The notes under the pieces are model-generated. The model saw only the letters and a program-made list of their open reading frames with translations. It made no database searches and had not been told where the DNA came from. Below, one piece after another: positions 1 through 64,000 of a DNA stretch of 64,000 bases. Made by a program: the position numbers and the translations under genes. The first letter of the stretch is position 1, and every line of letters begins with the position of its first letter. Origin of the DNA: a virus (lineage: Duplodnaviria > Caudoviricetes); the IMG/VR virus record IMGVR_UViG_3300033069_001603, positions 1,003-65,002 of that record; one strand, written 5' to 3'.

Positions 1-2
1 CA

Positions 3-167
3 AACCTAATAAGTTATTATGGCCCTAAAATATGGTGTCACGGGCACGTACATGATTTCTTTGATTATGTTGCAGGTGATACACGAGTAATGTGTAACCC
101 ACGCGGATATGTAACGCACGATGAATACACTGGTTGGGTTAATACCGGCTTGGATTTTTCCTTATAA
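3..167 (+). CDS. Metallophosphoesterase, C-terminal part (truncated by window edge)
   Basis: Manual translation: IWCHGHVHDFFDYVAGDTRVMCNPRGY, the calcineurin-like GHxH...NPRGY terminus. Confidence 0.8.
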   Translation, partial: NLISYYGPKIWCHGHVHDFFDYVAGDTRVMCNPRGYVTHDEYTGWVNTGLDFSL

Positions 168-423
168 ATTCTTCCCTTATGTTTTTGAAGTGTATTTCGA
201 ACCGATCAACTGAAGAATATAATTGCCAATAATAACTACCGTCGTACGTTAAATTTGATTTGTTTTCTGCAACAAAACAAAAACCGAATAATGTTGGTTT
301 AATTGTAAATTGTTCTAAATCGATATTATGTTCAACAAAATAATCGTATGCAAATCGAAAGGCATCTAGATCTCTGTCTAAGATGAAATCAATACCTTTT
401 AATTTGAGATACATTTGGAACAT
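139..423 (-). CDS. Small LKLK-motif family protein
   Basis: N-terminal MYLKLKG; upstream TTGACA-16-TAAAAT on minus strand (~430-457). Confidence 0.65.
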   Translation of the reverse strand: MFQMYLKLKGIDFILDRDLDAFRFAYDYFVEHNIDLEQFTIKPTLFGFCFVAENKSNLTYDGSYYWQLYSSVDRFEIHFKNIREEFIRKNPSRY

Positions 424-492
424 TGTTAAATTTTAGCAGAGTTATAATATTTGTCAATATTTATCTTGCTTATCATCGGATAAAAAGTTACA

Positions 493-1356
493 ATGTTTAC
501 GTCTAACATGCTGGGTATAAAAATGAACGAAATTAAAGATATAGACTTAGCCATTAGTATTATAAGGGCAAGCGGCGACCTTGCAACACATAAAAGATTT
601 GTAAAAGAAATAATCGATTATGTTGAATCATCTTATCTCTCTGGCATTGCTGCAATGTTAGCCGAACAGTCGCGTAGCAATAAGGATTTAATTTTAAACA
701 CAGCTAATAATTTTTTACTAAATGAATCAAAAAACATATTAAAAAATCTTAACAACAGAAATAAGATAGAACTTATAGAAGGGTGCAATGTCGCAAAAGA
801 AGATTTAACAGTTTACGATTTGATGTTTTGTATAAGATACAATACTCGAAGCGATGAGTTTTTTCAATATCTCCGGGAAAAATGTAAAACAAACCAAGTA
901 ACCTCTAGACAAGTTAAAAATTTCAAATTAGATTATTACAGTTCGTTAGAAGACAATAATCTTAAAAGGTCATTGTTATTAACTGCATCAAATGCACTTG
1001 ATAAAACTCTTAGTGCAGGTACTCTTAATCTTTTAAAATACGACTTCGATTTAATAGAAGAGCTATTACTTATTTTCCCGTCTTTAAATGTAAAAAGCAC
1101 CCAGAGTAACACAGCGGTTAACTTTTTAGCAGAAAAGCTAATAGAAACCGACAATTTGAATTTATTAGTTGATAAATTTCCAGATACGAATGTGGCTATG
1201 CAAATATTAAAACATGCAGCATATAAGAAGATAAAGATGTCGTCTAATCAATTTGATTATCTTAAAAAACATATTATGTTTAGATCTTTGAAAAAAGGTT
1301 TAACTAAAGCAACCAAGAATATAATAGAAAAGTACGGAGAAAAATATGTCTGCTAA
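493..1356 (+). CDS. Hypothetical protein
   Basis: 287 aa ORF; C-terminal ~50 aa similar to next ORF. Confidence 0.7.
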   Translation: MFTSNMLGIKMNEIKDIDLAISIIRASGDLATHKRFVKEIIDYVESSYLSGIAAMLAEQSRSNKDLILNTANNFLLNESKNILKNLNNRNKIELIEGCNVAKEDLTVYDLMFCIRYNTRSDEFFQYLREKCKTNQVTSRQVKNFKLDYYSSLEDNNLKRSLLLTASNALDKTLSAGTLNLLKYDFDLIEELLLIFPSLNVKSTQSNTAVNFLAEKLIETDNLNLLVDKFPDTNVAMQILKHAAYKKIKMSSNQFDYLKKHIMFRSLKKGLTKATKNIIEKYGEKYVC

Positions 1357-2140
1357 TTTTTGGGTCTATGACGATGAAGAATACGACGATGATATGGACG
1401 ATGAATATCGCCCATGTTGTGCCACTGAACCCGAAAAACAAGCATATCTCGAAGTTTTAAAAATCGCCGGATATGTACCCGATGAATTAAAAATCCTTGC
1501 AACTACAATATTGCAAGATCGACATAAACAAGATCTGGTTATAAGGCATTTAAACCATGATTATTTGGAAATTTTATTGCAAAACAATTTAATTAATATG
1601 CAAGTATTGTCAGTTGACTCGATTTTCATGCTTATTGATAACCACGAAGAATATGCATCTGCAGTTTTTGATATATCTAGACAAAGAGCAAAAGACGATG
1701 AAAAATTTTACAAAATATTAAAAGATTATAAAAAAAGAAACATATACGGACAACCGACTAACTTTGCACCTCTTATTATTGCAACAGACGAAGAGCTTGC
1801 CCTTAATATGAAATATGACAGATTATATTTATTTAAAAATAACAAAGCAGTATATGATGCGATACTGAACAAAGAGGTACCAAAATCATATCACTTGTCT
1901 TGTGTTAAATGCATAACTAAAATTGCAATAGAAAGAGACGAGTTGGGTAAATTGATAAATAAATTCGGATCAAAGCTTGCAATTAATGTAATCAAAGAAG
2001 CCAAAAACCGAAATATAAAAATGACAAAAGAACAACTCAAATACATTAAGAAGAATATAATGATTTCGGGTTTGCAAAAAGGCTTATCTAAACAAACTAA
2101 GAAATTAATTGAATATTACGAAAAGGAGATTTTAGATTGA
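1346..2140 (+). CDS. Hypothetical protein, paralog of upstream ORF
   Basis: 264 aa, acidic N-terminus, shared C-terminal segment. Confidence 0.7.
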   Translation: MSANFWVYDDEEYDDDMDDEYRPCCATEPEKQAYLEVLKIAGYVPDELKILATTILQDRHKQDLVIRHLNHDYLEILLQNNLINMQVLSVDSIFMLIDNHEEYASAVFDISRQRAKDDEKFYKILKDYKKRNIYGQPTNFAPLIIATDEELALNMKYDRLYLFKNNKAVYDAILNKEVPKSYHLSCVKCITKIAIERDELGKLINKFGSKLAINVIKEAKNRNIKMTKEQLKYIKKNIMISGLQKGLSKQTKKLIEYYEKEILD

Positions 2141-2523
2141 AACAAAAAACATTCATATACGCAACAATACAAAAAGAAGGATACCACTGTTTCCCTGAAG
2201 CTGCAACTAACTCAGCTTTTGCAACAGGTGACAAATACGATGTGTCTCACCTATCATATAAACATATGCACTACTTTTTTATTAAAGTGTGGGTAGAAGT
2301 AACACACAGCAACAGACAGATAGAATTTATACAATTTAGAAGATGGCTTGAAGATTTATACGGTTCGGGCACATTAGACTTAAATTCTAAAAGCTGCGAA
2401 ATGATTGCTGAAGACCTATACGGCGTAATATCAAAAAAATACCCAAATGTCGAAATAAGAATCGACGTATCAGAAGATAACATAAACGGAGCCCTAGTGG
2501 AATTTAAAGCATCAACTGCTTAA
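2137..2523 (+). CDS. QueD/6-pyruvoyl-tetrahydropterin synthase-like T-fold protein
   Basis: EGYHCF, HMHYF (HxH) and SCEMIAEDL motifs; last codons supplied by IS right end. Confidence 0.6.
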   Translation: MKQKTFIYATIQKEGYHCFPEAATNSAFATGDKYDVSHLSYKHMHYFFIKVWVEVTHSNRQIEFIQFRRWLEDLYGSGTLDLNSKSCEMIAEDLYGVISKKYPNVEIRIDVSEDNINGALVEFKASTA

Positions 2524-2690
2524 CCCTTTAGGGTTAATCTTGCCTGTTCCATTTGTTAAACTATACACTCGCCCTTACAGGCGCAATAGACGATTAAGTT
2601 TTAACTGCTACAAATTTCTTCAAGGCCATTGGGATATCATCGATCCCACTACCCCTGTTGCCTGGGTAGGTACCACCATATAAATCAACT
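2495..2690 (-). ncRNA. TnpB omegaRNA/reRNA scaffold plus flank-derived guide, copy 1 (5' limit approximate)
   Basis: DNA-level conservation with copy 2 over the tnpB 3' end and right end, with compensatory hairpin changes. Confidence 0.7.
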
Positions 2691-3796
2691 AATCCAAAAT
2701 TAAGAATATTAGTAGCTGCATTAATATCTCTATCATGCTCGCTTTTGCAGTTGGGGCAAACCCAACTCCTAATATTTAGTTTTAATTGATCCAATTTAAA
2801 ACTACAGCAACTACACATCTTCGTCGATGGGGCGTACTGCCCAATCTCATAATATGTCTTGCCATATAAATCGCACTTATATTTTACAAGTTGGGTCAGA
2901 AGACCCCAGCTTGCAACACCGATTGCTCGTGATAATTGTCGATTTTTCATTAATCCAGCTACATTTAAATTTTCAAACACAACTGTATCGTAATTACTAA
3001 CTAGGTAATTAGATAATAGATGATAATAATTGCGTTTTTGATTTGTAAGTGTCTCGTATAATTTAGCAACTTTGACTCGTTGCTTCTCGTAATTATTTGA
3101 GCCCCTCTGTTTGCGGGATAAGATCTTTTGTTGCTTTTTTAACAGCTTCGTGTTTTTTGATAGCTGCACATCTGGGTGTTGAAATTTAACTCCATCGCTA
3201 GTAATAATTAAGTCTTTAATACCTAAGTCAACACCTACGTCCTTACCCGTTAAGGGTTTTAGTTGTGCGGTTAATTCAACTAAAACAGAAATAAAATATT
3301 TACCCGAAGGAGTAAGTGATATTGTTGCTGACTTTATCTTACTGCCAGCTGGGATAGGGCGGTGATTGACGTATTTAATGGCGGTATCCAATCTTGGAAT
3401 TTTAATTCCTTCGGATGTAATTTTAATATCCCTAGTACGGAATGATTGACTGTTTGATTTCTTCTTAAATACTGGAATATTTACTTTCTTCCCTTTTCGT
3501 TTACCACTTACGGATTTGAAGAAATTATCATATGCTATACTTAAATCAGCAGATGCATGTTTAAGTACGTGGTCATCTACATTTCTAAGCCAACTAGTAC
3601 CATCTTGTTTCTTTAATTGGGTTATGGCTTTGTTACAATCAAAATTAGATAAGTGAGGTGTTTTGTTTTTGTAATTCTCAAGATTAGCATATAGAAAGTG
3701 ATTATAAACCCAACGTTTTGCGCCAAAGGCGCAACGTAGATATTGCTGTTGTTCCGCAGTTGGGTATAATCGATATTTAAAAGCTATATAATCCAT
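2594..3796 (-). CDS. tnpB: RNA-guided endonuclease TnpB
   Basis: YRLYPT HTH, GVDLG (RuvC-I D), VFENL (RuvC-II E), CSCC/CPNC Zn finger, DRDINAA (RuvC-III D). Confidence 0.95.
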   Translation of the reverse strand: MDYIAFKYRLYPTAEQQQYLRCAFGAKRWVYNHFLYANLENYKNKTPHLSNFDCNKAITQLKKQDGTSWLRNVDDHVLKHASADLSIAYDNFFKSVSGKRKGKKVNIPVFKKKSNSQSFRTRDIKITSEGIKIPRLDTAIKYVNHRPIPAGSKIKSATISLTPSGKYFISVLVELTAQLKPLTGKDVGVDLGIKDLIITSDGVKFQHPDVQLSKNTKLLKKQQKILSRKQRGSNNYEKQRVKVAKLYETLTNQKRNYYHLLSNYLVSNYDTVVFENLNVAGLMKNRQLSRAIGVASWGLLTQLVKYKCDLYGKTYYEIGQYAPSTKMCSCCSFKLDQLKLNIRSWVCPNCKSEHDRDINAATNILNFGLVDLYGGTYPGNRGSGIDDIPMALKKFVAVKT

Positions 3797-3823
3797 ATTC
3801 AGTTATTTATCAATTATTAGATG

Positions 3824-3852
3824 TTGCTTTTTGTTTTGCTTTGCCGTATAAT
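3824..3852 (+). promoter_or_regulatory. Outward-facing sigma70 promoter in IS left end
   Basis: TTGCTT-17-TATAAT, same boxes and spacing in copy 2. Confidence 0.7.
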
Positions 3853-3928
3853 ATGCATCTAAATCACACAAAGGAGGAAGGGCATACCTCCTAACCCTAA
3901 AGGGATTAGGTTACCTTGCCCTGTTTAG

Positions 3929-5017
3929 ATGAAACAAAACATTTGGATTTTTAGTCTTGAGAAATTAGAAACAAGATATACAGCACAGTGGCACAGCCAC
4001 ATACCGGAATTACTTAAAGGTAGATTAACCAATTATAACGTAATTCAAATAGACGGTATACAAAAAAATACAGCAGTAACAGAAGGTGCATTTTTAAATT
4101 TTTCAGATACTAACTATTGGAAAAGTTCGCAACTTTGTAATTTTTTAGAAAGGCATAATGCGGGCGAAACAACTAAAGACGATCATTTTTTATTTACCGA
4201 CGCTTGGAATCCTACAGTCATACAATTACGATACATGTCTGATTTACTTGGCTTTAATTGGAAGTTGCACGGACTTTTTCACGCCGGAAGTTGGGATCCC
4301 TGGGATTTCCTAGGCCGCATAGTAGGCGAAGCAGACTGGGTAACTAACACTGAAAAAGCCCTTTTTCACGCATATGATCATAATTATTTTGCAACTGATT
4401 TTCATATTAATATGTTTATTGAAAACAGATTAAAAATGGAAATCGATACAGCCCGCATGCATTATATGCCGACTAAGAAAATAGTTAGAACTGGCTGGCC
4501 TATGGAATACATAGCAGACACATTAAAAGACTATAATAATTTAAACAAACGTAATTTAATCTTGTTTCCACATAGACTGGCGCCTGAAAAACAAGTAGAA
4601 ATATTTAGGGATCTAGCAAAAGAACTGCCACAGTACGATTGGGTAGTATGCCAGGACCAGACATTAACTAAAGATCAATACCACACACTGTTAGGCGAGT
4701 CGAAGATAGTATTTAGTGCAAGCAAACAAGAAACCCTCGGGATATCTGTGGGATTTGAAGGACCACTTGTTAATTCGTTGCCTCTTGCACCTAATAGATT
4801 ATCATATAGCGAAATATTTGATAGATATCAAGAATTTATGTATCCGGAAGAGTGGACAAGTAGCTGGGATGCGTATGTCGAAAATAAGGAAAAGTTAAAA
4901 AGTAGGATTGTTATGATGATGACTAATTATGAATCCTATATACCCATTTTGAGAAGTTATAATTATTCGGGCATTAGGCAATATGCACATGCAGACGAAT
5001 TAATATCTAATTTTTAA
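3929..5017 (+). CDS. Phage glycosyltransferase (GT-B-like)
   Basis: ILFPHRLAPEKQVEIF and SASKQETLGIS resemble the GT-B C-terminal domain. Confidence 0.7.
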   Translation: MKQNIWIFSLEKLETRYTAQWHSHIPELLKGRLTNYNVIQIDGIQKNTAVTEGAFLNFSDTNYWKSSQLCNFLERHNAGETTKDDHFLFTDAWNPTVIQLRYMSDLLGFNWKLHGLFHAGSWDPWDFLGRIVGEADWVTNTEKALFHAYDHNYFATDFHINMFIENRLKMEIDTARMHYMPTKKIVRTGWPMEYIADTLKDYNNLNKRNLILFPHRLAPEKQVEIFRDLAKELPQYDWVVCQDQTLTKDQYHTLLGESKIVFSASKQETLGISVGFEGPLVNSLPLAPNRLSYSEIFDRYQEFMYPEEWTSSWDAYVENKEKLKSRIVMMMTNYESYIPILRSYNYSGIRQYAHADELISNF

Positions 5018-5243
5018 ATATATCTTGCCAGTATTTAATCAATTCGGGATCGAAGTCACTTTCGATCCCTCTTTTTTCTAAAAATTCCGAAAACTCTGCA
5101 ATTAAATCCCCAGGGTGATATTTAGACCCGCATACTATCTTCTTATCTACTGTAGTCAGATGACCCATAAAATCGTACATCGCCGCCAATATTAATTGTA
5201 ACCCAAAGCTATTATCTTCCTTCTCTTCCACGGTATTCTCCAA
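5007..5243 (-). CDS. Hypothetical protein
   Basis: 78 aa ORF filling gap. Confidence 0.55.
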   Translation of the reverse strand: MENTVEEKEDNSFGLQLILAAMYDFMGHLTTVDKKIVCGSKYHPGDLIAEFSEFLEKRGIESDFDPELIKYWQDIFKN

Positions 5244-5259
5244 TGATAAATAGATTTGT

Positions 5260-5550
5260 ATGTCTACTCATCTGTATATTTTATCTTGCAATGGCCTTTA
5301 TAAAATCGGTATTACTTCTGATATTAATCGCCGTATCAAAACTTTACAAACTGGCAACCCTTATACTATAACGCTCGAATATATCGAAGAGCGTTATCGT
5401 CCTGAGATGGCCGAAAACTATCTACACAAATGCTTTAAGAAGAATAGGGTATCCGGCGAATGGTTTAAAGATTTAACAATTACACAAATAAGATCTAAGT
5501 TAATGATGTATCATGATCAACTTGACGAATCAGAGACTAGGCGTAAGTAA
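5260..5550 (+). CDS. T5orf172/Mug113 (GIY-YIG-like) domain protein
   Basis: LYIL..YKIGIT....RRIKTLQTGNP...ENYLH..RVSGEWF. Confidence 0.85.
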   Translation: MSTHLYILSCNGLYKIGITSDINRRIKTLQTGNPYTITLEYIEERYRPEMAENYLHKCFKKNRVSGEWFKDLTITQIRSKLMMYHDQLDESETRRK

Positions 5551-5862
5551 TCCTTTTTTAATCATGTATTCCTTTGTTTCGTTGTTAATGCTAACAGACA
5601 CGTTGCCTTGTTTTATTTTTTCGAGCATTGCAGTTTTACTGTTTACAAATACGGCAGCATAGAATATGCCATAATTACATATATCTTCGAGCATTATTTC
5701 CCTGCGCCAGGCATGTCCGGGTCGCGGATGCCAAGTAGTAATGAAGGTAAATATACCGAGTACATCATGCGGTACATCTTGTATTCTCACAAAAAGCAAT
5801 ATGTGACAAGCATTTATGTCTATATCTGATCTACCCGAATACGAGTGAGAAATTATAGCCAT
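5530..5862 (-). CDS. Hypothetical protein with C-terminal AMLEKIK motif
   Basis: FVNSKTAMLEKIKQG. Confidence 0.6.
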   Translation of the reverse strand: MAIISHSYSGRSDIDINACHILLFVRIQDVPHDVLGIFTFITTWHPRPGHAWRREIMLEDICNYGIFYAAVFVNSKTAMLEKIKQGNVSVSINNETKEYMIKKGLLTPSL

Positions 5863-6161
5863 TATATAATACCTACTTCTGTTAGATACTGTAACAAACT
5901 TTCCGATGGTTTTTTCAAACCTGGATATTGTATTTTTGCAAGCATTGCTTCTTTTTCATCTTTAAATAGGATGCAGACGTATGTACTAAAATTAATATAT
6001 CCGTTTGTTACATGCACGTCTTCTCTAACCGAAACATAGCCGTATGTCTTCTTGCCCAGCGTAGTATCGAGATTTATATTTATTGTTGTCGGTAGAATAG
6101 TATAGACTAAAGGGCAACAAGTATCATATTCTTCAGTGATGTAGCACTTGTGATCAAACAT
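5862..6161 (-). CDS. Hypothetical protein with C-terminal AMLAKIQYP motif
   Basis: LFKDEKEAMLAKIQYPG. Confidence 0.65.
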   Translation of the reverse strand: MFDHKCYITEEYDTCCPLVYTILPTTININLDTTLGKKTYGYVSVREDVHVTNGYINFSTYVCILFKDEKEAMLAKIQYPGLKKPSESLLQYLTEVGII

Positions 6162-6200
6162 TATGATAATCTCATAAATTCTTCGCCACTTATAGATGAG

Positions 6201-6413
6201 TCAAAAATCAAAAATGTTGTTATATTTAATCTTTGCTAACATTAATTCTTTTTGATTTTTAACAATTAGATAATGATACTGAGAAGTAGGGTTAGCGCAC
6301 ACATCGGGTATATAAATGACAAAATCATCGTCCATCATTTCCGATAAAGGTATGTACCATACTCTCCTAGGGATTAAAATATCCGACTCGCACACGTCTG
6401 TTACTACTTCCAT
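6201..6413 (-). CDS. Hypothetical protein with C-terminal LMLAKIKY motif
   Basis: VKNQKELMLAKIKYN. Confidence 0.65.
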   Translation of the reverse strand: MEVVTDVCESDILIPRRVWYIPLSEMMDDDFVIYIPDVCANPTSQYHYLIVKNQKELMLAKIKYNNIFDF

Positions 6414-6697
6414 ATGCTAACTCTCTTTAAATAAAGTTGTTCGCATTCTTGTACTGGTATAAAAGAATCGGGATATTTTATTTTTTCGAGCATTGCATCT
6501 TTTTCGCTTGCAAATAAAATAATCTGCTTACAAGGATGATGAACTCTAATAACTTCTAGAAGAGTAGATCTGTAATATATCGTAACATATCCGACTATAC
6601 TACTATGAAAATCGAAGGAAAAACTGCGAGCAGCTTGCATTGGAAAGCACGATTCGAAATCTTTTAATTTAACTAAATCGTGCCGTTCTATTATCAT
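6404..6697 (-). CDS. Hypothetical protein with C-terminal AMLEKIKYP motif
   Basis: LFASEKDAMLEKIKYPD. Confidence 0.65.
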   Translation of the reverse strand: MIIERHDLVKLKDFESCFPMQAARSFSFDFHSSIVGYVTIYYRSTLLEVIRVHHPCKQIILFASEKDAMLEKIKYPDSFIPVQECEQLYLKRVSIWK

Positions 6698-7680
6698 TCA
6701 AAACCAATGCCAACCGAATTACTATCAGAAGAGGGTTTACAGCTCATCATCGTTTTGATTCTTTTCACTGCATTGTCCACAGTGACATCGAAAACTTCTA
6801 CGCTGATTATTAATTCCTTAATATGTGCAATACTAAAACCATCAGTTAATTTAACCCATTTATCCATTTCGTCTGGGTTGTTTTTTATCTTTCGGTGTTT
6901 AGATGAGATATACTGCCTACGTGCATCGGCATTTGGCATTCCAATTTTGCGCACAATATCAAATCTAGACGGTCTATTTACAATTCGCGGATCAAGTAAT
7001 TCTGGATAATTTGTTGTTGCAATACTTAACACATTATCAATTTGCAACTCGCCGTCTAACAATGCAAGTAAAGCAGATTCTCCATATTCTTTAATTATGG
7101 CATCGATGTCCTCGAGCATTAATACGACTGGAGTATCCGGTTGTATTTGTCTGAACTGTTTAAGTGCAATAGTAGCAGTGTGTGGATTAGACACGTATAC
7201 TGCAATTCCTTCTTTTTCAATTATTCGGTTTGAAACCATTTGCAGTAAGGATGTTTTTCCACTACCCGGAGGGCCATATAACATGATTCCCCTTTTCCAC
7301 AAAAAACCATGTTCTTGATAAACATCTTTTTTAGACCAAAATGTTTCAATTTCTTTTAATATTTCATCTGCCGAACTATCGCATAACTCAACGAGACTAT
7401 CGAGTGTAACTGGCACTTTTTTAAAGTAATAACCTAGGTGGTTAGAATGCCCTACCACATATTGCCCGGGTTTTAAAGTTGACACTGCTTCTTCGCATGC
7501 AGTATATGTATTGCCTTGATGTACAGCCCACATTCTCAATTCGTTTTTCGGAATTTTAACATTGTCGTGTTCTACGGCATAATCTTCTTCTAGTTCTTCT
7601 CCCTTTATCATCATAGGTCTATTACCCCTGTTTTCAAGGGCTTCTTTGAGTTTTGTTCCGAATACTTCGATATCGTTCAC
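6694..7680 (-). CDS. AAA+ ATPase
   Basis: Walker A GPPGSGKT, Walker B MLEDID, ATTNYPELLD..NRPSRFD second region of homology. Confidence 0.9.
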   Translation of the reverse strand: MNDIEVFGTKLKEALENRGNRPMMIKGEELEEDYAVEHDNVKIPKNELRMWAVHQGNTYTACEEAVSTLKPGQYVVGHSNHLGYYFKKVPVTLDSLVELCDSSADEILKEIETFWSKKDVYQEHGFLWKRGIMLYGPPGSGKTSLLQMVSNRIIEKEGIAVYVSNPHTATIALKQFRQIQPDTPVVLMLEDIDAIIKEYGESALLALLDGELQIDNVLSIATTNYPELLDPRIVNRPSRFDIVRKIGMPNADARRQYISSKHRKIKNNPDEMDKWVKLTDGFSIAHIKELIISVEVFDVTVDNAVKRIKTMMSCKPSSDSNSVGIGFE

Positions 7681-7709
7681 GCAAGGTACCTCTATATGAA
7701 CTGTTATTT

Positions 7710-7961
7710 TTAGATGTTATATTTTAATTTTAAGATCATTTTTTCTTTTTCTGGCAAATCTAGAGATTTTAAGTAATCCTCCAGATATACCATTTTATCA
7801 TTTACTAGCAACCACATTTTTCTATCTTGTGTTTGGATACCAAGATCTATAGTGTGATATGCATATATTCCAAGTTCGGAAATATAGAGTTCAGAATGAT
7901 GATCTTTAAGTAACTCATACAGGCGAGCCAATGCGCCATTTAAGTCATTTGAAGAATTCAT
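7710..7961 (-). CDS. Hypothetical protein with C-terminal LKLKY motif
   Basis: EKMILKLKYNI. Confidence 0.65.
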   Translation of the reverse strand: MNSSNDLNGALARLYELLKDHHSELYISELGIYAYHTIDLGIQTQDRKMWLLVNDKMVYLEDYLKSLDLPEKEKMILKLKYNI

Positions 7962-8151
7962 GTATACTGAAACCTAGAACACCGATAACTGTCCAAAGTA
8001 GAACAGTTGTTACAAACGCAATAAGAACTCCCTTTAATATTGCAATAAGAATAAAAACAAGAAACCAAACAAGAGACAGTATAATCATTACTTGACTATC
8101 GCCCCTTATACGATTAAACATATTTATAAAACTTACCAATGCATTTCGCAT
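7945..8151 (-). CDS. Small membrane protein
   Basis: Two hydrophobic stretches. Confidence 0.6.
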   Translation of the reverse strand: MRNALVSFINMFNRIRGDSQVMIILSLVWFLVFILIAILKGVLIAFVTTVLLWTVIGVLGFSIHEFFK

Positions 8152-8170
8152 ATATCACCTACAAAATTAT

Positions 8171-8227
8171 TTAACTAAAGTATTATACTTTTTATAACTT
8201 GACTTTGCAAGCAGAACATGTTAAATT
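8171..8227. promoter_or_regulatory. Overlapping divergent sigma70 promoters
   Basis: Plus TTGACT-17-TAAATT; minus TTGCAA-17-TATAAT, between divergent genes. Confidence 0.65.
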
Positions 8228-8252
8228 GTAACTATTAAATCGGGGATCACGC

Positions 8253-8630
8253 ATGAACAAACTCGAAAAAACATATATGACTTATAAACTTAAAGGGTTT
8301 AAAATTAATTTTGTAAAAGGGGAAAATACCCTAGACCATCAATTACGCGCATTTAATATCATACAGTATCAACTTAAGAAGATAGAAAAAGAATTAAACA
8401 AAAACAATATAGATTTATATTTTGAAGAATCAAAATTTAGCATAGCCACCCATATAAGAAATACACAAGTGTACTTTACCAATGTGAAAATAGGAGTATG
8501 TTACTTATCATATACAGTTGGCTGTTTTTTAGTATTTAGATACAATGCAAGTAGTATACGGGAATCTTTCACTGATGTTAATTCTGCAATACAATATTGT
8601 ATTAAGGTAAACCAAAATGTACAAATTTGA
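8253..8630 (+). CDS. Small LKLK-motif family protein
   Basis: MTYKLKGF. Confidence 0.65.
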   Translation: MNKLEKTYMTYKLKGFKINFVKGENTLDHQLRAFNIIQYQLKKIEKELNKNNIDLYFEESKFSIATHIRNTQVYFTNVKIGVCYLSYTVGCFLVFRYNASSIRESFTDVNSAIQYCIKVNQNVQI

Positions 8631-16976: not shown

Positions 16977-18563
16977 ATGTCAAATTTTGATAAATACTAC
17001 ATGCAAGCAAATAACCTATACAAGTATATAAGAGATCGACTCTTCGGTGAGGAAGAAGTTGCCCCACTCGATAACGATTTAGTACCTTATAACTATCTAC
17101 CTTCGTCGATAGGTGTCCCTAAATCCATTGCATTCATAGGCGACAGTAAAACTACAGGTACAAATCAATATTTATTCTGGAATTTCTTTCCTTTTGCAAT
17201 GAGATCAAATGCCCCGGAATTAACAGTAGGCGTTGATCCAGTAAACGTAGATGGAAACGATGTCTGGGTTGCAAATTTAAAAATTTATGCAGACGGTACT
17301 GCATCTTGGAAAGCACCGGGTGACGATTATGGTCCTAGAACACCTGTCCCTGCTGCTACATCTGATTATAGACAATTAGTGTTTTTAGAATCTGCATCTC
17401 CAAATATGGGCATGGGTGTATATATTACTAAAGATGCAGTTCTACAAGCTGCTGTAGACGGTACAGAAGAAGAATTTTATATAGCAAGGGGAGAAATAGT
17501 TTACCCTGATAACTCTTTCGGTGTATGGGCACAAATATACACTGGATGGAAATTAAATATTAATGGATCTTATGGTATATCCGGACAAACTGCAGAAGAT
17601 ATACTTGCAAGAATCGATGATGTTTTTTATGTTGACTCTGAAGGTAAGCCGCTTGTAAATAAACCGGGGATAGTAGTTGTAAACGCGGGTATAAACGGCT
17701 GTGTAAGTTTAGAAACGTTAACTACTATAAGAGATAAAGTTTTAGCACACGGTGCCAATGTTATATTTTGTACACTAGATCAAGAAGCACCAGATGCTGG
17801 TGATTTCACATTTATGCAAAATGTTAATAGACACATACATACTATTTGCGATGGCAATCCAATGTGCCATATTGCTAATTTCTTTGCTACTAATAGAGAC
17901 GGTAATCGTAACGATGGTTATGCATTATCTGGTAGGATGGACGGTCCGCATCACACTATGCGAGGTGGGCAAGAAGCAGGTAAATGCCTTGCAAACACAA
18001 TAAAAGAGATTATAGGTCAAACTAACGGAACTTCTAGATTTTTATTTGCAGGCGATACATCTAATCGCTGGCCGGAAGGCATGGTTCAAGGCACATCCGG
18101 CAAACCTACCGGTCTTACAGGCGATGTTTCGTTTAATTGGTCTTATGGTGGAGACGGTACTTGTGTTGCCTCAATCGAAACAGATGTAAATGGCTGCCCT
18201 TGGCAAGTTTTCACAGTAACCGATGCTTCGTTATACGACAGTTTAAGCTTCCAAATGCCTGTAACTGCTAGTGCAGGAGAACTTGTAAACTACGATATAG
18301 AAGTGGATATTTCAGGTAACAGTGTAATATCATTTGCACCAGTTTTGCAAATCACAAACAATACATTACCTGTATGGTCTCCAACTAGTGGTTTATTCTT
18401 AACTCAGACAAGTGTTGCATACGCACCTTTCTCAGGCATAATAAGATCTCCTGTTTTTGCAATACCTTCCTGGATAGAAGAAGCCACTATTGCAATGCAA
18501 ATAGTATTCGCCGCCGGCGATACTGTTTTTAAATTCCGCTATGGCGGCGTAAGTGCAATTTAA
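16977..18563 (+). CDS. SGNH/GDSL hydrolase-domain protein, possibly virion-associated
   Basis: FIGDSKT (block I), NAGING (block III), DGPH (block V); beta-rich C-terminal domain. Confidence 0.7.
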   Translation: MSNFDKYYMQANNLYKYIRDRLFGEEEVAPLDNDLVPYNYLPSSIGVPKSIAFIGDSKTTGTNQYLFWNFFPFAMRSNAPELTVGVDPVNVDGNDVWVANLKIYADGTASWKAPGDDYGPRTPVPAATSDYRQLVFLESASPNMGMGVYITKDAVLQAAVDGTEEEFYIARGEIVYPDNSFGVWAQIYTGWKLNINGSYGISGQTAEDILARIDDVFYVDSEGKPLVNKPGIVVVNAGINGCVSLETLTTIRDKVLAHGANVIFCTLDQEAPDAGDFTFMQNVNRHIHTICDGNPMCHIANFFATNRDGNRNDGYALSGRMDGPHHTMRGGQEAGKCLANTIKEIIGQTNGTSRFLFAGDTSNRWPEGMVQGTSGKPTGLTGDVSFNWSYGGDGTCVASIETDVNGCPWQVFTVTDASLYDSLSFQMPVTASAGELVNYDIEVDISGNSVISFAPVLQITNNTLPVWSPTSGLFLTQTSVAYAPFSGIIRSPVFAIPSWIEEATIAMQIVFAAGDTVFKFRYGGVSAI

Positions 18564-18577
18564 AGGGATATAACGAC

Positions 18578-18817
18578 ATGACAGCTTCTACATATACAAA
18601 TCCAAACGACCCTTACGATCCTAATGGTATATCACATTATGTTGATTATGCAGATCGACATAATGTTAAATTATTATATGCTGCATGGCTAGAAACGTGG
18701 CGAGATGCTTACCGCAATAATACAACATACCCTGCACCGTTCGAGTATAGTGATCTATACGGCGGATATGTAGTATACGACGGATCTTATAGTTATGACG
18801 GTTCTCAAACTTATTAA
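18578..18817 (+). CDS. Small protein with YDGS repeats
   Basis: VYDGSYSYDGSQTY C-terminus as seen in phage tail-associated proteins. Confidence 0.55.
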   Translation: MTASTYTNPNDPYDPNGISHYVDYADRHNVKLLYAAWLETWRDAYRNNTTYPAPFEYSDLYGGYVVYDGSYSYDGSQTY

Positions 18818-18979
18818 GTTTTAGGCTTATTATCTTTTTCTTTTATATATTTGTGTTTTTGACAAACCATAATCGGGTAACCGTTAGGTAAACGATGCAT
18901 GCCGTATGTATCTAGAAAATGATCAGCTTTACAGCCGTCGCATTGATTTAATTCTTCTTTTTTATCATCCATGTGTTAT

Positions 18980-19198
18980 TTATCTCTTTGCTAGTTTTGC
19001 AATATAATCTAGGGAAATTGTAAGTTTGTTCCAAAGTATTTCAACCAACAAAACTAATAATATAATCGGTGCAGTTACCGGCCATAACATAACATACAAA
19101 TTTCTTATACCAGGTATAATTCTATCCCATTGTCCGATTCGTGACAAAACCATAACATTTGCGATTAAACCTGCAATATAAATTCCTACTAGTATCAT
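18980..19198 (-). CDS. Small membrane protein
   Basis: Two hydrophobic segments, LWP motif. Confidence 0.55.
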   Translation of the reverse strand: MILVGIYIAGLIANVMVLSRIGQWDRIIPGIRNLYVMLWPVTAPIILLVLLVEILWNKLTISLDYIAKLAKR

Positions 19199-19200
19199 AT

Positions 19201-19908
19201 TTATTCCTTTGGACGTTTCTTAAACGACCATTTATCAAAGCCTTTAGAATCTCGTATAAGTGGTTCATCTGGGAAATCTTTACGGCATAATGTTTCTTTT
19301 TCTCCGCGCCCAAGAACACCACCTATATACATTGACAATTCTTGATATGCTTGGTAAGGGTCATATACTTTCTGAAAACCGTAATCTTTCAAAGACGGAT
19401 TGATAATTATATGTGGTTTACGATCAAAGGCAACAATTGCAAAACATGGGGTTTTTAAATTTCTAAAAATTTCCGAATTTGCAGTAGTGTGTTCTTTAAA
19501 ATTGTTAAATGATTTCTCTATGCTTTCGTAAGTATTAGTAGATCTACGAGAAAATCTATGACGCGGTGCTGTTTTATTTAAAGCTTCGTTAATTTCTTTA
19601 TCGTTTAGTTTTTCGGTATATCGTCTAAAATCTTCTATGCTGTAACATATTTCCTGTTTGGACTTTGGTTGGTATATACTATAACTTTTATTAACTTTAA
19701 AACCTAGATGTACTTTACCGCAAAAACCAATTACAAACCATTCTGTTTCAAGTTGATTGCCGTAATCCATTCCAACATATATTTCGAATTTAGTTGCACT
19801 TTTAAACGGTGCAAGTTCAGACGTTGACCGCACATACATTAAATCGTCATCGTAACCCTGTGATAGAGCAATATCATAATAATCGTGAAATTTAGATATA
19901 ATTCTCAT
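19201..19908 (-). CDS. Hypothetical protein
   Basis: 235 aa ORF, MRIISKFHDYYD start. Confidence 0.7.
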   Translation of the reverse strand: MRIISKFHDYYDIALSQGYDDDLMYVRSTSELAPFKSATKFEIYVGMDYGNQLETEWFVIGFCGKVHLGFKVNKSYSIYQPKSKQEICYSIEDFRRYTEKLNDKEINEALNKTAPRHRFSRRSTNTYESIEKSFNNFKEHTTANSEIFRNLKTPCFAIVAFDRKPHIIINPSLKDYGFQKVYDPYQAYQELSMYIGGVLGRGEKETLCRKDFPDEPLIRDSKGFDKWSFKKRPKE

Positions 19909-19909
19909 T

Positions 19910-20092
19910 TTACCACCTTGGGCAATCCTTTGTTACTTTATAGCACACATATATATCAATCAGTAAAGTAATAGGCCATATTAAACTTAGAAAAACAGAA
20001 GACCACAGTTTAAATTTCTTTTGGTGGGCTGCACAAATATATCCGTCTATTGCCACATTCAACAATGCAACTATAAGGTATTGGAATATCAT
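19910..20092 (-). CDS. Small membrane protein
   Basis: Hydrophobic, LIWPI motif like ORF 18980. Confidence 0.55.
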   Translation of the reverse strand: MIFQYLIVALLNVAIDGYICAAHQKKFKLWSSVFLSLIWPITLLIDIYVCYKVTKDCPRW

Positions 20093-20221
20093 ATGTTTTT
20101 CCTCTATTGTCGCAGTATATATTAAATTTTGAATTTGTCAACATATTTTATAAGCGGCAAAAATATACAGACCAATATAATATTTGATAAATACAATATA
20201 ATAATTTTTAAGGTATAATAG

Positions 20222-20620
20222 ATGCCATTGTTAGTTACAAATGAAAGCGAAGGGACAATGCTTTCTAATATTTTAAATAAAAACCAACCCGAAGACCTAG
20301 ACATACGTTTATTCACAAATAACCACACTCCAACAGTAGACGACACTGTAGTTGATTTTACTGAAGCAACAGGTGGCGGGTATGTATTAAAGGGGTTAAC
20401 AGGTTCAAACTGGACTATAGTCGACGGTAACCCGACCGTAGCCACACATACACAAGTTGTGTGGGCATTTACTGGCGCAGTTGGTAACGTATATGGTTAT
20501 TATGTAACTAGAAGAATTTCCGGTACATTGGCTTGGAGCGAGTTATTCAATAACGGCCCATACAACATACAAAACAACGGTGACGAGATCAAAATAACAC
20601 CGAGACTATCATTGGATTAA
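20222..20620 (+). CDS. Putative virion structural/tail-associated protein
   Basis: IRLFTNNHTP...DFTEATGGGY, T/G/V-rich composition. Confidence 0.6.
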   Translation: MPLLVTNESEGTMLSNILNKNQPEDLDIRLFTNNHTPTVDDTVVDFTEATGGGYVLKGLTGSNWTIVDGNPTVATHTQVVWAFTGAVGNVYGYYVTRRISGTLAWSELFNNGPYNIQNNGDEIKITPRLSLD

Positions 20621-20625
20621 CATTG

Positions 20626-21111
20626 ATGCCTAAATCATTTACAGATTACTACACGGAAAATTCTAAAAAAACAGTGGAAGCCGAACCAGCCGAAATTATA
20701 TTAGAACAAACTGTAACGGCACAGGATTTGCAAATAGAATTGCCAGTATTGCAAACAGAGTCTGCCACAGTGCAAATACCAAACGATATTCTCTAAGAGA
20801 ATATCGAACACAAAATAAGAAAAGAATTAACAGAAGAATTCAAAGAAAACTTAAACAATTTTAAACAACAAATAACAAATGATTTTTTACTTGAAGTTGT
20901 TAATTCTGTTAGTCTAAATAATAACAATTTAATAAAAGTAATACAGTCTTTAACTAATAAAGTAGAAAGACTTCAAGAAAGTTTAAACATTGACATACCT
21001 GCACCCATAGTAAACGTGACAATGCCAAGTAGAAAGATTACTAGAAAAGTACATCGGGACAGCAAAGATAGAATTACCGAAATAACTGAACACGAAGAGG
21101 ACGACGAATAA
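20626..21111 (+). pseudogene. Coiled-coil gene with one in-frame TAA
   Basis: 161-codon frame from ATG 20626, internal TAA at 20794-20796, TAATG coupling to next gene. Confidence 0.7.
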
Positions 21112-21512
21112 TGTCTTCTAACACCCAAGTTTCTACATCTTGTGTAAATTTACAAGCAGATTTAATTTCTAGTCGTTTAGTGTCTGGATACTTAGATATG
21201 TACGACGGTTCGCAACCTGCTACTGCCGACACTGCGATAACAACACAACAATTAATTGCAACATTGAGATTTTCCGGTTCGACTCCTCCGTCTGCAACAA
21301 ACGGCACAGTAATTTTGGATTTAATTCCCGACATTGCGTTACAAGATGGCACTGTTACATGGTACAGATGTTACGAAAGCAACCATACAAGTGTAGTAAT
21401 GGATGGAAATATAGGTACAGTCGATGAGAATATGGTATTGTCTATGACTACTGTACTCTCCGGCCAATTATTTAATATAAGTAATTTTCAACATATAGTA
21501 AGGAAACAATAA
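21111..21512 (+). CDS. Putative virion structural protein
   Basis: YDGSQPATADTA...GTVTWYR...DGNIGT. Confidence 0.6.
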   Translation: MSSNTQVSTSCVNLQADLISSRLVSGYLDMYDGSQPATADTAITTQQLIATLRFSGSTPPSATNGTVILDLIPDIALQDGTVTWYRCYESNHTSVVMDGNIGTVDENMVLSMTTVLSGQLFNISNFQHIVRKQ

Positions 21513-21985
21513 TGTCAGACGGATTTGTAAGAGTACCGCAAGATTCGAACGGTAAGCGAATAGACACTTCGGAAATCACTGTCGGCTCCAATACAGTAGA
21601 AAGGCAAAGAATTATATTTGCAGACCCGTCTAACCCGAGCGGTTTAACGGCGGTTTTAAATGCAAGTCCAGCAGTTGATGATTTCGGTGTAGTAACTAGG
21701 CAAATACCCACAATTGCACCTGTATCCGATGTTACTTCGGTTGCTGCATCGATATCAAGTGTTACTTTATTAAGTGCAAACGATAATAGAAAAGGTGCAT
21801 CTTTTTATAACGATTCGTCTTCTTTTCTATATTTAAAAATGGGTACAAGTGCGTCGAATTCAAGCTTTACGATCAAAATGGGGGCAAATTCGTATTACGA
21901 AATGCCATTGCCTGTATACACAGGTATAATAACAGGTGCATGGGTTAGCAATGTAGGGTCTGTTAGTGTAACGGAGCTTACTTAA
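21512..21985 (+). CDS. Putative virion structural protein
   Basis: TAATG-coupled; beta-rich C-terminal NDNRKGASFYNDS domain. Confidence 0.55.
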   Translation: MSDGFVRVPQDSNGKRIDTSEITVGSNTVERQRIIFADPSNPSGLTAVLNASPAVDDFGVVTRQIPTIAPVSDVTSVAASISSVTLLSANDNRKGASFYNDSSSFLYLKMGTSASNSSFTIKMGANSYYEMPLPVYTGIITGAWVSNVGSVSVTELT

Positions 21986-22176
21986 TGCCGTATTTTGAAG
22001 CCAGTAGTCCGCTGTATAACGGTAATCCGTCATCGCCATCTACTCCTACAGCTTCGGGTACAAATTCAGTTGCAATTGGTAGCGGATCGCATGCAGTAGC
22101 AGATAATTCGTTTGCATTTGGCGATCAATCGATATCCAGGCAAGGTATCTTTCTACTTTTTGTAGTTGTGAGATAA
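21985..22176 (+). pseudogene. Truncated YadA/Hep_Hag-repeat adhesin or fibre gene
   Basis: ASGTNSVAIGSGSHAVADNSFAFGDQS repeats then abrupt end. Confidence 0.6.
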
Positions 22177-22304
22177 CCAGATGATAATATATCGTTTTTA
22201 ACAAATTGGGTATTATTTTTCGGTCTAAAAATAGAAATACCTGAATACCCGTATCCCTCAACATAAAGACCGTACTTGTCTTCTTTTATTTGTTCCGTTG
22301 GCAT
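22125..22304 (-). CDS. Hypothetical protein, possibly truncated (59 aa, not in track)
   Basis: Manual translation MPTEQIKEDKYGLYVEG...; overlaps adhesin fragment convergently. Confidence 0.45.
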   Translation of the reverse strand: MPTEQIKEDKYGLYVEGYGYSGISIFRPKNNTQFVKNDILSSGYLTTTKSRKIPCLDID

Positions 22305-22305
22305 A

Positions 22306-22686
22306 TTAAATTATGTTTGAAATCGAAGAAATGTTAAAAATATATTTCATATAAGTTACGTCAAATCTCTCATAACCGGAGTATTTTAGTTTAAGTAACA
22401 TCTTAGCAGCTTTAGTAGTTGGCATATCTTCGATTTTATATTTAATACCGTCTACGTAGAAATTAGCATAAAAAAGATCGGATTCTAAATCAGTTACTGT
22501 CCATGAAGGACCATCTATTTTATGGGGTATAAAAACGCCTTCTTTATAATACCCGCATACTTTATTTAATTCGCCGTTCTGACCGTATTCGAGTAAACCT
22601 TCGCTAATTTTTAAATTTTGTTTTTCACTAAGATATTCGGTATGCAATTTGCCGTTTATATGCCTTTCAACTACAACAGTTTTCAT
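22306..22686 (-). CDS. Hypothetical protein with C-terminal MLLKLKY motif
   Basis: HKIDGPS...FYVDGIKY...AKMLLKLKYSG. Confidence 0.65.
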   Translation of the reverse strand: MKTVVVERHINGKLHTEYLSEKQNLKISEGLLEYGQNGELNKVCGYYKEGVFIPHKIDGPSWTVTDLESDLFYANFYVDGIKYKIEDMPTTKAAKMLLKLKYSGYERFDVTYMKYIFNISSISNII

Positions 22687-22815
22687 ATTTATCCTATTGA
22701 TATAATTGAACCGTATTGTTATACCTACGGTTCCAGAGGTATTACGCCTGCATTTACAATCGTTTTAGAGGGCGTCCACTTAACGATAGGTCACATTTAT
22801 ACTCCGTGGTAGAGT

Positions 22816-23058
22816 TTATCTTTTCATTATTTCTTCGCTAATTAATCTAATTTTTTCTTCGATGCAATTTAGAAATGGCATGCCGTAATTTTTCAATTCC
22901 TCTTCTGAATAATTTTTAATACAGTTAATATAGCTTGTTTTTTCGTACTCGGCAAGTTGCAAAATATGTTCTAATTTACCAACGGTGAGATCCACTAAGA
23001 TATACTTAGAATTATTAATTCTTACTTCGGTTCCTTCACAGTTCTTTTTAATCTTCAC
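22816..23058 (-). CDS. Hypothetical protein
   Basis: ORF in minus-strand operon. Confidence 0.55.
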   Translation of the reverse strand: MKIKKNCEGTEVRINNSKYILVDLTVGKLEHILQLAEYEKTSYINCIKNYSEEELKNYGMPFLNCIEEKIRLISEEIMKR

Positions 23059-23458
23059 AATTTAACTTTGCAAAGGCACTATAACATTTAGTCTTGTTGT
23101 GTGAATTTATTATGTTATAGTGATTTTTAATTAGTTTATCTATTTCCGCGGAAAGTATACATCCTTCGGCATAATTAAATTCAAAAAGGTTTGTCCAGTC
23201 AGCTGTGTCTACATCTTTATTTTTAATTTTTTCTTCTATTGCGCCGTGGAAAGTCTGGCAATAAACGTAATGAAATTCCGCAGAATACAAGATTTTGGTT
23301 TTCGAATCGAATAGTATATGTTTTGAAAAAACAGAAAATTCTTCTGGCTTATTTTTTAATCGTAAATACAAGTTGATTACTTCTGGTCTAATTTTCCCGT
23401 CGAGACCATTGAGATTATATAAGAAAATTTTAATACGGTCTTTTATAGTTAGCTTCAT
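23048..23458 (-). CDS. Hypothetical protein
   Basis: ORF in minus-strand operon. Confidence 0.6.
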   Translation of the reverse strand: MKLTIKDRIKIFLYNLNGLDGKIRPEVINLYLRLKNKPEEFSVFSKHILFDSKTKILYSAEFHYVYCQTFHGAIEEKIKNKDVDTADWTNLFEFNYAEGCILSAEIDKLIKNHYNIINSHNKTKCYSAFAKLNCED

Positions 23459-23459
23459 A

Positions 23460-23660
23460 TTAGTCGCCTAAATCATCGATTATACTATGAGGTATAAGTA
23501 GGGAATCCTGGTATATACACACCCATTCGCCTTTTGCAATTCTTTTAAATACGTACTTTTCGCCGTACCAAAATCTTGTTTTTAATTCCCCAATTAACAT
23601 TTTTATTTTCCAAAAATAAAATCTAGCAATATTAGAAAAAATACAATTGTCCCTAAACAT
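23460..23660 (-). CDS. Hypothetical protein (start uncertain)
   Basis: ORF in operon. Confidence 0.4.
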   Translation of the reverse strand: MFRDNCIFSNIARFYFWKIKMLIGELKTRFWYGEKYVFKRIAKGEWVCIYQDSLLIPHSIIDDLGD

Positions 23661-23806
23661 ATAACGATTGGCGCAATAATAACAATATAAATTAAACGAT
23701 ATATTGTAAGTAAACCAGTATCGGAAATGTTAAAGAACTTCCCTATTTTAAAATATAAAACAACAGCAGATATTAAACCAAATAGAAAATTCAAAGGAAG
23801 TATCAT
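23603..23806 (-). CDS. Small membrane protein
   Basis: Two TM segments, ATGA overlap with upstream gene. Confidence 0.55.
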   Translation of the reverse strand: MILPLNFLFGLISAVVLYFKIGKFFNISDTGLLTIYRLIYIVIIAPIVICLGTIVFFLILLDFIFGK

Positions 23807-24378
23807 AACTTAAATCCGTAAGGTTCTAATTTTCGATTAATGTCGTTTATTTTTTCTTTTGGTACATTAAAGCCTTCTATGTTTGCATCTTGAAATTTTT
23901 CTAGTATTGCAACAATATCGCTTACATCGTTTGCCCTACCTGACATAACCTTCAATGTTAGTAACCCATTAACAGATGGCATTCTAATACCGTCGTTTAC
24001 TACGGATTTTGCAAAAACTTCATCGTATACATTTTTAGGTAAATTAATATGAGTTGGAGTAATTGCTTCCACTTCAACATGAGTCTTATTATGTTGATAA
24101 GAGTGATCTATATTTCTTTTAAATCCTTCTACTGCACTTGGCAAATCGCCTTCGGAAGGAAACAAAATATCAATATCCATAGTCATTCTGGGCTTAATGT
24201 ATGCACTCACTACTAATCCACCAATAACCATCCATTTTCCACTTGGTATATTATTACACCAATCTTTAAATGCAAGATTTACTTCAGGCACAACGACAGA
24301 TTCAATTAACAATCTAGGTCTATCGTTAACCCATTTATCCATTAAATCTGCATTTCTAATTACGTCGGCGACTTGCAT
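23803..24378 (-). CDS. Pol-beta-superfamily nucleotidyltransferase
   Basis: VIGGLVVSAY..PRMTMDIDIL and LKVMSGRANDVSDI motifs. Confidence 0.75.
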   Translation of the reverse strand: MQVADVIRNADLMDKWVNDRPRLLIESVVVPEVNLAFKDWCNNIPSGKWMVIGGLVVSAYIKPRMTMDIDILFPSEGDLPSAVEGFKRNIDHSYQHNKTHVEVEAITPTHINLPKNVYDEVFAKSVVNDGIRMPSVNGLLTLKVMSGRANDVSDIVAILEKFQDANIEGFNVPKEKINDINRKLEPYGFKL

Positions 24379-24560
24379 TATTTAGTCTCCTCGATGTATT
24401 TTCTTTTAGCTCTTCCTAACATTCTTTCCCAGGCAACTGTTCCAATTCTGGAAATGATATGCGACCTTAAGTTTTTAAATACGCGAGAAGTGCCTTGTCC
24501 TTTATGGGTTTTAATCTCATTTTTTAATTTCTCTATCATTTCGTCGTTCCAGGTCGTCAT
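24378..24560 (-). CDS. Small basic hypothetical protein
   Basis: 60 aa, TAATG-coupled to nucleotidyltransferase. Confidence 0.55.
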   Translation of the reverse strand: MTTWNDEMIEKLKNEIKTHKGQGTSRVFKNLRSHIISRIGTVAWERMLGRAKRKYIEETK

Positions 24561-24677
24561 TGTCTAGCTCCTTTAACAATTCGATTTGTTTAGATAATTT
24601 CTTAATTTCTTTAGGACAGTTATCTATACCTGACTTTAAATTGTCTAGTTTATTTTGGAAATATTCAATATCTGTTA

Positions 24678-24944
24678 TTACCATAGTCCCGTCTGCCTAT
24701 TTTGAATTGTTACTTTTAATTTACCCTTGTCTCTGATTGCTGCTAAGGCGCACATTTGTCTTTCTGGCGTTAACCCGGCTATTTCGGTAGTATAGTCAGC
24801 GTCTACTTTAATATCTAATACTTCTTCAAGTACATCTTTAATTAATTGAGTTATGGCTGTTTTACCTTCGCCTACCATACCTTCGATTATAATATTCATA
24901 TGACACCTAATTAGTTGTTGGGCTGAGACACAGTGACAGCACAC
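24678..24944 (-). CDS. Short P-loop-containing protein
   Basis: IIIEGMVGEGKT; likely start MNIIIEG. Confidence 0.5.
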   Translation of the reverse strand: MCCHCVSAQQLIRCHMNIIIEGMVGEGKTAITQLIKDVLEEVLDIKVDADYTTEIAGLTPERQMCALAAIRDKGKLKVTIQNRQTGLW

Positions 24945-25008
24945 TAATTTTGGAGAATACTACCCCAGCCCAACAAATACAGTATACAGAAAAATGCCAC
25001 TTTGTCAA

Positions 25009-25272
25009 CTATAAATTTTTAATAAAGTCATGTACATTCCCAACCATAACTTCTTTCTTATACATGAACTTTTTCTTAGTTGGCCAATAATCCAGTCTTT
25101 CACCTTTAACTGTTTTAGACCAATGGAATTTAGTATGTTTGGTCCAATCTAAGCTAACATATTTCTTTTTCTTATTTTTACGATAAGAATGGTCAGACGG
25201 AATATTACTACTCATCATCTTAGCATATTCGTCATATTGTTTGAAATATTCAGCTAGATCCTTCATCTTCAC
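25009..25272 (-). CDS. Hypothetical basic protein
   Basis: HTKFHWS...LDYWPTKKKF. Confidence 0.6.
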   Translation of the reverse strand: MKMKDLAEYFKQYDEYAKMMSSNIPSDHSYRKNKKKKYVSLDWTKHTKFHWSKTVKGERLDYWPTKKKFMYKKEVMVGNVHDFIKNL

Positions 25273-25420
25273 TCGTCAATTCTTTAATTTCAGTTTCTAA
25301 GTCTTTGATATATTGTTTTGCCATTGAAAGCGTACAAGCAGCGCAAAAACCTTCGTCTACTGTTGGGTTACAGTGGCAGAGATAACTTTCTTCTACGGTT
25401 ATATATTTCTTAGACATTTT

Positions 25421-25696
25421 CTAATCCTTGATGTATAACAAGTTAACATGTGCCCAGCTTAACCAGAAAAACTGTTCCGCTTCTTCTTGCGAATATGTTA
25501 CTTCTGTATCACTTGTAATATCGGTATCATAACATAATTCGTTCTCTTTGATAACAGCAAACTTATAAGAATGTGCAGCAGGTGCATTAATAGCAGACAA
25601 TTGATAGTTGTCGTTTAATTTAAATATAACCTGCTGACCACCTATTCTAGATGGGTTTATGCTTATTATATATTCTGACGGGATTTTGTTTAACAT
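25421..25696 (-). CDS. Hypothetical protein
   Basis: 91 aa ORF. Confidence 0.55.
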   Translation of the reverse strand: MLNKIPSEYIISINPSRIGGQQVIFKLNDNYQLSAINAPAAHSYKFAVIKENELCYDTDITSDTEVTYSQEEAEQFFWLSWAHVNLLYIKD

Positions 25697-26364
25697 ATTT
25701 TATTTAAAAATTTAGGTAATTCAACGGATGCACTTCCAAGTATAACTTCATCGAACTGCGCATTATTTGTTGGGTGTTCTATATTAATTAATACCGTGTG
25801 TGCGCCATAGTCTTTTGCAACTTTTACAAAATTTGCAGCAGGATATACATTACCCGATGTACCAACTGCTACAAAAATATCGCATGCTTCTATTAGTATT
25901 TGTATATTTTCTAGATACATCGGCATTTCGCCAAACCAAACAACATCAGGTCTTACATTGTTACTAGAACAACAAGGGCACACTGTAGTTTCTGTTATGT
26001 TATCTGCTATATCCCACGTTTCATTTGTATTTGCACATCTTGCCTTTAATAATTCACCGTGCATATGAATCACACTCGATCCTGCAGATTCGTGTAAGTT
26101 ATCGATATTTTGAGTTATTAAAGTTAGATTATTATTTTTTTGAAATTCCGAAATTGCAAAGTGTGCATTGTTTGGTTTTATATTTTTTAATTCTTCTCTT
26201 CTAGAATTATAAAAATTATTAACTAGAGATGGGTTTCTTAAGAAACCCCTTACTGTTGCAACATCTTCGATTTTATATTCTTCCCATAGGCCGTTAGAAT
26301 CCCGAAATGTTTTAATTCCCGATTCTGCAGATATGCCTGCACCTGTTAACATTACTATGTTCAT
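25690..26364 (-). CDS. cobB: Sir2/CobB NAD-dependent deacylase
   Basis: LTGAGISAESGIKTFR, ITQNID, HMHG, RPDVVWFGE, GTSGNVYPAA. Confidence 0.95.
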   Translation of the reverse strand: MNIVMLTGAGISAESGIKTFRDSNGLWEEYKIEDVATVRGFLRNPSLVNNFYNSRREELKNIKPNNAHFAISEFQKNNNLTLITQNIDNLHESAGSSVIHMHGELLKARCANTNETWDIADNITETTVCPCCSSNNVRPDVVWFGEMPMYLENIQILIEACDIFVAVGTSGNVYPAANFVKVAKDYGAHTVLINIEHPTNNAQFDEVILGSASVELPKFLNKIC

Positions 26365-27203
26365 ATTGTACCGTCGTATGCATTGCTTGGGTATTTTACA
26401 AGATCTGAGATAGGTTTAAGTTTGTCTTCTTTTAAGTATCCGTACATTCTTTTCATGTTCTCTGTTAGTTCAAGTAGAAAATGCCATTCTTTATTTCCAT
26501 ATAATTCGGAAATATCGTTTATTTTTTCTATTTGGCCTGTTTCGCTGTTATACTTTTTAATTCTGTTTTTATTTTGGGTATATATGTTTTTCCAGAGTTT
26601 TTGCGCATCAAGTGATTGTTCGTTATCTGATATAATAGACAATTTTAAATGTTCGTTGATTGTATAATATATACCAGTCATCAATCCTTTATTCCGATGA
26701 TTTACATCTACTTTAGATTTTTTAACTAAAAATGCTAAATCTCCTGTATTAGTATATGCGTAAACATAGCCTTTAGTCCACGCTATAACTTGATCTTCGA
26801 ATAATAAGAAAAAATATGTAACACCGCCTTTTTCAAATCTAAAAAGTGGAATTTGCATCACAGATGAAACTTCTTTAGACGATTCTATTTCTTCTTCTGT
26901 TAAGCCAAAATCGCTAATATCTGTTAAACCTACGCTATTAATTTCTGATAGGTTTATTAATTCTTTCTTTTCCATATTTGCAAGATCGCGGTAATAATAT
27001 AAATATTCGTTTATATGGTCTCTTGCTATCTCTGCTGCTATTTTTCTATCGAACGTATGCTCAAGTTCAACTTCTATACCGCGTATGATTTGATTTTTAA
27101 CAATCTCAATGGGTACTTTCCACTTTTTAGCTAATTGTTCAGGAGATGGTGTAGGTTTTCCAAACTCATCTGTTATTTCATATATTCGCATAGTATGACC
27201 CAA
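26361..27203 (-). CDS. Two-domain protein: GIEVELEHT/EIARDH helical domain plus GNAT-like domain
   Basis: GIEVELEHTFDRKIAAEIARDHINE..YY; HRNKGL...ISDNEQSLDAQKLW. Confidence 0.6.
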   Translation of the reverse strand: MGHTMRIYEITDEFGKPTPSPEQLAKKWKVPIEIVKNQIIRGIEVELEHTFDRKIAAEIARDHINEYLYYYRDLANMEKKELINLSEINSVGLTDISDFGLTEEEIESSKEVSSVMQIPLFRFEKGGVTYFFLLFEDQVIAWTKGYVYAYTNTGDLAFLVKKSKVDVNHRNKGLMTGIYYTINEHLKLSIISDNEQSLDAQKLWKNIYTQNKNRIKKYNSETGQIEKINDISELYGNKEWHFLLELTENMKRMYGYLKEDKLKPISDLVKYPSNAYDGTI

Positions 27204-27223
27204 TATTTCGTATATTTATCGGG

Positions 27224-27637
27224 TTATAATAGACTTTTTACAATTTTGCTAAATTCTGCGCCGTCGTATTTCCCTTCGTTTAAATCTTTCATATTTTTCA
27301 TTATTAGACCGAGATTTTTGCCGTGCTGCTCTATTAAATTTAAAGCAACAGAATTCATTTCTTCTTGTGATAGCTGTACGGGCAAATAACCAACTAAGAT
27401 TTTCTTTTCTTCTTCTAACTTAGTTACGTCTGTAGAATGCCCTATTGAAAAATCAATGTTTGATATGAATTTCTTAATTGTCGCTACAACTTCTGCTTCA
27501 GTTGATTCTCTATTTTTATTCTTGCCAATCATTGCCGCTTCAGAATACAATGTTGTTAACAGAGTTGCCTTTAAAGTATCTCTGTTTTTTCTTGCCTGTA
27601 ATTGGTCTTTCTTGATTTTTTCTAACATGGTATTCAC
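27224..27637 (-). CDS. GatB/YqeY domain protein
   Basis: IKKDQLQARK...YLPVQLSQEE...LGLIMK. Confidence 0.85.
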   Translation of the reverse strand: MNTMLEKIKKDQLQARKNRDTLKATLLTTLYSEAAMIGKNKNRESTEAEVVATIKKFISNIDFSIGHSTDVTKLEEEKKILVGYLPVQLSQEEMNSVALNLIEQHGKNLGLIMKNMKDLNEGKYDGAEFSKIVKSLL

Positions 27638-28060
27638 CTACAATAGTTTTAAATGGCTAGTAATAATGTCTATCTTATCTGGAAAATCCGGACCAATAGC
27701 ACAACAAGTTAAAGTCGGAACCCCGTTAAATTCGGTTAAACCTGCATCTTTAATTAGAGCAGACAATATATTAGCAGAACATGCTTTGTTATAAATATCA
27801 AGCAATTCTTCTTCGGATTCAACTGATAAACAAATTTTAGTGAACTTACCAGACAACCACTGCCCGAGAGGACTATCGTTGTCGTATACTAACGATAGCT
27901 CAGTTTTTGAACGATCTATTTTTCCAGATTCGATTACACTTTTTGATTCGAGTAAATCAAGTAATATTTTCATTGAGGCATGAGATGCTTGTGCGGCAAT
28001 TTTTCCTTTTCTCATGTTTAAATCTTTTCGGATTATTATTACTTGTTTTGGGCTGGACAT
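27638..28060 (-). CDS. Peptidyl-tRNA hydrolase, Pth2 family
   Basis: KQVIIIRKDLNMRKGKIAAQASHAS, DAGLTEF, CCAIGP. Confidence 0.95.
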   Translation of the reverse strand: MSSPKQVIIIRKDLNMRKGKIAAQASHASMKILLDLLESKSVIESGKIDRSKTELSLVYDNDSPLGQWLSGKFTKICLSVESEEELLDIYNKACSANILSALIKDAGLTEFNGVPTLTCCAIGPDFPDKIDIITSHLKLL

Positions 28061-28602
28061 TTTAGATCTCCAAATATATAAGGCATTACCTTAACCATAT
28101 TTCTTGCATCATCTATACCGCGGTGATGCGTGCCGTCTAAACTTAAATTACATCTTTGTAATGCACGGGCCATTCCGAATTGTTTTGAAAACCCTTGTTT
28201 TTTAGAAAATTCCACTTTTAGATTTATATGCTTGTATCCAAAAGGATATCTAATTTTATGATAATCGCAGTCATTGTGGAACTGTTTCTTATCGTATGCA
28301 CCCCAACTACAAAATACAGCCTCTGGGTGAATTTTAATCCAATCTTTGAATTTACCTAGGGCAGTAGGATAGGCATCTGCATTGTCTACGTCTGCTTGTT
28401 CTATGCTAGTTAATCCCCTGCAAAAATCAGTCAGAATGGGATGCCTAACCGGTTTAATAAACGTAGTAAATTCACCCAGAGGCTGAAATGTTTTGCCGTC
28501 AACCATCACTGCACCTATTTCGATAATCTCCATTTCATCTCTTGGGAATTCATCTTTGTCTGTGCATGTTGCTTCTAAATCTATTATTAAATAATTTGTC
28601 AT
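28039..28602 (-). CDS. DEDDh 3'-5' exonuclease (ERI-1/KapD-like)
   Basis: IIDLEATC, EIIEIGAV, WGAYD, HHRGIDDA. Confidence 0.9.
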   Translation of the reverse strand: MTNYLIIDLEATCTDKDEFPRDEMEIIEIGAVMVDGKTFQPLGEFTTFIKPVRHPILTDFCRGLTSIEQADVDNADAYPTALGKFKDWIKIHPEAVFCSWGAYDKKQFHNDCDYHKIRYPFGYKHINLKVEFSKKQGFSKQFGMARALQRCNLSLDGTHHRGIDDARNMVKVMPYIFGDLKCPAQNK

Positions 28603-28606
28603 TTTA

Positions 28607-29086
28607 TTATCCTTGTCCCCAATCGCTTTTTATTAAATTGCTATACTTTTTTAAATCTAAAACTAAACCGTAATCAACTGCCCATTTAAAATAAGAAGGG
28701 TATATTTTTTGTATATGTTCCCACGTTTTACCTTTATGCTTTCCTGCAGATGATAAAATAGAAGAAAGGTATATGTTGTATGATAATCTTATATCTTCTT
28801 TAGTTGGACCGTATTGGTGAGATTTAGGTATACTTCCCCTTACAAATTCATACTTCGGACTCATTGTTAAATTGTTAAATTCTTTAACTTTTTTGCCAAA
28901 GTGACAATCGCCGAATATTTTATCTACTGTTACCCATTTTACATTGTTTTCGGGTTGGCCGCCGTAACAACTTTCAAAAGAATAATAATCACTATGCCCG
29001 CCAGACATGGTGATTAAATGTAATGGTCGACACCAATCTGTTGATTGTACTGCATCGTCATCTTCTAAAATTTCAATAGATATCAT
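28607..29086 (-). CDS. Hypothetical protein
   Basis: C-terminal GKHKGKT..I..IYPSYFKW module. Confidence 0.6.
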   Translation of the reverse strand: MISIEILEDDDAVQSTDWCRPLHLITMSGGHSDYYSFESCYGGQPENNVKWVTVDKIFGDCHFGKKVKEFNNLTMSPKYEFVRGSIPKSHQYGPTKEDIRLSYNIYLSSILSSAGKHKGKTWEHIQKIYPSYFKWAVDYGLVLDLKKYSNLIKSDWGQG

Positions 29087-29215
29087 ATTGTTTTGCCATT
29101 AAGACATTAGAGCACTATAATATCGCAATTTCCAATTGTCAAGTGATAAATACTAATGCGTTAACAGCTTATGACAATAACGTCGTAGACCCAGAACGTC
29201 AAGGAGAATATTAAA

Positions 29216-30058
29216 ATGGGAAGACCTATTAAAGCCTCATATTTCGGATCGCCAAAAGGTACAGGTACAGGCGGCGAAGGCGTAGCAAGTATTGCTATTT
29301 CCGGCACAAACAACAACTATTCTGCAATACCAACAGTAACTATTGGTGCACCTAACGTAGCAGGCGGAACACAGGCTGTTGCAACAGCTACTATCGGTGC
29401 AGTATCTTTGGCTATTGTTGCAGGCGGATCAGGTTATACTGCAAACGATGTATTAACTATTGTCGGTGGTACAGGCACTGCAGGTACACTTACTGTAAGT
29501 ACAGTAGACGGCGGCGGTGCAATTACGGCGGCTGTTGTTACAACTTCAGGCGAATACACAGCTAAACCAACTAACCCAGTATCTGTTACTGGCGGTACTG
29601 GTACTTTGGCTACTTTTAACATTACTTACAAATTAAAAACTATTACTGTTACAACTGAAGGTGCAGGTTATACTTCTGCTCCAACTGTAACTACTGGCGG
29701 TAACGGAACTACTACTGCTACTTTAACAACTACTACCGGCAATGCTATTGCAGTGTCTGCATATGTAGTTGGTGGTTCTTCTGCTGTAGCAGGTGATATT
29801 ATATCTCAACGTGGTTCGCGTCAATACAAAGTTGCAACTGCACAAGGTACTAGTGTTTGTAAATTAGTCACTGGTGCACCTGCAGAAGGCGAAATGAACA
29901 TCGTTGCTACTTGTTCTGCTGCACATAGTAAGTATGCAAGTTCAACTTTCAATGTTGCTAAATTAACAAGTCGATTAGCTTATGACGTAGACGGTGCATT
30001 TTATAATTGGTCTTTTGATGCAGCCGCAGGCGATGTAGTACAGATTTCCAACGTTTAA
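29216..30058 (+). CDS. Gly/Thr-rich putative virion structural protein
   Basis: GxGYT repeats, strong SD (AAGGAG), upstream GATAAATA, own terminator. Confidence 0.65.
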   Translation: MGRPIKASYFGSPKGTGTGGEGVASIAISGTNNNYSAIPTVTIGAPNVAGGTQAVATATIGAVSLAIVAGGSGYTANDVLTIVGGTGTAGTLTVSTVDGGGAITAAVVTTSGEYTAKPTNPVSVTGGTGTLATFNITYKLKTITVTTEGAGYTSAPTVTTGGNGTTTATLTTTTGNAIAVSAYVVGGSSAVAGDIISQRGSRQYKVATAQGTSVCKLVTGAPAEGEMNIVATCSAAHSKYASSTFNVAKLTSRLAYDVDGAFYNWSFDAAAGDVVQISNV

Positions 30059-30072
30059 TCTAAGTAGTAATT

Positions 30073-30104
30073 AAAAGCCCGCACCTAATATGCGGGCTTT
30101 TTTT
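30073..30104 (+). terminator. Intrinsic terminator
   Basis: AAAAGCCCGCA-loop-TGCGGGCTTTTTTT. Confidence 0.85.
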
Positions 30105-30109
30105 ACGAC

Positions 30110-30137
30110 TTGACAATTTGGAAAAGTATGCTATAAT
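30110..30137 (+). promoter_or_regulatory. sigma70 promoter
   Basis: TTGACA-16-TATAAT. Confidence 0.7.
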
Positions 30138-30164
30138 TGTCCTATCTTACATGTAGGTCACGTT

Positions 30165-30473
30165 ATGCTAACCGAAAAACAAAAAGCACACCTTGTTATG
30201 TTAGGTTATTTTACCCCTGCTATTTATGCGAGCCCAAGAGACCACATGAAAAGGTCATTTGAAATAATAGAGGCATTTAAAGGTTTTAAAGTTGAGTTTT
30301 TTAAACATCGAATTGCTAACAATGAACTGTTACGTTTCAGGATAAACGACAATACAGTATTAACAATTAAAACATCATTAATCGTTCACATATACGAGAG
30401 AGATTCAGCAGATGTTGAAATCGAACGTATAGTTGCAATGTTAAACGCGAACATTCAAGAAGAGTGCAAATAA
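30165..30473 (+). CDS. Small LKLK-motif family protein (AHLxxLG variant)
   Basis: KAHLVMLGY. Confidence 0.6.
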   Translation: MLTEKQKAHLVMLGYFTPAIYASPRDHMKRSFEIIEAFKGFKVEFFKHRIANNELLRFRINDNTVLTIKTSLIVHIYERDSADVEIERIVAMLNANIQEECK

Positions 30474-30802
30474 TGCGCAACTTTGAAAAAGCACTAATTT
30501 ATGCTAAACTGCAAGGAACAGTCATAGCGGATGCCGAATTAGAATTAGAATTATTCGATTGTCTCAAATCAACATACGGTAATATTACATTTACCATAAA
30601 CGACGGACGAGTAAATTATATAATACACACGAAAGTAACAAAATTTGTTGAAATTCAAAGCGATTTAACCATTAAAGAAAACGATAATTTCCGATATAAA
30701 TATACAGCTTCGGTGTTGCCGGAAGGTCGATATATAAGAAAAGATTGCATGTGCGATTTGTTATTTGTTACGCGGGAGGTGTTAAATGTTATTCAAAGAT
30801 GA
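30464..30802 (+). CDS. Small LKLK-motif family protein
   Basis: IYAKLQG. Confidence 0.55.
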   Translation: MQIMRNFEKALIYAKLQGTVIADAELELELFDCLKSTYGNITFTINDGRVNYIIHTKVTKFVEIQSDLTIKENDNFRYKYTASVLPEGRYIRKDCMCDLLFVTREVLNVIQR

Positions 30803-30986
30803 ATTAGTTGATAAAATAAAAGAATCGGTTAGACTAAAATATAAAAACCCATACGCAGGTTTAGAGCTAAGAGATATGTCGATAAAAGATTTATACAAGG
30901 CACTTCTTTTGGGCGAAAAAGTAACATCATTTAAGTCTTGTGAAATTATAAACGAATTAGAACTCTGGCGAGCCTCACATGGCTAG
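30786..30986 (+). CDS. Small LKLK-motif family protein
   Basis: SVRLKYK. Confidence 0.5.
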   Translation: MLFKDELVDKIKESVRLKYKNPYAGLELRDMSIKDLYKALLLGEKVTSFKSCEIINELELWRASHG

Positions 30987-31290
30987 TAGAAAAACATACA
31001 AAAAGTTCGAAATGTCATTAATTTTGATGGCGGGTAAACTTGTTAAAACAACCATAACTAGAACATTTAAACTTTGTAACCACTTAAGGATACATAATCT
31101 AAACTATAGTATCAAGAAAAAAAATTGGATGTTCATAATGGTTAATGTTGAGGATTTTGAAATAGAGATAAGTACCTCATCATATAATAACTTATATTAC
31201 TTACATTTTAATAGTACATCAACTAGTTATTCAAGCTACAAAACTGTAGTTGAGAAAATCATAAATGAACAAAACAAACGTATATCTTAA
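30979..31290 (+). CDS. Hypothetical protein
   Basis: Coupled ORF; weak motif SLILMAG. Confidence 0.55.
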   Translation: MASRKTYKKFEMSLILMAGKLVKTTITRTFKLCNHLRIHNLNYSIKKKNWMFIMVNVEDFEIEISTSSYNNLYYLHFNSTSTSYSSYKTVVEKIINEQNKRIS

Positions 31291-31576
31291 ATTAAAAGGT
31301 TTTGATTTCGTAGATGATAATTACGACTGCGAAACTTTATTTAGTTTGCTGTCAACCCTAAACGATAAAAATATACCATACGAAGTTAAAAACTCAGAAT
31401 TATGCTTCGATAGATCGTATATTACATTTGGTGGGGCAAGATATGGACTAATGTATTATTATCGTTCTTCTCGCTCTCCTAATCCGCATTATTTAAATAC
31501 TATGCCGGCACTTTTATGCTATTCATATGAACTTAGTGTTATACTTGACAAAATATTAAAATACGAAGGGGTATAA
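31265..31576 (+). CDS. Small LKLK-motif family protein
   Basis: VYLKLKGF. Confidence 0.65.
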   Translation: MNKTNVYLKLKGFDFVDDNYDCETLFSLLSTLNDKNIPYEVKNSELCFDRSYITFGGARYGLMYYYRSSRSPNPHYLNTMPALLCYSYELSVILDKILKYEGV

Positions 31577-31578
31577 TA

Positions 31579-32013
31579 ATGTTTTATTTACTAGCTGCAT
31601 TAACTATTACAGCAATGTTATTTGTTTTCCTTACTCTTGTTATTGCATCACGAATAGTTTACGGTAAGAACATGCCGCCGAACTTTGCACTTAATTTATT
31701 TCTTAATTCTGGAAGTATTTACACTACAGAGGAAAAATCTTATTTTATATTTAATACTCCTTCTACTGTTTGCAAAACATATAATTACCCAAAAAGAAAA
31801 TATATGATATTTTTAGGGTGGCATGATAATCGTTTATATTTCTTAAAAAAAGCACAAATAGTCAGTTCTTTTAAAAACAGCCAAAAGGAATTTCAACTTG
31901 AAACCGAAGGCAAACCTTGTCGATTTTCCAAAGACCTTGCATTTTTAAAACTAAAATATGGCTCGTCAATATCGTCCGAATACAACGATAACGAAATAAT
32001 CAAGGCATACTAG
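31579..32013 (+). CDS. Membrane-anchored protein with C-terminal FLKLKYG motif
   Basis: N-terminal TM; DLAFLKLKYGS. Confidence 0.65.
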   Translation: MFYLLAALTITAMLFVFLTLVIASRIVYGKNMPPNFALNLFLNSGSIYTTEEKSYFIFNTPSTVCKTYNYPKRKYMIFLGWHDNRLYFLKKAQIVSSFKNSQKEFQLETEGKPCRFSKDLAFLKLKYGSSISSEYNDNEIIKAY

Positions 32014-32023
32014 AGGCAAAATT

Positions 32024-32500
32024 ATGGTTAATATGTTAGCGGCGTTCGTTATATTAATATTATCTATTATAGTTGTTATGGTTCTTTTTATAATTACGTT
32101 CTTTTTCGAAAGACGAAAAGATATTCGCCGGGGGAAAGACCCGAACTATACAATAAACTTAATGACAAATTTTAATAGCTTACATAACAGATTAAAATGT
32201 TATGTTTTTACAAACTCCGAAGCGGCAGGTTATACTTCATATGATTTTGGCAAAACCGACTACTGGGTAGTCTGCAGTAGTTATCACGGCAAATTCTATT
32301 TCTTTAAAAAAGTTCAGACAATTAGAAAAACAGTTGTAAAGCATAGTATTTTCGATTCAGAAGATAAAACTGAAATAGTAATACCGGGTATTACATCTCA
32401 ATTTGAAAAAGAAATAACACATATGCTTTTGAAATATCCTATATATTCAAAAGAAATAAAAGAAGACGGTATCGAACAATACTTTATATTTACAGATTGA
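32024..32500 (+). CDS. Membrane-anchored paralog of upstream gene
   Basis: N-terminal TM; shared PNYTINL, YFFKK, F.KEI..MLLKYP. Confidence 0.65.
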   Translation: MVNMLAAFVILILSIIVVMVLFIITFFFERRKDIRRGKDPNYTINLMTNFNSLHNRLKCYVFTNSEAAGYTSYDFGKTDYWVVCSSYHGKFYFFKKVQTIRKTVVKHSIFDSEDKTEIVIPGITSQFEKEITHMLLKYPIYSKEIKEDGIEQYFIFTD

Positions 32501-32536
32501 CTTTTTATTCTAATTACTGTATCATATTTATATTAC

Positions 32537-33115
32537 ATGCGCAGGATTAAAGAAATGATCAAGCATAAAACTGTTAGAAAAGCTGCACAGTTCGCAGCAC
32601 TTGCCCACTCTTCTATTGACCACAGGAGAAGGTATACTTTCGAGCCATATATTGTGCATCCTGCTTCTGTTGCTAATACAGTATCGTCTGTTACGGATGA
32701 TTACGAAATGGTTTCGGCTGCGTTTCTACACGATACAATAGAAGATGTACATTGGGTTACTTTGGACTTAATACGGTTAGAATTCGGAATTAGAATTGCC
32801 ACTTTAGTAGACGAATTAACCGATGTTAGTAAACAGTCTGACGGTAACAGAGCTGTTAGAAAAAACATCGATTTAAAGCATACTAAGTTAGCTTCGCCCG
32901 AAGCTAAAACTATTAAATTAGCAGATCTTATCGATAATACAAAATCAATTGTAGAACATGCTAAGAGTGGTTTTGCATATACGTACCTAAAAGAAAAAAG
33001 GTTGTTGCTTGATGTTCTCAAAGAAGGAGATGCAAGACTTTGGAACATTGCAAATAAACAACTTAAAGAAAGTATAATATTGCTTGACAAACAACATAAT
33101 ATGTTGCATAATTAA
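32537..33115 (+). CDS. HD-domain RelA/SpoT-like small alarmone hydrolase
   Basis: AH...R...PYIVHP, AAFLHDTIED, IKLADLIDN. Confidence 0.85.
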   Translation: MRRIKEMIKHKTVRKAAQFAALAHSSIDHRRRYTFEPYIVHPASVANTVSSVTDDYEMVSAAFLHDTIEDVHWVTLDLIRLEFGIRIATLVDELTDVSKQSDGNRAVRKNIDLKHTKLASPEAKTIKLADLIDNTKSIVEHAKSGFAYTYLKEKRLLLDVLKEGDARLWNIANKQLKESIILLDKQHNMLHN

Positions 33116-33118
33116 ATA

Positions 33119-33316
33119 ACACTAGGTAGACATGTCTTCGAGGTCGACGTTGATATGATGTGTAGGCAACAGACGATCCTATGTTCGGTGAGCCTTTAAG
33201 CGATGGCAATCAATGCCCATTAACAGGTCTAGAACTGGGGTAAATTGGTCAGGGCGGCAATTTTGCAAGAACCCTCTAAAGAAGGTACCATCAAAAAGGA
33301 GCATATGCTCCTTTTT
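33119..33316 (+). ncRNA. Candidate structured ncRNA
   Basis: ORF-free, GC-enriched, bracketed by TTGACA-17-CATAAT (33084-33112) and terminator. Confidence 0.45.
33293..33316 (+). terminator. Intrinsic terminator
   Basis: AAAAAGGAGCATATGCTCCTTTTT. Confidence 0.8.
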
Positions 33317-33376
33317 GTTTGACAAATTAAAATTTTTATAGTATTATTACTTTCCTTTGCTACGCGACTAAAAACG

Positions 33377-33904
33377 ATGAACATTAAAAAACATCTAATG
33401 AGTAGACATGTAGATTTAAACCTGTACAATGTGACTATTGACGATGTAGAAGGTACAGCTACCTTCCCGCTTTGGAATTTATCAGGTCAGATGGTAGGGT
33501 ATCAACAATATAGACCGTCTGCTACAAAAGAACGTAGGAATAACCCAAAGGATTCTAAATACTTCACAAAGGTATCGCCGGGACAAATTGGAGTATTCGG
33601 AGTTGAAACTTTAAATATGTCACCTAAATACCTATTCTTAGTTGAAGGAATATTTGATGCGGTTAGAGTACATAATTTAGGTTTCTCATGTATTGCAACA
33701 TTATCAAATAACCCCGTGCATTTAAAAAACTGGTTAGGCTGTTTAAACAGGCAAATATTCGGTATACTCGATTCAGACGATGCCGGCAACAAATTAGCAA
33801 AATACTGCAATAACTACTATAAAATAGAAGACGGTGACTTAGCTGATAGTACATCGGATACCGTAGTAGATGTGGTTTCAAAATTAATATTGACTACTAA
33901 ATAA
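33377..33904 (+). CDS. Small TOPRIM (primase-like) protein
   Basis: LFLVEGIFDAV and ILDSDDAG; upstream TTGACA-17-TATTAT. Confidence 0.8.
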   Translation: MNIKKHLMSRHVDLNLYNVTIDDVEGTATFPLWNLSGQMVGYQQYRPSATKERRNNPKDSKYFTKVSPGQIGVFGVETLNMSPKYLFLVEGIFDAVRVHNLGFSCIATLSNNPVHLKNWLGCLNRQIFGILDSDDAGNKLAKYCNNYYKIEDGDLADSTSDTVVDVVSKLILTTK

Positions 33905-33916
33905 AAAGGTAATAAC

Positions 33917-34090
33917 ATGAGCAAAGAGTGTAAAATCTGTAAGAAGGAAGTGTTACCGCTGGAAGCAGTAGAAGTGTATACTGTGGGGTGTTCCCACTAT
34001 GATGTAATAATTAACCAAAACATTTGTGTAGGATGTGGATATGTTGAAGAACAAAAAGAAAGTCGAAAGCCGATACATGCAATGCATTGA
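33917..34090 (+). CDS. Small Cys-rich protein (57 aa, not in track)
   Basis: CKIC...CVGC; SD AAAGG. Confidence 0.5.
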   Translation: MSKECKICKKEVLPLEAVEVYTVGCSHYDVIINQNICVGCGYVEEQKESRKPIHAMH

Positions 34091-34256
34091 AGCTGATGAT
34101 GTTGCAGTTGGTAAAATAATCACAATAGAAGATAAAATCGGTAAATTCATTGTACTTGAAATAACAAGGGCTCAAAGAGTTCGCGCCGAATCTTTATTTG
34201 ATAAACATATCGTATCGGTGTTACCTCGTAATTGCAAAGTCTGCAAGGAAAAATAA
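34077..34256 (+). CDS. Small hypothetical protein
   Basis: Coupled ORF, start moved to ATG 34077. Confidence 0.45.
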   Translation: MQCIEADDVAVGKIITIEDKIGKFIVLEITRAQRVRAESLFDKHIVSVLPRNCKVCKEK

Positions 34257-34257
34257 A

Positions 34258-36336
34258 GTGAAAGTAGAAAACAAATTAAATACAACCCTGCCGGAAAAAA
34301 TGCAAAACAATTCCGTAGAATTTGGAATTGAAATGACATCGTTTGCATTTGAGCAACTGTCGGGCAATAAACTGTATACGGATTTGCACGGTGCAATCGT
34401 AAGAGAGCTCTCGTGTAATTGTTACGACGGCCATGTATTAGCAGGCAACACGGCCGAACCTTTCTATTTGCATTTACCTACATATTCAGAACCGTATCTT
34501 GGCTTCAGAGATTACGGTGTAGGCATGTCAAAAGAGCAAATGGAAGAAGTTTATACTTCCGTTTTTAAATCAACCAAAAGAGACAGCGACGAGCAAATTG
34601 GCGGATTTGGACTTGGTTCGAAAACACCACTTGGCTACACTTCTAACTTTAGTGTATCGTCCTATCAAAATGGCATTCGCAGAGATTATACTGTATTTAA
34701 AAATGACAAAGGAATACCTTCTCTGTTGTTCTTAGTTGATGTTCCAACTACAGAAAAAAACGGCCTCGAAATAAAGTTGCCCGTAAAAATTAGCGATTGC
34801 GATTCTTTTAAACGTGCTGCACTTAAATATTTAAAACATTTTACAGTTAAACCAAATTGCAACGTTGAGTTAGTTTTCCCAGAGAAAAAATACGAAATGG
34901 AAAACATTATACCTGGGGTACATTTAAAATCTTACATAACATATGGAAGCAAACCTGTTGCAGTAGAAGGTTTTGTTGAATACAGCATAAACCCTGATTT
35001 ATTACCTTCTAAATATAGAACGTTACTTTGCCGAGATTTAGAATTGCATTTTGACGCAGGTACATTAAAACCTAATATGAATCGGGAATCTCTGTCATAC
35101 ACAGAAAATACAATAAATGCTATTACAAGACAGCTTGATAAAGTAATTGCTGCATTGCCCGGCAAAATAGACATTGAGTTGGGGAAATATTCAAGCGACT
35201 TTGAAAAATTTAATTATATTAATACTATAAAAAACGATAGTATTTTAAGTGATGCAAAAGCAACATGGATTAAAGAAAACCTTTCTTTTGTCGAAAACAT
35301 AGAATGTTATCACTCTACAATTGACTATATCATCGAAACAGAAGATGCCGAAGAAATCGAAATGTATGTTGCACAACGTAGAAGGTCAGTCAATACACTA
35401 GGAAGAATTAAAGCAGAAGTGTATCGTTTACCCATTACGTTTACATCATACATTGTATTTGATGATCTGGGGAAACATACTAAGAGTAGATTAAAAGATA
35501 ATGCCGATATGTTCGATTCATATTCTAAAATTGTACTCATAAAAGGAAAAAACGGTGCGGTTACACAATCCGAAAAAGAATATTGGATTAAATATTTTGG
35601 CAATATACCCGATTCAAATATTAAATACATTTCTTCTATGGAAAGAAAAAAACGTGATACTGCATATGTTTCGCGTTATAGAACTGATATGCTCGTTTTT
35701 AATAATGCTAACGGGAAGTTTGAAAATTCATACACCCAGTTGCCGGAAATGGAAGAAGACCAAATCTGTTATTATGTTCCGTTAAAAAATACTACGCCCA
35801 CTGTTAAAATCGATATGACGTTGATTTCAAGTCTATTTGCCCGTGCAATTAAAGAAAACGATGTAGGCGATTCGACTGTGTACAATCCAACTAAAATAAT
35901 TGGTATACGCGGCAACTCTCTTAAGGAAGTTTCCGCAAACGAACAATTTATTAATGTAGAAGGCGTAGTTAATACATACCTTAATACTATAGATTTGGCT
36001 AAACTCGAAAACACGAGGAACACCCAAGTTTTATATTCTGCGGGGAAACAATCGCAGTTAAAGATTCTATCAAAGCTAGGAATATTAGATAAAAAATATA
36101 TTAATATGTTATCGGATTACGAAGAGTATAATTTTTTATCCGGTGTAGTTTATTATATTGCCAATGTAAAAAATATTAGATATGTTGATCCGCCTCTTAT
36201 AAAAGATGAATTCGACAATATGGTTTCAGGTGTTATTAATAAATACCCGATGCTCAAACATACCATAAATAATTACTTAACAGATGATTTAGTACAGGAC
36301 TTAACTCAATATATTGAGCTAGTTAATCGTGAATAA
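34258..36336 (+). CDS. rIIA: rIIA-like protein (GHKL ATPase domain)
   Basis: LYTD...AIVRELSCN, RDYGVGMS, TKRDSDEQIGGFGLGSKTP; start GTG 34258 or ATG 34300. Confidence 0.85.
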   Translation: MKVENKLNTTLPEKMQNNSVEFGIEMTSFAFEQLSGNKLYTDLHGAIVRELSCNCYDGHVLAGNTAEPFYLHLPTYSEPYLGFRDYGVGMSKEQMEEVYTSVFKSTKRDSDEQIGGFGLGSKTPLGYTSNFSVSSYQNGIRRDYTVFKNDKGIPSLLFLVDVPTTEKNGLEIKLPVKISDCDSFKRAALKYLKHFTVKPNCNVELVFPEKKYEMENIIPGVHLKSYITYGSKPVAVEGFVEYSINPDLLPSKYRTLLCRDLELHFDAGTLKPNMNRESLSYTENTINAITRQLDKVIAALPGKIDIELGKYSSDFEKFNYINTIKNDSILSDAKATWIKENLSFVENIECYHSTIDYIIETEDAEEIEMYVAQRRRSVNTLGRIKAEVYRLPITFTSYIVFDDLGKHTKSRLKDNADMFDSYSKIVLIKGKNGAVTQSEKEYWIKYFGNIPDSNIKYISSMERKKRDTAYVSRYRTDMLVFNNANGKFENSYTQLPEMEEDQICYYVPLKNTTPTVKIDMTLISSLFARAIKENDVGDSTVYNPTKIIGIRGNSLKEVSANEQFINVEGVVNTYLNTIDLAKLENTRNTQVLYSAGKQSQLKILSKLGILDKKYINMLSDYEEYNFLSGVVYYIANVKNIRYVDPPLIKDEFDNMVSGVINKYPMLKHTINNYLTDDLVQDLTQYIELVNRE

Positions 36337-36619
36337 AATCGAAAAAGAAATGGTTAATTTAAAATTAGCCGGATTTACAAGCGACGAAGAAGACGACCTG
36401 ATGCATTTTGCAATGCTGTATGCCTGTTCAAAGTGTATGTTTGATAATGTCGAACTAAACATAAAGAAAAAGACTGTTTCTTTTGACAATTATATTGTAG
36501 CCTATATAGGTACAGGTTCTTGGTTTGATCGTTATAAACTTCACGATAAAGATAACAGATTCTTACATTCAACTGACAATATTGATACAGTTTTTAAATA
36601 TATATATTGTGGTGGATAG
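36329..36619 (+). CDS. Small LKLK-motif family protein
   Basis: MVNLKLAGF. Confidence 0.6.
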   Translation: MNKIEKEMVNLKLAGFTSDEEDDLMHFAMLYACSKCMFDNVELNIKKKTVSFDNYIVAYIGTGSWFDRYKLHDKDNRFLHSTDNIDTVFKYIYCGG

Positions 36620-36917
36620 CATGGATATGTTCCTAAAATTAAAATACGGAAATATCCTAAGTTCAGATTGCATTGCAGATATGTGTAAATTATTAACCAG
36701 GTTGAAATTAGAAAACATAGAATTTGAATTATCTATGTTTTCTAGCCCTGGGATCGTTATCCCTCAAGTAGTATTAAAAGGCGGCGATGTGTTAATTACC
36801 AACGACCAAGTATCATTATATATTGGCAAAGACAAAGACAACAACAATATAGAAGACGACTATTATTTCGACGAATACGATAGACTAATAATTGACATAA
36901 AAAAGATATTATGTTAA
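36609..36917 (+). CDS. Small LKLK-motif family protein; stop supplied by IS
   Basis: MFLKLKYG; TAA lies in the IS right end. Confidence 0.65.
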   Translation: MVDSMDMFLKLKYGNILSSDCIADMCKLLTRLKLENIEFELSMFSSPGIVIPQVVLKGGDVLITNDQVSLYIGKDKDNNNIEDDYYFDEYDRLIIDIKKILC

Positions 36918-37095
36918 CTACTTGATTCCTTTAGGAATCAAGCTTGCCTGTTCCATTTGTTAAACTATACACTCACCGCATTCGCAGTGCAATAGACTAT
37001 TAAGTTTTAACTACTAACAAATTTCTTCAAGGCCATTGGGATCTCGTTGATCCCACTACCCCTGTTGCCTGGGTAGGTACCGCCATATAAATCAA
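36897..37095 (-). ncRNA. TnpB omegaRNA scaffold plus guide, copy 2 (5' limit approximate)
   Basis: Conserved with copy 1, covarying hairpins. Confidence 0.7.
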
Positions 37096-38203
37096 CCAAT
37101 CCAAAATTAAGAATATTATTAGCCGCATTAATATCTCTATCATGCTCTGCATTGCAGTTGGGGCAAACCCAACTCCTAATATTTAGTTTTAGTTGATCTA
37201 ATTTAAAATTACAGCAACTACACGTCTTCGTTGATGGGGAATATCTCCCAATCTCATGATATGTCTTGCCATATAAATCGCACTTATATTTCACAAGCTG
37301 GGTCAGAAGTCCCCAGCTTGCAACACCGATTGCTCGTGCAATATTTTTATTTTTCATCAAACCCGAAACATTCAAATTTTCAAACACAACTGTGTCATAA
37401 TTACTTACTAGGTAATTACTAATCAAGTGATAATAATTGCGTTTTTGATTTGTTAAAGATTCATATAATTTAGCAACTTTAATCCGTTGCTTCTCGTAAT
37501 TATTGGAACCTTTTTGCTTGCGGGATAAGATCTTTTGTTGTTGCTTTAACAGCTTCGTGTTTTTTGATAGCTGCACATCTGGGTGTTGAAATTTTACTCC
37601 ATCGCTAGTAATAATTAAGTCTTTAATACCTAAGTCAACGCCTACGTCCTTACCCGTTAGGGGTTTTAGTGTAGTTGTTAATTCAACTAAAACAGAAATA
37701 AAATACTTACCCGAAGGAGTAAGTGATATTGTCGCCGACTTTATCTTACTACCTGTTGGGATATTTCTATGTTCTACGAAATCAATAGGTGTATCCAATC
37801 TTGGTATTTTAATTCCGTCGGATGTAATTTTAACATCTCTAGTTCGAAATGATTGACTGTTTGATTTCTTCTTAAAAATTGGTTTATTTAATTTTTTACC
37901 TTTTCGTTTACCACTTACGGACTTGAAGAAATTATTATAAGCCATACCTAGATCAGCAGATGCATTTTTAAGTATACTATCGTCGATATCTGCAAGCCAG
38001 CTAGTGCTATCTTGCTTTTTCAGATCAGTTATTAATAAATTACAATCAAACGCAGAGAGATGTGGTATTTTGTTTTTATAATTTTCAAGATTGACAAATA
38101 GGAAGTAATTATACACCCAACGTTTTGCGCCAAAGGCGCAACGTAGATATTGCTGCTGTTCTGCAGTTGGGTATAATCGATATTTAAAAGACATATAATC
38201 CAT
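37007..38203 (-). CDS. tnpB: RNA-guided endonuclease TnpB
   Basis: All RuvC D-E-D residues and Zn finger present; start set at MDYMSF by analogy to copy 1. Confidence 0.95.
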   Translation of the reverse strand: MDYMSFKYRLYPTAEQQQYLRCAFGAKRWVYNYFLFVNLENYKNKIPHLSAFDCNLLITDLKKQDSTSWLADIDDSILKNASADLGMAYNNFFKSVSGKRKGKKLNKPIFKKKSNSQSFRTRDVKITSDGIKIPRLDTPIDFVEHRNIPTGSKIKSATISLTPSGKYFISVLVELTTTLKPLTGKDVGVDLGIKDLIITSDGVKFQHPDVQLSKNTKLLKQQQKILSRKQKGSNNYEKQRIKVAKLYESLTNQKRNYYHLISNYLVSNYDTVVFENLNVSGLMKNKNIARAIGVASWGLLTQLVKYKCDLYGKTYHEIGRYSPSTKTCSCCNFKLDQLKLNIRSWVCPNCNAEHDRDINAANNILNFGLVDLYGGTYPGNRGSGINEIPMALKKFVSS

Positions 38204-38228
38204 AATTTTATTTATCAATTATTATATA

Positions 38229-38257
38229 TTGCTTTGTTTTTTGTTTTGCCGTATAAT
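38229..38257 (+). promoter_or_regulatory. Outward-facing sigma70 promoter in IS left end
   Basis: TTGCTT-17-TATAAT. Confidence 0.7.
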
Positions 38258-38332
38258 ATGCATCTAAATCATACAAAGGAGGAAGGGCATACCCCTAACC
38301 CTAAAGGGATTAGGTTTCCTTGCCCTGTTTTG

Positions 38333-38662
38333 ATGAACAACAATAAAAAAACAATGATGTTACGTTTATTATATACATCTAAAATTCTACCAGATAGTGC
38401 CCTATCTAAATTTGCATCTGTTTTAGAAGAGCTTGAAAAACAAGGAATCGATTTCGAACTCACTACACACGTAAATAAAAGTCCTATTATCTTATTAAAG
38501 GGTTGCGACATAATTATGTTTACTTCATCTAGGGGCGAAAATATCTTTTGTTTTCACGTAGGAGAAAATTACAATAATAATAAATATGTATCTGATATAA
38601 ATATTAACAACCTAACCGACGACATCAAAAAAATCAAGTTGGAATTTTTAGATGAAAAATAA
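38333..38662 (+). CDS. Small LKLK-motif family protein
   Basis: MNNNKKTMMLRLLY; true start at IS boundary. Confidence 0.65.
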   Translation: MNNNKKTMMLRLLYTSKILPDSALSKFASVLEELEKQGIDFELTTHVNKSPIILLKGCDIIMFTSSRGENIFCFHVGENYNNNKYVSDININNLTDDIKKIKLEFLDEK

Positions 38663-38969
38663 TTTCGAAATGTTCCTCCGTCTTAAATATTCAAATGAGA
38701 TTTTCTCTGCAGATCAAGTTGTTCCTTCTGCGAAATTATTGTGCAAATTAGAAAAAGAAGGTTACAAAATTAAATCATTTGGCACCTACGACAATTCAGA
38801 TGCACATTTTATATTTGACTGTTTCGATATTATCCCTGTCTCTGTTAACAATACTGTACTTTTTGAATTATATTTCGGCGACGATCCGCTTGAAAGTAGA
38901 ATAGCTAAAACGTACAGAGCCAACGAAGTTAGCAGAATTATTAAGGATATAAAAAACAATGTTGAATAA
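38652..38969 (+). CDS. Small LKLK-motif family protein
   Basis: MFLRLKYS. Confidence 0.65.
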   Translation: MKNNFEMFLRLKYSNEIFSADQVVPSAKLLCKLEKEGYKIKSFGTYDNSDAHFIFDCFDIIPVSVNNTVLFELYFGDDPLESRIAKTYRANEVSRIIKDIKNNVE

Positions 38970-39261
38970 AATTAAATTGTTTGTAAAATTGGCATGCCAC
39001 AATTCTTATAGCAACCAACGTCTGCTAGAAATATACAATTTAATCACCGTTGTTGAAGAATACGGTTACCAGTGTACTTTTGATGTATACGATGACAGAC
39101 TAAATCTCCTCTTTGAAGGTTTTGACATATTATGTTATTTAAGTCATAATGTTTTATTTGTGGGCGAAAACAATTTAGATTCTAAACGCAGAGGCGAAGC
39201 TACCTGCGAAAACATAGAGTGCATGTTATTACGCTTTGGCATGTTATGCAAAAAGAGTTAA
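38959..39261 (+). CDS. Small LKLK-motif family protein
   Basis: LFVKLAC. Confidence 0.55.
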   Translation: MLNKIKLFVKLACHNSYSNQRLLEIYNLITVVEEYGYQCTFDVYDDRLNLLFEGFDILCYLSHNVLFVGENNLDSKRRGEATCENIECMLLRFGMLCKKS

Positions 39262-39497
39262 TGTTGCTTAAAATTAAGTACCCAGAATTAAACCGTGTCG
39301 GATTAAAAAGACTATGGTTAATTGGGAAATTCTACAGCTATAAAGTAATCTACATTGATTATGGTAAAGTTGAAATTATGGTTAGAATAAAGGATAAAAA
39401 TATAAGTGTCGGTTATTCAAAGAGATATTTTCCTTATTGTGACGGTTTTAATCTTAGGACAAGAAGGTTTAAGGATTTAATCAAATATGTAGGTTGA
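39246..39497 (+). CDS. Small LKLK-motif family protein
   Basis: ELMLLKIKYP. Confidence 0.65.
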   Translation: MQKELMLLKIKYPELNRVGLKRLWLIGKFYSYKVIYIDYGKVEIMVRIKDKNISVGYSKRYFPYCDGFNLRTRRFKDLIKYVG

Positions 39498-39552
39498 CAT
39501 GCATACTAATTTATGTTATATTTAGCCCACGTTAATAGTTAGGAGACAGTAC

Positions 39553-40026
39553 ATGCTATACTCGATTACACAATGCGGACAAAATGCACGTCAACTATGC
39601 ACTGTTGACGAAGAAAATAAGACAGTATCGACAACAGAATGCGGTTTAGTATTTGATTTTAGAGATTTAGACGGATGGACATTTATTACTAGTCGGCATT
39701 GCACATTCATCACAGGTCATATGTGCAATTTTACAACCGAAGAAGATTGTATTTTTAATACTCTTTCTTGCTGTACTTTTAATACTAGAAATTATTGTGT
39801 TTTTAATGTTAGTAGCGATTGCACATTTACGACTGGGGATAAATGTGCAATTATAAGGCAAGATTGTTTCGAAGTAATACAACCGGAACCAAATAAAACC
39901 ATTAAATTAAACAACGTGTATGTGCCGGGTTATACAACCGTTAAACCGATAACTAGAATAGTAACATTAGAACTAACTGAATCACAAATCGAATCTATGC
40001 GTCAACAAGGCATAAATGTAGATTGA
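39553..40026 (+). CDS. Protein with 8-residue CxFxT repeats (probable beta-helix)
   Basis: CTFITGHM CNFTTEED CIFNTLSC CTFNTRNY CVFNVSSD CTFTTGDK; own promoter and SD. Confidence 0.7.
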   Translation: MLYSITQCGQNARQLCTVDEENKTVSTTECGLVFDFRDLDGWTFITSRHCTFITGHMCNFTTEEDCIFNTLSCCTFNTRNYCVFNVSSDCTFTTGDKCAIIRQDCFEVIQPEPNKTIKLNNVYVPGYTTVKPITRIVTLELTESQIESMRQQGINVD

Positions 40027-40077
40027 CAACCCCACCGACTTATGCTATTATTAGCCTAAGTTAATGAGGAACATGAT

Positions 40078-40800
40078 ATGTTTGTGCTTTTTTCAAATTT
40101 GTTTTTAGTCGTTGCGCTTTTATATTTTGCAAAAATAGCAGTAACTCAACCGTGGCACTTTTTATGCTTCGTGATTTGTTGGTCGCTTGCAGTTGGATAT
40201 CCTTGGTTTTGGTATTATATTTCAACTACATATGGAAGCCAAAGCGAAACACTTGATAAATTTTGTCACTTAATAGTTTTTACAACTCCAATTATATGGA
40301 TTATTACTTTGCGGCCGTCTTGGCAAGAAAGATGTACTGCATATCTAGTTAATCTTGTAGCAGATAAAACCAAATGTATACCTCCGTGTAATTCAAGCAT
40401 TGATGTATGGTATTTGAAAAGTGTAGAAAAAGATATGCCGTGTTATGCTTATGCTGCACTTTTAGATTCTATGTCAAAAGGTCCTATTGCAGATTACAAC
40501 ACAAGAGAATACGTGCGTGACTTTCTTAAAGCAAGAGATTTAGATAAGGACGGACTTAAAAGAGTTGCAGAGGAAAAATTAAAAAAAGAGCAAGCGGAAT
40601 TAATTAAAAAGGAACAAGAAGAAAAGAAAAACGCACTTGCGAAAGAACGGTCCGAAATGACTAGCGAATATAGAGAATACGATATTGAAATGTGCAACAA
40701 AGGTAACGACCCAAGATTAATGACTAAAGAAGAGCTAAGTCTTTCTTTTAGACGTTGGAAGAAAGACATGTACATTCGCAGAAGGAATTCAGAACTATGA
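40078..40800 (+). CDS. Membrane protein with C-terminal coiled coil
   Basis: Three hydrophobic helices then EK-rich helix; own promoter. Confidence 0.7.
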   Translation: MFVLFSNLFLVVALLYFAKIAVTQPWHFLCFVICWSLAVGYPWFWYYISTTYGSQSETLDKFCHLIVFTTPIIWIITLRPSWQERCTAYLVNLVADKTKCIPPCNSSIDVWYLKSVEKDMPCYAYAALLDSMSKGPIADYNTREYVRDFLKARDLDKDGLKRVAEEKLKKEQAELIKKEQEEKKNALAKERSEMTSEYREYDIEMCNKGNDPRLMTKEELSLSFRRWKKDMYIRRRNSEL

Positions 40801-40940
40801 TAGCTTTAATTGTAATGTGGCTGTATTTTATGGTTTGCTGTTTATCTGCATTATATGGTGCAAAAGTTAAAAGTAGCCAATTAATCTCAGTCTCTTTAAT
40901 AATGTCAATTTCGTCTCTGGCAACTATATGGTTACTATAA
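40797..40940 (+). CDS. Small membrane protein
   Basis: ATGA overlap; hydrophobic. Confidence 0.5.
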   Translation: MIALIVMWLYFMVCCLSALYGAKVKSSQLISVSLIMSISSLATIWLL

Positions 40941-41242
40941 AATCACAATTCTACAAAAAATATAACCAGAATATGCTTTATTTTAAATTATATAGGCCTA
41001 CATGGTCTTATGTTTTTAACCGGAGAATTTCTAAAATTAAGGCGATATTAGAATTGTACGGTATTAAAGTTGAAATAACAGACAGATTATACATCTCAGA
41101 CAAATATTACTTAACTTACGATTTATCTCGCCGAGGGGACGATTATAGGATTCATGATAAAAAAGGCAGAGAAACCTTAGATGAGCTAAAGACGTTAAAA
41201 CAGGTGGCAAAATATTTAGAGGCTGATCATGTCGATTGTTAA
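40928..41242 (+). CDS. Small LKLK-motif family protein
   Basis: MLYFKLYRP. Confidence 0.55.
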   Translation: MVTIKSQFYKKYNQNMLYFKLYRPTWSYVFNRRISKIKAILELYGIKVEITDRLYISDKYYLTYDLSRRGDDYRIHDKKGRETLDELKTLKQVAKYLEADHVDC

Positions 41243-41546
41243 CCGGATAAACAAGAAAAGGGTTAATTTAAAATTAGCAGGCCAATTCTCCAACAGTTAT
41301 AGAAATAATAGAAGGTTTGCAATTGCAGCTACTATCCTTGAACTTTACGATATTAAATACGACATTGTTAAAACGGACGGTTATAATTCTTTTTTAGTTA
41401 ACAACTCTTATCACCTATACAGATATACCGATATTAAAAAGTGGGGTTTAGTACCTGGCGCAATTATAACAGAACGTCCCGACGAAGTTTTATACTACCA
41501 CAAAATCAAACATATTGCCGAGGACATAAAAAAGTGCAAGATTTGA
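41229..41546 (+). CDS. Small LKLK-motif family protein
   Basis: VNLKLAG. Confidence 0.6.
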   Translation: MSIVNRINKKRVNLKLAGQFSNSYRNNRRFAIAATILELYDIKYDIVKTDGYNSFLVNNSYHLYRYTDIKKWGLVPGAIITERPDEVLYYHKIKHIAEDIKKCKI

Positions 41547-41830
41547 TGAAGCTCATTAACAATAAGATGATGGTTTTGAAATTACAAGACGGTGTCCGCA
41601 AACAAGATCTTAAGAAATGGGCGATACTTGAAGCACGTATGGAATTATATAAGGTACCGTATATTACTTCGACTGACGAATTTAGATGTGGGAAATACTT
41701 AGTCTGTTGGTCAGACTCATCTAAAGACTGGGGAATATGGAATAATAAAGGTAATCCATGGATTAAAGTGTGCCGTTCAAAAAGAACAAGAGATATAGTT
41801 AATTTCCTATTGGACAAAAATAATACTTGA
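41546..41830 (+). CDS. Small LKLK-motif family protein
   Basis: MMVLKLQDG. Confidence 0.6.
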   Translation: MKLINNKMMVLKLQDGVRKQDLKKWAILEARMELYKVPYITSTDEFRCGKYLVCWSDSSKDWGIWNNKGNPWIKVCRSKRTRDIVNFLLDKNNT

Positions 41831-41888
41831 CAAGCACACCGAGTTGTGCAATAATGTTTTCACATTAACGCAAAGCAGGAACACAAAC

Positions 41889-42989
41889 ATGCAAAAACAG
41901 GTAAAAGTAATTAACGGAAGCTGGCGCGGTATACCAGTACGTAATAAGCTTTTTACAGTAAAAAGAGAATGGATGCCCAAAGAAGATGCAGGTTATGTTA
42001 TTGTACACGGTACAAGAGAAGGCGGTCTCGATGACTGTGCATGCCGAATTAAATGCCAACGTTCAGACATTGAATATGTAACTGGAGATGTAATCATGAC
42101 AGAAGAAGATGCAAACACAGTAGAACAGAAAATTTCAAATCAACTTGGCAGCAATCAAGATTTCGAAAAAATATATCTGGAAAACGAAACCGAAGAAGAA
42201 GCAATGATTCGCATCAATAAAAGCTTCACAATGTACGAAGACATTGTTAAAGCAACCTGCGATGGTACAATTCGCGGTCTTATTGTATGTGGCCCTCCAG
42301 GTATTGGCAAATCATACACAGTTGAGGATGTTCTTAATCGTCGCTCTATGACACAGAAACTTCGCAACGGTGAATCGAATTTCCAAATCATCAAAGGTTA
42401 TGCGTCACCTATTAACATTTATAAGGCGCTGTATAATTTTTCAGCAGCCAATAACATTATCGTATTTGATGATTGCGACGATGCATTGTTGGACGATACT
42501 GCCCTTAACATTCTAAAAGCTGCACTTGACAGCGGCGAAACTAGAACTATCAACTGGCTAGCAGAGAGCAGAACATTAAAAGCAGAAGAGATTCCACCTT
42601 TCTTTGACTTCAAAGGCAGTGTAATCTTCCTTACAAATTATGACTTTGAACGCACAACATCGCAGCGTTTAAAAGCCCATATGGATGCCATGTTGTCGCG
42701 CTGCCACTATTTAGATTTAAATATTAGTCACCAACGTGACCAACTGCTCCGCATCAAACAAGTAGTAGAAGGCGGTGCAATACTTGCCAATTACGATTTC
42801 GAAGGCGATGAAGCAGCGGAGATTATTCAGTATATTTTTGACAATGCCGACTACTTGCGCGAACTTAGCCTGCGTATGGTTAAGAAAATCGCGGACTTGC
42901 GTAAAGCAAGACCGCGTGATTGGAAAGTGTTTGTTGAAAGCACTTGCCTAAAACGCCAAGCCAAATATGCAAGAATGTTAGGCAAATAA
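41889..42989 (+). CDS. Phage AAA-family ATPase
   Basis: GPPGIGKS, VFDDCD, LNILKAALD; promoter TTGACA-17-AATAAT at 41827. Confidence 0.85.
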   Translation: MQKQVKVINGSWRGIPVRNKLFTVKREWMPKEDAGYVIVHGTREGGLDDCACRIKCQRSDIEYVTGDVIMTEEDANTVEQKISNQLGSNQDFEKIYLENETEEEAMIRINKSFTMYEDIVKATCDGTIRGLIVCGPPGIGKSYTVEDVLNRRSMTQKLRNGESNFQIIKGYASPINIYKALYNFSAANNIIVFDDCDDALLDDTALNILKAALDSGETRTINWLAESRTLKAEEIPPFFDFKGSVIFLTNYDFERTTSQRLKAHMDAMLSRCHYLDLNISHQRDQLLRIKQVVEGGAILANYDFEGDEAAEIIQYIFDNADYLRELSLRMVKKIADLRKARPRDWKVFVESTCLKRQAKYARMLGK

Positions 42990-42990
42990 C

Positions 42991-43317
42991 ATGTCAACTG
43001 TTGATAGTAGGATACTTTATTACAAGTTAAGGTACCCTACTATCGGCACAACAGATTACCTAACAAATATTGCAACAGTAAGCCATTACCTCAACGAAGA
43101 AAATATGTCGTGCATTGAATACGAATACCACGGCACTTTGCATTTCATTTTTAGGCAATACCAGATTTATCCTTGCCGTTATGTGAATGTAGGAATATGC
43201 AATTTAATAATAGATAATCAACAGTTATTCGAGGGCGATATAAAGGACATTATATTGTTTGTAAAAAATAACAACTTGACAACTATCCAAGATAGTGCTA
43301 ATATTACAGCAAGTTAA
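42991..43317 (+). CDS. Small LKLK-motif family protein
   Basis: MSTVDSRILYYKLRYP. Confidence 0.6.
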   Translation: MSTVDSRILYYKLRYPTIGTTDYLTNIATVSHYLNEENMSCIEYEYHGTLHFIFRQYQIYPCRYVNVGICNLIIDNQQLFEGDIKDIILFVKNNNLTTIQDSANITAS

Positions 43318-43336
43318 TTAGACATAGGAAGCAGAT

Positions 43337-44707
43337 ATGCACTCCGATCAAATTCTCAACGTAATTGAACAAATTGCTGCAAACCCTTCTAAGAATGCAA
43401 AACAAGACATTCTCAAAGAACATTTACAAGCGGCATCAAATTTCAAAGATGTGATTGTGTTTGCACTCGATCCTGTTAGCACATACGGCATTAAGAAAAT
43501 ACCATCGCAAACAAAAGAAGGCGATTGCGGTTTTAGCAACACTACACGTTCCCTTTTGGTTAGCCTACAACAACGTAAGTTAACTGGACATGCTGCACTT
43601 GCTGCTGTACAAGATGAGATGGATAAGCTTACTGCGGCATCTGCAGAGTTACTTAAACGTGTAATTTCGAAAGACTTACGCGCAGGATTTAGTGCGTCAA
43701 CTGTTAACAAAGCATGTAAAGATACCATTAAAGATTTTCCTTACATGCGTTGCAGTTCTTTTAATCGCGAGAAGTTGAAAAAATTTAACTGGACAGATGG
43801 TGTGTTTGCACAAGAAAAAGCAGACGCAATGTTTATGAATTTAAACCACGACATAACAGGCGATGTTTCTTTGTCAAGTCGACAAGGTTCGGAATACCCA
43901 ATTGAAAAGCTTTCAAGTTTGGTAAACGAAGTTAAAGCAACACTTAAAACTAACACACAAACACACGGCGAACTGGTTGTGCTAAGAGATGGACAACGGT
44001 TACCACGAGAGCTGTCAAACGGTATTATGAATCACGTCGAGAACGGCGGTGATTTTGCAGACAACGAATACCCTATCTTTTTAGTGTGGGATCAGATACC
44101 ACTTACAAATGCAGTATCGAAAGGAAAGTACAACGTTGGCTATGCAGATAGATTTAAAGAATTGTCAAGCCAGTTAACAGTTAACACAACACATCTCCAG
44201 TTAATCGAAACAAAGGTTTTACACAGTGTAGAAGATGCAATGTTGTTTTACGCTGAAAAGTTGCAAGAAAATAAAGAAGGCATTATTATTAAAGACCCAG
44301 CTGGTATGTGGGCGGACAATACGTCTACCCTACAAATGAAACTGAAACTTGAGTTTGATGTCGAGCTCGAAGTAGTCGGTTTTGAAGCTGGCAAAGGTAA
44401 AAATGCAAAAACATTCGGATCTTTAATTTGCAAATCATCAGACGGTAATGTTATAGTGTCTGCTGCAGGCTTTAAAGAAAAACCAGGTAAAGGTGTAGTT
44501 ACACGAGATACGATCTGGGCTGAAAAAGATAGCTGGATTGGTAAGATTGTAACTGTACGTGCAAACGATATTATGTATCCTAAGAAAGAAGGCGAAGCAC
44601 ATTCGCTTTATCTCCCAAGGTTTATCGAGGAGCGTAAAGATAAAAGTGAAGCAGATAGCCTCGCTAGGATAATCGAACAGAAAGAAGCTGCGATGGATTC
44701 GAAATGA
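43337..44707 (+). CDS. lig: ATP-dependent DNA ligase (T4 gp30-like)
   Basis: EKADA (motif I), HGEL, EGIIIK (IV), KLK (V), LYLPRF (VI). Confidence 0.9.
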   Translation: MHSDQILNVIEQIAANPSKNAKQDILKEHLQAASNFKDVIVFALDPVSTYGIKKIPSQTKEGDCGFSNTTRSLLVSLQQRKLTGHAALAAVQDEMDKLTAASAELLKRVISKDLRAGFSASTVNKACKDTIKDFPYMRCSSFNREKLKKFNWTDGVFAQEKADAMFMNLNHDITGDVSLSSRQGSEYPIEKLSSLVNEVKATLKTNTQTHGELVVLRDGQRLPRELSNGIMNHVENGGDFADNEYPIFLVWDQIPLTNAVSKGKYNVGYADRFKELSSQLTVNTTHLQLIETKVLHSVEDAMLFYAEKLQENKEGIIIKDPAGMWADNTSTLQMKLKLEFDVELEVVGFEAGKGKNAKTFGSLICKSSDGNVIVSAAGFKEKPGKGVVTRDTIWAEKDSWIGKIVTVRANDIMYPKKEGEAHSLYLPRFIEERKDKSEADSLARIIEQKEAAMDSK

Positions 44708-45021
44708 ACATTGAGCATTTAAAAATATTTAATAGATTAGCGTACAATATTAAATCTAATCTGGAGTGGTTTTGTATATTTGAGATGCGTTTAGTAGATG
44801 AAAAGATACCGTATGAGATATTCGAAGGTACTCCTAAAAATGCAACTGACTCGCCTTGTTTTAAAGTAGGTAGCTATAATATATGGGTTCACTCTGGTAG
44901 CGAAGAAGGTTACAATATTTTCGGTATAACTGGCTATATTAGTACGATTAAAAAGACAGACGATGTGATACAATTTTTGAGGTATAGGACATGGCACCCA
45001 CTAACACAGAAACAATGGTAA
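44704..45021 (+). CDS. Hypothetical protein
   Basis: ATGA-coupled to ligase. Confidence 0.6.
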   Translation: MNIEHLKIFNRLAYNIKSNLEWFCIFEMRLVDEKIPYEIFEGTPKNATDSPCFKVGSYNIWVHSGSEEGYNIFGITGYISTIKKTDDVIQFLRYRTWHPLTQKQW

Positions 45022-45377
45022 ACGTAATCAAACGCCCAGCTTTTTATAAATTAGTTGCAGCTCACGACAATGTAATTAAAAATAAAGACATTACCGACCA
45101 TACTGTTTTGCTTGACGATTTTATTAACCTTGCTTTCGAATTAGTTGATCATTCAAACGAGTTAACAGCCGACGAAGTATCTCAAATAAAGGAAATTTTT
45201 AAGCATGGAAAACATAAAGACATATTCGATAACCATGATGGTATATCAGATCGTGTTGCAGTTACATGTATAATGAAAAGCATGTTTACAGATCACAACT
45301 TAAAAATCAACGCACAAGCGAGTACGACATTCAGAAATAAATTTTATCCTTATTACGGTAAAGCAATACTAGGTTAA
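44991..45377 (+). CDS. Hypothetical helical protein, tandem paralog A
   Basis: KLVAAHDNVI...AFELVDHS. Confidence 0.65.
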   Translation: MAPTNTETMVNVIKRPAFYKLVAAHDNVIKNKDITDHTVLLDDFINLAFELVDHSNELTADEVSQIKEIFKHGKHKDIFDNHDGISDRVAVTCIMKSMFTDHNLKINAQASTTFRNKFYPYYGKAILG

Positions 45378-45388
45378 AGGAGAATATT

Positions 45389-45739
45389 ATGTCAACTATC
45401 CAGAAATTAATTGCAGTTCACGACTATGTGATAGCAAACAAAGACACTAGAGGCGATAACCACGGTGTTTTAATTAACGGTTTCATTGATACTGCATTTG
45501 AATTAGTAGATCACTCTACTCCTCTTACAGACGACGAAAAGGAACAGATAGGAAACATTATTAATACGGGCAATTACAAAAGCATATTTAATAACGATGA
45601 TTACAATTTATCCGATCATACCGCAATTGTTTCTTTAATTCAAAGTATGATCAAAAACAATATGGTTCCGCCTAGATACGAATCGTTTAAAACTAAATTT
45701 TTCCCTTATTACTGTGATGCAATTCTTAATAGGAAATAA
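45389..45739 (+). CDS. Hypothetical helical protein, tandem paralog B
   Basis: KLIAVHDYVI...AFELVDHS. Confidence 0.7.
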   Translation: MSTIQKLIAVHDYVIANKDTRGDNHGVLINGFIDTAFELVDHSTPLTDDEKEQIGNIINTGNYKSIFNNDDYNLSDHTAIVSLIQSMIKNNMVPPRYESFKTKFFPYYCDAILNRK

Positions 45740-45875
45740 ACGTGAAATTCGATATAGATAGATTTTTATCGCCCATAGTTGCATTTCTAATAACCGTGAT
45801 GATTCTAGGTTCGATTGGGTTTGTACTTTATCAAGCAGTTGAACATTCAACTATTGTTAGAACAGGAGCAAAATC

Positions 45876-46319
45876 ATGAAACGTTTAATCCTAGCCTCTT
45901 TAATGCTTCTGCCAGCTTCGCTGTATGCAAGTAATAGTATAGACGTGCCTAACACTAAGTACACACCTGGCAGTGTTATAACAACAGACGTTAATACCGT
46001 ATGCCAACAAACATATCGCCCACCTACTATATCTGAAGCTACTAAAAAGAAAGCATCTGAATACTACGGTAAGATGCAATGTGCAACTAAAGGTTGCGAG
46101 TACGACATGCTTATAAGTGCAAACTTGGGCGGATCTAACGATATTAAAAACATTTGGGTACAACCATATGATGGCATATGGAATGTTACTGCAAAAAATA
46201 AACTCGAAGACAGATTACACCTTATGGTTTGTTCTAAACAAATGGAATTAGACGATGCACAGCACTTAATGCTTAATTGGAAAACATCATATTCTAGATA
46301 TTTTGGCACACCTCTTTAG
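45876..46319 (+). CDS. Secreted HNH-like protein, catalytic His apparently lost
   Basis: Signal peptide; EYDMLISANLGGSNDIKNIW..KNKLEDRLH..VC. Confidence 0.65.
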   Translation: MKRLILASLMLLPASLYASNSIDVPNTKYTPGSVITTDVNTVCQQTYRPPTISEATKKKASEYYGKMQCATKGCEYDMLISANLGGSNDIKNIWVQPYDGIWNVTAKNKLEDRLHLMVCSKQMELDDAQHLMLNWKTSYSRYFGTPL

Positions 46320-46327
46320 GAAACGAC

Positions 46328-46597
46328 GTGGACGAAAAGATATTAATGATATTTAAACTTAAAGGGTGGGATATCCCTGTGTTCGTAGTGAATTATGTTG
46401 CCGTATATAAATTATTAATTTCGAATAATTTAAGCGTATCGTTCGAGACCGGTATAAATGGAAGATATTTCATAGTTGGCGATTTTCAGATATTCCCTTT
46501 GCATTCTCTTAAGGAAAATAGATACACTATTATAAGCCAGACAAAGGAAGTAGATGTCGACTTAAACAAGGTAATTAATTATGTTAACAAACGTTGA
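46328..46597 (+). CDS. LKLK array protein
   Basis: ILMIFKLKGW. Confidence 0.6.
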   Translation: MDEKILMIFKLKGWDIPVFVVNYVAVYKLLISNNLSVSFETGINGRYFIVGDFQIFPLHSLKENRYTIISQTKEVDVDLNKVINYVNKR

Positions 46598-46886
46598 GTT
46601 GATGCAACTAAAATTAATAGGTGTTGACGTTGCTGCCGACGACTTGTACAAACTAAGATATCTAAAACTATACAACGCTTTAGTTGCTGCCGGATACAAT
46701 CCAAAATACTTCAAAGACAGCGATAAAGGGGAAATTGGCTTTGGTTTTAAAATTGGCAACTGTAGAATTTGGCCATCGCACACCCATCATAATAATTACG
46801 GTGTTTCCAGAGGAAATATTTACGAGAGAAGTAATTATAGAGATTTACAAGATATAGTTAACCTTTTAAATGAACTACAGCGATAA
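46581..46886 (+). CDS. LKLK array protein
   Basis: ELMQLKLIG. Confidence 0.65.
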   Translation: MLTNVELMQLKLIGVDVAADDLYKLRYLKLYNALVAAGYNPKYFKDSDKGEIGFGFKIGNCRIWPSHTHHNNYGVSRGNIYERSNYRDLQDIVNLLNELQR

Positions 46887-47226
46887 TCACATGTTAGTAG
46901 ATTTGCACATCATGAACTTAAAATTAAAACATGGAGGTTTTAAAGGCGAGGCGGAAATATACCAAAACAACATTAGAAAATTACTCATACTTCTATTAGA
47001 ATTAAATATTCCTATTTCGTATTCCGAAGAATCCCATATTGGTTTCGTAGTAGAAAATGTCATAATATATTCTAAAACCATAGATATCACAATATATTGT
47101 AACTATGATATAATCGACGGGTACAACGTATACCCTGGTCGCATATTTAAATACCAACCCTGTATTGAGAGATCGATCAGTTTAAACAAAATAAAGGAGA
47201 TATTATGTCCCTTAACAAAGAATTAA
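46870..47226 (+). CDS. LKLK array protein
   Basis: IMNLKLKHG. Confidence 0.65.
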   Translation: MNYSDNHMLVDLHIMNLKLKHGGFKGEAEIYQNNIRKLLILLLELNIPISYSEESHIGFVVENVIIYSKTIDITIYCNYDIIDGYNVYPGRIFKYQPCIERSISLNKIKEILCPLTKN

Positions 47227-47486
47227 TGCTTCTTAAAATCAAGCACCCAACTATACACAAAAATACCTTTAGGCGGATAACATTGCTTAACTGTTATTTT
47301 GATATTAAAATTATAGAAGTATTATCAAATAACAACGTATGTTGTAGGGTGAAAGACTGTTGGTTTGGCGTAGCTTCGAAGAAGATCTACTTTAGGTTTG
47401 TAATTAACATCGGGAATGAGATTAAAATGACTAGCAGTATCAAAGAAGCGATAAAGTTGATTAATAGTGAAAGCCGAACATCTTAA
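47205..47486 (+). CDS. LKLK array protein
   Basis: ELMLLKIKHP. Confidence 0.65.
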   Translation: MSLNKELMLLKIKHPTIHKNTFRRITLLNCYFDIKIIEVLSNNNVCCRVKDCWFGVASKKIYFRFVINIGNEIKMTSSIKEAIKLINSESRTS

Positions 47487-47721
47487 GTTGAAGTACGGTC
47501 ATATCATAGAAAATAATATGATCGGAAACATAAACGATGTAATAGGTGTTTTTGGCGAGCCTACTAATATCTCAAGGTTTGCCGAAAATATCATTGAGTT
47601 ATGGTTCGACAATTTTAAAATTGCAATATATTACGGGAACTATCTGTATAGATACTGTTTATTAGTCAAAGACGAAGAAATACAATATGATAACAGCTTA
47701 ATTAGGATATGGGAAACATGA
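47467..47721 (+). CDS. LKLK array protein
   Basis: EHLKLKYG...FGEP. Confidence 0.65.
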   Translation: MKAEHLKLKYGHIIENNMIGNINDVIGVFGEPTNISRFAENIIELWFDNFKIAIYYGNYLYRYCLLVKDEEIQYDNSLIRIWET

Positions 47722-48035
47722 CAAGCAAGAATGCAATGATGCTAGTATTACGATACAACCTACATCCGGAGACAGCCGAAGCTTGCGCGGAATTTGAAGA
47801 ATTTCTAATTGAAAACAATATAAAATACAAAACGCATATCGCAAGAAAGAGAATCTCTTTTTTAGACGATTACCATAATGCTTTAATTTTCGCTATATGC
47901 GACAAATATCTCACTCCTTCGTTTAAAAGTGGGCGTTTCGAACTTCGAAGTAAAGGGTTAAATAAAGTATCAATAATATCAGAAGTTGCAGCAAAACAAA
48001 TGGCACTAATGGAGTCTTATAAAAATGACAGCTAA
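47709..48035 (+). CDS. LKLK array protein
   Basis: AMMLVLRYN. Confidence 0.65.
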   Translation: MGNMTSKNAMMLVLRYNLHPETAEACAEFEEFLIENNIKYKTHIARKRISFLDDYHNALIFAICDKYLTPSFKSGRFELRSKGLNKVSIISEVAAKQMALMESYKNDS

Positions 48036-48315
48036 AGCCATGACATTAAAAATTAAATATCCTTTTCTTAAAGAAGAAGACATTACTTTATTCTTGCCTA
48101 TTGTAGATATTTTTGATCAACTACATATTAAGTACCATTGCGGCGAAGGTTTTCACGGACGTTATGTGGGCGACGAATACACCCATATATACAACGTAAG
48201 AGGTCAGTATAAAGTATTCGTTAACGGAGGTAAAAATATAAAATCGGAATACACAACTAATGAACGTAAAATGGAAATAATCAGAGATACAATCAGAGAT
48301 AACCATGCAACCTGA
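48025..48315 (+). CDS. LKLK array protein
   Basis: AMTLKIKYP. Confidence 0.65.
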   Translation: MTAKAMTLKIKYPFLKEEDITLFLPIVDIFDQLHIKYHCGEGFHGRYVGDEYTHIYNVRGQYKVFVNGGKNIKSEYTTNERKMEIIRDTIRDNHAT

Positions 48316-48592
48316 TACCTACAGAATGATGATTAAATTAAAACATAATACTGACTTAAAAGCAGAGTACAACGTCGAAAGCATCATACTACTGGAAAAA
48401 GAATTAACTAGGAATAATATATCATATAATGTATATTATTCGACTGACGGCTTGTTTTATTTTACAGTTGGTGAAATTTCACTTTTCCCTGTTATGTCTA
48501 ATTGCGGGTTTAACATATACAATAAGAGAGTGAGACTTAAGAGCACAGCCGATGTCGATTATGTAATTAAGTTTATACAAAATCATGTTTAG
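48305..48592 (+). CDS. LKLK array protein
   Basis: MMIKLKHN. Confidence 0.65.
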   Translation: MQPDTYRMMIKLKHNTDLKAEYNVESIILLEKELTRNNISYNVYYSTDGLFYFTVGEISLFPVMSNCGFNIYNKRVRLKSTADVDYVIKFIQNHV

Positions 48593-48911
48593 GCAAATAT
48601 CAAAAGAAGCAACCTTAATTAAGTTACAGCACGGCTGTCCTAGAATTGCTGCCAAACAGGTTGCACTAGTTAAAACCTTCGTTGATATCTTAGACGTATC
48701 TATTGCGGGTAAACAATCATACCTAACATTAGACTTAAGATATTCTATAATAACAAACAGCAACAGAAAATATAAAATCTTAAGGCTTGACAATTACGGT
48801 AACATCGATGTTTTTGTAAGTTCTTATTCTTTTAAATTTGTACTTGGTCACATGTTAAAGCATAACTATTTAAAGAAGTTCGTGAAATGCACACCGACAT
48901 CTACAAAATGA
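48585..48911 (+). CDS. LKLK array protein
   Basis: ATLIKLQHG. Confidence 0.6.
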   Translation: MFRQISKEATLIKLQHGCPRIAAKQVALVKTFVDILDVSIAGKQSYLTLDLRYSIITNSNRKYKILRLDNYGNIDVFVSSYSFKFVLGHMLKHNYLKKFVKCTPTSTK

Positions 48912-49168
48912 TGATTAAATTAGAAACGGGGGAAGAGTTAAACCCGCACCTTCTTGTCGAACAAGTAATTGATTTTGAATCTAGATTAAACAATAATAAC
49001 ATACCTTTCTCGCGAAGTTTAGCAGATAGTATATTGGGTTTTCACGTAGACAAATATGTTATTTACCCCGTAATACAAAGAAAAGGTTTTAACTTATATT
49101 TGGACAGTATGCGAATTTATAACTGTGTTACTGTCGAAGAAGTAATGGAGTTATTAAGTGAAAGTTAA
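48887..49168 (+). CDS. LKLK array protein
   Basis: MMIKLETG; similar to 48305. Confidence 0.65.
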   Translation: MHTDIYKMMIKLETGEELNPHLLVEQVIDFESRLNNNNIPFSRSLADSILGFHVDKYVIYPVIQRKGFNLYLDSMRIYNCVTVEEVMELLSES

Positions 49169-49514
49169 CAAAGAACTTAACAGCAGAATAAGAAAAGAAG
49201 CAATGGCTATAAAATTAGTACACAATATGCCGAAGTATGTATGTCTTAGAGCAGCAATTATAATTCAGGTAGGCGGCATATCAATTGATAATATGAATGT
49301 AGATGGCGAGTATATTGATTTTACAGTAAACAACAATACAGTAATATCCGCTACGGCTTCTGACGATTTTGATAATTATTATCAACGATCAATGTACTGC
49401 GGGTTCGACGATTCATTGTCTTCTTTACGTGACGGAAGCAAATGTATGGTCTATGTATCGTTTAAAATAATTTTTAAATTATTACAAGAGAGAATAGAAA
49501 ACAATGTCAACTAG
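49158..49514 (+). CDS. LKLK array protein
   Basis: AMAIKLVHN. Confidence 0.6.
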   Translation: MKVNKELNSRIRKEAMAIKLVHNMPKYVCLRAAIIIQVGGISIDNMNVDGEYIDFTVNNNTVISATASDDFDNYYQRSMYCGFDDSLSSLRDGSKCMVYVSFKIIFKLLQERIENNVN

Positions 49515-49776
49515 AAAAATGACATTGAAACTTAAATACGGCTTAAAGGACTGTTTGCTCGATCCTCTAGAATTAATAACGGATAAGTTCGGGGAACCGA
49601 AAAAAGTCATCGACCTTTACGGTCAAATACATCTTTATTATGATCAGTGCATAATTTTTTATAGAACTAGCTCAACATATAACGGAAATGTATACTTTTT
49701 TAATAAGCATATGGGATCCGTAACAAAAACAACATACAACATAAACGAACTTATATCTTGGATTGAACAAAGTTGA
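49504..49776 (+). CDS. LKLK array protein
   Basis: MSTRKMTLKLKYG...FGEP. Confidence 0.7.
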   Translation: MSTRKMTLKLKYGLKDCLLDPLELITDKFGEPKKVIDLYGQIHLYYDQCIIFYRTSSTYNGNVYFFNKHMGSVTKTTYNINELISWIEQS

Positions 49777-49801
49777 CAACTTGCCATTAATATGTTAATA
49801 T
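49773..49801 (+). promoter_or_regulatory. sigma70 promoter
   Basis: TTGACA-17-TAATAT. Confidence 0.7.
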
Positions 49802-49820
49802 TTGCCATAGGATAGCAAAA

Positions 49821-50123
49821 ATGGATATACGTGCCCACTTAACCCTAAGAATTGGTAACTTTTCTGAACCGGATTTAAGCGACGATGTTCTTAAAGACAT
49901 ATACAGTATAATGTGCATACTAGATAGCGAAAACATCAAGTACGGAATTGTAGTCGACCACAGTGAATATTTAGACTGTGACACAGACAGATTCATTATG
50001 TTTATTGTTGGCAAAGACGAGCTATATATTACAGCAGAAGGGAAGTACCTTAGTAACATTGGATCTTTAAACAAAGAAGAATTCTTAGAGTATTGCCGTG
50101 AACAAAACAAAAATGTATCTTAA
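49821..50123 (+). CDS. LKLK array protein
   Basis: AHLTLRIG. Confidence 0.65.
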   Translation: MDIRAHLTLRIGNFSEPDLSDDVLKDIYSIMCILDSENIKYGIVVDHSEYLDCDTDRFIMFIVGKDELYITAEGKYLSNIGSLNKEEFLEYCREQNKNVS

Positions 50124-50370
50124 ACTTCTAGGTGCTGACAATTTCGAATTAGAAACATGGTACTGCCATTGGAATCAAGTTGAGCACCTCATGTTAACAC
50201 TCGGCGATAATAACATATCTTATATTTTTCGTATATCAGGTTTCAACCATGTGTACTTAGAAGCGAATGACAAGATGATATTTTTATCTTCCGATGGCCA
50301 CTTTATAAGTGGCGGTGCGATATATAATTCTGTCCCGGATTTATTAAAGGGAATTAAACGTGAACAATGA
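50098..50370 (+). CDS. LKLK array protein
   Basis: MYLKLLGA. Confidence 0.65.
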   Translation: MNKTKMYLKLLGADNFELETWYCHWNQVEHLMLTLGDNNISYIFRISGFNHVYLEANDKMIFLSSDGHFISGGAIYNSVPDLLKGIKREQ

Positions 50371-50656
50371 TAACTTAAAATCGCATCTTATTTTACTCGG
50401 TGTAAGTGCAGCCGAGATACAAAACAACTTCAGCTGTTTTTTAAGATTAGTTAATCTGTTAAAGAAGAAAAATATACAATACGATATATTAGAATACAAC
50501 AACGGATGGATTTGTGTACATTTCAACGGTCACTTATTATCAATGCACGACGGTATATATTTTGAAGTATCAGATTCTCTCCACCGAGGAGAGATTACAG
50601 AATTTAACGGCACATATACGCAACTTAAAAACATGTTGGATAAACTAAGTGATTGA
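50360..50656 (+). CDS. LKLK array protein
   Basis: SHLILLGV. Confidence 0.65.
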   Translation: MNNDNLKSHLILLGVSAAEIQNNFSCFLRLVNLLKKKNIQYDILEYNNGWICVHFNGHLLSMHDGIYFEVSDSLHRGEITEFNGTYTQLKNMLDKLSD

Positions 50657-50948
50657 ATTAATGTTACTTAAATTAAAATACCCTTTTTTAAACGATAGTA
50701 ATAAAGATATTATCGTACAAGTAATTACAGATCTAGGTGAACCCTTAGAGATAATATATTACCCGCATAGAAGAAATGATTTAGATTTCGTGTACGAATG
50801 GGGAACATTTCAAAGATACTTGAGCGAATTCAAAAGAAAAAACGATACACACGATAGTCATTATTATTCTTATCGTGGCGATCCCAGACTTTACCCGTAT
50901 AACTTAGCTATAACCGAAGGTTTTGAAAAATGTCAACTGCGAAGATGA
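50649..50948 (+). CDS. LKLK array protein
   Basis: ELMLLKLKYP...LGEP. Confidence 0.7.
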   Translation: MIELMLLKLKYPFLNDSNKDIIVQVITDLGEPLEIIYYPHRRNDLDFVYEWGTFQRYLSEFKRKNDTHDSHYYSYRGDPRLYPYNLAITEGFEKCQLRR

Positions 50949-51208
50949 TGTTTAAAGTTAAACATCCGACATTAACATCTGATGATATAGATGTTATATT
51001 TCAAGTATACGATTCTTTAGGCGACAATTGTATTATAGAAGTGCATAACCTTGCATGTATAATTAATTACGGTCCGTTTGCTTTAGTCTATAATCGAAAA
51101 ACAAAATACTACTATTCTAACATTCATTTTAAGTTGTCACTGGTGCTTTTAGATATTATAACAGAGTTAAAACCATATGTTGTCACCGACAAAAGAAATG
51201 TTACTTAA
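50930..51208 (+). CDS. LKLK array protein
   Basis: MSTAKMMFKVKHP. Confidence 0.7.
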   Translation: MSTAKMMFKVKHPTLTSDDIDVIFQVYDSLGDNCIIEVHNLACIINYGPFALVYNRKTKYYYSNIHFKLSLVLLDIITELKPYVVTDKRNVT

Positions 51209-51446
51209 AATTAAATATGGCGACATGCCTTACGGTGTGTATGATGACATATTGTATATTATAGAGGAACTGGGCGAACCAGATGACATAACATTTCAAG
51301 GAAATGACAAAATTAAATTTAAGATGCACTACGGCAAATATGCTATAGAAAGATATTATACGGGTTATAGTCATAGTCGAACCTTGAAGTTTATGAGTAT
51401 ATATGAAACAATTGAGGATTTTAAAATATGTCAACTTCAGCAATGA
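51177..51446 (+). CDS. LKLK array protein
   Basis: EMLLKIKYG...LGEP. Confidence 0.7.
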   Translation: MLSPTKEMLLKIKYGDMPYGVYDDILYIIEELGEPDDITFQGNDKIKFKMHYGKYAIERYYTGYSHSRTLKFMSIYETIEDFKICQLQQ

Positions 51447-51721
51447 TATTAAAAATAAAGTATCCTGCTTTTCCACCTATGTATTTTAGCGACTTAATTA
51501 AGATAGATGCTTTTGCAAATAAACATAACCTTAACATAGTCATTCAAACCGCCACGCGTGGATGGTCATATGTAGTTCATTTATATTACAGCAAACAGCA
51601 TAAGAATTATATTGCGCACGGAAAACAATCGAAAAATTATACTTGTCACGGCAATAACTTTTCGTATTCGCTCGAAGACATTCTAGCAGTGATAGAGAAA
51701 GATTTATGTCAACTAAATTAA
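51428..51721 (+). CDS. LKLK array protein
   Basis: MSTSAMILKIKYP. Confidence 0.7.
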   Translation: MSTSAMILKIKYPAFPPMYFSDLIKIDAFANKHNLNIVIQTATRGWSYVVHLYYSKQHKNYIAHGKQSKNYTCHGNNFSYSLEDILAVIEKDLCQLN

Positions 51722-51969
51722 TGATGCTTAAATTAAAATATCCTAATTTAAAAGAATGCAACTTTGATTTTGCATTAACTGTTATTGGGGAATTAGGCGA
51801 ACCTTTAAAAGTAACTGATGATCTTGACTGGTGTCGATTACATTACGGAAAAGGTACACAAATACAAAGATTCAACCTCGACGGAAGGTATAGTTACAGC
51901 AGTTCTACTAGGTTTTGCAACCTACAACAAGCAATAGACGTTTGTAAAGAAAAATTAGGTATAGTTTAA
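51706..51969 (+). CDS. LKLK array protein
   Basis: MSTKLMMLKLKYP...LGEP. Confidence 0.7.
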   Translation: MSTKLMMLKLKYPNLKECNFDFALTVIGELGEPLKVTDDLDWCRLHYGKGTQIQRFNLDGRYSYSSSTRFCNLQQAIDVCKEKLGIV

Positions 51970-52235
51970 TGTCAACTTACGCAATAGCAGCAAAGCTTAA
52001 ATATAAAGACCTACCAGAGAACGTTCTCGATAACGTTGGACGAATATTGTCTGCTGCTGGCGAACCCGTAGGGGTAGAATACGACTACCGCCACAAGACA
52101 TTTGATATGTTCTACAACGAAGATAGAACAAAATATATAATTGTATTTTTTTCGGGGCGGATAGCAATACGGAACCGAGAAATTACAGAAGATTTAAACG
52201 ACATAATAGATGTCATAAGGGGGTATCGTGAATAA
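51969..52235 (+). CDS. LKLK array protein
   Basis: MSTYAIAAKLKYK...AGEP. Confidence 0.7.
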   Translation: MSTYAIAAKLKYKDLPENVLDNVGRILSAAGEPVGVEYDYRHKTFDMFYNEDRTKYIIVFFSGRIAIRNREITEDLNDIIDVIRGYRE

Positions 52236-52530
52236 AACCGAAGAGATGGTATTAAAGATTAAATATCCAGATGTACCGCATTATTTTTTACGGGAATACG
52301 GTTTTCTCACCTCTGTATTCCCAAACAGCCGACACGACATAAGAGTTGAAGGAAAAAGTTTAAGTTTACATGTTTGCTTAGAAAATATGTGCATTGAAGT
52401 TACAATTAAACGCAACAATCTTTATACTAACTATATAACACACGATTACAGAAATGAATCGCACAGAACAATTGAGTTCTACCATTTTAAAGAACATTTA
52501 CTGGGCATTGTATGTCAACAGAATCAATGA
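52228..52530 (+). CDS. LKLK array protein
   Basis: EMVLKIKYP. Confidence 0.7.
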   Translation: MNKTEEMVLKIKYPDVPHYFLREYGFLTSVFPNSRHDIRVEGKSLSLHVCLENMCIEVTIKRNNLYTNYITHDYRNESHRTIEFYHFKEHLLGIVCQQNQ

Positions 52531-52787
52531 TATTAAAATTAAAGTATCCTATGATACCATCTTCTATATGTGATAATATATCCGTGTTATTTAATTCATT
52601 AGGGGAACCTAAAGAAATACACTACAATCGAAATGTAATACAGTTCTTTTACGGCGACAGGTTTGTTTTTGAATACTGGGTAATGCGGGAAGAATATTCA
52701 CACAATTTCATGCTCAAGTACGATGACTTTCATACCGTACTTGATAATTTTTGCAGATACACGGATATTAAATGTCAACCGAATTAA
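52512..52787 (+). CDS. LKLK array protein
   Basis: MSTESMILKLKYP...LGEP. Confidence 0.7.
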   Translation: MSTESMILKLKYPMIPSSICDNISVLFNSLGEPKEIHYNRNVIQFFYGDRFVFEYWVMREEYSHNFMLKYDDFHTVLDNFCRYTDIKCQPN

Positions 52788-53056
52788 TGTTACTTAAATT
52801 AAAATATCCCGTAAAGGATATATACATTGCTGACTTGCAATACATTATATCCGAGTTAGGTGAGCCAGAGATGTACTCGCAAACAAATGGCAGACTAATG
52901 TTAATATATAGTGTATATTTTGATATTAGGTTATACGATTTAACAAAAGGCAACCAATATAAATATACTGGTTGGGGTTGTACTTCTACTAATAACTTAG
53001 ACGATGTACTAAAGGTAATAAAGAAAAAATTATATGCCAGCAAAAATGGTATTTAA
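52772..53056 (+). CDS. LKLK array protein
   Basis: MSTELMLLKLKYP...LGEP. Confidence 0.7.
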   Translation: MSTELMLLKLKYPVKDIYIADLQYIISELGEPEMYSQTNGRLMLIYSVYFDIRLYDLTKGNQYKYTGWGCTSTNNLDDVLKVIKKKLYASKNGI

Positions 53057-53306
53057 AATTAAACATCCAACATTGACATCTGACGAGATAGATGTTATAT
53101 TTCAGGTATACAATATACTTGGAATTGGCACACTACATGTATCGGAAACAATGTACACAATAACATATAATAACATGTTTAGTTTTGTTTGCCATAGAAT
53201 TTTTAAAGAATACGCAAGTACAGAGGGCTCGGGTGTCACCGAAGACCCGCATGTTATAATTGAAGAGATCCTGCTATGTCAACAGAAACGATGCTACTTA
53301 AATTAA
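53034..53306 (+). CDS. LKLK array protein
   Basis: MVFKIKHPTLTSDEID. Confidence 0.7.
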   Translation: MPAKMVFKIKHPTLTSDEIDVIFQVYNILGIGTLHVSETMYTITYNNMFSFVCHRIFKEYASTEGSGVTEDPHVIIEEILLCQQKRCYLN

Positions 53307-53536
53307 AACGTCCCGATATTAAAGAATATGCATTGTCTCCGATTTCTGAGATGTTAAAGATACTTGACATTACCGAAGTTATAATAGACTCGAACAAAGC
53401 AAGGACACTGTTAATGTATAAGGGTACAACTTTTCAAATATTTCCAAACAAATCTTTTAGTTGGTATGGTTACCCTGATATAGTTTACAACATTAACCAG
53501 TTAATGCAGCTATGGCAAACATGTCAACTGAATTAA
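53276..53536 (+). CDS. LKLK array protein
   Basis: MSTETMLLKLKRP. Confidence 0.7.
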   Translation: MSTETMLLKLKRPDIKEYALSPISEMLKILDITEVIIDSNKARTLLMYKGTTFQIFPNKSFSWYGYPDIVYNINQLMQLWQTCQLN

Positions 53537-53799
53537 TGATGCTTAAATTAAAATACCCCGTCAGTGAAGTTTACTTAAAGAGCCTAGACTGTATTGTTAA
53601 TGCACTCGGCGAACCCGATATGTATATTGAATCAAAAAACAAACTTGTTATAAGGTACGGGCATAACGGAAGGTACTATGATATAAGAATATATTGCGAG
53701 TCTGACAATACTTTGACTTACATTTGTCACGGAGCACATTGTAGAAATTTAAATTTTGTCATACGTGCAATGACGGGGAATTTATGTCAACTGAATTAA
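53521..53799 (+). CDS. LKLK array protein
   Basis: MSTELMMLKLKYP...LGEP. Confidence 0.7.
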   Translation: MSTELMMLKLKYPVSEVYLKSLDCIVNALGEPDMYIESKNKLVIRYGHNGRYYDIRIYCESDNTLTYICHGAHCRNLNFVIRAMTGNLCQLN

Positions 53800-54089
53800 T
53801 GTTGCTTAAATTTAAATACTGCTTCTTATCGGAAGAAGAATTAATATTTGTACAAAAAGCCGTAAAGGATTTAAATTGTGGCGAATCATATAGGGTTGAA
53901 ATAAATCGAGAAGTAATAGAGATAATATATGAGAACATTGGATTTCAAAGATATAATTGCGGTGACGTTTACAAGTATTCGACTTGGTATAGTCCAATGC
54001 TTCTCAATTACGACGATGCAATAAATAAGTTCAAAGAATTGTATAAACGTGGTGGTGCACCAGAGGAAATAATATTCAATGAAGGCTGA
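53784..54089 (+). CDS. LKLK array protein
   Basis: MSTELMLLKFKY. Confidence 0.7.
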   Translation: MSTELMLLKFKYCFLSEEELIFVQKAVKDLNCGESYRVEINREVIEIIYENIGFQRYNCGDVYKYSTWYSPMLLNYDDAINKFKELYKRGGAPEEIIFNEG

Positions 54090-54357
54090 ATTAATGATAC
54101 TTAAATTAAAGCACCCGCAGCTTAATAAATATGAGATTAAGAGACTTTGGCTTATTTCTAAATTTACTACAATAAATCACATCGAAATAGACGAAGATTA
54201 CTGTGTCCTTGCACATTTAATCAATGACGATTATATTGATATTACATACGACCCAAGCGAAAAAACTATGGTCAGGTATATGATATTTTTTACCGGTAAA
54301 GGAATAAATAGAAAATCTAATCGTCTTAAAGACATATTAACTTTAATAAAACGGTGA
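54079..54357 (+). CDS. LKLK array protein
   Basis: ELMILKLKHP. Confidence 0.7.
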   Translation: MKAELMILKLKHPQLNKYEIKRLWLISKFTTINHIEIDEDYCVLAHLINDDYIDITYDPSEKTMVRYMIFFTGKGINRKSNRLKDILTLIKR

Positions 54358-54362
54358 CTTAT

Positions 54363-54686
54363 ATGTCAGCTGAATTAATGGTGCTTAAATTAAAGTATCC
54401 AGATGTGCCAGAATATGACTTACCTTTTGTGCTGCAGGTTATAAACGACTTAGGTGCGGGATTACCAGTTAAAATAAGAAGATATACTTCTAAGTGCGAT
54501 CTAGAAATTATTTATGATTTCGGAGGGTTCCAAAGATACACACATCGACCCGACGATAGGATTTATGCTGTTTGGTTTTCTAGTTATTATTGTACATATA
54601 ACGAAGCAATTAATATGTTTAAAAAATTACAAACAAATGTAGGTAGTGGCAGTTTACTAACTTATAAGAAATACAATGTCAACTAA
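54363..54686 (+). CDS. LKLK array protein
   Basis: MSAELMVLKLKYP. Confidence 0.7.
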   Translation: MSAELMVLKLKYPDVPEYDLPFVLQVINDLGAGLPVKIRRYTSKCDLEIIYDFGGFQRYTHRPDDRIYAVWFSSYYCTYNEAINMFKKLQTNVGSGSLLTYKKYNVN

Positions 54687-54942
54687 ATTAATGTTTGGTA
54701 AACTAAAGTACCCTCATATACCAGAGGATGCACTGTTGGAATTTATAGATATCGTCAGTGCTCTTGGCGAACCAATTGACGTTTTATACAGCGGTAAAAA
54801 TAACCGTTTAGTCTTACGATATGATACAATGGAAATTTGTATATTTGTAAAATGCCCGGTAATTTATAGTCGTTATTCGCTATCTGGGTACGGATTAATA
54901 GACAAATTAGAAGAGTTGATTAAACATGCAAAAAAATGTTAG
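54676..54942 (+). CDS. LKLK array protein
   Basis: MSTKLMFGKLKYP...LGEP. Confidence 0.7.
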   Translation: MSTKLMFGKLKYPHIPEDALLEFIDIVSALGEPIDVLYSGKNNRLVLRYDTMEICIFVKCPVIYSRYSLSGYGLIDKLEELIKHAKKC

Positions 54943-55231
54943 AACGATGATGCTCAGATTACAATACCCCGATGTTGTAATACCTAACGAATTACAAGAT
55001 GACCTAGAACGATTTTTAGAATGTTTCCCTCAGTTTAAAAGAGTTCTTAACAACTGGAGTTTTAGTATTTTCAAATCTAGAATATCTTTGTCTTACCCAA
55101 AATTTAAAATAGATATTAGAAGGGAAACCCACTATACAGTATTCACCGTATATAATTCCAAAGGTAACAGATACGAATTTAGAAGAAGAAACGCGGCAAT
55201 ACTGTTTATTAAAGAAACGGGACTGTATTAA
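54926..55231 (+). CDS. LKLK array protein
   Basis: MMLRLQYP. Confidence 0.65.
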   Translation: MQKNVRTMMLRLQYPDVVIPNELQDDLERFLECFPQFKRVLNNWSFSIFKSRISLSYPKFKIDIRRETHYTVFTVYNSKGNRYEFRRRNAAILFIKETGLY

Positions 55232-55233
55232 AG

Positions 55234-55262
55234 TTGACAAAGCGACTAACGTGTGCTAAACT
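55234..55262 (+). promoter_or_regulatory. sigma70 promoter
   Basis: TTGACA-17-TAAACT. Confidence 0.7.
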
Positions 55263-55294
55263 AACGCAAGTTTAATACATTTTAGGTTCAGATT

Positions 55295-55735
55295 ATGCAT
55301 CGGGAAACTACATTAAACGCCAGAACATATCACATTCATATGTTTCGTTATACTCACTTTAACGGTACGAAATGCTGGATTACTACAAACTATAAAAACC
55401 CACAATTCGAAACATACTACGAAATTCACCATGTTTTAAAACATACCTATTTAAAACACGAACTTACGGTTAATTCCAAACTTAAACATAAGACAACTCA
55501 AGCTATATTAAATGATTTAATTAAATACGTTGCACCAACGCATATTAAAAACATCCAGTATAATTATTACAAAATTGATATAACCCAGATAGAAACAGTA
55601 AATCACTTCGAAAATATGCTCCGCCGATATATAAATACCGACCCACTAGTACATGTGGGAAATTATATACATAAACGTGTATCCACTATACAACATTACA
55701 ATGGCATCATATTTAAAAACGGTGTAGTAGTATGA
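55295..55735 (+). CDS. Hypothetical His/Tyr-rich protein (no LKLK motif)
   Basis: 146 aa, first gene after promoter. Confidence 0.55.
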   Translation: MHRETTLNARTYHIHMFRYTHFNGTKCWITTNYKNPQFETYYEIHHVLKHTYLKHELTVNSKLKHKTTQAILNDLIKYVAPTHIKNIQYNYYKIDITQIETVNHFENMLRRYINTDPLVHVGNYIHKRVSTIQHYNGIIFKNGVVV

Positions 55736-55998
55736 CCGCCGCATCAATAATATATAAACTTAGGTACGGACACAACTACTTCGAAAAGTTCTACCCTGTG
55801 ATGGATATACTTGACAACCTTAACATTCCATACAGTATATCCCAAGGCGGTAACTATTTAATCTTAAATGGCATGACATTGGTTATGTCCGACGATCGCA
55901 AAGTAATCTTTGTTATGGATACTAAAAAACCATCTACACTTCTTACATTAGAAGAATTTAAAATATATATGGATAACCTATGCACAGCCAATACTTGA
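55732..55998 (+). CDS. LKLK array protein
   Basis: IIYKLRYG. Confidence 0.65.
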   Translation: MTAASIIYKLRYGHNYFEKFYPVMDILDNLNIPYSISQGGNYLILNGMTLVMSDDRKVIFVMDTKKPSTLLTLEEFKIYMDNLCTANT

Positions 55999-56276
55999 TG
56001 CTGTTTAAACTTAAATACAACTTGTCAGATGAAAAGGCAGCGTATTTCTACGATTTACTTATGCTGATATACGAACTCAATCTCGACTTTAAACCTGGAT
56101 CAATCAAAGAAAGCGATATACTGTCTGCTTGCTATATAGGCAACAAACATATACATATATATAAAGAAGGCAATTTCAAATACTCAGTTTATAAAAAATC
56201 AATTAGAATTGGATCAACATACACATTAGATGAACTTAGGATACTTTTAAATGAAACAATTACACATGTACTTTAA
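55980..56276 (+). CDS. LKLK array protein
   Basis: LMLFKLKYN. Confidence 0.65.
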   Translation: MHSQYLMLFKLKYNLSDEKAAYFYDLLMLIYELNLDFKPGSIKESDILSACYIGNKHIHIYKEGNFKYSVYKKSIRIGSTYTLDELRILLNETITHVL

Positions 56277-56571
56277 AATTAAGTACAATATCCGTTCACC
56301 CGAGTTAGAATTCTTTATGCCTGTGTTTATGGCATTCCACAACCTTAATAAACCGATAACTGTGTATCCAACATCATCGTCTGATTCAAATTACTGTATA
56401 TTATTTAAAAAAGACAACTACGAATTGTACATTACGAATAAGGACAACGTCCTTAATTTACAATCATCGTCACCTATGTACCTCGTGTCAGAATACAATA
56501 GTACAGATTTAATAAACGGAAAGATCCACCATATGAATATACAGGACTTACTATGCAAAATAACGAACTGA
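56251..56571 (+). CDS. LKLK array protein
   Basis: MYFKIKYN. Confidence 0.65.
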   Translation: MKQLHMYFKIKYNIRSPELEFFMPVFMAFHNLNKPITVYPTSSSDSNYCILFKKDNYELYITNKDNVLNLQSSSPMYLVSEYNSTDLINGKIHHMNIQDLLCKITN

Positions 56572-56819
56572 TATTCTACATACTTAAATACAACGCAAAA
56601 GAAGAAATGATAATCCAATTATACGACGCGATTAAACTCTTCGAACGGAATGATATCATCTTTACCCTCCACACAAATAATGCAAGACTGAGTAATAAAC
56701 ATTATATAAGGTACAACAACACACATATATACAATGAACACACAAAGTATGCACTGTATAAAGATCAAATGATATGGCGGACCGCCACACTAGAAGAACT
56801 AATAAAGGTATTAACATGA
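56553..56819 (+). CDS. LKLK array protein
   Basis: LIFYILKYN. Confidence 0.65.
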   Translation: MQNNELIFYILKYNAKEEMIIQLYDAIKLFERNDIIFTLHTNNARLSNKHYIRYNNTHIYNEHTKYALYKDQMIWRTATLEELIKVLT

Positions 56820-57127
56820 ATAATCAACTGATATTCTACAAACTTAAATACGGTGCAGTCCCAACTAAAACCATAAGGAAATATATTATATGGCTTGATA
56901 TCCTCAACGAATATAACTTCCCCGCGACTTTTACAATTAGTCCCCCATCACCAGAATACTACTTAAAATATGTATCAAAAAATCTTGTTATGTTTATAAT
57001 TTATAATAGCTGCAATCGAGTTAATGTTGGAATATACAGTAATACATCTACATCGCGACACTTTACATTAGACGAAACTAGATTTAAACTATTACTTAAG
57101 AAAATAAAAGATGAATACAAATCTTAA
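56816..57127 (+). CDS. LKLK array protein
   Basis: LIFYKLKYG; start moved to ATG 56816. Confidence 0.65.
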   Translation: MNNQLIFYKLKYGAVPTKTIRKYIIWLDILNEYNFPATFTISPPSPEYYLKYVSKNLVMFIIYNSCNRVNVGIYSNTSTSRHFTLDETRFKLLLKKIKDEYKS

Positions 57128-57333
57128 AGCACATCTTATGCTACTTGGTATAAGCAAAGAAGAAATGAAAATAACTTTAATACAGATAAATTACTTAAAA
57201 CAAAGAAATATACAAACAACAGTGGATCGTAATAGAATTTAACTTACAACACGACAACAAATACTTCGAAATCGAACAATCCGTACATAAATGCAAACCC
57301 TCAGAATTACTTGGCTACTTAGAAGATATTTGA
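57111..57333 (+). pseudogene. Frameshifted paralog of ORF 50360
   Basis: MNTNLKAHLMLLG..., TAA at 57240; next frame NLQHDNKYFEIEQSVHK matches SMHDGIYFEVSDSLHR. Confidence 0.65.
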
Positions 57334-57550
57334 AACAACTGGTATACTATAAACTTAAATATATCACAAATCAATATTGATAACTATACTCGACTCCATT
57401 AATGATACTTTTACAATACATACTAACAGACAAAGGGATCAAACTTATATTAGAACTAATATTTACAAAGACCTTGTACATAGTAAGATGTATATATTAT
57501 TATATAGAGGCAATATTAGATATGATTACATTATGGCTGCTAATGAATAA
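57330..57550 (+). pseudogene. Frameshifted LKLK array gene
   Basis: TTG start LKQLVYYKLKY, then ~60 open codons in another frame. Confidence 0.55.
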
Positions 57551-58080
57551 TAATCATCTATATTAAGGTATATACATATAACAGTGTAAACGTATACTGA
57601 TTATGTACGAAACGGTGTTGTGTAGAGTACGTTAAAAAGCTGACTCTATTAGCGGGTAAAATTGACATTATTAGACATTATTAGAACGTAGGGTAGTAGC
57701 AAAAAACATATGGTAATGGTGTTATAATATACCAACTTCTAAACAATAACCGTAAGAAATCAACACCTTAGTAAGAAGATGTAAAAATTCACCGTAATCA
57801 AACGGTATATTTAAAAAACCTACCATATAAAAGGTAGTCTAAACCATTGTATAACAATATTCTGTAATACCATTTCTTTTAATATTTCAAAACCGTATCA
57901 ATTATAGGAGATACTCATCTTTATGTAAAAGGGTATGATCAACAGCAGTGCCTTCACCTTCAACAATTGTTCTTAAAGTTTAACCCCGATCCCGTAGGGA
58001 GGTATTATAAAAGTAACAATCTATTAGTATTCAGTGTAATCAAAGAGTCTAGCATACAAATTATAGACTTTCATTCTAAC
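57470..58080. other. Putative replication origin or genome-end junction (GC-skew switch, ORF-free)
   Basis: C>G to the left, G>C to the right with genes on the same strand; 10-bp tandem repeat, ACCGT motifs, hairpin. Confidence 0.55.
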
Positions 58081-58081
58081 C

Positions 58082-58110
58082 TTGACATAGTGTATAAAAT
58101 ATGTTAAAGT
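58082..58110 (+). promoter_or_regulatory. sigma70 promoter
   Basis: TTGACA-17-TAAAGT. Confidence 0.7.
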
Positions 58111-58158
58111 AGTTGTATTACATGTTTATTTATCATTTTTATTTCAAATGGATTAATT

Positions 58159-58443
58159 ATGTCCGTAGAAGTTAATAAAATGCTGTTACGTATTAAGTAT
58201 CCAACTTTTCCAGTTGAGTATTTAGATGATATGTATCAAGTTGAGCGTATAGGTGGAGTAATCGCTGCGGAATATTCGCCGTGGTATGCTAGTTATTATA
58301 TATTTCAATTCACATATAACAGTCAGAAATATAAGATAGAGAGGAATTGTGATTTTTTAAAATTAATTATTATGTCGCGGAATATGATATTATTTCGTTC
58401 GATTGAAGAATTAATAGGTGTGTTATGTCAACTTCGGCAATGA
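58159..58443 (+). CDS. LKLK array protein
   Basis: KMLLRIKYP. Confidence 0.7.
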   Translation: MSVEVNKMLLRIKYPTFPVEYLDDMYQVERIGGVIAAEYSPWYASYYIFQFTYNSQKYKIERNCDFLKLIIMSRNMILFRSIEELIGVLCQLRQ

Positions 58444-58694
58444 TGTTCAAGCTTAAATATAATTGTGTTTTAGTTAATAGTTACCTCGACGATATTAATT
58501 ATATAATTAAAAAATTAGGTGAGCCTGTACAAATAAATTACTCTAATAGTATATATTTAATGCGTTATAATAGTTCGGATTCTGTTAGTATAAGGTATAT
58601 AAGAATATTCGATCTTAAAAAATACATATTAAGATATGATTCTACGTATTGTGCTTTAACAAATGACATCGACCGTGCAATAAGGGGTGTGTAG
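58425..58694 (+). CDS. LKLK array protein
   Basis: MSTSAMMFKLKYN...LGEP. Confidence 0.7.
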   Translation: MSTSAMMFKLKYNCVLVNSYLDDINYIIKKLGEPVQINYSNSIYLMRYNSSDSVSIRYIRIFDLKKYILRYDSTYCALTNDIDRAIRGV

Positions 58695-58958
58695 ATGTCA
58701 ACTGAAGCGATGATATTAAAGATTAAGTACAATATATTAGAGTGGGCAATCAATGATGTTAATCGAATCATATCAAACTTAGGCGAACCTATTAGTATTG
58801 TATATAATAACAATTATTATACTTTGCATTATCTAGAAGGGTATATTATGTTATTTGATTTTAAATTTGGTTATGGCTTAAGATATTCTGGTCATGCCGA
58901 TGAATTAACTGATGATTTGCTTTCGATAATAGGTAGAATATGTCGACTTCGGAAATGA
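58695..58958 (+). CDS. LKLK array protein
   Basis: MSTEAMILKIKYN...LGEP. Confidence 0.7.
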   Translation: MSTEAMILKIKYNILEWAINDVNRIISNLGEPISIVYNNNYYTLHYLEGYIMLFDFKFGYGLRYSGHADELTDDLLSIIGRICRLRK

Positions 58959-59191
58959 TGTTGAAGATTAAGTATGGGATATCGCCGTGGGCATCGGCTG
59001 AGTCCATCCGTATTTTATCTGCATTAGGCGAACCTATTAGTGTTGAATGTCGAGAAAATAACTATATTTTATATTATCTAGAAGGGTATATTAGGATCTT
59101 TAATACTGAATTTAGCTATAAGTTAAGATATTCTAGTTATAATGCTGGTTTAACAGGTGACTTAGATGAAGTATTGAGGAAATTTAGATGA
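58940..59191 (+). CDS. LKLK array protein
   Basis: MSTSEMMLKIKYG...LGEP. Confidence 0.7.
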   Translation: MSTSEMMLKIKYGISPWASAESIRILSALGEPISVECRENNYILYYLEGYIRIFNTEFSYKLRYSSYNAGLTGDLDEVLRKFR

Positions 59192-59478
59192 CAGTTGATT
59201 CGATGATATTAAAAATAAAGTATCCCGATGTGCCGGATCATATTGTAGATATAATTGAGCATATTAAATCTATATCAGTATACGAATGGGAATATCGGAA
59301 GAGTAAGGTATATGAAGATGTGTATTCTTTGTGGCACGATGATTTCTATATTAGGATATTTGATGATCCTGTTATTGTATACGATAGTTGCATTGATGCT
59401 GAAGAAAACGATTTAGATTATGTTTTAAGTAATGCAGAGATGCATATTGGAAGTAGAAAATGTCAACTTCGGCAATAG
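59188..59478 (+). CDS. LKLK array protein
   Basis: SMILKIKYP. Confidence 0.7.
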   Translation: MTVDSMILKIKYPDVPDHIVDIIEHIKSISVYEWEYRKSKVYEDVYSLWHDDFYIRIFDDPVIVYDSCIDAEENDLDYVLSNAEMHIGSRKCQLRQ

Positions 59479-59711
59479 TAAGTAAGTTAAAATACGGGGT
59501 AGTTATACCCGATCAATTTATACCTGATGCTGAGAAGATTATATCTGAATTGGGTAGGTATAGTAGTATAAAAGTGGACAGTGAAGGTGTAGTTATGTAT
59601 TACGGTTGGAGTAATATTATCATATTATATAAAGGTAGATATTCAACGCCTTATTGTGGGTCAGTATATAGTTTAGATGTTGCAATAGATTCGATGCGTG
59701 GGAGGATATAA
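59460..59711 (+). CDS. LKLK array protein
   Basis: MSTSAIVSKLKYG. Confidence 0.7.
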   Translation: MSTSAIVSKLKYGVVIPDQFIPDAEKIISELGRYSSIKVDSEGVVMYYGWSNIIILYKGRYSTPYCGSVYSLDVAIDSMRGRI

Positions 59712-60011
59712 GTGTCAACTGAAGCGATGATGTTGAAGATGAAGTATCCGATATTTTCTAATAATGTATTAGGTAATATGGTTATTTTATTTCGTGAAGT
59801 AGGTGAACCAGATAACATCATGTATAATGATCATTCTGAAAGGTTCCAATATGTTAGTATCTGGTACGGTTCGATAGTATTTCAATATAGGGAAGACAAT
59901 AGGTATAACGACGATGATATGATATATACGCACTCTGGGTTAGGTGAGTATTGTTATTTTTGGGATGCGTTAGAATCGTTTAAGGAGTTAAGATGTCAAC
60001 TGAAGCAATGA
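59712..60011 (+). CDS. LKLK array protein
   Basis: GTG start, STEAMMLKMKYP...VGEP. Confidence 0.7.
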   Translation: MSTEAMMLKMKYPIFSNNVLGNMVILFREVGEPDNIMYNDHSERFQYVSIWYGSIVFQYREDNRYNDDDMIYTHSGLGEYCYFWDALESFKELRCQLKQ

Positions 60012-60268
60012 TATTAAAGATGAGATATGGTTGTGAGTTTGATGACATATCAAGGGCAATAGATGCTATCGGCCAATATCCTGAGAAGATAACAAAAGAT
60101 GAGTATCATTGTAAGATATCAATGTTTTACAATAAAGACATTGTGTTTCAAATATTTTATAGAAAAGCAAGAACCAAAAACGGATATAGTTATTACGGTG
60201 GAGGTATGTGTTCTTTTAATAAAGCCGTAAGTAGAATAAGAGAGAAATTATGTCAACTTCAAAAATGA
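59993..60268 (+). CDS. LKLK array protein
   Basis: MSTEAMILKMRYG. Confidence 0.7.
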   Translation: MSTEAMILKMRYGCEFDDISRAIDAIGQYPEKITKDEYHCKISMFYNKDIVFQIFYRKARTKNGYSYYGGGMCSFNKAVSRIREKLCQLQK

Positions 60269-60519
60269 TACTCAAACTTAAATACAATGTGTCGGATGAT
60301 TTATTACATTCGTTAATACGCATTATAGATGCGTTAGGTGAGCCTATTAGTGTTGAGTTTCCTATGAGCGACATAATGTATGTGTATTACAGTGAGGGCA
60401 TACGTATAGAGAGATATAACAATGCCAATTCATACTCGATTAAAAGTTACAGTGGCTTTATGTGTTTTGATGATGCCGTACGTGAGATAAAAGGGCAATT
60501 ATGTCGACCTCAAAATTAG
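60250..60519 (+). CDS. LKLK array protein
   Basis: MSTSKMILKLKYN...LGEP. Confidence 0.7.
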   Translation: MSTSKMILKLKYNVSDDLLHSLIRIIDALGEPISVEFPMSDIMYVYYSEGIRIERYNNANSYSIKSYSGFMCFDDAVREIKGQLCRPQN

Positions 60520-60761
60520 TATTTCGATTAAAATACAGTGATATACCTTTGCGATATGTTGACGATGCATATGTTTTTGTGTGTGAGTTAGGCAATCCCC
60601 TTAGGTATATAGTTGATTTAAATGGATATGGCGGTGTAATATTATATTACAATAAGGACAGTGTAGTGCTTTACGCATTGGGTAGATATATTAATCATTA
60701 TTGCGCTTATAAATATGACGGTGGCGATATTAGTATGGCAATTGAGTCTCTAAGAGATTAA
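60501..60761 (+). CDS. LKLK array protein
   Basis: MSTSKLVFRLKYS...LGNP. Confidence 0.7.
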   Translation: MSTSKLVFRLKYSDIPLRYVDDAYVFVCELGNPLRYIVDLNGYGGVILYYNKDSVVLYALGRYINHYCAYKYDGGDISMAIESLRD

Positions 60762-60766
60762 TAATC

Positions 60767-61054
60767 ATGTCAACTATAGAATTAGTATTTAAGTTAAGAT
60801 ATGGTGTTGATATCCCTAGTTGGTGTATAGATGATGTTAATTTTGCAATATTATCACTTGGGTATCCTGACAAGATCACGTATTATAAGGGAGTCTCTGC
60901 TTTAGTTGACTCTAGTTTGTATATGTATTATGACATGTATACTGTATTACAGTTATATGAAAATAAGGCGTACAGTTGTTTTGCTAAAGGTTATATGCGT
61001 ACATTAGACGAAGCAATAAGTCGTATAAAGGAACAGTTATGTCAACAGAATTAA
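60767..61054 (+). CDS. LKLK array protein
   Basis: MSTIELVFKLRYG...LGYP. Confidence 0.7.
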   Translation: MSTIELVFKLRYGVDIPSWCIDDVNFAILSLGYPDKITYYKGVSALVDSSLYMYYDMYTVLQLYENKAYSCFAKGYMRTLDEAISRIKEQLCQQN

Positions 61055-61299
61055 TGCTATTAAAATTAAAGTGTCCTATGATACCACCCGAAGATCATAG
61101 TAATATGTTAATTTTATTTCGTGAAGTAGGTGAGCCGGATTATGCTGATGCCGATGGTTATGTATTATTGTTGCATTACGGTAAACATCTGTTTGAGTGT
61201 TACGGTAGTCATAGACGATATTCAACTAATGAATCGGAATATTATATGGAATTTAAAGATGCGTTAGCATTATTTAAAAAGTCGTTAGGAAGAAAATAA
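61039..61299 (+). CDS. LKLK array protein
   Basis: MSTELMLLKLKCP...VGEP. Confidence 0.7.
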   Translation: MSTELMLLKLKCPMIPPEDHSNMLILFREVGEPDYADADGYVLLLHYGKHLFECYGSHRRYSTNESEYYMEFKDALALFKKSLGRK

Positions 61300-61610
61300 T
61301 GTTAAAATATATACGTAACAAAGCAATGATGTTAAAGTTAACGTATCCAGGATTAGAATTCCGAGAGGAAGCGCGACGAGCCGCAATAGTATCTATGTTT
61401 TTCACTATAGAAGATATCAAAGACGGTGCAATCGTAGACATTGGCGGCGATTACAGTATAGACATAGGGATAGTTAAAGGTTATTCAATTTTAGATGATG
61501 CCCACAATTATCCTTATGTTTTATATTATATGGACGAGGATATAGCAATGTCTTATAGTATAAAAGATATGATAGAAGCATATGAGATACATGCCCCGGA
61601 TGATATATGA
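61299..61610 (+). CDS. LKLK array protein
   Basis: AMMLKLTYP. Confidence 0.7.
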   Translation: MLKYIRNKAMMLKLTYPGLEFREEARRAAIVSMFFTIEDIKDGAIVDIGGDYSIDIGIVKGYSILDDAHNYPYVLYYMDEDIAMSYSIKDMIEAYEIHAPDDI

Positions 61611-61894
61611 TAACATTAAGAGAAGTATCTCAACGTGCAATGTGTTATAAATTGCAATATGGTCTATGTTACCATGAATCTAGGCGATTAGCTTTAATAT
61701 CGATGTTCTTCAGTATAAAAGCAGTAAAGCGTAATTTAGCAATAGTAGGGGATCATGAGATTGATTTTTGTTATGTTGGCGGCAATAATATAATGGGTGT
61801 GGCTTTAGAGCCATATTATTTATATCGGAGCGGCGAAGACGAAGTTATACTAACAACGTATCGATTAAAGGATATAGCATGTCATCTGAATTAA
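61607..61894 (+). CDS. LKLK array protein
   Basis: AMCYKLQYG; paralog of 61299. Confidence 0.7.
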   Translation: MITLREVSQRAMCYKLQYGLCYHESRRLALISMFFSIKAVKRNLAIVGDHEIDFCYVGGNNIMGVALEPYYLYRSGEDEVILTTYRLKDIACHLN

Positions 61895-62166
61895 TGTTAC
61901 TTAAAATTAAATACGGGGATATTCCGTCTTGGATTGCATTTGACCTTGAAAAAATAAAATCAGTATTAGGCGAAGATTGCGTATTAACAGCAATTGGCAA
62001 AAACTACTATACTTTAATTTATGACGAATTATATATTACAATCTACGATGTGATTAATTTTGGTTATGCATACAAATACACAAGTACGGGTATCGGTTTA
62101 ACAGATGACTTAGATAGAGTCATAGCAACTGTAAAGAAGCTTATGTTATGTCATCCGCAGCAATGA
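61879..62166 (+). CDS. LKLK array protein
   Basis: MSSELMLLKIKYG. Confidence 0.7.
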   Translation: MSSELMLLKIKYGDIPSWIAFDLEKIKSVLGEDCVLTAIGKNYYTLIYDELYITIYDVINFGYAYKYTSTGIGLTDDLDRVIATVKKLMLCHPQQ

Positions 62167-62447
62167 TATTAAAGTTAAAGTATCCTTATTTTCCAGCTAA
62201 GTATCTTAGCGATTTTACAAAAATATCAGATGCATTTAGTTGCGGTAACGGTTACACTGTTGAGCCAAAACTAAAAACTTTATTTTGGGCATACGTAGTC
62301 GAAATAAAGTACAACGACAAATACGTTGACTATATTGCATTGTATCAAAGCGTGGAAAAGTATACAGTCCAAGGTAATAATTACTTTAACGACCTTGACT
62401 CGGCAATTAACTTTTTATTGGTTAAAACATGTCAACTTCAAAAATGA
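62148..62447 (+). CDS. LKLK array protein
   Basis: MSSAAMILKLKYP; paralog of 51428. Confidence 0.7.
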   Translation: MSSAAMILKLKYPYFPAKYLSDFTKISDAFSCGNGYTVEPKLKTLFWAYVVEIKYNDKYVDYIALYQSVEKYTVQGNNYFNDLDSAINFLLVKTCQLQK

Positions 62448-62740
62448 TGTTTAAAATTAAGTACCCTGATTTTCCAGAAGATGTCATCGATGATTGTGTA
62501 TATGCAATATCGATCTTAGGAGAACCGCATAGTGTATATATATTGAAAGAGTGGTATGGATTACATTACGGAAAAGCGAATTATTTTGCAATAACACTTG
62601 ATATTTTTGGTCATAGAAGTTACACGGGTTTAAATCTAAGTTATTATACAAAAATCGAAGAAGTAGTTCATTTAATAAAAAGAGGTATTGAAGGTGACAA
62701 TACAACATATGGTAGCAAAGATTCGGGGAGTCCCCGTTAA
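62429..62740 (+). CDS. LKLK array protein
   Basis: MSTSKMMFKIKYP...LGEP. Confidence 0.7.
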   Translation: MSTSKMMFKIKYPDFPEDVIDDCVYAISILGEPHSVYILKEWYGLHYGKANYFAITLDIFGHRSYTGLNLSYYTKIEEVVHLIKRGIEGDNTTYGSKDSGSPR

Positions 62741-62957
62741 CTTATTAAATGATTATAATGAGATTACTGCTAAGATAAACCAGCCATATGATCTTTATAT
62801 ATTTAAAAGGGAACAAGTGAGATTAGAATATAAAAATTTCACTATTTGTATACTGCCCGATAACCGTTATGCATTTAAATATGATACTGCAACCGACAGA
62901 CAACATTTATATCCAAAGTATAAAAGCGAATTGTATTTTTTAGCAAAAGTAACTTGA
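62688..62957 (+). CDS. LKLK array protein (divergent)
   Basis: HMVAKIRG. Confidence 0.55.
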   Translation: MKVTIQHMVAKIRGVPVNLLNDYNEITAKINQPYDLYIFKREQVRLEYKNFTICILPDNRYAFKYDTATDRQHLYPKYKSELYFLAKVT

Positions 62958-63010
62958 CATCTACACTGGGTTATGTAATACTAGCAACAATTAAAGTGCG
63001 GACAAAAACA

Positions 63011-63265
63011 ATGTCAAAGGAAAATATAATATCGTTGTATTTGTTCTTTGCTGTTGTAGAAGGATTTACCAGATTACATCATTACGGTATATCCGAATAC
63101 ATTTGTTTTTTGTTAGTAGGATTGTTTACAACGTTCACTTTTTTAAGTAAGATGTCAGCATTAGAGAGAGTATTATCTACCTTATGTGGATATTGGTTAC
63201 TGTTGATTTGTATAATCAGACTTGTTGTAAATTGTTTTGATAAAGCGGTTGACAACCCAAATTAA
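63011..63265 (+). CDS. Small membrane protein
   Basis: Three hydrophobic segments; promoter TTGACA-17-AATACT at 62954. Confidence 0.6.
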   Translation: MSKENIISLYLFFAVVEGFTRLHHYGISEYICFLLVGLFTTFTFLSKMSALERVLSTLCGYWLLLICIIRLVVNCFDKAVDNPN

Positions 63266-63332
63266 ACGTGTATAATGTTGATTGCGTATCAAGTTACGTA
63301 TTACTTTTATTAATGACTATAGGAGTCATGCT

Positions 63333-63626
63333 ATGCCAAACCACAAAGGTCAAATCGATATCCGTGCCGGTAAAGAGACACTGGCTTCTAAAGTACGTGC
63401 AATCATGCTGGAAAATAGTGGAAAGCCACGTTCTGTAATTGAGAAGCAAGTAATGGATACGACTGAAATGAAAACAAAGGCAATGTGTTCGCGCTATGTG
63501 CTGAACCTGTCTAAGAAGATGACTGCTGAACAGTTTCACTTTGGCGAAGAAGTGCCTGTTGTGGCTGTTGAAGTAGCAGTTGAAGTACAAGCAGAAGTAA
63601 CTGAAGAAGTTCAGCAAACTGTCTGA
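63333..63626 (+). CDS. Small protein, basic N-terminus and V/E-rich tail
   Basis: SD AGGAG, promoter TTGACA-16-TATAAT at ~63250. Confidence 0.65.
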   Translation: MPNHKGQIDIRAGKETLASKVRAIMLENSGKPRSVIEKQVMDTTEMKTKAMCSRYVLNLSKKMTAEQFHFGEEVPVVAVEVAVEVQAEVTEEVQQTV

Positions 63627-63677
63627 TGAATATTCCCAACATTAGAATGTAATGTTTTAGTGTTGGGAAGTTATTAT

Positions 63678-63714
63678 GGTCCTTTAGCTCAGCAGGATAG
63701 AGCAGTCGACTCAT
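63678..63714 (+). tRNA. tRNA-Ile2/Met(CAT), 5' exon
   Basis: GGTCCTTTAGCTCAGCAGGATAGAGCAGTCGACTCAT resembles ileX; 3' exon beyond window. Confidence 0.8.
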
Positions 63715-64000
63715 GAATTTTGTGACCTTCAATAGTAATATTGATTGAATAACCGGATTAATTTAGTGAAACCTCTGTTACATTTGTAACGTGGCAATAC
63801 TAAGCCAAGCCTATTATGCGTAATAGGAAGGTTCAGAGACTAGGTGGTTTGGCACGAACATGCCATATAATACACCGTTAACGTCCGGCGCGGATGCTTG
63901 GCGAGAGGATGGCTAGTTGCCGTATAACCGTAGCTGTAAACGGTTGCGAAGCAATCCGACGAACGAAGTGAGTGTATTTAACAGCGTTGTTATACGCTAA
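63715..64000 (+). ncRNA. Group I intron in tRNA(CAT), truncated by window end
   Basis: P1 TCAT/GTGA with U.G, P2 GTAA loop, P3 CCGGAT/GTCCGG, AATACTAAGCCAAG, GTTCAGAGACTA. Confidence 0.85.

Follow-up and report, generated by a model that had tools for sequence, protein, structure and literature searches.

Why should a bacterial virus carry the same short lysine-rich peptide, of the form L-K-L-K-Y-P or L-K-L-K-G, on dozens of its small proteins? The question is raised by 64,000 nucleotides of a river/wastewater phage (the window, meaning the whole stretch of DNA analysed). An initial annotation had seen in the peptide a portable tag, a position-independent, amphipathic basic helix that addresses many small proteins to one receptor. 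Phages, with their compact genomes, seldom keep more than a few paralogs. This phage gives ~20 kb to roughly 50–70 tandem copies of one ~90-residue protein, and we lean modestly towards the view that most of what had been noticed is a single lineage-specific gene family built on an orphan alpha/beta domain, the tag being its helix a1 and a putative shared contact site.

A motif far above chance

The motif exists, and far above chance. The expression [LIVMFA][KR][LIVMF][KRQ][YHGC] matches 58 of the 169 non-overlapping ORFs; 200 residue shuffles gave 5.7 ± 2.4 matches, at most 15. When a motif profile was scanned across all 746 stop-to-stop frames of the window, with reversed and shuffled decoys, 48 ORFs scored at least 8 bits and no decoy of either kind did so. 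At 4 bits or more there were 63 matches against 1–3 for decoys; four lie on implausible frames, which leaves ~59. Profile and inspection together place the motif N-terminally in ~50 carriers of the 64-kb window and C-terminally in 9–11, at both protein ends and across five or more architectures. Looser L-K-L-(K/L/M)-G variants, found by eye, add ~15–20 carriers (139, 8253, 8617, 10247–11217, 30165–31576, 46581, 50098 and 50360) and bring the total near 80. The first tally, ~80 N-terminal and ~11 C-terminal, was right about a real motif; its sum of ~90 is an upper bound only, the motif profile giving ~59. Its remark that no recognisable enzyme or structural protein is tagged was borne out by every ORF of recognised family that we checked: DNA ligase, RIIA, SIR2, PTH2, YqeY, RNase_T, HD, Toprim, TnpB and AAA ATPase, none of which carries the motif.

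An array of one orphan family

An iterated HMM joined 58 ORFs over their full length. The array runs head-to-tail on the plus strand at ~46–63 kb, with scattered copies elsewhere in the window (Table 1). Genes of its first block usually start M-S-T-x-x-M-x-L-K-L-K-Y-P/G, and 50 of 59 array junctions overlap, by a median of 17 nt. With the motif masked, 33 carriers still match the core profile at E<1e-3 and no decoy does; judged by such comparisons, at least 33 copies of the family are provable and ~50–70 probable. Elsewhere the thread is thinner. Homology beyond the motif is weak in the 55732–57127 group (hhalign E 0.0022), and the L-K-L-(K/L/M)-G subgroup aligns weakly with the family alignment, A1, over 75 colinear columns (E 0.0033). 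Among the carriers at 36525–39497, a group split by a minus-strand TnpB element, core homology is not provable after motif removal. In all, ~15–17 N-terminal carriers have no demonstrable shared core once the motif is removed; these may differ in fold, and a free tag would then be favoured.

Table 1. Motif carriers and neighbouring features of the window
Feature	Coordinates	Strand	Basis
N-terminal carrier, L-K-L-K-G type	139..423	-	ORF list, HMM
Four tandem paralogs (5530, 5862, 6201, 6404), motif E-K-E/D-A/L-M-L-x-K-I-K-Y-P	5530..6697	-	alignment A2, motif profile
Classical AAA ATPase (Cdc48/p97/YjoB-like), between C-terminal carriers 7710 and 6404–5530; context only	6694..7680	-	PF00004, PDB
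83-aa protein ending ...E-K-M-I-L-K-L-K-Y-N-I-stop	7710..7961	-	motif profile, 18.2 bits
L-K-L-(K/L/M)-G subgroup (8253, 8617, 8988, 9290, 10247, 10542, 10882)	8253..11217	+	alignment A5
136-aa protein, K-E-L-M-V-K-T-L-K-Y-P at residues 81–91	9522..9932	-	motif profile, 8.3 bits
Two MORN-like proteins with terminal motif: ...M-M-M-L-R-L-K-Y-G-D-stop and degenerate ...E-L-M-V-L-V-L-L-N-G-stop	11760..12423	+	PF07661, alignment A3
Third MORN-like paralog, motif at 96–104	22306..22686	-	HMM, A3, motif profile
L-K-L-K-G type carriers (30165, 30464, 30979, 31265)	30165..31576	+	HMM, inspection
Two paralogs with N-terminal hydrophobic (putative) anchor, motif 16–25 residues from C-terminus	31579..32500	+	alignment A4, motif profile
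Scattered, more diverged N-terminal carriers (36525, 38234, 38652, 38959, 39219)	36525..39497	+	HMM, motif profile
Weak N-terminal carriers 40928–41242, 41441–41830, 42991–43317, Y-K-L-R-Y-P type	40928..43317	+	HMM, motif profile 3–11 bits (weak)
Array block 1, ~85–118-aa family genes, head-to-tail	46328..57127	+	ORF list, iterated HMM, motif profile
Modelled family member, 87 aa: a1 3–11, a2 17–30, strands 35–38/42–48/51–56/61–63, a3 73–84	51706..51969	+	AlphaFold2 on alignment A1
Motif codons 6–13 (M-M-L-K-L-K-Y-P) of modelled member	51721..51744	+	directly 3' of stretch overlapping upstream gene
Array block 2, members most alike	58159..62957	+	HMM, motif profile; cores homologous with motif masked

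The family occupies ~30% of the window, and its copies, all intact, have diverged to ~23–38% identity (mean 23%), a sign of long selection for many versions of one small protein. Their pI ranges from 4.4 to 10.0. A search of 1.84 billion representatives matched only this phage lineage; short ENA contigs of a diverged relative (44–55% identity) show the array again, its motif intact. Searched singly, members matched no Pfam or PHROGs family; across 32 members no Pfam family came up repeatedly even at E up to 5, and the family has no relative in the PDB. We know of no phage described with at least 50 copies of one orphan family, and a literature search found none. Old tandem duplications would have multiplied the orphan domain into the translationally overlapping array, the scattered copies being older.

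The motif as a first helix

The AlphaFold2 model of one member (pLDDT 93.5, pTM 0.82; local pLDDT 89 over residues 1–10 and 95 over 11–20) has the order a1–a2–four strands–a3, with the motif as a1. The helix is laid out as an N-cap S/T, a run E-x-M-x-L-K-L-K-Y and then P/G/N as helix stop. A fixed-length loop joins it to a2, and the distance from motif to G(EP) turn is 17–19 residues in 20 of 24 measured members. On this model at least 33 carriers share a domain, folded with confidence, whose helix 1 is the motif; for most carriers the motif is therefore a family helix and not a free label on unrelated proteins. The initial annotation had named an integral core helix of one domain in all carriers as the contrary of a tag: that description fits at least 33, which goes half-way towards refuting the tag. 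The proposed amphipathic basic helix is a helix in the model but is not amphipathic, for its hydrophobic moment is low (muH 0.10–0.34 at 100 degrees for five motif versions taken as helix). K9 and K11 lie ~160 degrees apart on the helix; taken as strand, the motif residues give muH ~0.7.

In the alignment a1 is the most conserved part of the family protein, with 2.69 bits per site against 1.17 for a2, 1.35 for the strands and 1.27 for a3 (32 members). K9 is lysine in 31 of the 32 and K11 in 30, with changes to arginine in just 1 and 2 members. An underpowered polymorphism comparison counts a single change among 500 motif codons and 29 among 4227 others.

The same helix at the other end

All the C-terminal sites named at the outset are present: 5530, 5862, 6201, 6404, 7710, 9522, 11760 (first given as 11802), 12139, 22306, 31579 and 32024. 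Here a1, sometimes with a2, ends at least nine small proteins of other architectures, and in four of them (7710, 11760, 12139 and 6201) no more than four residues separate the motif from the C-terminus. In alignments A2, A3 and A4, at 23–30% identity, the motif is better kept than any other stretch; these are three of the five unrelated C-terminal contexts, those with paralogs. In the tandem paralogs of A2 it follows a strand-rich part, 2–22 residues from the C-terminus, scores 5.7–21.9 bits and has K66 and M69 invariant at 24–27% identity; in A4, L-K-Y is invariant at 26%. The A4 proteins, 31579 and 32024, had been called membrane-anchored, and to the eye both do begin with a run of ~25 hydrophobic residues; the anchor is putative. 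'MORN-like' is likewise a borderline name: PF07661 matches 11760–12149 with E 1.4e-6 and 28.3 bits, just under its gathering cut-off of 29.6, and the other two proteins earn the label only through A3. In 22306..22686 the family-profile match continues into a2 (profile positions 1–33), and this protein has no relative of similar length (69–221 residues) among 5.8 billion clusters. The predicted structure of one C-terminal carrier reached a pLDDT of only 41. As to 'position-independent', the motif does occur at both ends and in at least five architectures but is a family helix with a fixed linker in at least 33 carriers.

A proposed constant handle and its rivals

We picture a1 as a constant 'handle' that would pack on the domain, neither cleavable nor a free address label. 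With the G-E-P turn and conserved tyrosines it would form the sole invariant surface of a protein whose remaining surface varies freely, as the spread of pI suggests. This constant patch may be where the proteins make a shared contact, whether with one another or with one common partner, the variable cores supplying different specificities; the C-terminal carriers probably gained the helix by within-genome recombination and would keep it for the same contact. A constant patch with variable cores is the pattern expected for paralog arrays diversifying in host–phage conflict.

An autonomous, position-independent docking peptide, bringing many unrelated small proteins to one receptor (host hub, phage scaffold or capsid, chaperone or protease), seems to us rather unlikely, though it can draw on the C-terminal copies, the lysines held nearly invariant in so divergent a family, the ~17 N-terminal carriers whose cores are not tied to the family without the motif, and fold matches that mostly cover residues 16–87 only, so that a1 could be a loosely attached appendage. 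Against it stand the confidently folded domain and fixed linker of at least 33 carriers and the want of amphipathicity. One candidate receptor is the phage's own Cdc48/YjoB-like protein (PF00004 E 7.8e-16; PDB YjoB 2.4e-30, Cdc48 3.7e-28), the window's only classical AAA ATPase, which five C-terminal carriers flank; these five, however, represent only two independent events, one gene and one paralog cluster, and relatives of the ATPase in huge phages lack the motif within 20 kb. The claim of sorting or docking to one receptor finds no backing here, as no receptor, sorting signal or cleavage signal was found. The idea that the carriers are early proteins drew no support from a promoter scan, which gave no excess over shuffles. 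A bolder form, in which the helix is a portable docking module by which 60–80 phage proteins, their bodies diversified or wholly different, attach to a single hub (some host machine or the phage AAA ATPase), an arms-race-expanded analogue of F-box and p97-cofactor adaptor repertoires, we hold to be unlikely. Improbable, too, is a purely structural helix that caps a small domain and has no shared function, its C-terminal copies being by-products of recombination between array 5' ends and neighbouring genes. High-confidence packing in the model, the fixed linker, visible N-cap and C-cap signals and a conserved start block able to serve as recombination substrate all suit it; yet the surface-type K9 and K11 vary less than most core positions, and in the three C-terminal groups with paralogs the motif has survived a divergence that a neutral relic would not.

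Very improbable is a nucleotide-level element that couples or initiates translation, or serves as a recombination block, with the peptide as side effect. It would explain why most array genes open with 12–20 nt (ATGTCAAC...) that are fixed as DNA and contain the upstream gene's stop, and why 23 of 25 members encode S2 by TCA, a codon with 21% usage in the window. But the only codon-fixed sites are S2 and T3, both inside the overlap with the upstream gene; beyond the median overlap the codons of L8, K9, L10, K11, Y12 and P13 mix synonyms, and other genes have the motif internally or at their end, its distance from the next start differing from case to case. Because its synonymous codons vary freely, selection acts on the protein and not the DNA, and for the L-K-L-K-Y-P part the nucleotide reading is largely refuted. 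The T4 capsid-targeting sequence (CTS) sits only at the N-terminus, from which the prohead protease removes it. A CTS-like peptide loading diverse anti-defence proteins into the prohead, one of the analogies first drawn for the motif, appears the least credible reading of all. The phage does have T4-like genes (RIIA, DNA ligase), and the CTS of IPI–IPIII is also a short conserved terminal peptide on diverse small phage proteins from a variable region of a T4-like genome; the targeting sequence is all that the otherwise diverse internal proteins of T-even phages have in common (PMC3012670). Here, by contrast, most carriers share a whole domain into which the helix is folded (33 have a homologous core with the motif masked), 9–11 have the motif near the C-terminus, and no conserved prohead-protease site, [L/I]-x-E, directly follows the motif in 32 members: the triplet occurs in the first 30 residues of 11, at scattered positions. 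At least 50 packaged species would also be without precedent.

Comparison with known systems

What every copy of the family has in common is the ten-residue helix with its two nearly invariant lysines, found also on MORN-like, putatively membrane-anchored and other small proteins. Should the helix prove to be a common point of contact, the phage would have a compact, tractable repertoire of constant handles and variable faces, from which many small binders or inhibitors of host functions could be drawn. Should it be purely structural, there is still a clear phage gene-family expansion and a new fold family with no relatives among those 1.84 billion proteins.

Foldseek of the family model against PDB and BFVD returned nothing at E<=0.001. 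The top VIA-align match was the Fbxo7 FP domain (Z 5.1); frataxins scored 4.0–4.6, MotA 4.5–4.6 and two-layer sandwiches overall 4.0–4.8, under the tool's fold-call level. Frataxin/CyaY, the T4 MotA C-terminal domain, the TriTu immunity protein and AcrIIA11 share with the family a helix–antiparallel strands–helix order over residues 16–87, whereas a1 falls outside most of these alignments and there is no sequence signal. F-box, SOCS-box and poxvirus Ank/PRANC proteins are adaptor families with a constant docking motif and a variable target-binding part, and p97 cofactors have their VIM/VBM helices. The phage family resembles them in its constant short helix and variable remainder, its large lineage-specific tandem expansion and the use of the helix at either end of different domains. 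It differs in having no sequence or fold relation to them (the Fbxo7 match is to the FP domain, not the F-box) and, to our knowledge, bacteria of this kind have no ubiquitin-like system. Tandem multigene families are known in viruses, among them the MGF genes of African swine fever virus and the MORN, ankyrin and F-box expansions of giant viruses. Those belong to eukaryotic viruses and are unrelated in sequence to the phage family, but they too consist of dozens of diverged head-to-tail paralogs that lie close to the end of a genome or contig, keep their N-terminal parts conserved and have roles that are unknown or concern interaction with the host.

The motif and its carriers

Many small proteins in the window begin or end with a short stretch of the type M-x-L-K-L-K-Y-P. 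The pattern L-K-[LIVM]-K is present in 31 of the 169 non-overlapping ORFs, against 3.6 in shuffles, and the broader expression [LIVMFA][KR][LIVMF][KRQ][YHGC] in 58 of them, against 5.7 +/- 2.4. We iterated a motif profile on its own matches and ran it over all 746 stop-to-stop frames, together with reversed and shuffled decoys. At 8 bits or more the profile found 48 matches and no decoy of either kind; at 4 bits or more it found 63, with one to three among the decoys. After four matches on implausible frames had been removed, the profile left about 50 carriers at the N-terminus and 9-10 at the C-terminus, and a looser L-K-L-(K/L/M)-G form opens a further 15-20 ORFs of about 100-125 residues each. 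On these counts the figure in the initial annotation, 80 N-terminal carriers and 11 C-terminal, is an upper bound. The pattern itself and all the C-terminal coordinates were confirmed. The observation is real, but the number was inflated. The motif is absent from every ORF with a recognised family. The 528-residue product of 16977-18563 (+ strand), which has a weak lipase match in PHROG, ends in ...V-F-K-F-R-Y-G-G-V-S-A-I; this fits the loose expression and not the motif profile, and is probably chance.

A shared domain in a tandem array

From about 46.3 to 63.0 kb on the + strand, genes for proteins of 83-118 residues lie head to tail and cover 92% of the DNA. At 50 of the 59 junctions in this array (46328-62957) neighbouring genes overlap, the median being 17 nt. 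The stretch ATGTCAACTGAA is the start block of the next gene and, in another frame, encodes the C-terminus of the upstream protein, ...C-Q-L-N/R/K-stop. An HMM seeded with 32 members and iterated joined 58 ORFs along their full length. The 32-member alignment has a mean column identity of 23% and the consensus M-S-T-x-x-M-x-L-K-L-K-Y-P ... L-G-E-P ... Y .... Once X had been put in place of the motif, a profile of the remaining core still found 33 ORFs at E<1e-3 and no decoys, and all 33 have the motif. AlphaFold2 run on the alignment returned a confident model (pLDDT 93.5, pTM 0.82; 89 for the first ten-residue block and 95 for the second), in which the motif is helix a1 (residues 3-11), followed by a2 (17-30), four strands and a3 (73-84). 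Of the 24 members measured, 20 have the G of G-E-P at a distance of 17-19 residues from the motif; a free tag joined by a flexible linker would not hold such a spacing. Taken together, the masked-core homology, the model and the constant spacing indicate that the "tag" in at least 33 carriers is the first helix of a common domain of about 90 residues. That outcome, which the initial annotation had itself set against its tag reading, applies to these carriers and not to all.

The array copies are old and mostly intact. Best-matching paralog pairs have a median identity of 38% and a maximum of 51%, and closest relatives lie somewhat nearer each other than chance would place them (median rank distance 6 versus 9.7). 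A gap of about 1 kb within the array (57127-58159) has no full-length family gene, just short ORFs besides a truncated copy. A promoter-like site, TTGACA-17-TAAAGT (58082-58110), stands ahead of the second array block; a promoter scan of the array, with 117 sites against 111 in shuffles, was uninformative on timing.

Constraint on the helix

Information per site is 2.69 bits across the helix (residues 3-13), compared with 1.17 in a2, 1.35 in the strands and 1.27 in a3. Position 9 is lysine in 31 of the 32 aligned members and position 11 in 30, the remainder being arginine. Synonymous codons are mixed at L8, K9 (21 AAA, 10 AAG), L10, K11, Y12 and P13 (all four), and codons are fixed only at S2 (TCA in 23 of 25) and T3, within the stretch that also codes for the C-terminus of the upstream gene. 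The constraint acts at the protein level. Metagenome variants (99.1-99.9% identical) add 1 synonymous and 0 non-synonymous changes among 500 motif codons, and 15 and 14 among 4227 codons elsewhere, too few to be of use.

The "amphipathic basic helix" originally proposed proved not to be amphipathic. As a helix the motif has a hydrophobic moment of 0.10-0.34, its two lysines lie some 160 degrees apart, and positions 6, 7, 8, 10 and 12 are all hydrophobic; it would be amphipathic solely as a strand, where the alternating L-K-L-K-Y gives about 0.7.

Relatives of the family

The family is an orphan. It has no match in Pfam or PHROG, and a profile search of the PDB gave nothing under E 0.35. Foldseek against the PDB and BFVD, VIA wide, and ESM Atlas searched with the whole protein and with residues 1-34 offered no clear fold match. 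The best VIA Z was 5.1; matches include the Fbxo7 FP domain, frataxins, the T4 MotA C-terminal domain, TriTu and AcrIIA11, with scores in the range that VIA rates as common arrangements, and the fold-search alignments span mostly residues 16-87, leaving a1 outside. Searched with the family profile, 1.84 billion representatives yielded 33 proteins, 32 of them the window's own or near-identical. The other, 44% identical, is found on 0.5-kb contigs (ENA ERZ764804, 1-547, and a second contig). On the ERZ764804 contig three family genes follow one another, 44-55% identical to members in the window; they overlap in the same way and their motif is intact. A word-indexed search contributed nothing further. 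Pattern scans at the DNA level, over viral and metagenome contigs, found 0 matches, in collections that may omit the phage's own records. Besides this phage, the family exists in one diverged relative at least; these searches turned it up nowhere else.

Carriers not tied to the family core

In each of the three C-terminal groups with paralogs, where identity is down to 23-30%, the motif is conserved better than any other stretch. We considered whether the C-terminal carriers were circular permutations or hidden homologues of the family core; against them the core HMM scores only E 23-83, which rules this out at the sequence level. The family-profile match in the MORN-like carrier 22306 extends across a2 (profile positions 1-33); the hairpin of a1 and a2 may therefore be the unit that moves. 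For 22306 itself, a search over lengths of 69-221 residues returned no relative. AlphaFold on the C-terminal carrier 6404-6697, from an alignment of five relatives, reached a pLDDT of 41, from which we take no more than the secondary structure, strands and then helices at 65-74 and 82-92.

About 17 N-terminal carriers could not be linked to the family core once the motif was masked. Profile-profile comparison of the diverged N-terminal carriers gives E 0.002-0.5 (0.0033 for the L-K-L-K-G group), and these 17 cores would be either very diverged or replaced. The in-array genes 52228-52530, 58159-58443 and 61299-61894, which belong to these 17, keep the family start block ahead of a middle that the masked core profile does not match, and 52228 and 58159 also retain the end block (...C-Q-L/Q-x). 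In all three, the core between the conserved junction blocks may have been exchanged like a cassette.

Genomic setting

Selected features of the window (C-terminal carriers by start coordinate)
Feature	Position	Strand	Remarks
TnpB genes, two (OrfB_IS605 + Cas12f1-like TNB)	2594-3796; 37007-38218	both -	N-termini near-identical
Four tandem paralogs	5530-6697		C-terminal motif
Classical AAA ATPase	6694-7680	-	PF00004; nearest relatives of solved structure are YjoB (B. subtilis) and Cdc48/p97
Single proteins	7710; 9522		C-terminal motif
Three MORN-like proteins	11760; 12139; 22306		C-terminal motif
Two proteins with N-terminal hydrophobic anchor	31579; 32024		C-terminal motif
RIIA homologue	34198-36336		PHROG 612, E 6e-92
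ATP-dependent DNA ligase	43337-44707		48% identity to Pseudomonas phage hairong ligase
Truncated family copy, L-K-A-H-L-M-L-L-G	57111-57242		inside array gap

The window covers nearly all of a contig of 65,002 bases with a G+C content of 30-37%. Other phage genes include SIR2, PTH2, YqeY, RNase_T exonuclease, HD and Toprim proteins and the TnpB elements, the second of which is placed among scattered family genes at 36.5-39.5 kb. A minus-strand series of host-like enzymes (25690-28602) comprises SIR2 (E 2.7e-46), a DUF5661 protein, YqeY, the PTH2 peptidyl-tRNA hydrolase and the RNase_T exonuclease. One contig of a JGI metagenome and a number of Logan assemblies contain DNA 99.1-100% identical to the window. 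Sequencing runs containing most of the window are labelled river and wastewater metagenomes; those with a low share contain just short low-depth pieces, and no RNA run was among the runs listed. The phage collection gave no DNA or protein match to the family and IMG/VR none to the window's ligase, and no cultured relative came from either search.

The AAA ATPase is the only classical one in the window, and its N-terminal 100 residues or so are without assignment. Five C-terminal carriers flank it, representing just two independent gene events. Its best phage relatives belong to the uncultured huge phages LR756511, LR756500 and LR756508 (32-38% identity), where the motif is not enriched within +/-20 kb of the ATPase; a comparative-genomic link was rejected on that ground. 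As a partner of the tagged proteins the ATPase is a candidate, a lead to follow.

What the helix might do

On balance we favour a family helix serving as a contact site common to its carriers. The helix is small, built into a folded domain in most of them, strongly constrained at the protein level and reused with other domains. It would make up the constant portion of a contact surface, with the remainder of the domain, in a family whose pI runs from 4.4 to 10.0, diversifying. The original proposal of a free docking tag for a single receptor keeps part of its appeal, in that the helix is hyper-conserved and occurs at both protein ends and on other bodies, but in at least 33 carriers it belongs to the family domain, and we regard a free tag as a distinctly weaker possibility.

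A purely structural helix, its C-terminal copies neutral relics, would suit a motif built into a domain. Lysine invariance and conservation of the motif in three separate C-terminal paralog groups weaken this reading, and we think it improbable. A nucleotide-level signal, rejected on the mixed codons from L8 to P13, is close to excluded. So is T4-like capsid targeting, the least probable of all, and family members have no conserved instance of a T4 prohead-protease-type site, [L/I]-x-E.

The shared contact site stays our preferred reading. We found nothing relevant in the literature on comparable phage arrays. What the locus presents is a new orphan family with a hyper-conserved helix, and a paralog expansion that is unusually large for a phage.

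Follow-up and report, generated by a model that had tools for sequence, protein, structure and literature searches.

The window, a 64,000-nt stretch of the genome of a T4-like, RIIA-encoding phage, carries two copies of a tnpB-only element, W1 and W2, and these are the only copies in the IMG/VR record from which it is taken. Each copy lies antisense between two phage genes:

2511-3928, minus strand: element copy 1 (W1), tnpB-only, IS200/IS605-type, 1418 nt; limits from the two-copy alignment and the clade right-end consensus
2594-3796, minus strand: tnpB of copy 1, 400 aa; RuvC residues D189/E275/D (GVDLG, FENLN, HDRD) and CxxC...CxxC intact, by Pfam and motifs
2137-2523, plus strand: gene upstream of copy 1, 128 aa, phrog_17812; the right end of the element supplies its final 3 codons and stop (2511-2523)
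3929-5017, plus strand: gene downstream of copy 1, 362 aa; syntenic with the upstream gene in relatives 50-60% identical
36913-38332, minus strand: element copy 2 (W2), tnpB-only, IS200/IS605-type, 1420 nt
37007-38203, minus strand: tnpB of copy 2, 398 aa counted from the homologous ATG, with intact catalytic motifs
36525-36917, plus strand: gene upstream of copy 2, now ending ...IKKILC*, with its stop inside the right end of the element
38333-38662, plus strand: gene downstream of copy 2, 109 aa, in a tandem family of small paralogues

The two TnpB proteins are 86% identical. Both contain HTH_OrfB_IS605 (PF12323), OrfB_IS605 (PF01385) and Cas12f1-like TNB (PF07282) domains above Pfam cut-offs, and GVDLG, FENLN, HDRD, CSCC and CPNC are all present in each. 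This domain set and the catalytic residues match those of ISDra2, ISGst2 (TAM TTTAT) and ISGst5 (TAM TTCAT), although the TTCAT of ISGst5 belongs to an IscB element and not to a TnpB. Domains, catalytic motifs and ends agree with the identity proposed by an earlier, sequence-only reading of this DNA, which had also placed both copies, with TTCAT 5' of the left end, correctly to the base. Judged by sequence, W1 and W2 are IS200/IS605-type TnpB elements, a known kind of element with a known TAM.

The ends of the two copies are well defined. On the right, the limits at 2511 and 36913 agree with the clade-wide terminus GGCAAG, hairpin, AGTTGA[C/T], which is kept across 23 distinct elements. On the left, the two copies share C[T/A]AAACAGGGCAAGG on the tnpB strand with TTCAT directly 5' of it, so that the plus strand reads ATGAA at 3929 and 38333, and 17-18 nt separate the boundary from the left-end hairpin. 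The same layout of TAM, 14-22 nt and hairpin recurs across the clade, where some left-end limits were placed partly by searching for TTYAT. Hairpins are thus subterminal at both ends, their stems covary over the 23 elements, terminal inverted repeats are absent, and neither W1 nor W2 is flanked by a target duplication. Subterminal hairpins, a pentanucleotide 5' of the insertion and the lack of duplication are shared with ISDra2 and the Geobacillus elements ISGst2 and ISGst5, as are a guide derived from the flank and a structured RNA that extends from the 3' end of tnpB as far as the right end. The window copies differ from these elements in lacking tnpA, in residing in lytic-type T4-like phages and in forming a clade of their own.

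That clade is made up of phage-borne elements, about 40 of them with defined ends, and is at most 50% identical to other representatives. Among 23,589 representative TnpB homologues, the nearest are 47-50% identical and occur in phage-like contexts; a further copy family (L311) was found at 64% identity to the window TnpB, and W1 and W2 are closest to each other in the TnpB tree. TnpB matches occur in 424 of 50,697 isolate phage records, and no close DNA relative of this phage was found among isolated phages. A Y1 transposase (PF01797) had no match in the 65-kb record; as the record is 42% complete, a tnpA may yet lie elsewhere in the genome. One sister element, L024, carries tnpA (Pfam Y1_Tnp), and the spacing in L029-L033 and L047 leaves room for tnpA and suggests that they carry it too. 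Derivatives that retain only tnpB are a recognised form of the IS200/IS605 family. Since tnpA survives in sister elements of other phages, the Y1 transposase that moved W1 and W2 would have been supplied in trans, and by the mechanism of the family each copy would have entered 3' of TTCAT through single-strand 'peel and paste' insertion.

The presumed target motif coincides at both sites with a start codon:

3929-3933, plus strand: ATGAA, start codon of the 362-aa gene, TTCAT on the tnpB strand; presumed TAM of copy 1
38333-38337, plus strand: ATGAA, start codon of the 109-aa gene; presumed TAM of copy 2

Taken alone, W1 and W2 are ambiguous as to whether TTCAT is flank or element; it is assigned to the flank because the downstream gene needs it for its start codon and because of the sister elements. 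TTCAT is common to W1, W2, L311, L022, L025/28 and L026, lying 17-19 nt away from the left-end hairpin, and is replaced at the same place by GTCAT in L054 and by TTTAT in most of a sister subclade, the three motif groups tracking the TnpB tree. In some insertions of that subclade the TTTAT/ATAAA contains the TAA stop of the upstream gene. Experiments on Geobacillus IS605-family elements have shown both TTCAT and TTTAT to act as TAMs (10.1101/2023.03.14.532601). By comparison, the strongest candidate TAM for W1 and W2 is TTCAT, as the earlier reading had it, and the family mechanism suggests that the insertion motif would double as the motif read by TnpB. The locus in L044/L075 was rejected as a TTCAT insertion; L136, L134 and the sister left ends give the limit TATAT|CAG, and the insertion there is not clean, with some 100 nt of ancestral spacer replaced. 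Avoidance of the TAM by the phage was likewise rejected as a specific signal: under a dinucleotide model no 5-mer is more depleted than ATGAA/TTCAT (140 observed against 264 +/- 16), but other TGA/TCA words are nearly as depleted, and an order-3 model gives a ratio of 0.80 (z -2.6, rank 10).

Removing the elements in silico restores tightly coupled gene junctions. Excision of 2511-3928 gives ...GAATTTAAAGC|ATGAAAC, in which VEFKA* overlaps the next start through ATGA. Excision of 36913-38332 gives ...GATATTAT|ATGAACAACAATAA, in which IKKILYEQQ* overlaps the MNNNKK start by 14 nt, an arrangement also seen at the neighbouring junctions between paralogues, where the overlap is 11 nt. Both overlaps had been noted in the earlier reading and are recovered here. 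The empty sites that the earlier reading had hoped for were found for a sister element and not for the window sites. An exact junction search of viral contigs gave no match to an empty window site; contigs with identical flanking proteins, from at least eight samples, were all occupied or broken inside the element. Runs that contain this phage are SRR32380195, SRR32380198, SRR32380203, SRR8942303 and SRR31616073, with JGI 3300020576, 3300020577 and 3300033066. None of the relatives of the flanking genes exceeds 60% identity, and this includes relatives of the downstream gene sought in viral and metagenome collections; at site 1, most have one additional small gene. For L025 and L022, too, a search for empty alleles returned occupied contigs or nothing. 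In L216 and L217, by contrast with the occupied L214, the sequence is uninterrupted, ...TAGGAGTTCCAA|ATGACC..., and the 1423-nt element of L214 sits exactly at that junction, between Shine-Dalgarno and ATG and with no duplication. The insertion events of W1 and W2 are reconstructed from sequence, unlike that of L214, which is seen directly.

A third copy, in the same phage but about 14.5 kb outside the window, departs from this arrangement. It lies in sense orientation inside a DUF3307 gene, has lost its left end and retains a full-length tnpB ORF. The short piece past its right end has no DUF3307 match by Pfam, but alignment with full-length homologues places it in that gene. Because the equivalent codons in two DUF3307 homologues read TTA CAT and GCG CAC, the lost TAM is not recoverable. 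Exact landing at gene junctions, as the sequence-only reading proposed, is therefore not a rule: copy 3 is intragenic and L025 is not at a gene start.

How far start codons are favoured can be gauged from the available sites. Outside the elements the window has 137 TTCAT/ATGAA sites, with 20 at called start codons, 12 intergenic and 105 in genes (about 77% intragenic in this packed genome), so that start codons make up 20 of the 32 sites where an insertion breaks no gene. Two copies out of two at start codons has p ~0.02 if sites are hit at random, but is expected if only harmless sites survive. Among eight independent insertions of the [T/G]TCAT type (L045 and L041 were ambiguous and left out), CAT is a start codon in five, possibly in one more, and not in two, the exceptions being copy 3 and L025; this has p ~0.003 under random sites. 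Since the bias equals what a TAM combined with purifying selection predicts, the pattern is explained without extra targeting. We therefore consider it likely that W1 and W2 are diverged, non-autonomous, phage-borne IS200/IS605 elements whose placement at start codons follows from TTCAT together with purifying selection. As TTCAT complements ATGAA and most TTCAT sites are intragenic, surviving copies would mostly lie directly 5' of an ATG-AAx start and antisense to it, leaving both neighbouring frames whole. Most copies in the clade do lie antisense, between phage genes.

The elements have not simply decayed at these sites. The predicted RNA features are:

2511-2710, minus strand: omegaRNA scaffold region and right end of copy 1, terminal hairpin 2520-2537 (alignment A3, RNAalifold)
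36913-37112, minus strand: omegaRNA scaffold region and right end of copy 2, hairpin 36921-36942
2491-2510, minus strand: flank of copy 1 predicted to match the guide, reading GCTTTAAATTCC... on the tnpB strand, equal to the last codons of the upstream gene
36893-36912, minus strand: predicted guide-matching flank of copy 2, ATAATATCTTTTTTAT...

Compensatory changes occur in 31 of the 45 pairs predicted for the omegaRNA region by RNAalifold on alignment A3. The comparison indicates that a structured guide RNA scaffold overlaps the 3' end of tnpB and stops at the right end. The hairpin of copy 3 is intermediate between those of W1 and W2 and on the tnpB-sense strand pairs only with G-U wobbles. 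Between W1 and W2, tnpB shows a dN/dS of 0.18 at a dS of 0.48. From these comparisons, W1 and W2 have been held long-term under selection on both protein and RNA. That they are inert relics, dead insertions that the phage merely tolerates, is accordingly very improbable. The missing tnpA, the lost left end of copy 3 and the lack of polymorphism in at least eight samples would fit such a reading, but the dN/dS, the full length of all three ORFs and the RNA stems kept through compensatory changes, including those between W1, W2 and copy 3, speak against it.

We infer from IS605 biology that the right flank serves as guide: the guide would be the 16-20 nt past the right end, that is the antisense of the upstream gene's last codons. 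In the occupied alleles TTGAT (W1) or TTAAC (W2), and not TTCAT, stands before the guide match, which would protect the element from its own nuclease, and the window holds no second TTCAT with a guide match for either copy. The most likely reason for retention would be that TnpB with its omegaRNA cuts empty alleles, in which TTCAT adjoins the guide match, and that recombination then copies the element in. RNA-guided homing of this kind between co-infecting phages has already been proposed in general terms in the literature, and TnpB-driven spread in the absence of TnpA has been demonstrated in plasmids and suggested for phages. It would be consistent with the intact nuclease motifs, the conserved omegaRNA, the long-term purifying selection on TnpB, the lack of tnpA in the record and the fixation of both insertions in every sample of the phage. 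The sister empty alleles also carry the TAM, and their guide side matches L214 in 32 of 32 nt (L216) or 31 of 32 (L217). However, fixation is explained equally well by descent, the presence of tnpA-bearing sisters in the phage gene pool means that mobilisation in trans is possible, and W1 and W2, as mutual closest relatives, fit an old transposition within the lineage and not two imports. Cutting of a related phage's empty allele during mixed infection is a candidate for the main route of spread and persistence, although we think it somewhat less probable than not.

In this respect the elements resemble seg and mob, the free-standing homing endonuclease genes of T-even phages, which are likewise selfish nuclease genes wedged between conserved phage genes; in both, presence or absence varies among related phages, and by analogy spread by cutting the empty allele would be expected. 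The window elements differ in that the target would be read by RNA and a 5-nt motif rather than by protein, and in having defined transposon ends. A TnpB domesticated to serve the phage, either as a TldR-like RNA-guided regulator or as a weapon against competitors, is a much weaker proposition. TldR is also a phage-borne TnpB homologue with a guide RNA, phage-encoded TnpB derivatives with regulatory roles are known, and purifying selection on the protein and the missing tnpA would suit such a function. Yet the RuvC residues are intact, unlike those of TldR, and both ends, the adjacent TAM and a guide region formed by the element's own flank follow the standard transposon layout; a TldR-type guide would be aimed at a promoter and not at that flank, and the window has no other TTCAT with a guide match. 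We regard domestication as highly improbable.

A further question is whether the elements soften their own insertions. The sequence-only reading held that the right end repairs the upstream gene by donating a stop within a few codons, so that insertion is nearly neutral. With the elements in place, the upstream genes terminate in ...ASTA* (copy 1) and ...LC* (copy 2), as that reading stated. The right end reads AGTTGAT in W1 (ATCAACT on the plus strand at 2511-2517) and AGTTAAC in W2, where the single base that departs from the clade consensus makes the TAA of the upstream gene. Across the clade, however, an in-frame stop lies 1-98 nt into the element, usually about 20 nt, and in any frame. 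In repairing the upstream stop, the right end does no better than chance, and this part of the proposal is not supported. Nor is near-neutrality supported by L022 and L054, where the insertion parts the gene's Shine-Dalgarno from its ATG.

The left end is more suggestive:

3797-3928, minus strand: left end of copy 1; inner hairpin 3890-3910, outer stem 3879-3884 with 3917-3922

Only these 132 nt separate the left end from tnpB, and in copy 1 the plus strand carries AAGGAGG at 3871-3877 and an outward TTGCTT-17-TATAAT. The same layout is found in L311 with the promoter TTGACA-17-TATAAT, and outward TTGACA-17-TATAAT or TATACT also occurs in L025, L034, L045 and L083. It may be, although we hold it doubtful, that the lineage evolved to land on start codons, its right end stopping the upstream gene and its left end re-expressing the downstream one from an outward promoter, with a stem-loop that brings the Shine-Dalgarno to 6 nt from the captured ATG. 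At three different sites W1, W2 and L311 all keep a sigma-70-like promoter, TTGCTT-17-TATAAT in W2 as in W1, and AAGGAGG(A) on the phage-sense strand, followed by an outer stem with compensatory changes, 6 nt and ATG, and in the minimum-energy fold of W1 the Shine-Dalgarno is free beside the stem. The separation of the native Shine-Dalgarno from its ATG in L022 and L054 means that compensation would be selected, and the one-base change that gives W2 its stop points the same way. Conversely, the fold of W2 sequesters the Shine-Dalgarno, the GGAGG can pair with a nearby CCTCC on either strand, L022, L025 and L054 have no such Shine-Dalgarno, and the outward promoter could be a relic of a lost tnpA unit; the chance timing of right-end stops and the placement of copy 3 and L025 away from start codons also weigh against it. 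Overall, compensation at the left end, by promoter, Shine-Dalgarno and hairpin, looks more real than stop donation at the right.

IStrons, in which a group I intron is fused to the 5' part of an IS605-type element in sense with the host gene, are another case of such elements lessening the harm of insertion, but because the window elements run antisense to the genes on either side, no message could be restored by splicing. The only group I introns in the window by Rfam, at 16218-16509 and 63647-63893, do not adjoin the elements. A joint reading would have a lineage specialised for gene punctuation, its TAM the complement of a start codon, its left end restarting the captured gene and TnpB-omegaRNA driving its homing. 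We consider this combination unlikely as a whole, and favour the account of TTCAT insertion filtered by purifying selection.

Phage TnpB genes are common, yet their role there has hardly been studied. The novelty is modest and lies in the phage clade and in where it sits, at gene punctuation. If neither homing nor confinement by the motif holds, the window elements are an ordinary, well-documented IS605-type insertion. The comparison of L214 with L216 and L217 provides a natural occupied and empty pair, in which the empty form is on paper a perfect target for TnpB. The left end may restart the neighbouring gene. If the favoured account is true, the target motif of a transposon can confine its surviving copies to gene boundaries, and if homing is true as well, the window elements would be the RNA-guided counterpart of the seg and mob endonucleases.

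The window carries two related minus-strand elements, each encoding a protein of about 400 residues with three TnpB domains:

2511-3928, minus strand: copy 1, tnpB at 2594-3796
36913-38332, minus strand: copy 2, tnpB at 37007-38203

The two TnpB proteins are 86% identical, and both retain the RuvC D/E/D residues and two CxxC pairs. In a collection of 1.8 billion clusters the closest representatives reach 47-50% identity; these occupy phage-like contexts and run antisense to small genes. An alignment-based scan of viral contigs yielded about 37 further loci at 44-52% identity. Alignment of the copies starts at C[T/A]AAACAGGGCAAGG, directly 3' of TTCAT on the tnpB strand, and finishes with ...GGAACAGGCAAG, a hairpin and AAG[C/T]AGTT. 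The right end was fixed independently from relatives rather than from this pair alone. In 23 distinct elements it reads GGCAAG, hairpin and AGTTGA[C/T], where similarity ceases, and this rule falls exactly on 2511 and 36913, as a sequence-only reading had proposed. The junctions predicted by that reading are also recovered: excising 2511-3928 lets VEFKA* overlap ATG by ATGA, and excising 36913-38332 lets IKKILYEQQ* overlap MNNNKK by 14 nt, which resembles the 11-nt overlaps between neighbouring paralogues. Elsewhere in the clade, one element ends in two tandem right-end modules (hairpin and AGTTGAC) 49 nt apart (L026:4140-4262). A tnpB-less mini-derivative of about 240 nt (L134:2178-2416) joins an internal left-end piece to an omegaRNA/right-end part that terminates in AGTTGAC; it precedes a conserved phage gene and is oriented opposite to the full element in the same spacer of L135, and the L136 spacer holds neither, giving three alleles among phages 95-97% identical.

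A natural empty site exists for a sister element (loci L054/L214). Two relatives with flanks 84-93% identical (L216, L217) read uninterrupted ...GATTAGGAGTTCCAA|ATGACCAAT..., and L214 carries a 1423-nt element exactly at the bar, with neither duplication nor loss. This comparison confirms the definition of both element ends and places the insertion immediately 5' of an ATG; the complement of that ATG supplies the final three bases of the motif. The guide-side 32 nt are the same in L214 and L216 and differ by one base in L217, so guide targets occur in nature. Empty alleles were found for the sister element but not for copies 1 and 2: the same phage (98.9-100% identity) carries both insertions in every one of at least eight samples, and its contigs often break inside the element.

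A distance of 17-19 nt separates TTCAT from the left-end hairpin 3' of it in copies 1 and 2, L311 (TnpB 64% identical), L022, L025/28 and L026; L054 has GTCAT. In the TnpB tree copies 1 and 2 are sisters, grouping with L025, L026 and L022, and a large sister subclade has TTTAT in most members and TATAT, GTTAT or ATTAT in single cases. From this shared position, and because TTCAT and TTTAT are TAMs shown by experiment in Geobacillus IS605-family elements (10.1101/2023.03.14.532601), we infer with good support that TTCAT is the TAM of the window elements. Among TTTAT-type elements (L024, L033, L038, L039), which precede the next start codon by 7-50 nt, the complement ATAAA often holds the TAA stop of the upstream gene; when the empty sites are reconstructed, this stop ends 4 or 8 nt beyond the junction. 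Judged by a dinucleotide model, no 5-mer in the window is more under-represented than ATGAA/TTCAT, with 140 occurrences where 264 are expected. Avoidance of the motif by the phage was rejected, as AATGA, ATTGA, TGAAT and CATGA are nearly as low, indicating a general TGA/TCA deficit.

Eight independent [T/G]TCAT-type insertions were scored for placement:

Copy 1, copy 2, L022 and L054: CAT serves an antisense gene as its start codon
L311: likewise, for a called antisense gene of 67 aa
L026: start codon possible; the gene resembles the tail of a serine recombinase
L025: not a gene start; the ATG opens 10 codons only
Copy 3, same phage (L310:2760-4445 on contig Ga0364482_11578, some 14.5 kb to the left of where the window begins): mid-gene, sense to a DUF3307 gene

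The TnpB of copy 3 is full length and 88% identical to that of copy 1, which the contig also carries. Its upstream DUF3307 fragment covers model positions 1-53 of 127 and the frame resumes at (D)YHIDYLKMN... directly after AGTTGAC; the right end is intact, the left end has lost its first ~63 nt, and the gene has lost about 17-20 codons. Copy 3 tells in part against the sequence-only reading, which had named mid-gene copies with no start-codon bias as contrary evidence. The proposed landing at start codons is therefore a bias, holding in five of the eight and possibly six with L026, rather than a rule, with L025 and mid-gene copy 3 as exceptions. Random site choice would give five of eight with p ~0.003 by our own arithmetic. 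Of 137 TTCAT sites outside the elements in the window, 20 coincide with called start codons, 105 fall within genes and 12 lie between genes, so that start codons make up 20/32 (0.63) of the non-disruptive sites, the share expected if only non-disruptive insertions persist. The motif accounts for where harmless sites lie, and selection probably for the remainder.

The near-neutrality originally suggested is weakened by a cost at L054/L214, where the insertion parts the Shine-Dalgarno sequence TAGGAG from its ATG, and at L022, likewise with AAGGAG. It is possible, if doubtful, that the left end carries expression signals compensating the captured downstream gene. On the phage-sense strand the left ends of copies 1 and 2 (3824-3931, 38230-38335) have a predicted outward sigma-70-like promoter and AAGGAGG, which a stem-loop puts 6 nt from the flanking ATG. 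These three features recur in the 64%-identical element at another site (L311:2897-3000), where the promoter has the consensus TTGACA-17-TATAAT and the stem shows compensatory changes, and several other clade members have outward promoters. However, the folding is ambiguous, GGAGG has an alternative pairing partner in a nearby CCTCC, and this Shine-Dalgarno sequence is absent from other TTCAT elements. As for the right end, stops for the upstream gene are present as proposed (+13 nt in copy 1, +5 nt in copy 2) but do not exceed chance, the clade-wide distance being 1-98 nt and commonly 20 nt because the hairpin loop CTTTAG contains TAA on the opposite strand. One detail is suggestive of repair: the copy 2 stop is created by the only change that sets its right end apart from the AGTTGAC consensus.

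Over their last 200 nt, 23 elements share a predicted fold of 45 pairs, 31 of them compensated by changes on both sides, and one stem bears an extension particular to copies 1 and 2, again with compensatory changes. The terminal hairpin of copy 3 combines a left arm equal to that of copy 2 with a right arm close to that of copy 1 and pairs only on the tnpB-sense strand, through G-U wobbles, which points to selection on RNA. Fold and hairpin are marks of a putative omegaRNA scaffold. With dS of 0.48 and dN/dS of 0.18 between them, copies 1 and 2 are old and their protein is under selection. No Y1 transposase gene was found in the 65-kb IMG/VR virus record of which the window makes up 64 kb (estimated completeness 42%); L024 carries tnpA, and the spacing of L029-33 and L047 fits one. 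Where a site is occupied, TTGAT or TTAAC rather than TTCAT stands before the guide match, which is how such elements customarily spare themselves. Proposed homing into empty alleles of co-infecting phages would fit these observations; published work already puts the idea forward in general terms, and reports spread independent of TnpA for plasmids.

The window encodes a RIIA homologue among densely packed small genes, and Rfam places further features as follows (the two introns score 85 and 53 bits):

15221-15891, minus strand: three tRNAs
16218-16509, minus strand: group I intron
63647-63893, plus strand: group I intron

Together these indicate a T4-like phage. A 96-aa gene with T5orf172/MUG113 domains (5260-5550, plus strand), 250 nt past the downstream neighbour of copy 1, has a fold known from putative homing-type nucleases and is a candidate for another type of selfish gene in this neighbourhood. 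The copy 1 junction varies across the phage group. Among relatives of its flank genes at 2137-2523 and 3929-5017 (L003-L021, L105-L133), most have a gene of about 70 codons (starting MANPNW.../MAKPEW...) between the two homologues; in three the two genes overlap by 11-13 nt, and others have 850-1130 nt inserted.

Apart from tnpA, which they lack, both copies show every testable defining feature of an IS200/IS605 TnpB-omegaRNA element, and are thus non-autonomous members. TldR-like domestication is excluded by the intact RuvC residues, and an IStron architecture by the position of the group I introns at 16218-16509 and 63647-63893. Element type, TAM and homing model are all known already. What is new is a phage-restricted clade placed antisense at gene boundaries, with the start codon within the motif, and possibly the predicted expression signals of its left end.

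Follow-up and report, generated by a model that had tools for sequence, protein, structure and literature searches.

What keeps a block of about 40 nt alike at the starts of some 55 consecutive small phage genes whose sequences otherwise diverge strongly: a device for recombination, or the ordinary demands of coding? The genes lie in a 64,000-nt stretch of DNA (the window) from a large, uncultured phage that occurs in river, freshwater and wastewater metagenomes. Its genome record is 65 kb, with a CheckV completeness estimate of 42%, and the genome is probably not a jumbo one; it also encodes rIIA, DNA ligase, TnpB elements and a group I intron. An earlier note had read the genes as self-punctuating cassettes that recombine through the block.

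ORF calling yielded 56 consecutive ORFs on the + strand at 46328-62957 (16.6 kb, about a quarter of the window), in agreement with the ~55 small genes in one orientation noted before. They encode 83-118 aa, except for g55295 (146 aa). Nearly all of them overlap the preceding ORF, by 1-53 nt, and there are only three true gaps (49777-49820, 55232-55294 and 57128-58158). The array and its four runs are as follows:

46328..62957, + strand: whole tandem array, 56 ORFs and one truncated copy (ORF chain, jackhmmer and profile searches)
46328..49776, + strand: run 1, 12 genes, mostly of subfamily B, in which an L-x-NNI-x-Y turn replaces LGEP
49821..55231, + strand: run 2, 20 genes, mostly of subfamily A (MST..M.LKLKYP ... 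LGEP)
55295..57127, + strand: run 3, the 146-aa g55295 and five subfamily-B-like genes
58159..62957, + strand: run 4, 18 genes, mostly MST-type, with 16/19-nt overlaps

A jackhmmer search from the single seed g52772 recovered 46 array ORFs and two outside the array, and sequence similarity thus indicates that at least 46 of the 56 array ORFs are demonstrable homologues in one orphan family of ~90 residues. The membership of g55295 is weak or uncertain. A profile of all members matches 54 frames, a circular test since it was built from those members. The profiles of the two subfamilies (A1 against A2) match each other over their full length (hhalign probability 97.4%, E 1.2e-11), and the common N-terminus and LGEP motif pointed out earlier are the constant N-terminus and a turn of this one family. 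AlphaFold2 models of one member per subfamily have the same alpha-alpha-beta5-alpha topology (pLDDT 93.9 and 94.4), although mean column identity among copies is only ~24% and pI ranges from 4.4 to 10. Outside the array, two copies in the window were confirmed by profile search, and the N-terminal motif occurs on up to six more small ORFs:

39219..39497, + strand: dispersed family member (jackhmmer 3e-14; core-profile E 2.4e-6, for a match over a frame segment that runs from 39186 and includes this ORF)
42991..43317, + strand: dispersed family member (MSTVDSRILYYKLRYP...), jackhmmer 5e-12, N-terminal motif present

An HMM search run exhaustively over 1.84 billion cluster representatives gave 29 real matches, all of them genes or alleles of this phage itself except P0025, which was located on ENA contigs of 547 and 522 bp from a relative (L026/L027). 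Word-indexed searches with A1 and A2 returned only the phage's own proteins, Pfam and PHROG held no matches, and DNA pattern scans of viral and metagenome contigs gave chance matches only. Judging from these searches, the family appears to be confined to one phage lineage. Foldseek against the PDB and a viral library found nothing at E<=0.001, and a PDB profile search nothing below E 0.6. Matches in structure searches were middling and non-specific (best Z 7.0-7.3); VIA-align, whose stated noise level is ~8, gave Z values for the two models of 5.3 and 4.6 with AcrIIA11, 4.6 and 6.3 with the TriTu immunity protein, and 5.1 and 6.4 with the C-terminal domain of T4 MotA.

The pattern RTGTCRDC-N7-WTR has 25 matches on the + strand, every one at an array gene start, compared with 1.57 +/- 1.45 (maximum 5) in shuffles, in line with the earlier count of ~25 genes that open with an ATGTCAAC-type block. 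At 21 of the 55 junctions, the stop of one gene overlaps the conserved Met at codon 6 of the next, 15 nt in, either as TAATG (n=9, 16-nt overlap) or as ATGA (n=12, 19-nt overlap). The note had placed the stop at these sites and had traced the recurrent protein ends to them, and the tails ...CQLN, CQLRQ and CQPN before the stop are indeed produced by the 16/19-nt overlaps. In the relative L026, a g61879-like gene ends in ...ICR rather than ...CHPQQ because its downstream neighbour differs; the C-terminal tails of upstream genes are thus dictated by the start of the next gene. A typical junction reads as follows:

53777..53823, + strand: example junction block, with a weak SD-like GGGG, ATG1, MSTEL, the upstream TAA on the Met6 ATG, then LLKFKY

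BLAST of the array against itself produced 65 HSPs with a median extent of 0 to +37 relative to the start; in the central 80%, they start at -7 to +15 and end at +31 to +56, and the 45 longest HSPs listed are 70-95% identical. The length of ~40 nt given earlier is therefore correct, as is the divergence past the N-terminal stretch: the block is nearly the sole nucleotide homology between copies. The array contains 44 exact direct repeats of >=14 nt (~2-3 expected by our own rough estimate), ~36 of which fall within the block, the longest being 26 nt. No stem-loop terminators were found at the junctions, and the block is coding sequence, not a promoter with a terminator stem-loop; promoter-like sites are confined to the three gaps.

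Strain SNPs in the array comprise 38 nonsynonymous and 34 synonymous changes at a site ratio of 4.09:1 (pN/pS ~0.27). Reading frames are intact in 56 ORFs, alongside one truncated copy and one allele with a premature stop (Q27*). The copies are maintained by purifying selection and are not decaying repeats. The array is old, not an active accordion, because synonymous changes are close to saturation or past it even between the closest paralog pairs (dS 0.9 to >2). In 10 of 55 cases (2.0 expected) a gene has its nearest paralog right next to it, which reflects local duplication; many best pairs are far apart, such as g51428 and g62148, separated by 34 genes, and simple local duplication does not account for these.

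Why, then, has the block stayed alike? When amino acids were fixed and codons resampled, conservation at codons 6-14 was 0.614 observed and 0.611 +/- 0.008 simulated, whereas at codons 2-5 it was 0.632 against 0.445. Synonymous-codon identity is likewise at expectation from codon 8 on and in excess only at codons 2-5, the zone of two overlapping reading frames; Ser2 uses the same codon in 232 of 276 pairs (57 expected). Outside the overlap zone, therefore, conservation of the block is what the conserved N-terminal helix and codon usage lead one to expect. An explanation wholly at the protein level, which the earlier note had named as fatal to its reading, holds for codons 6-14 and leaves the excess at the dual-coding codons 2-5. 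Dual coding alone may not suffice there, since TCA ACT is kept at four non-overlapping junctions, and these codons may instead be constrained at the RNA level or by initiation, or have undergone some gene conversion. Very similar block pairs (>=85% identity over codons 6-14) are in mild excess (9 vs 2.2), and in g51428/g62148 the low pS of the first 15 codons (0.22 vs 0.80) hints at occasional conversion.

Taken together, we consider it likely that the array is an ancient, purifying-selected, promoter-headed and translationally coupled multigene family, probably of early host-interaction binders. It would have arisen as an old, lineage-specific tandem expansion, with ~55 diverged copies in the array, each a compact protein of ~90 residues. 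The products may form a repertoire of small, early-expressed binders that share a scaffold, differ in their surfaces and take part in host takeover or counter-defence. Three causes would keep the block alike: selection on helix alpha-1 (M-x-L-K-L-K-Y-P), dual coding and initiation signals at codons 1-5, and inheritance of one head-to-tail junction through repeated ancient unequal crossing-over. The block is the best recombination substrate between copies, which looks like a by-product and not its purpose; the shared 40-base junction seems to reflect mostly ordinary coding constraints and not a special recombination device. A conserved DNA block at gene starts can thus be explained almost wholly by protein and overlap constraints, which cautions against reading too much into it.

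The strongest alternative is that the junction block is maintained as punctuation for integrase-free homologous recombination, making the array an accordion-like effector library of whole cassettes, which we regard as unlikely. It is true that the block holds most of the exact repeats and nearly all HSPs, that many closest paralogs are non-adjacent, and that small genes are shuffled at conserved PeSL motifs in T4-type phages (PMC2839356, PMC4122927), while T4 amplifies and deletes genes through microhomologies of 6-10 bp (PMC9391042). Comparison of strains offers both support and contradiction. Of 25 contigs or contig fragments from strains that are nearly identical (99.2-100%), 24 are collinear, although these strains are too close for a strong test, and only one contig departs from the common array copy number. 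No joints appeared when contigs from four runs of four studies were compared over the array. The exception, strain contig L015, demonstrates that units can be lost in frame:

61033..61557, + strand: segment of 525 bp deleted in frame in L015 (strain contig comparison)

This deletion fuses g60767 to the tail of g61299, with loss of g61039. However, it occurred at an imperfect microhomology of 10 nt, with one breakpoint 7-16 nt ahead of a block and the other ~45 nt ahead of a second, so that the sole rearrangement seen bypasses the block. In L026, a divergent relative, a g61879-like gene stands directly ahead of a g60767-like one. The g60767-type junction has 80% identity over 100 nt and is followed by a different cassette, so that gene order differs around a junction that is conserved, on a contig (547 bp) too short for breakpoint mapping. 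Against recombination as the purpose of the block are also the absence of young duplicates (dS >= 0.9), the fact that DNA-level selection is unnecessary for its conservation outside the overlap zone, and strain SNP clusters for which no donor was found among the paralogs. Exact identity tracts reach at most 26 nt, which is short for efficient RecA-type exchange. The cassette reading of the earlier note therefore stands in its description (one family, tails set by the next start, the block as nearly the only DNA homology, promoters in the gaps) and, by the criteria that the note itself had set, finds no support in its dynamics, given an order that is fixed in 24 of 25 contigs or fragments of such close strains, a single rearrangement that breaks outside the block, codons 6-14 at protein expectation and a 'tag' modelled as helix alpha-1. 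Rather unlikely, too, is the extended form in which ~55 early proteins sharing a scaffold each face a different host target or defence and the block doubles as an integrase-free recombination site between co-infecting relatives. If true, whole cassettes could over evolutionary time be swapped, lost and gained with their punctuation intact, a coding-sequence counterpart of the PeSL system.

With regard to expression of the multigene family, the earlier note had placed promoters in the array, and TTGACA-17-(TG)TAAnnT matches do lie in the three intergenic gaps:

49773..49801, + strand: sigma70-like promoter TTGACA-17-TG-TAATAT in the 44-nt gap ahead of run 2 (consensus match, putative function)
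55234..55262, + strand: sigma70-like promoter TTGACA-17-TG-TAAACT in the 63-nt gap ahead of run 3 (consensus match)
58082..58110, + strand: sigma70-like promoter TTGACA-17-TG-TAAAGT ahead of run 4 (consensus match)

Promoter-like matches are not enriched across the region as a whole (111 vs 107.5 expected). Run 1 has no promoter-like gap ahead and therefore probably continues an upstream transcript. Since three of the four runs are headed by sigma70-like promoters and no convincing terminators were found inside the array, the runs probably give rise to long polycistronic transcripts of early type. In each run, the Shine-Dalgarno-like sequence of a gene lies in the last codons of the preceding gene; with this built-in sequence and a stop 16-19 nt into the next gene, on the Met6 codon, translation is probably coupled. 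Promoter activity, early expression, coupling and the choice of start codon are all our inferences. One short stretch would serve as the end of the previous gene, ribosome-binding site, start and first helix, a compact expression design.

It could be argued that the second ATG (Met6) is the true start, so that the overlaps are ordinary ATGA/TAATG ones and 'MST..' is C-terminal coding sequence of the upstream gene. The stop on the Met6 ATG at 21 of 55 junctions is a classic coupling arrangement, and in other assemblies automatic gene callers started several copies at the second ATG. Mean anti-SD pairing, however, is -4.4 kcal/mol before ATG1 and +0.4 before the second ATG (background -1.4), and seven genes have ATA or TTA (one CTT) at this position and must start upstream. 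ATGTCAACT is kept even where the upstream gene stops earlier (g51969, g58695, g59712 and g60767). Furthermore, third-position changes in codons 2-3 are synonymous downstream but alter the upstream tail (CQLN, CQPN, CRLRK, CQQN), which suggests that constraint is stronger on the downstream frame. A start at Met6 in place of ATG1 is thus improbable; use of both starts is possible.

It is very improbable that the conserved N-terminus is a detachable targeting tag: a constant stretch of ~13 residues before a variable body resembles T-even internal proteins (PMC3012670), and up to eight small ORFs elsewhere than in the array share the motif, but both AlphaFold2 models place it in helix alpha-1 of the confidently folded domain (pLDDT 88-92), homology runs the full length of the protein, the outside ORFs with the motif include at least two whole-length homologues, no protein clearly differing in size or kind was found to carry it, and the sigma70 promoters suggest early, not late, expression. 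T4-type prohead proteases cleave at (L/I)-x-E, and the alignment contains no such site after the motif.

The claim that this architecture is undescribed was too strong, as PeSL shuffling (PMC2839356, PMC4122927) and the arrays of phages G and 121Q (PMC5646251) have been published. The jumbo phages G and 121Q carry tandem arrays of >30 similar genes (Hua et al. 2017, PMC5646251), and Bacillus phage G has a ~35-copy zinc-ribbon expansion (Iyer et al. 2021, PMC7824862). As there, one small gene of a large phage has undergone a lineage-specific, head-to-tail expansion of the kind attributed to tandem duplication. Here, more than 10 homologous genes follow one another on one strand, are confined to the lineage and are kept by selection. 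In contrast to G/121Q, the present family is an orphan alpha-alpha-beta5-alpha one with no sequence relatives outside this phage lineage, copies are more numerous (~55) and diverged (the low column identity given above vs 'very similar' copies), the junction is a conserved 16-19-nt out-of-frame overlap, and the genome is probably not jumbo. With ~55 copies of a gene for a tiny protein, the array is among the largest seen, and sizeable tandem families of tiny proteins have evolved repeatedly in large phages. Such families offer a test bed for whether they are binder repertoires against host defences and whether conserved gene boundaries steer recombination.

PeSLs of T4-type phages mediate integrase-free gene shuffling (2010, PMC2839356; Comeau et al. 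2014, PMC4122927). In both systems a short conserved motif between small, non-essential early genes combines an expression signal with homology by which genes may be exchanged, inserted or deleted without an integrase. PeSLs, however, are intergenic promoter-terminator units flanking unrelated ORFans, whereas here the motif is coding (start, N-terminal helix, upstream stop) and the flanked genes are all paralogs; recombination at PeSLs was demonstrated by phage-pair comparison and mini-circle detection, while at this block it is a proposal from sequence. T-even IPI, IPII and IPIII are diverse defence proteins that share only a conserved CTS (PMC3012670), and like them the present proteins would combine a conserved short N-terminus with otherwise diverse small bodies thought to act against host defence. 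The T4 CTS is ~10 residues long and cleaved, whereas in the present family homology covers the entire domain and the N-terminus belongs to the modelled fold; internal proteins are virion proteins, and this family is known from genes and models. In T4, segmental amplification and deletion through 6-10-bp microhomology is described as an 'accordion' (Srikant et al. 2022, PMC9391042). The L015 deletion is the same type of event, but T4 repeats are young, identical and dosage-selected, unlike the ancient, diversified copies here. A genomic accordion in the sense of recent dosage amplification was rejected, given dS of 0.9 to >2 and a copy number constant in all but one contig.

The third gap of the array holds a remnant of the family:

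57111..57242, + strand: truncated 43-codon copy (MNTNLKAHLMLLG...), a decayed paralog by sequence reading, at the start of the 1-kb spacer
57128..58158, no strand: 1-kb spacer, whose only family content is the truncated copy at its start

The truncated copy is annotated as a 43-aa gene in relatives. At the spacer, strain SNPs cluster, GC skew switches and contig depth shows a step, and the coding strand of run 4 (58159..62957) is markedly G-rich.

The array comprises 56 consecutive plus-strand ORFs (46328-62957), all of which encode proteins of 83-118 aa except one of 146 aa. Only three true intergenic gaps (44 nt, 63 nt, and 1,031 nt) are present, and all other neighbors abut or overlap. The start pattern RTGTCRDC-N7-WTR was found at 25 gene starts in the array, compared with 1.57 expected from shuffles. 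For the analysis of junctions, each gene was anchored on the conserved hydrophobic residue of its M-x-L-K-L-K-Y motif. The upstream stop codon overlaps the anchored conserved codon in 21 of 55 junctions (TAATG in 9 and ATGA in 12), and the corresponding overlaps of 16 nt (TAATG) and 19 nt (ATGA) give the upstream proteins their ...CQLN* or ...CQLRQ* tails. Self-BLAST of the array yielded 65 HSPs with a median span of 0 to +37 from the first start codon (ATG1), the 45 longest listed being 70-95% identical. Of the 44 exact repeats of ≥14 nt, about 36 fall inside the conserved ~40-nt block at gene starts, and the longest measures 26 nt. The ORF list, the start counts, the overlaps, and the HSPs indicate that the earlier note described the array and its block accurately.

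To examine why the block is conserved, synonymous-codon identity was calculated per column and compared with the expectation from array codon usage. From Leu8 onward (L-K-L-K-Y-P), the observed values are close to the expected ones (199 vs 219 for Lys in column 11, and 133 vs 148 for Tyr in column 14). An excess was detected only at codons 2-5, where 232 of 276 Ser2 pairs are identical (57 expected), with 128 vs 80 for Thr3. When amino acids were kept and codons resampled, nucleotide identity in codons 6-14 was 0.614, compared with 0.611 ± 0.008 in simulations, and that in codons 2-5 was 0.632, compared with 0.445. Thus, an explanation of block conservation at the protein level holds for codons 6-14 and falls short for codons 2-5. 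The upstream frame still runs through codons 2-5, so a change at any base there is non-synonymous in one frame or both.

Two observations point to ATG1 as the most likely start codon. Pairing with the anti-SD sequence averages -4.4 kcal/mol before ATG1, +0.4 kcal/mol before the second ATG (the conserved sixth-codon Met), and -1.4 kcal/mol at random positions, and in seven genes the position of this second Met is occupied by ATA or TTA. The SD-like purines (AAGGAG, AAGGAA, and GGAGG) are the final codons of the upstream C-terminal helix (...IKEQL...). RNA structure at the starts is slightly less than background, a non-significant difference (p = 0.086). The junction would then be a multi-use stretch that serves as the end of the upstream protein, the ribosome-binding site, and the start and first helix of the next gene, with the upstream stop set on the conserved Met codon of the next gene. 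The junction features are those of ordinary coding and initiation selection, and DNA-level selection for recombination is not needed to account for them. Two residual signals are present: TCA ACT is kept at four junctions that no longer have the overlap (those of the genes starting at 51969, 58695, 59712, and 60767), and very similar block pairs (≥85% identity) show a small excess (9 vs 2.2 expected).

The stability of the array was assessed in 25 contigs or contig fragments from JGI and Logan assemblies, which are 99.2-100% identical to the window and could therefore not be treated as more distant relatives. Among them, 24 align gaplessly to the window with 99.5-100% identity, and apparent differences in gene length are merely alternative start-codon calls. 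Contigs of four sequencing runs (from four studies) aligned on 46000-63500 contain no joints, and the sole indels are an insertion of 3 nt and a deletion of 1 nt. Because assembly into contigs discards rare variants, infrequent rearrangements could go unseen in this comparison. The array is static over the timescale sampled by these near-identical strains, and the earlier expectation that its order varies among relatives was not borne out, among strains this close, by the 24 collinear contigs and the four runs.

The sole variant is a contig (L015) in which the two sides of the breakpoint are 99.2% and 99.96% identical to the window, respectively. Exactly 525 bp (window 61033-61557) are missing from this contig, and the gene starting at 60767 is fused in frame to the tail of the gene starting at 61299. 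The crossover lies at GTATAAAGGA / GTATAAAAGA, within codons of the C-terminal helix, 7-16 nt upstream of one ATG block and ~45 nt upstream of the next. Breakpoints had been expected inside the block, and the only rearrangement observed thus breaks upstream of both blocks. It resembles the events driven by 6-10-bp microhomology that underlie amplification and deletion in T4 (PMC9391042).

Strain SNPs in the array comprise 38 nonsynonymous and 34 synonymous changes at a site ratio of 4.09:1, corresponding to a pN/pS of ~0.27. A Q27* allele (C>T at window 58237) in the first gene of run 4, which starts at 58159, occurs in four related contigs; in some of the population, therefore, this gene is either dispensable or in decay. 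A search for gene conversion found that strain SNP clusters have no donor tract among paralogs or elsewhere in the window. In addition, a 23-nt identical tract (LFREVGE codons) is shared by 59784-59806 and 61111-61133, in the genes starting at 59712 and 61039, respectively, and the former copy differs at three synonymous sites in other strains. It is possible that this is a short gene-conversion tract inside a gene body.

Even the closest paralog pairs have dS values of 0.9 to >2, and therefore no recent duplications are present. The adjacent gene is the nearest paralog in 10 of 55 cases (2.0 expected; maximum of 10 in 2,000 permutations), and in 17 cases (4.0 expected) the nearest paralog is no more than two positions away. 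Several of the best pairs, however, lie 21-36 genes apart. Mosaic pairs were also detected: the genes starting at 50930 and 53034 are 85% identical over 75 nt (the two N-terminal helices) and unalignable beyond, and those starting at 51428 and 62148 have a pS of 0.22 in the first 15 codons vs 0.80 after. In a short fragment of a divergent relative (L026), a homolog of the gene starting at 61879 (54 bits; next best, 33) is followed directly by a homolog of the gene starting at 60767 (65 bits; next best, 43), whose type of junction is 80% identical over 100 nt, and then by a third cassette unlike the gene starting at 61039. The tail of the first homolog is ...ICR* instead of ...CHPQQ*, changed in step with its new neighbor, which agrees with the claim that upstream tails are set by the next gene. 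Since both neighbors and tail differ, order and content do change over long times. The cassette mechanism proposed in the earlier note, in which the array shuffles by homologous recombination without an integrase, is logically sound, since recombination in register within the block would leave cassettes intact, but it is a proposal only, and the block can be accounted for without it.

Tandem arrays of small genes and shuffling at boundary motifs are already known in phages. Tandem arrays of >30 similar genes are reported for phages G and 121Q (PMC5646251), a ~35-copy zinc-ribbon expansion is reported for phage G (PMC7824862), and T4-type phages shuffle small early genes without an integrase at conserved boundary motifs, or PeSLs (PMC2839356, PMC4122927). 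The capsid targeting sequence is the only common part of T-even internal proteins (PMC3012670). The present array differs from these systems in its orphan family and fold model, its number of copies, how deeply the copies have diverged, and its conserved out-of-frame overlap junction.

With the gene starting at 52772 as a single seed, jackhmmer against all window ORFs recovered 46 array genes and two ORFs outside (39219 and 42991). Profiles of the two subfamilies, A1 (28 MST/LGEP members) and A2 (16 NNI-x-Y members), align over their full length (probability 97.4%, E 1.2e-11). Confident AlphaFold2 models of one member per subfamily (pLDDT 93.9 and 94.4, pTM 0.83) share the topology helix, helix, five strands, helix. 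In these models, the N-terminal tag M-x-L-K-L-K-Y-P forms helix alpha-1 and LGEP the alpha-2/beta-1 turn, a placement suggesting that both are structural elements of one domain. At least two non-array ORFs (39219 and 42991) are clear whole-length members, and hence the family extends beyond the array to other parts of the genome. An x-L-K-L-K-Y/G N-terminal motif was also observed on small non-array ORFs at 139-423 (-), 8253-8630, 9290-9553, 9522-9932 (-), 31265-31576, 38652-38969, 39219-39497, and 42991-43317.

Searches of ten family members against Pfam and PHROGs returned nothing usable. A profile searched exhaustively against 1.84 billion cluster representatives gave 29 real matches, all of them genes or alleles of the window's own phage except one (P0025, present on a 547-bp and a 522-bp ENA contig), and the A2 profile matched this phage only. 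Scans of viral and metagenome DNA with the block pattern gave chance single matches only (a cyanophage transaldolase region and two other contigs). Foldseek with the family models found no match at E ≤0.001, and the ESM Atlas gave zero feature matches and structural neighbors with TM ≤0.54 and no assigned function. Exhaustive structural alignment of the two models gave matches that are consistent between models and middling, with all Z scores below the tool's own noise guide of ~8: the Mediator Med17 C-terminal domain (7.0 and 7.3), the T4 MotA C-terminal domain (5.1 and 6.4), TriTu immunity protein (4.6 and 6.3), and AcrIIA11 (5.3 and 4.6). No functional conclusion was drawn from these likenesses. 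Predicted pI values range from 4.4 to 10, and member surfaces are thus diverse. The members may be early host-interaction binders, an inference based on gene size, the location of the promoters, the diversity of surfaces, purifying selection, and analogy.

The 65,002-bp IMG/VR record, of which the window spans 1003-65002, is 42% complete by CheckV estimate, and the GC content of the window is ~33%. The window encodes an rIIA homolog, an ATP-dependent DNA ligase, AAA ATPases, two TnpB/IS605 OrfB proteins, and a tRNA-Ser, and carries a group I intron. Features outside the array are as follows:

2594-3796, minus strand: first TnpB/IS605 OrfB gene, with HTH_OrfB_IS605, OrfB_IS605, and Cas12f1-like TNB domains
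37007-38218, minus strand: second TnpB/IS605 OrfB gene, with the same domains
45876-46319: gene immediately upstream of the array, 147 aa, with a signal-peptide-like N-terminus (MKRLILASLMLLPASLYA...), outside the family
63647-63893: group I intron just past the array (Rfam RF00028, 52.8 bits, E 4.4e-11)

The nearest phage proteins are distant, with ~25% identity between rIIA and its PA5oct-like version. The nearest ligase relative is that of Pseudomonas phage hairong (48% identity), a phage that has neither gene order in common with the window nor a comparable array. When 10 kb of the array was compared by megablast with 50,697 phage records, a set that may lack close relatives of this genome, no match was obtained. 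Metagenomes from four studies (2019-2025), of riverine, freshwater, and wastewater origin, contain near-identical DNA. TnpB was uninformative as a clue to the host, its sole matches being cyanobacterial with 43-45% identity. In several Logan contigs, drawn from different samples, the sequence stops at window 63909, which would fit a branch point at this position.

The sigma70 promoter sites previously named at 49773, 55234, and 58082 are present as consensus matches, one in each of the three gaps, with a perfect TTGACA, a 17-nt spacer, and a TG-extended TAAnnT. Further sites of the same type lie just past the array at 62954 and 63249. As a class, promoter-like matches are not enriched (111 vs 107.5), so the argument for these putative promoters rests on their placement and similarity. 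No convincing plus-strand terminators were found inside the runs of the array.

The 1-kb spacer (57128-58158) opens with a truncated 43-codon family copy and contains a dense patch of strain SNPs, and the GC skew changes there from -0.14 to +0.33. Summed contig depth approximately doubles to the right of ~57.2 kb (window 57100-63500) in three runs, from 6.9 to 13.6 in X1 and from ~3.5 to 6.5 in X5, X8 being consistent once whole-contig means are allowed for. The step coincides with the skew switch and the spacer. It could reflect either a second strain with only the right part in common or a long terminal repeat in which the right-hand sub-array is contained. An alternative left flank of the spacer, suggested by the depth step and loose contig ends, found no support: protein look-ups led only to collinear contigs, and the loose contig-end sequences matched none of the sequences compared. 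On the minus strand of the spacer, at 57790-57929, a promoter-like TTTACA-17-TATAAT (11/12) is followed by two terminator-like hairpins ~65-110 nt downstream. This element has zero Rfam family matches and could be a small antisense or non-coding transcript.

What the first reader, a model, noticed from the sequence alone, without database searches (positions are those of the whole stretch)
55295..61900. Sharp local GC-skew inversion at ~57.5 kb marks a probable origin or genome end inside the array
Seen, hand counts on the plus strand: 55381-55440 C14/G3 and 57241-57300 C17/G5, versus 58921-58980 C4/G16 and 59581-59640 C2/G15. Genes on both sides are the same family on the same strand, so coding bias cannot explain it, and the skew appears to fade a few kb away. 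The ORF-free 57550-58080 segment has a 10-bp tandem repeat (GACATTATTA x2, 57664), five ACCGT/ACGGT motifs (57612, 57749, 57791, 57802, 57892) and a hairpin CTACC-8-GGTAG (57820). Known: C-to-G-rich switches mark bidirectional origins. Inference: an origin with prolonged local single-strandedness, or the joint of the two physical ends; either would raise mutation and recombination in the array around it.
Basis: partly seen in the sequence, partly recalled or inferred. Interest (0 to 1): 0.75.

Follow-up and report, generated by a model that had tools for sequence, protein, structure and literature searches.

The report
Local strand-bias flip in phage array
In an uncultured large freshwater phage, one 3.8-kb operon of small repeated early genes is strongly depleted of C and enriched in G and T on its coding strand, starting at its promoter; the flip is real but lopsided, and it is not shown to be a replication origin.

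Summary
All four hand counts and every motif coordinate are exact. GC skew is -0.21 over 55295-57473, about 0 over 57474-58099, and +0.31 over 58100-61900. No other 3.8-kb window in the 64 kb exceeds +0.11. At least seven independent assemblies, all over 99.5% identical, bridge the junction, so it is not a chimera.

The two sides are not mirror images. On the right, 14 genes show a mutation-type signature that is strongest at silent sites. Synonymous C/(C+T) is 0.19 against 0.35 in the neighbouring baseline genes (0.30-0.41 across all other gene groups). Synonymous G/(G+A) is 0.36 against 0.25. The shift occurs in every neighbouring-base context and begins within about 50 bp of a sigma-70-type promoter (58082-58110).

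On the left, six genes are G-poor mainly at codon positions 1 and 2, which reflects amino-acid composition. Their silent sites barely differ from baseline.

The gap holds two decayed family copies, minus-strand terminators and promoter-like sites. It has no iterons, DnaA boxes or known RNA. Skew returns to baseline within 4 kb and stays there for 10 kb further right.

Best reading: the plus (non-template) strand is chronically exposed as single-stranded DNA downstream of that promoter, through transcription or R-loops that may also prime replication as in T4. A classical origin, a genome end, imported modules and selection against C all remain possible. The scan has noted similar flips in other large phages.

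The parts
55234..55262 (+). Promoter-like site TTGACA-17-TAAACT (TG before the -10) at the left border of the G-poor block
   Evidence: It belongs to the same class (TTGACA, 16-18 nt, TAnnnT) as more than 20 sites in intergenic gaps of the window. The cumulative G-C maximum is at 55304.
55295..57127 (+). LEFT block: six family genes (146, 88, 98, 106, 88 and 117 aa) with gene-wide GC skew -0.11 to -0.26
   Evidence: G is 0.18, 0.086 and 0.118 at codon positions 1, 2 and 3. Four-fold-site GC skew is -0.11, against -0.10 in the 46.3-50.6 kb sub-group. Synonymous C/(C+T) is 0.430+-0.030 and G/(G+A) 0.209+-0.028. There are fewer G, D, E, V and C residues and more H, T, N and Y. These genes are each other's best, though weak, paralogs.
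57111..57550 (+). Two decayed family copies. The first is a 43-aa truncated ORF (57111-57242). The second is split between the N-terminal motif QLVYYKLKY (about 57336-57380) and its body in another frame (57377-57550).
   Evidence: ORF 57111 matches the first 40 residues of the gene at 50360 (44% identity, E 2.5e-9 against the small family database). ORF 57291 matches the gene at 56774 (E 9e-5). ORF 57377 matches the gene at 56553 (43% over 47 residues, E 5.8e-6). A profile HMM of the whole family gave no significant hit here. The cumulative skew minimum (57473) lies inside this stretch.
57551..58081 (.). Non-coding spacer with GC skew about 0. It holds a 10-bp tandem repeat (57664-57685), a minus-strand promoter-like site (57929-57901), two minus-strand terminator-like hairpins (57837-57820 and 57807-57790), and a weak stem-loop AGTCTA-12-TAGACT (58046-58069).
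   Evidence: No Rfam match. No DnaA box. DNA fold z = +0.95. The minus-strand RNA 57895-57775 folds with z = -1.3. ACCGT occurs 5 times in 285 bp, where the window-wide rate predicts about 0.5.
58082..58158 (+). Promoter-like site TTGACA-17-TAAAGT (58082-58110, TG before the -10) followed by an AT-rich leader; the positive skew starts here
   Evidence: Cumulative G-C is flat up to 58100 and then rises.
58159..61894 (+). RIGHT block: 14 family genes (83-103 aa) with gene-wide GC skew +0.19 to +0.44, C 9.5-14% and G 17-25%
   Evidence: Synonymous C/(C+T) is 0.187+-0.017 against 0.353+-0.019 in the neighbouring baseline genes. G/(G+A) is 0.356+-0.024 against 0.250+-0.019. Four-fold sites: C 0.09, G 0.198, T 0.40, A 0.31. 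The C loss appears after every 5' and 3' neighbouring base. The shift is larger at silent than at replacement positions. Nearest paralogs lie both inside and outside the block.
61879..62957 (+). Four further family genes with near-baseline composition (GC skew 0.00 to 0.24): the right border of the strong skew
   Evidence: A weak plus-strand terminator-like hairpin lies at 61796-61817.

Best explanation
The flip is the meeting point of two different things.

(1) The right block (58.1-61.9 kb) is one early-type operon. Its coding, non-template, plus strand has lost C to T and A to G, most strongly at silent codon positions and in every sequence context. The loss begins at the operon's sigma-70-type promoter. 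This is the footprint expected when that strand is single-stranded far more often than its complement, so that cytosine and adenine deaminate there. The most likely cause is heavy early transcription with R-loop formation from the promoter at 58082. By analogy with T4 origins, such an R-loop could also prime rightward leading-strand synthesis and leave the plus strand displaced for a few kb. I give that sub-case about one quarter of the total probability.

(2) The left block (55.3-57.5 kb) is C-over-G mainly because its six divergent proteins, and the two decayed copies that follow them, use few G-rich codons. Its silent sites are almost ordinary.

Shown here: the composition statistics, the coincidence of the borders with promoter-like sites, and the continuity of the locus across assemblies. 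Inferred: single-strandedness, R-loops and any link to replication.
For: - Silent-site transition ratios set RIGHT apart from every other gene group in the window. RIGHT has C/(C+T) 0.187 and G/(G+A) 0.356. Array baselines have 0.353-0.408 and 0.250. Other plus-strand genes have 0.335 and 0.223. Minus-strand genes, read on their own coding strand, have 0.295 and 0.190.
- Purine content at four-fold sites is unchanged (0.508 against 0.517), so transitions account for the shift.
- The shift is larger at silent than at replacement positions in RIGHT and the reverse in LEFT.
- There is no deaminase-like context preference.
- Paralogs are at most 52% identical, and RIGHT genes' nearest relatives lie both inside and outside the block. 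The bias therefore goes with position and not with descent.
- The onset at 58100 coincides with the promoter-like site 58082-58110, and the LEFT onset at 55304 coincides with the site 55234-55262.
- The bias weakens with distance to the right (Spearman rho -0.51, p 0.02 over 20 genes) and is at baseline in the next 10 kb.
- Established knowledge: G+T excess on the non-template strand, and on the lagging-strand template, is attributed to deamination of single-stranded DNA (PMC10030826). T4 origins are a promoter plus an AT-rich unwinding element whose R-loop leaves the non-template strand single-stranded and primes synthesis in one direction first (PMC3016281). Positive GC skew downstream of promoters goes with R-loops (PMC3787257).
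Against: - More than 20 promoter-like sites of the same class occur in the window, including ones that head other parts of the same array (49773, 53073, 55234). None of their units shows this bias. Something specific to this unit is needed and has not been identified.
- No expression data exist: no RNA run holds the stretch.
- Weak selection against each C on the coding strand would also shift silent sites more than replacement sites.
- The gradient is not significant within the 14 genes themselves.
- Strain polymorphisms show no C/T against G/A asymmetry: 6 against 6 in 58-60 kb.
- The promoter, terminators and AT-rich leader are consensus matches only.
Confidence: 0.45

Rival explanations
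1. A classical fixed bidirectional replication origin lies in the 57.5-58.1 kb spacer. Forks leave in both directions, and the lagging-strand template on each side accumulates deamination.
For: - The polarity is right (C>G on the left, G>C and T>A on the right) and there is a local minimum of cumulative skew at 57473.
- The locus holds a roughly 1-kb stretch with no intact gene (two decayed copies plus about 530 bp of spacer), AT-rich and with promoter-like sites on both strands.
- LEFT silent sites lean weakly the mirror way: +0.02 to +0.06 in C/(C+T), -0.04 in G/(G+A), each with z below 2. A weak trend with distance exists (p 0.07).
- In a phage that replicates mostly by recombination, only the origin-proximal few kb would be copied in a fixed direction.
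Against: - The left effect at silent sites is a quarter to a third of the right effect and not significant. The left skew is mostly amino-acid composition.
- No iterons, DnaA boxes, unusual fold or known RNA.
- The borders are step-like and sit at promoter-like sites.
- There is no replichore-like asymmetry between plus- and minus-strand genes of the window.
- The window-scale skew minimum and the divergence of gene orientation are at about 29 kb.
- No replication gene lies next to the spacer.
Confidence: 0.15
2. The spacer is, or adjoins, the physical left end of the genome and the start of a long direct terminal repeat of early genes, as in PA5oct-like jumbo phages. End-specific processing, such as strand displacement when the repeat is duplicated, or being the first DNA to enter and be transcribed, exposes the plus strand.
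For: - Contig k-mer depth steps up about two-fold to the right of about 57.25 kb in three runs from three studies: X1 6.1-6.9 to 13.4-13.9, X11 7.9 to 15.9, X5 about 4 to about 7.
- X11's contig crosses the step without a branch, as expected for a collapsed repeat.
- PA5oct, the best named match of the window's rIIA (25% identity), has a 39-kb terminal repeat of 105 small, mostly early genes. That repeat was found by double coverage (PMC7318152).
Against: - Only contigs, not reads, could be laid, so no termini are visible.
- X1 also has contigs with a different left context joining at 56991 and 57157. This fits a second genotype better than a terminal repeat.
- The doubled-depth stretch (to at least 63.9 kb) is longer than the skewed block.
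- The start of PA5oct's repeat shows no such skew; its maximum is +0.18.
- 5'-resection of ends predicts the opposite polarity.
Confidence: 0.1
3. The blocks are modules exchanged between related phages at promoter and stem-loop borders, as with the PeSL-type modular shuffling of T4-type phages. Each brought a composition acquired elsewhere, so the flip is only a seam between modules.
For: - Both outer and inner borders are sharp and sit at early-type promoter-like sites, with a weak stem-loop just upstream of the one at 58082.
- The array is recombinationally active. SNPs come in tight patches (54165-54200, 58273-58321, 59704-59810), and one strain lacks 61033-61557.
- The depth step near 57.25 kb and the alternative left context in X1.
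- PeSL cassettes are known to mediate such shuffling (PMC2839356).
Against: - G+C content is the same in RIGHT and in the baseline array (0.320 against 0.326).
- The family is essentially confined to this phage: 33 hits among 1.84 billion representatives, 32 of them from this window. No donor is in sight.
- This reading only moves the question of how the skew arose to another genome.
Confidence: 0.12
4. Selection, not mutation, removes C from the coding strand of this early operon. This would be a graded form of the 'cytosine-free early gene cassettes' that this scan has noted in T4-like and giant phages, with a G-poor unit just upstream.
For: - Earlier scan notes (leads only) describe small early genes with no C on the coding strand, following the direction of transcription. 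One of them describes a G-depleted gene directly upstream of such a cassette.
- Here the promoter and leader are also C-poor: 4 C in 77 nt, by reading.
- Weak per-site selection would shift silent sites more than replacement sites, as observed.
Against: - C is evenly about 10-11% in every gene of the block. The longest C-free run is 51 nt, below the random expectation of 57, so this is not a C-less cassette.
- A ban on C does not predict the parallel A>G shift at silent purine sites.
- No genes for guanine or cytosine modification were seen in the 65 kb available.
Confidence: 0.12
5. Assembly chimera of two strains or two genomes joined at the spacer.
For: None beyond the sharpness of the switch.
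Against: Collinear contigs that are 99.5-99.9% identical to the window cross 57.1-58.2 kb in SRR32380203, SRR32380198, SRR8942298, SRR31616059 (the last from 57596), JGI 3300033066 and JGI 3300020577, in addition to the window's own contig.
Confidence: 0.01

Closest known systems
Transcription-associated strand asymmetry (G+T excess on the non-template strand; GC skew downstream of promoters linked to R-loops)
   Same: The affected strand is the non-template strand. The bias starts at a promoter-like site. It consists of C>T and A>G transitions and is strongest at silent sites (PMC10030826, PMC3787257).
   Different: Here it is confined to one of many operons that have the same promoter type. 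It is very strong: four-fold-site GC skew is +0.37 against about 0. Expression has not been measured.
[quoted passage not shown]
   Same: A T4-like gene set (rIIA, ligase, RNase T-type exonuclease, intron-bearing tRNA). A promoter-like site followed by an AT-rich leader. A lopsided effect that is strong downstream and weak upstream. A recombination-active neighbourhood (PMC3016281).
   Different: The T4 elements are about 100 bp and are defined by plasmid replication assays. No kb-scale skew is described for them, and T4 oriA and oriC lie outside skew shifts. Nothing here was tested functionally.
Skew switch at bidirectional origins (Lobry-type; used for bacteria and huge phages)
   Same: A C-rich to G-rich switch on one strand and a local minimum of cumulative skew (PMC3269016).
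   Different: This one is local (2.2 kb plus 3.8 kb) and not replichore-wide. It is not mirror-symmetric at silent sites. No origin hardware is present.
PeSL regulatory cassettes and hyperplastic regions of T4-type phages (Arbiol et al. 2010, PMC2839356)
   Same: [quoted passage not shown] Recombination and deletion occur between units.
   Different: PeSLs explain module borders, not base composition. The stem-loop upstream of the 58082 promoter is weak.
Long direct terminal repeats of early genes in jumbo phages (PA5oct, 39 kb; PMC7318152)
   Same: A region of many roughly 90-aa plus-strand early-type genes. About double depth to the right of the spacer.
   Different: The start of PA5oct's repeat has no strong skew. 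No read-level termini are available here.

Membership tests
Bidirectional replication origin marked by a skew switch | Switch from C>G to G>C (and A>T to T>A) on one strand at the origin | tested here: met
   GC skew goes from -0.206 to +0.311 and AT skew from +0.183 to -0.010. The cumulative minimum is at 57473.
Bidirectional replication origin marked by a skew switch | Mirror-image mutational bias at silent sites on the two sides | tested here: not met
   RIGHT differs from baseline by -0.17 and +0.11, with z of about 6.5 and 3.5. LEFT differs by +0.02 to +0.06 and -0.04, with z below 2. The LEFT skew sits at codon positions 1 and 2.
Bidirectional replication origin marked by a skew switch | Skew persists along each replication arm | tested here: not met
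   The skew returns to baseline at 55.3 kb and at about 61.9 kb. The 10 kb beyond the window are at baseline. Plus- and minus-strand genes show no replichore-type difference.
Bidirectional replication origin marked by a skew switch | Origin hardware: iterons, initiator boxes, an adjacent initiator or replication gene | tested here: not met
   No DnaA box in the gap. No repeat family beyond a 2.2-copy 10-mer. The neighbouring genes are the small paralogs.
Bidirectional replication origin marked by a skew switch | Replication actually starts there (nascent strands, copy-number peak, autonomous replication) | not testable with these tools
   Only contig mean depths were available. They show a step, not a peak.
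T4-type R-loop origin | Promoter followed by an A+T-rich unwinding element | tested here: inconclusive
   TTGACA-17-TAAAGT at 58082-58110 is followed by a roughly 50-nt leader of about 20% G+C. These are consensus and composition matches only, and such arrangements are common in this window.
T4-type R-loop origin | Persistent R-loop with single-stranded non-template strand; phage-dependent plasmid replication | not testable with these tools
   Inferred only, from the silent-site C>T and A>G bias on the non-template strand.
Transcription-associated strand asymmetry | G+T excess on the non-template strand, starting at the transcription start | tested here: met
   Onset at 58100, next to the promoter-like site. 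Four-fold sites have G 0.198, T 0.40, C 0.09, A 0.31.
Transcription-associated strand asymmetry | Strength scales with expression; comparable promoters give comparable bias | tested here: not met
   Units behind same-class promoter-like sites at 49773, 53073 and 55234 lack the bias. Expression itself was not measurable, as no RNA run holds the stretch.
Direct terminal repeat boundary | Two-fold read depth over the repeat and read termini at its borders | tested here: inconclusive
   Contig k-mer depth is about doubled to the right of about 57.25 kb in X1, X11 and X5. Termini cannot be seen in contigs, and X1 shows an alternative left context.
Cytosine-free early gene cassettes (earlier notes of this scan) | Coding strand, spacers included, with no or almost no C | tested here: not met
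   C is 9.5-14% in every gene. The longest C-free run is 51 nt, against 57 expected by chance.
PeSL-type module | Strong sigma-70-like promoter plus a terminator stem-loop at the module borders | tested here: inconclusive
   Promoter-like sites lie at both borders. Only a weak 6-bp stem (58046-58069) precedes the 58082 site, by reading. Clear terminator-plus-promoter pairs exist elsewhere in the window, at 30110 and 33319.

The most novel reading that the evidence does not exclude
The promoter at 58082 anchors a strand-specific deamination zone. This would be a programmed or tolerated local mutator, working through persistent R-loops or a recruited deaminase. It would keep the first ~4 kb of a fast-evolving early paralog array under elevated C>T and A>G mutation on the displaced strand. 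That would be a phage counterpart of transcription-targeted hypermutation, serving to diversify genes that are probably aimed at host defences.
Probability: 0.08. Interest if true: 0.85.

Novelty: new variant of a known kind. Interest (0 to 1): 0.42.

Why it matters
Strand skew is widely used to call origins in phage and metagenome-assembled genomes. This case shows that a sharp, origin-polarity flip between co-oriented genes can be composite. One arm is a genuine silent-site mutational or selective footprint tied to a single promoter-bounded operon. The other arm is mostly protein composition.

If the right-hand footprint does reflect chronic single-strandedness, through an R-loop or R-loop-primed replication, it would give a sequence-only marker for such sites in uncultured T4-like phages. 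It would also be a local source of elevated mutation in an array of about 56 orphan early genes. The scan has noted comparable kb-scale flips, and C-avoiding early genes, in other large freshwater phages, so the phenomenon may be general and is worth one experimental test.

Tried and rejected
- **Relatives for a comparative test.** No near DNA match among 50,697 phage records. Protein-pattern scans of viral contigs with the 146-aa gene and with the ligase found nothing, and neither did an exact 24-mer from the gap. The 146-aa gene has no homologue among 5.8 billion clusters. A family profile against 1.84 billion representatives returned 33 hits, 32 of them from this window. The one outsider (P0021) sits on 0.5-kb contigs. 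Two exact-pattern scans of JGI metagenome contigs found nothing. No test of conservation in diverged relatives was therefore possible.
- **Family annotation.** PHROGs gave no family for seven of the small proteins.
- **Origin hardware.** Rfam, DnaA boxes, repeats and DNA or RNA folding all turned up nothing remarkable.
- **Strain SNPs.** They are too few and come in patches, so they say nothing about the current mutation spectrum. Donors for the SNP patches were not found in the window.
- **Loose-end sequences of other contigs.** None occurs in the 65-kb contig, so they are not deletion joints within it. The 35-nt matches at 61894-61928 look like another paralog elsewhere.
- **Depth evidence.** It comes from contig means only. 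Run X7 was too thin to judge.
- **Terminal-repeat model spanning 55.3-61.9 kb.** In this model single-strand annealing would give negative skew on the left and positive on the right. It was rejected because the depth step is at 57.25 kb, not 55.3 kb.
- **C-less cassette reading.** Rejected for lack of long C-free runs.
- **Profile HMM of the whole family.** It did not detect the decayed copies. Pairwise BLASTP did.
- **Whole-genome cumulative skew.** Impossible, because the genome held is this single 65,002-base contig.

Full report
**Source of the window.** The window is 64,000 of the 65,002 bases of a single metagenomic contig. It belongs to an undescribed large phage. The contig encodes an rIIA-like protein whose best named matches, at about 25% identity, are PA5oct-type Pseudomonas jumbo phages. 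It also encodes an ATP-dependent DNA ligase, two TnpB-type elements, AAA ATPases, a Sir2 protein and an RNase T-type exonuclease. One standard tRNA is present, together with a group I intron at 63647-63893. No near DNA match exists among 50,697 phage records. The same sequence, at over 99.5% identity, occurs in river, wastewater and freshwater metagenomes from seven studies.

**The gene array.** From 46.3 to 63.0 kb the plus strand carries about 56 tandem, overlapping genes of about 90 codons. They belong to one family with the consensus MSTxxMxLKLKY...LGEP. A profile search of 1.84 billion representative proteins found the family almost nowhere else: 33 hits, 32 of them from this window.

**Check of the observation.**
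- Cumulative G-C peaks at 55304, falls to a minimum at 57473, stays flat to 58100, climbs steeply to about 61900, then levels off.
- GC skew is -0.206 in LEFT (55295-57473), +0.033 in the middle and +0.311 in RIGHT (58100-61900). The rest of the array has +0.077.
- Other windows of the same size reach at most +0.111 and at least -0.183.
- AT skew moves the opposite way, from +0.18 to -0.01.
- The 10 kb beyond the window, read from a JGI contig (L015), are at baseline.

The feature is therefore real, local and far outside the window's own variation.

**Chimera test.** Collinear contigs cross 57.1-58.2 kb in four Logan assemblies and two JGI assemblies, in addition to the window's own contig. 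The 'would refute' condition of an assembly chimera is excluded.

**Anatomy of the two sides.** I split the genes into five groups: baseline A (46.3-50.6 kb), baseline B (50.6-55.2 kb), LEFT, RIGHT and baseline C (61.9-63.0 kb). I then measured composition by codon position and the two silent-site transition ratios.

| Group | Synonymous C/(C+T) | Synonymous G/(G+A) |
|---|---|---|
| Baseline A | 0.408+-0.020 | 0.251+-0.020 |
| Baseline B | 0.353+-0.019 | 0.250+-0.019 |
| Other plus-strand genes | 0.335 | 0.223 |
| Minus-strand genes (own strand) | 0.295 | 0.190 |
| LEFT | 0.430+-0.030 | 0.209+-0.028 |
| RIGHT | 0.187+-0.017 | 0.356+-0.024 |

*RIGHT.* It differs from baseline B by about 6.5 and 3.5 standard errors. 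It is unlike any other gene group in the window. Purine content at four-fold sites is unchanged, so the shift consists of C>T and A>G transitions on the plus strand. The shift is larger at silent than at replacement positions. The C loss occurs after every neighbouring base, so there is no deaminase-type context.

*LEFT.* It is not significantly different from its neighbours at silent sites. Its four-fold-site GC skew (-0.11) equals that of baseline A (-0.10). Its negative skew comes from codon positions 1 and 2: G is 0.18 and 0.086, against 0.26 and 0.14 in baseline. This reflects proteins poor in G, D, E, V and C and rich in H, T, N and Y.

The flip is therefore composite. The argument that 'coding bias cannot explain it' fails for the left arm.

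**Descent or position.** Family members are at most 52% identical in protein, so silent sites are saturated between copies. RIGHT genes have their nearest paralogs both inside the block and in the baseline parts, for example 59712 with 52512 and 58695 with 61879. The six LEFT genes are weakly each other's closest relatives. The RIGHT bias therefore goes with position. The LEFT composition may go with lineage.

**Borders and the gap.**
- The window has a recurrent class of promoter-like sites (TTGACA, 16-18 nt with TG, TAnnnT) in its few intergenic gaps. They are often preceded by terminators.
- One such site lies at 55234-55262, where LEFT begins. Another lies at 58082-58110, where RIGHT begins. 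The second is followed by an AT-rich leader.
- Between the blocks lie two decayed family copies. One is a 43-codon truncation that resembles the start of the gene at 50360. The other is split between frames and resembles the genes at 56774 and 56553.
- A 530-bp spacer follows the decayed copies.
These lie downstream of a minus-strand promoter-like site at 57929-57901. A short antisense RNA may be made there, but its fold is unremarkable and Rfam has nothing.
- There are no DnaA boxes, no iterons and no unusual DNA fold.
- ACCGT is locally enriched, 5 in 285 bp where about 0.5 is expected. After allowing for scanning the whole window this is marginal.

**Mechanisms weighed.** The polarity excludes a terminus and also excludes 5'-resection at a break or at free ends. 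Both would put the G-rich arm on the left.

The C>T plus A>G pattern on one strand is the accepted footprint of single-stranded exposure. It is seen on lagging-strand templates and on non-template strands (PMC10030826). Positive GC skew just downstream of promoters accompanies R-loops (PMC3787257).

T4 origins are a promoter plus an AT-rich unwinding element. Their R-loop exposes the non-template strand and primes synthesis in one direction first (PMC3016281). A T4-like R-loop site at 58082 would therefore explain four things: the onset at the promoter, the affected strand, the strong-right and weak-left asymmetry, and the confinement to a few kb in a phage that otherwise replicates by recombination.

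Against a purely transcriptional cause, other units of the same array with the same promoter type lack the bias. Against a classical bidirectional origin stand the missing mirror signature, the step-like borders, the absence of origin hardware, and the window-scale skew minimum at about 29 kb, where gene orientation diverges.

**The genome-end idea.** Logan contig depths roughly double to the right of about 57.25 kb in three runs from three studies. PA5oct has a 39-kb terminal repeat of small early genes that was detected in just that way (PMC7318152).

Several points weigh against it. One run shows an alternative left context. The doubled stretch is longer than the skewed block. The start of PA5oct's repeat has no comparable skew. 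I leave the depth step as an unexplained observation.

**Modules and selection.** PeSL-type shuffling (PMC2839356) fits the sharp, promoter-aligned borders. It also fits the evident recombination: SNP patches, and a 525-bp paralog deletion in one strain. It does not explain where the composition came from. G+C content is identical inside and outside the block.

Earlier notes of this scan describe early genes with no C on the coding strand in T4-like phages, a G-poor gene upstream of one such cassette, and a mirror flip in a 372-kb freshwater phage. I treated these as leads. Here C is evenly about 10-11%, with no long C-free run, so the block is not a C-less cassette. Weak selection against C cannot be separated from mutation bias with these data. 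It does not, however, predict the A>G shift.

**Verdict.** The origin reading is only partly supported.

The best-supported account is a composite flip. One promoter-bounded early operon carries a strong footprint of the single-stranded-DNA type on its non-template strand (confidence about 0.45, with an R-loop-primed origin as a sub-case). It abuts a G-poor, partly decaying group of paralogs whose skew is protein-level.

Ranked after it are a classical origin (0.15), module import (0.12), selection against C (0.12) and a genome end (0.10). An assembly chimera (0.01) is already refuted. Deciding among the live readings needs read-level termini, a complete genome, and transcription, R-loop and nascent-strand mapping.

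Noticed in passing
window 63647-63893 (tRNA-like 5' exon from about 63678): Group I intron (Rfam RF00028, 52.8 bits, E 1e-12) inside a tRNA(CAU)-like gene that ARAGORN does not call. Contigs from several assemblies stop at 63409 or 63909, and a 47x-depth contig matches 63915-64000. This conserved element probably breaks the assemblies.
   Followed up: partly
window about 57.25 kb to at least 63.9 kb: Contig k-mer depth is about twice that of 45-57.2 kb in three runs from three studies (6.9 to 13.9, 7.9 to 15.9, about 4 to about 7). In one run, contigs with a different left context join at 56991 and 57157. This could be a terminal repeat, a second genotype sharing the right part, or a second copy in the genome. 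It is unresolved.
   Followed up: partly
window 57111-57550: Two decayed copies of the array family, one truncated and one split by a frame change, sit exactly where the cumulative skew reaches its minimum.
   Followed up: yes
window 57929-57790, minus strand: A promoter-like site (TTTACA-17-TATAAT) is followed by two tandem terminator-like hairpins. This could be an unannotated antisense RNA of about 90-110 nt. There is no Rfam match, and the fold is not better than shuffles. One strain (L007) has four SNPs at 57857-57888, inside it.
   Followed up: partly
L016 against window 61033-61557: One strain (SRR31616073) lacks about 525 bp, which fuses two paralogs into a 102-codon hybrid. This is copy-number change by recombination between array members.
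   Followed up: partly
window 54165-54200, 58273-58321, 59704-59810: Strain differences come in tight patches (5-10 SNPs in 36-107 bp, including transversions), as after short imports of diverged DNA. No donor was found within the window. The window and the JGI strain L003 differ by 1.4% in 58.2-59.9 kb. They do not differ at all in the next 3.5 kb and differ by 0.19% to the left.
   Followed up: partly
window 46328-62957: The family of about 56 small proteins is practically an orphan. A profile search of 1.84 billion representative proteins found 33 members, 32 encoded here. There is no PHROG or Pfam family for them.
   Followed up: yes
window about 29.1-30.1 kb: The window-scale minimum of cumulative GC skew coincides with divergent promoter-like sites (29142 on the minus strand, 30110 on the plus strand) and with the switch from minus- to plus-strand genes. 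However, silent-site ratios of the two gene sets are alike on their own coding strands, so this looks like a coding-strand effect and not a replichore effect.
   Followed up: partly
L021 (PA5oct, MK797984.1) 408-3255: The 39-kb terminal repeat of PA5oct starts with an array of about 85-105-codon plus-strand genes. This architecture resembles the window's array, but no sequence similarity was tested.
   Followed up: no
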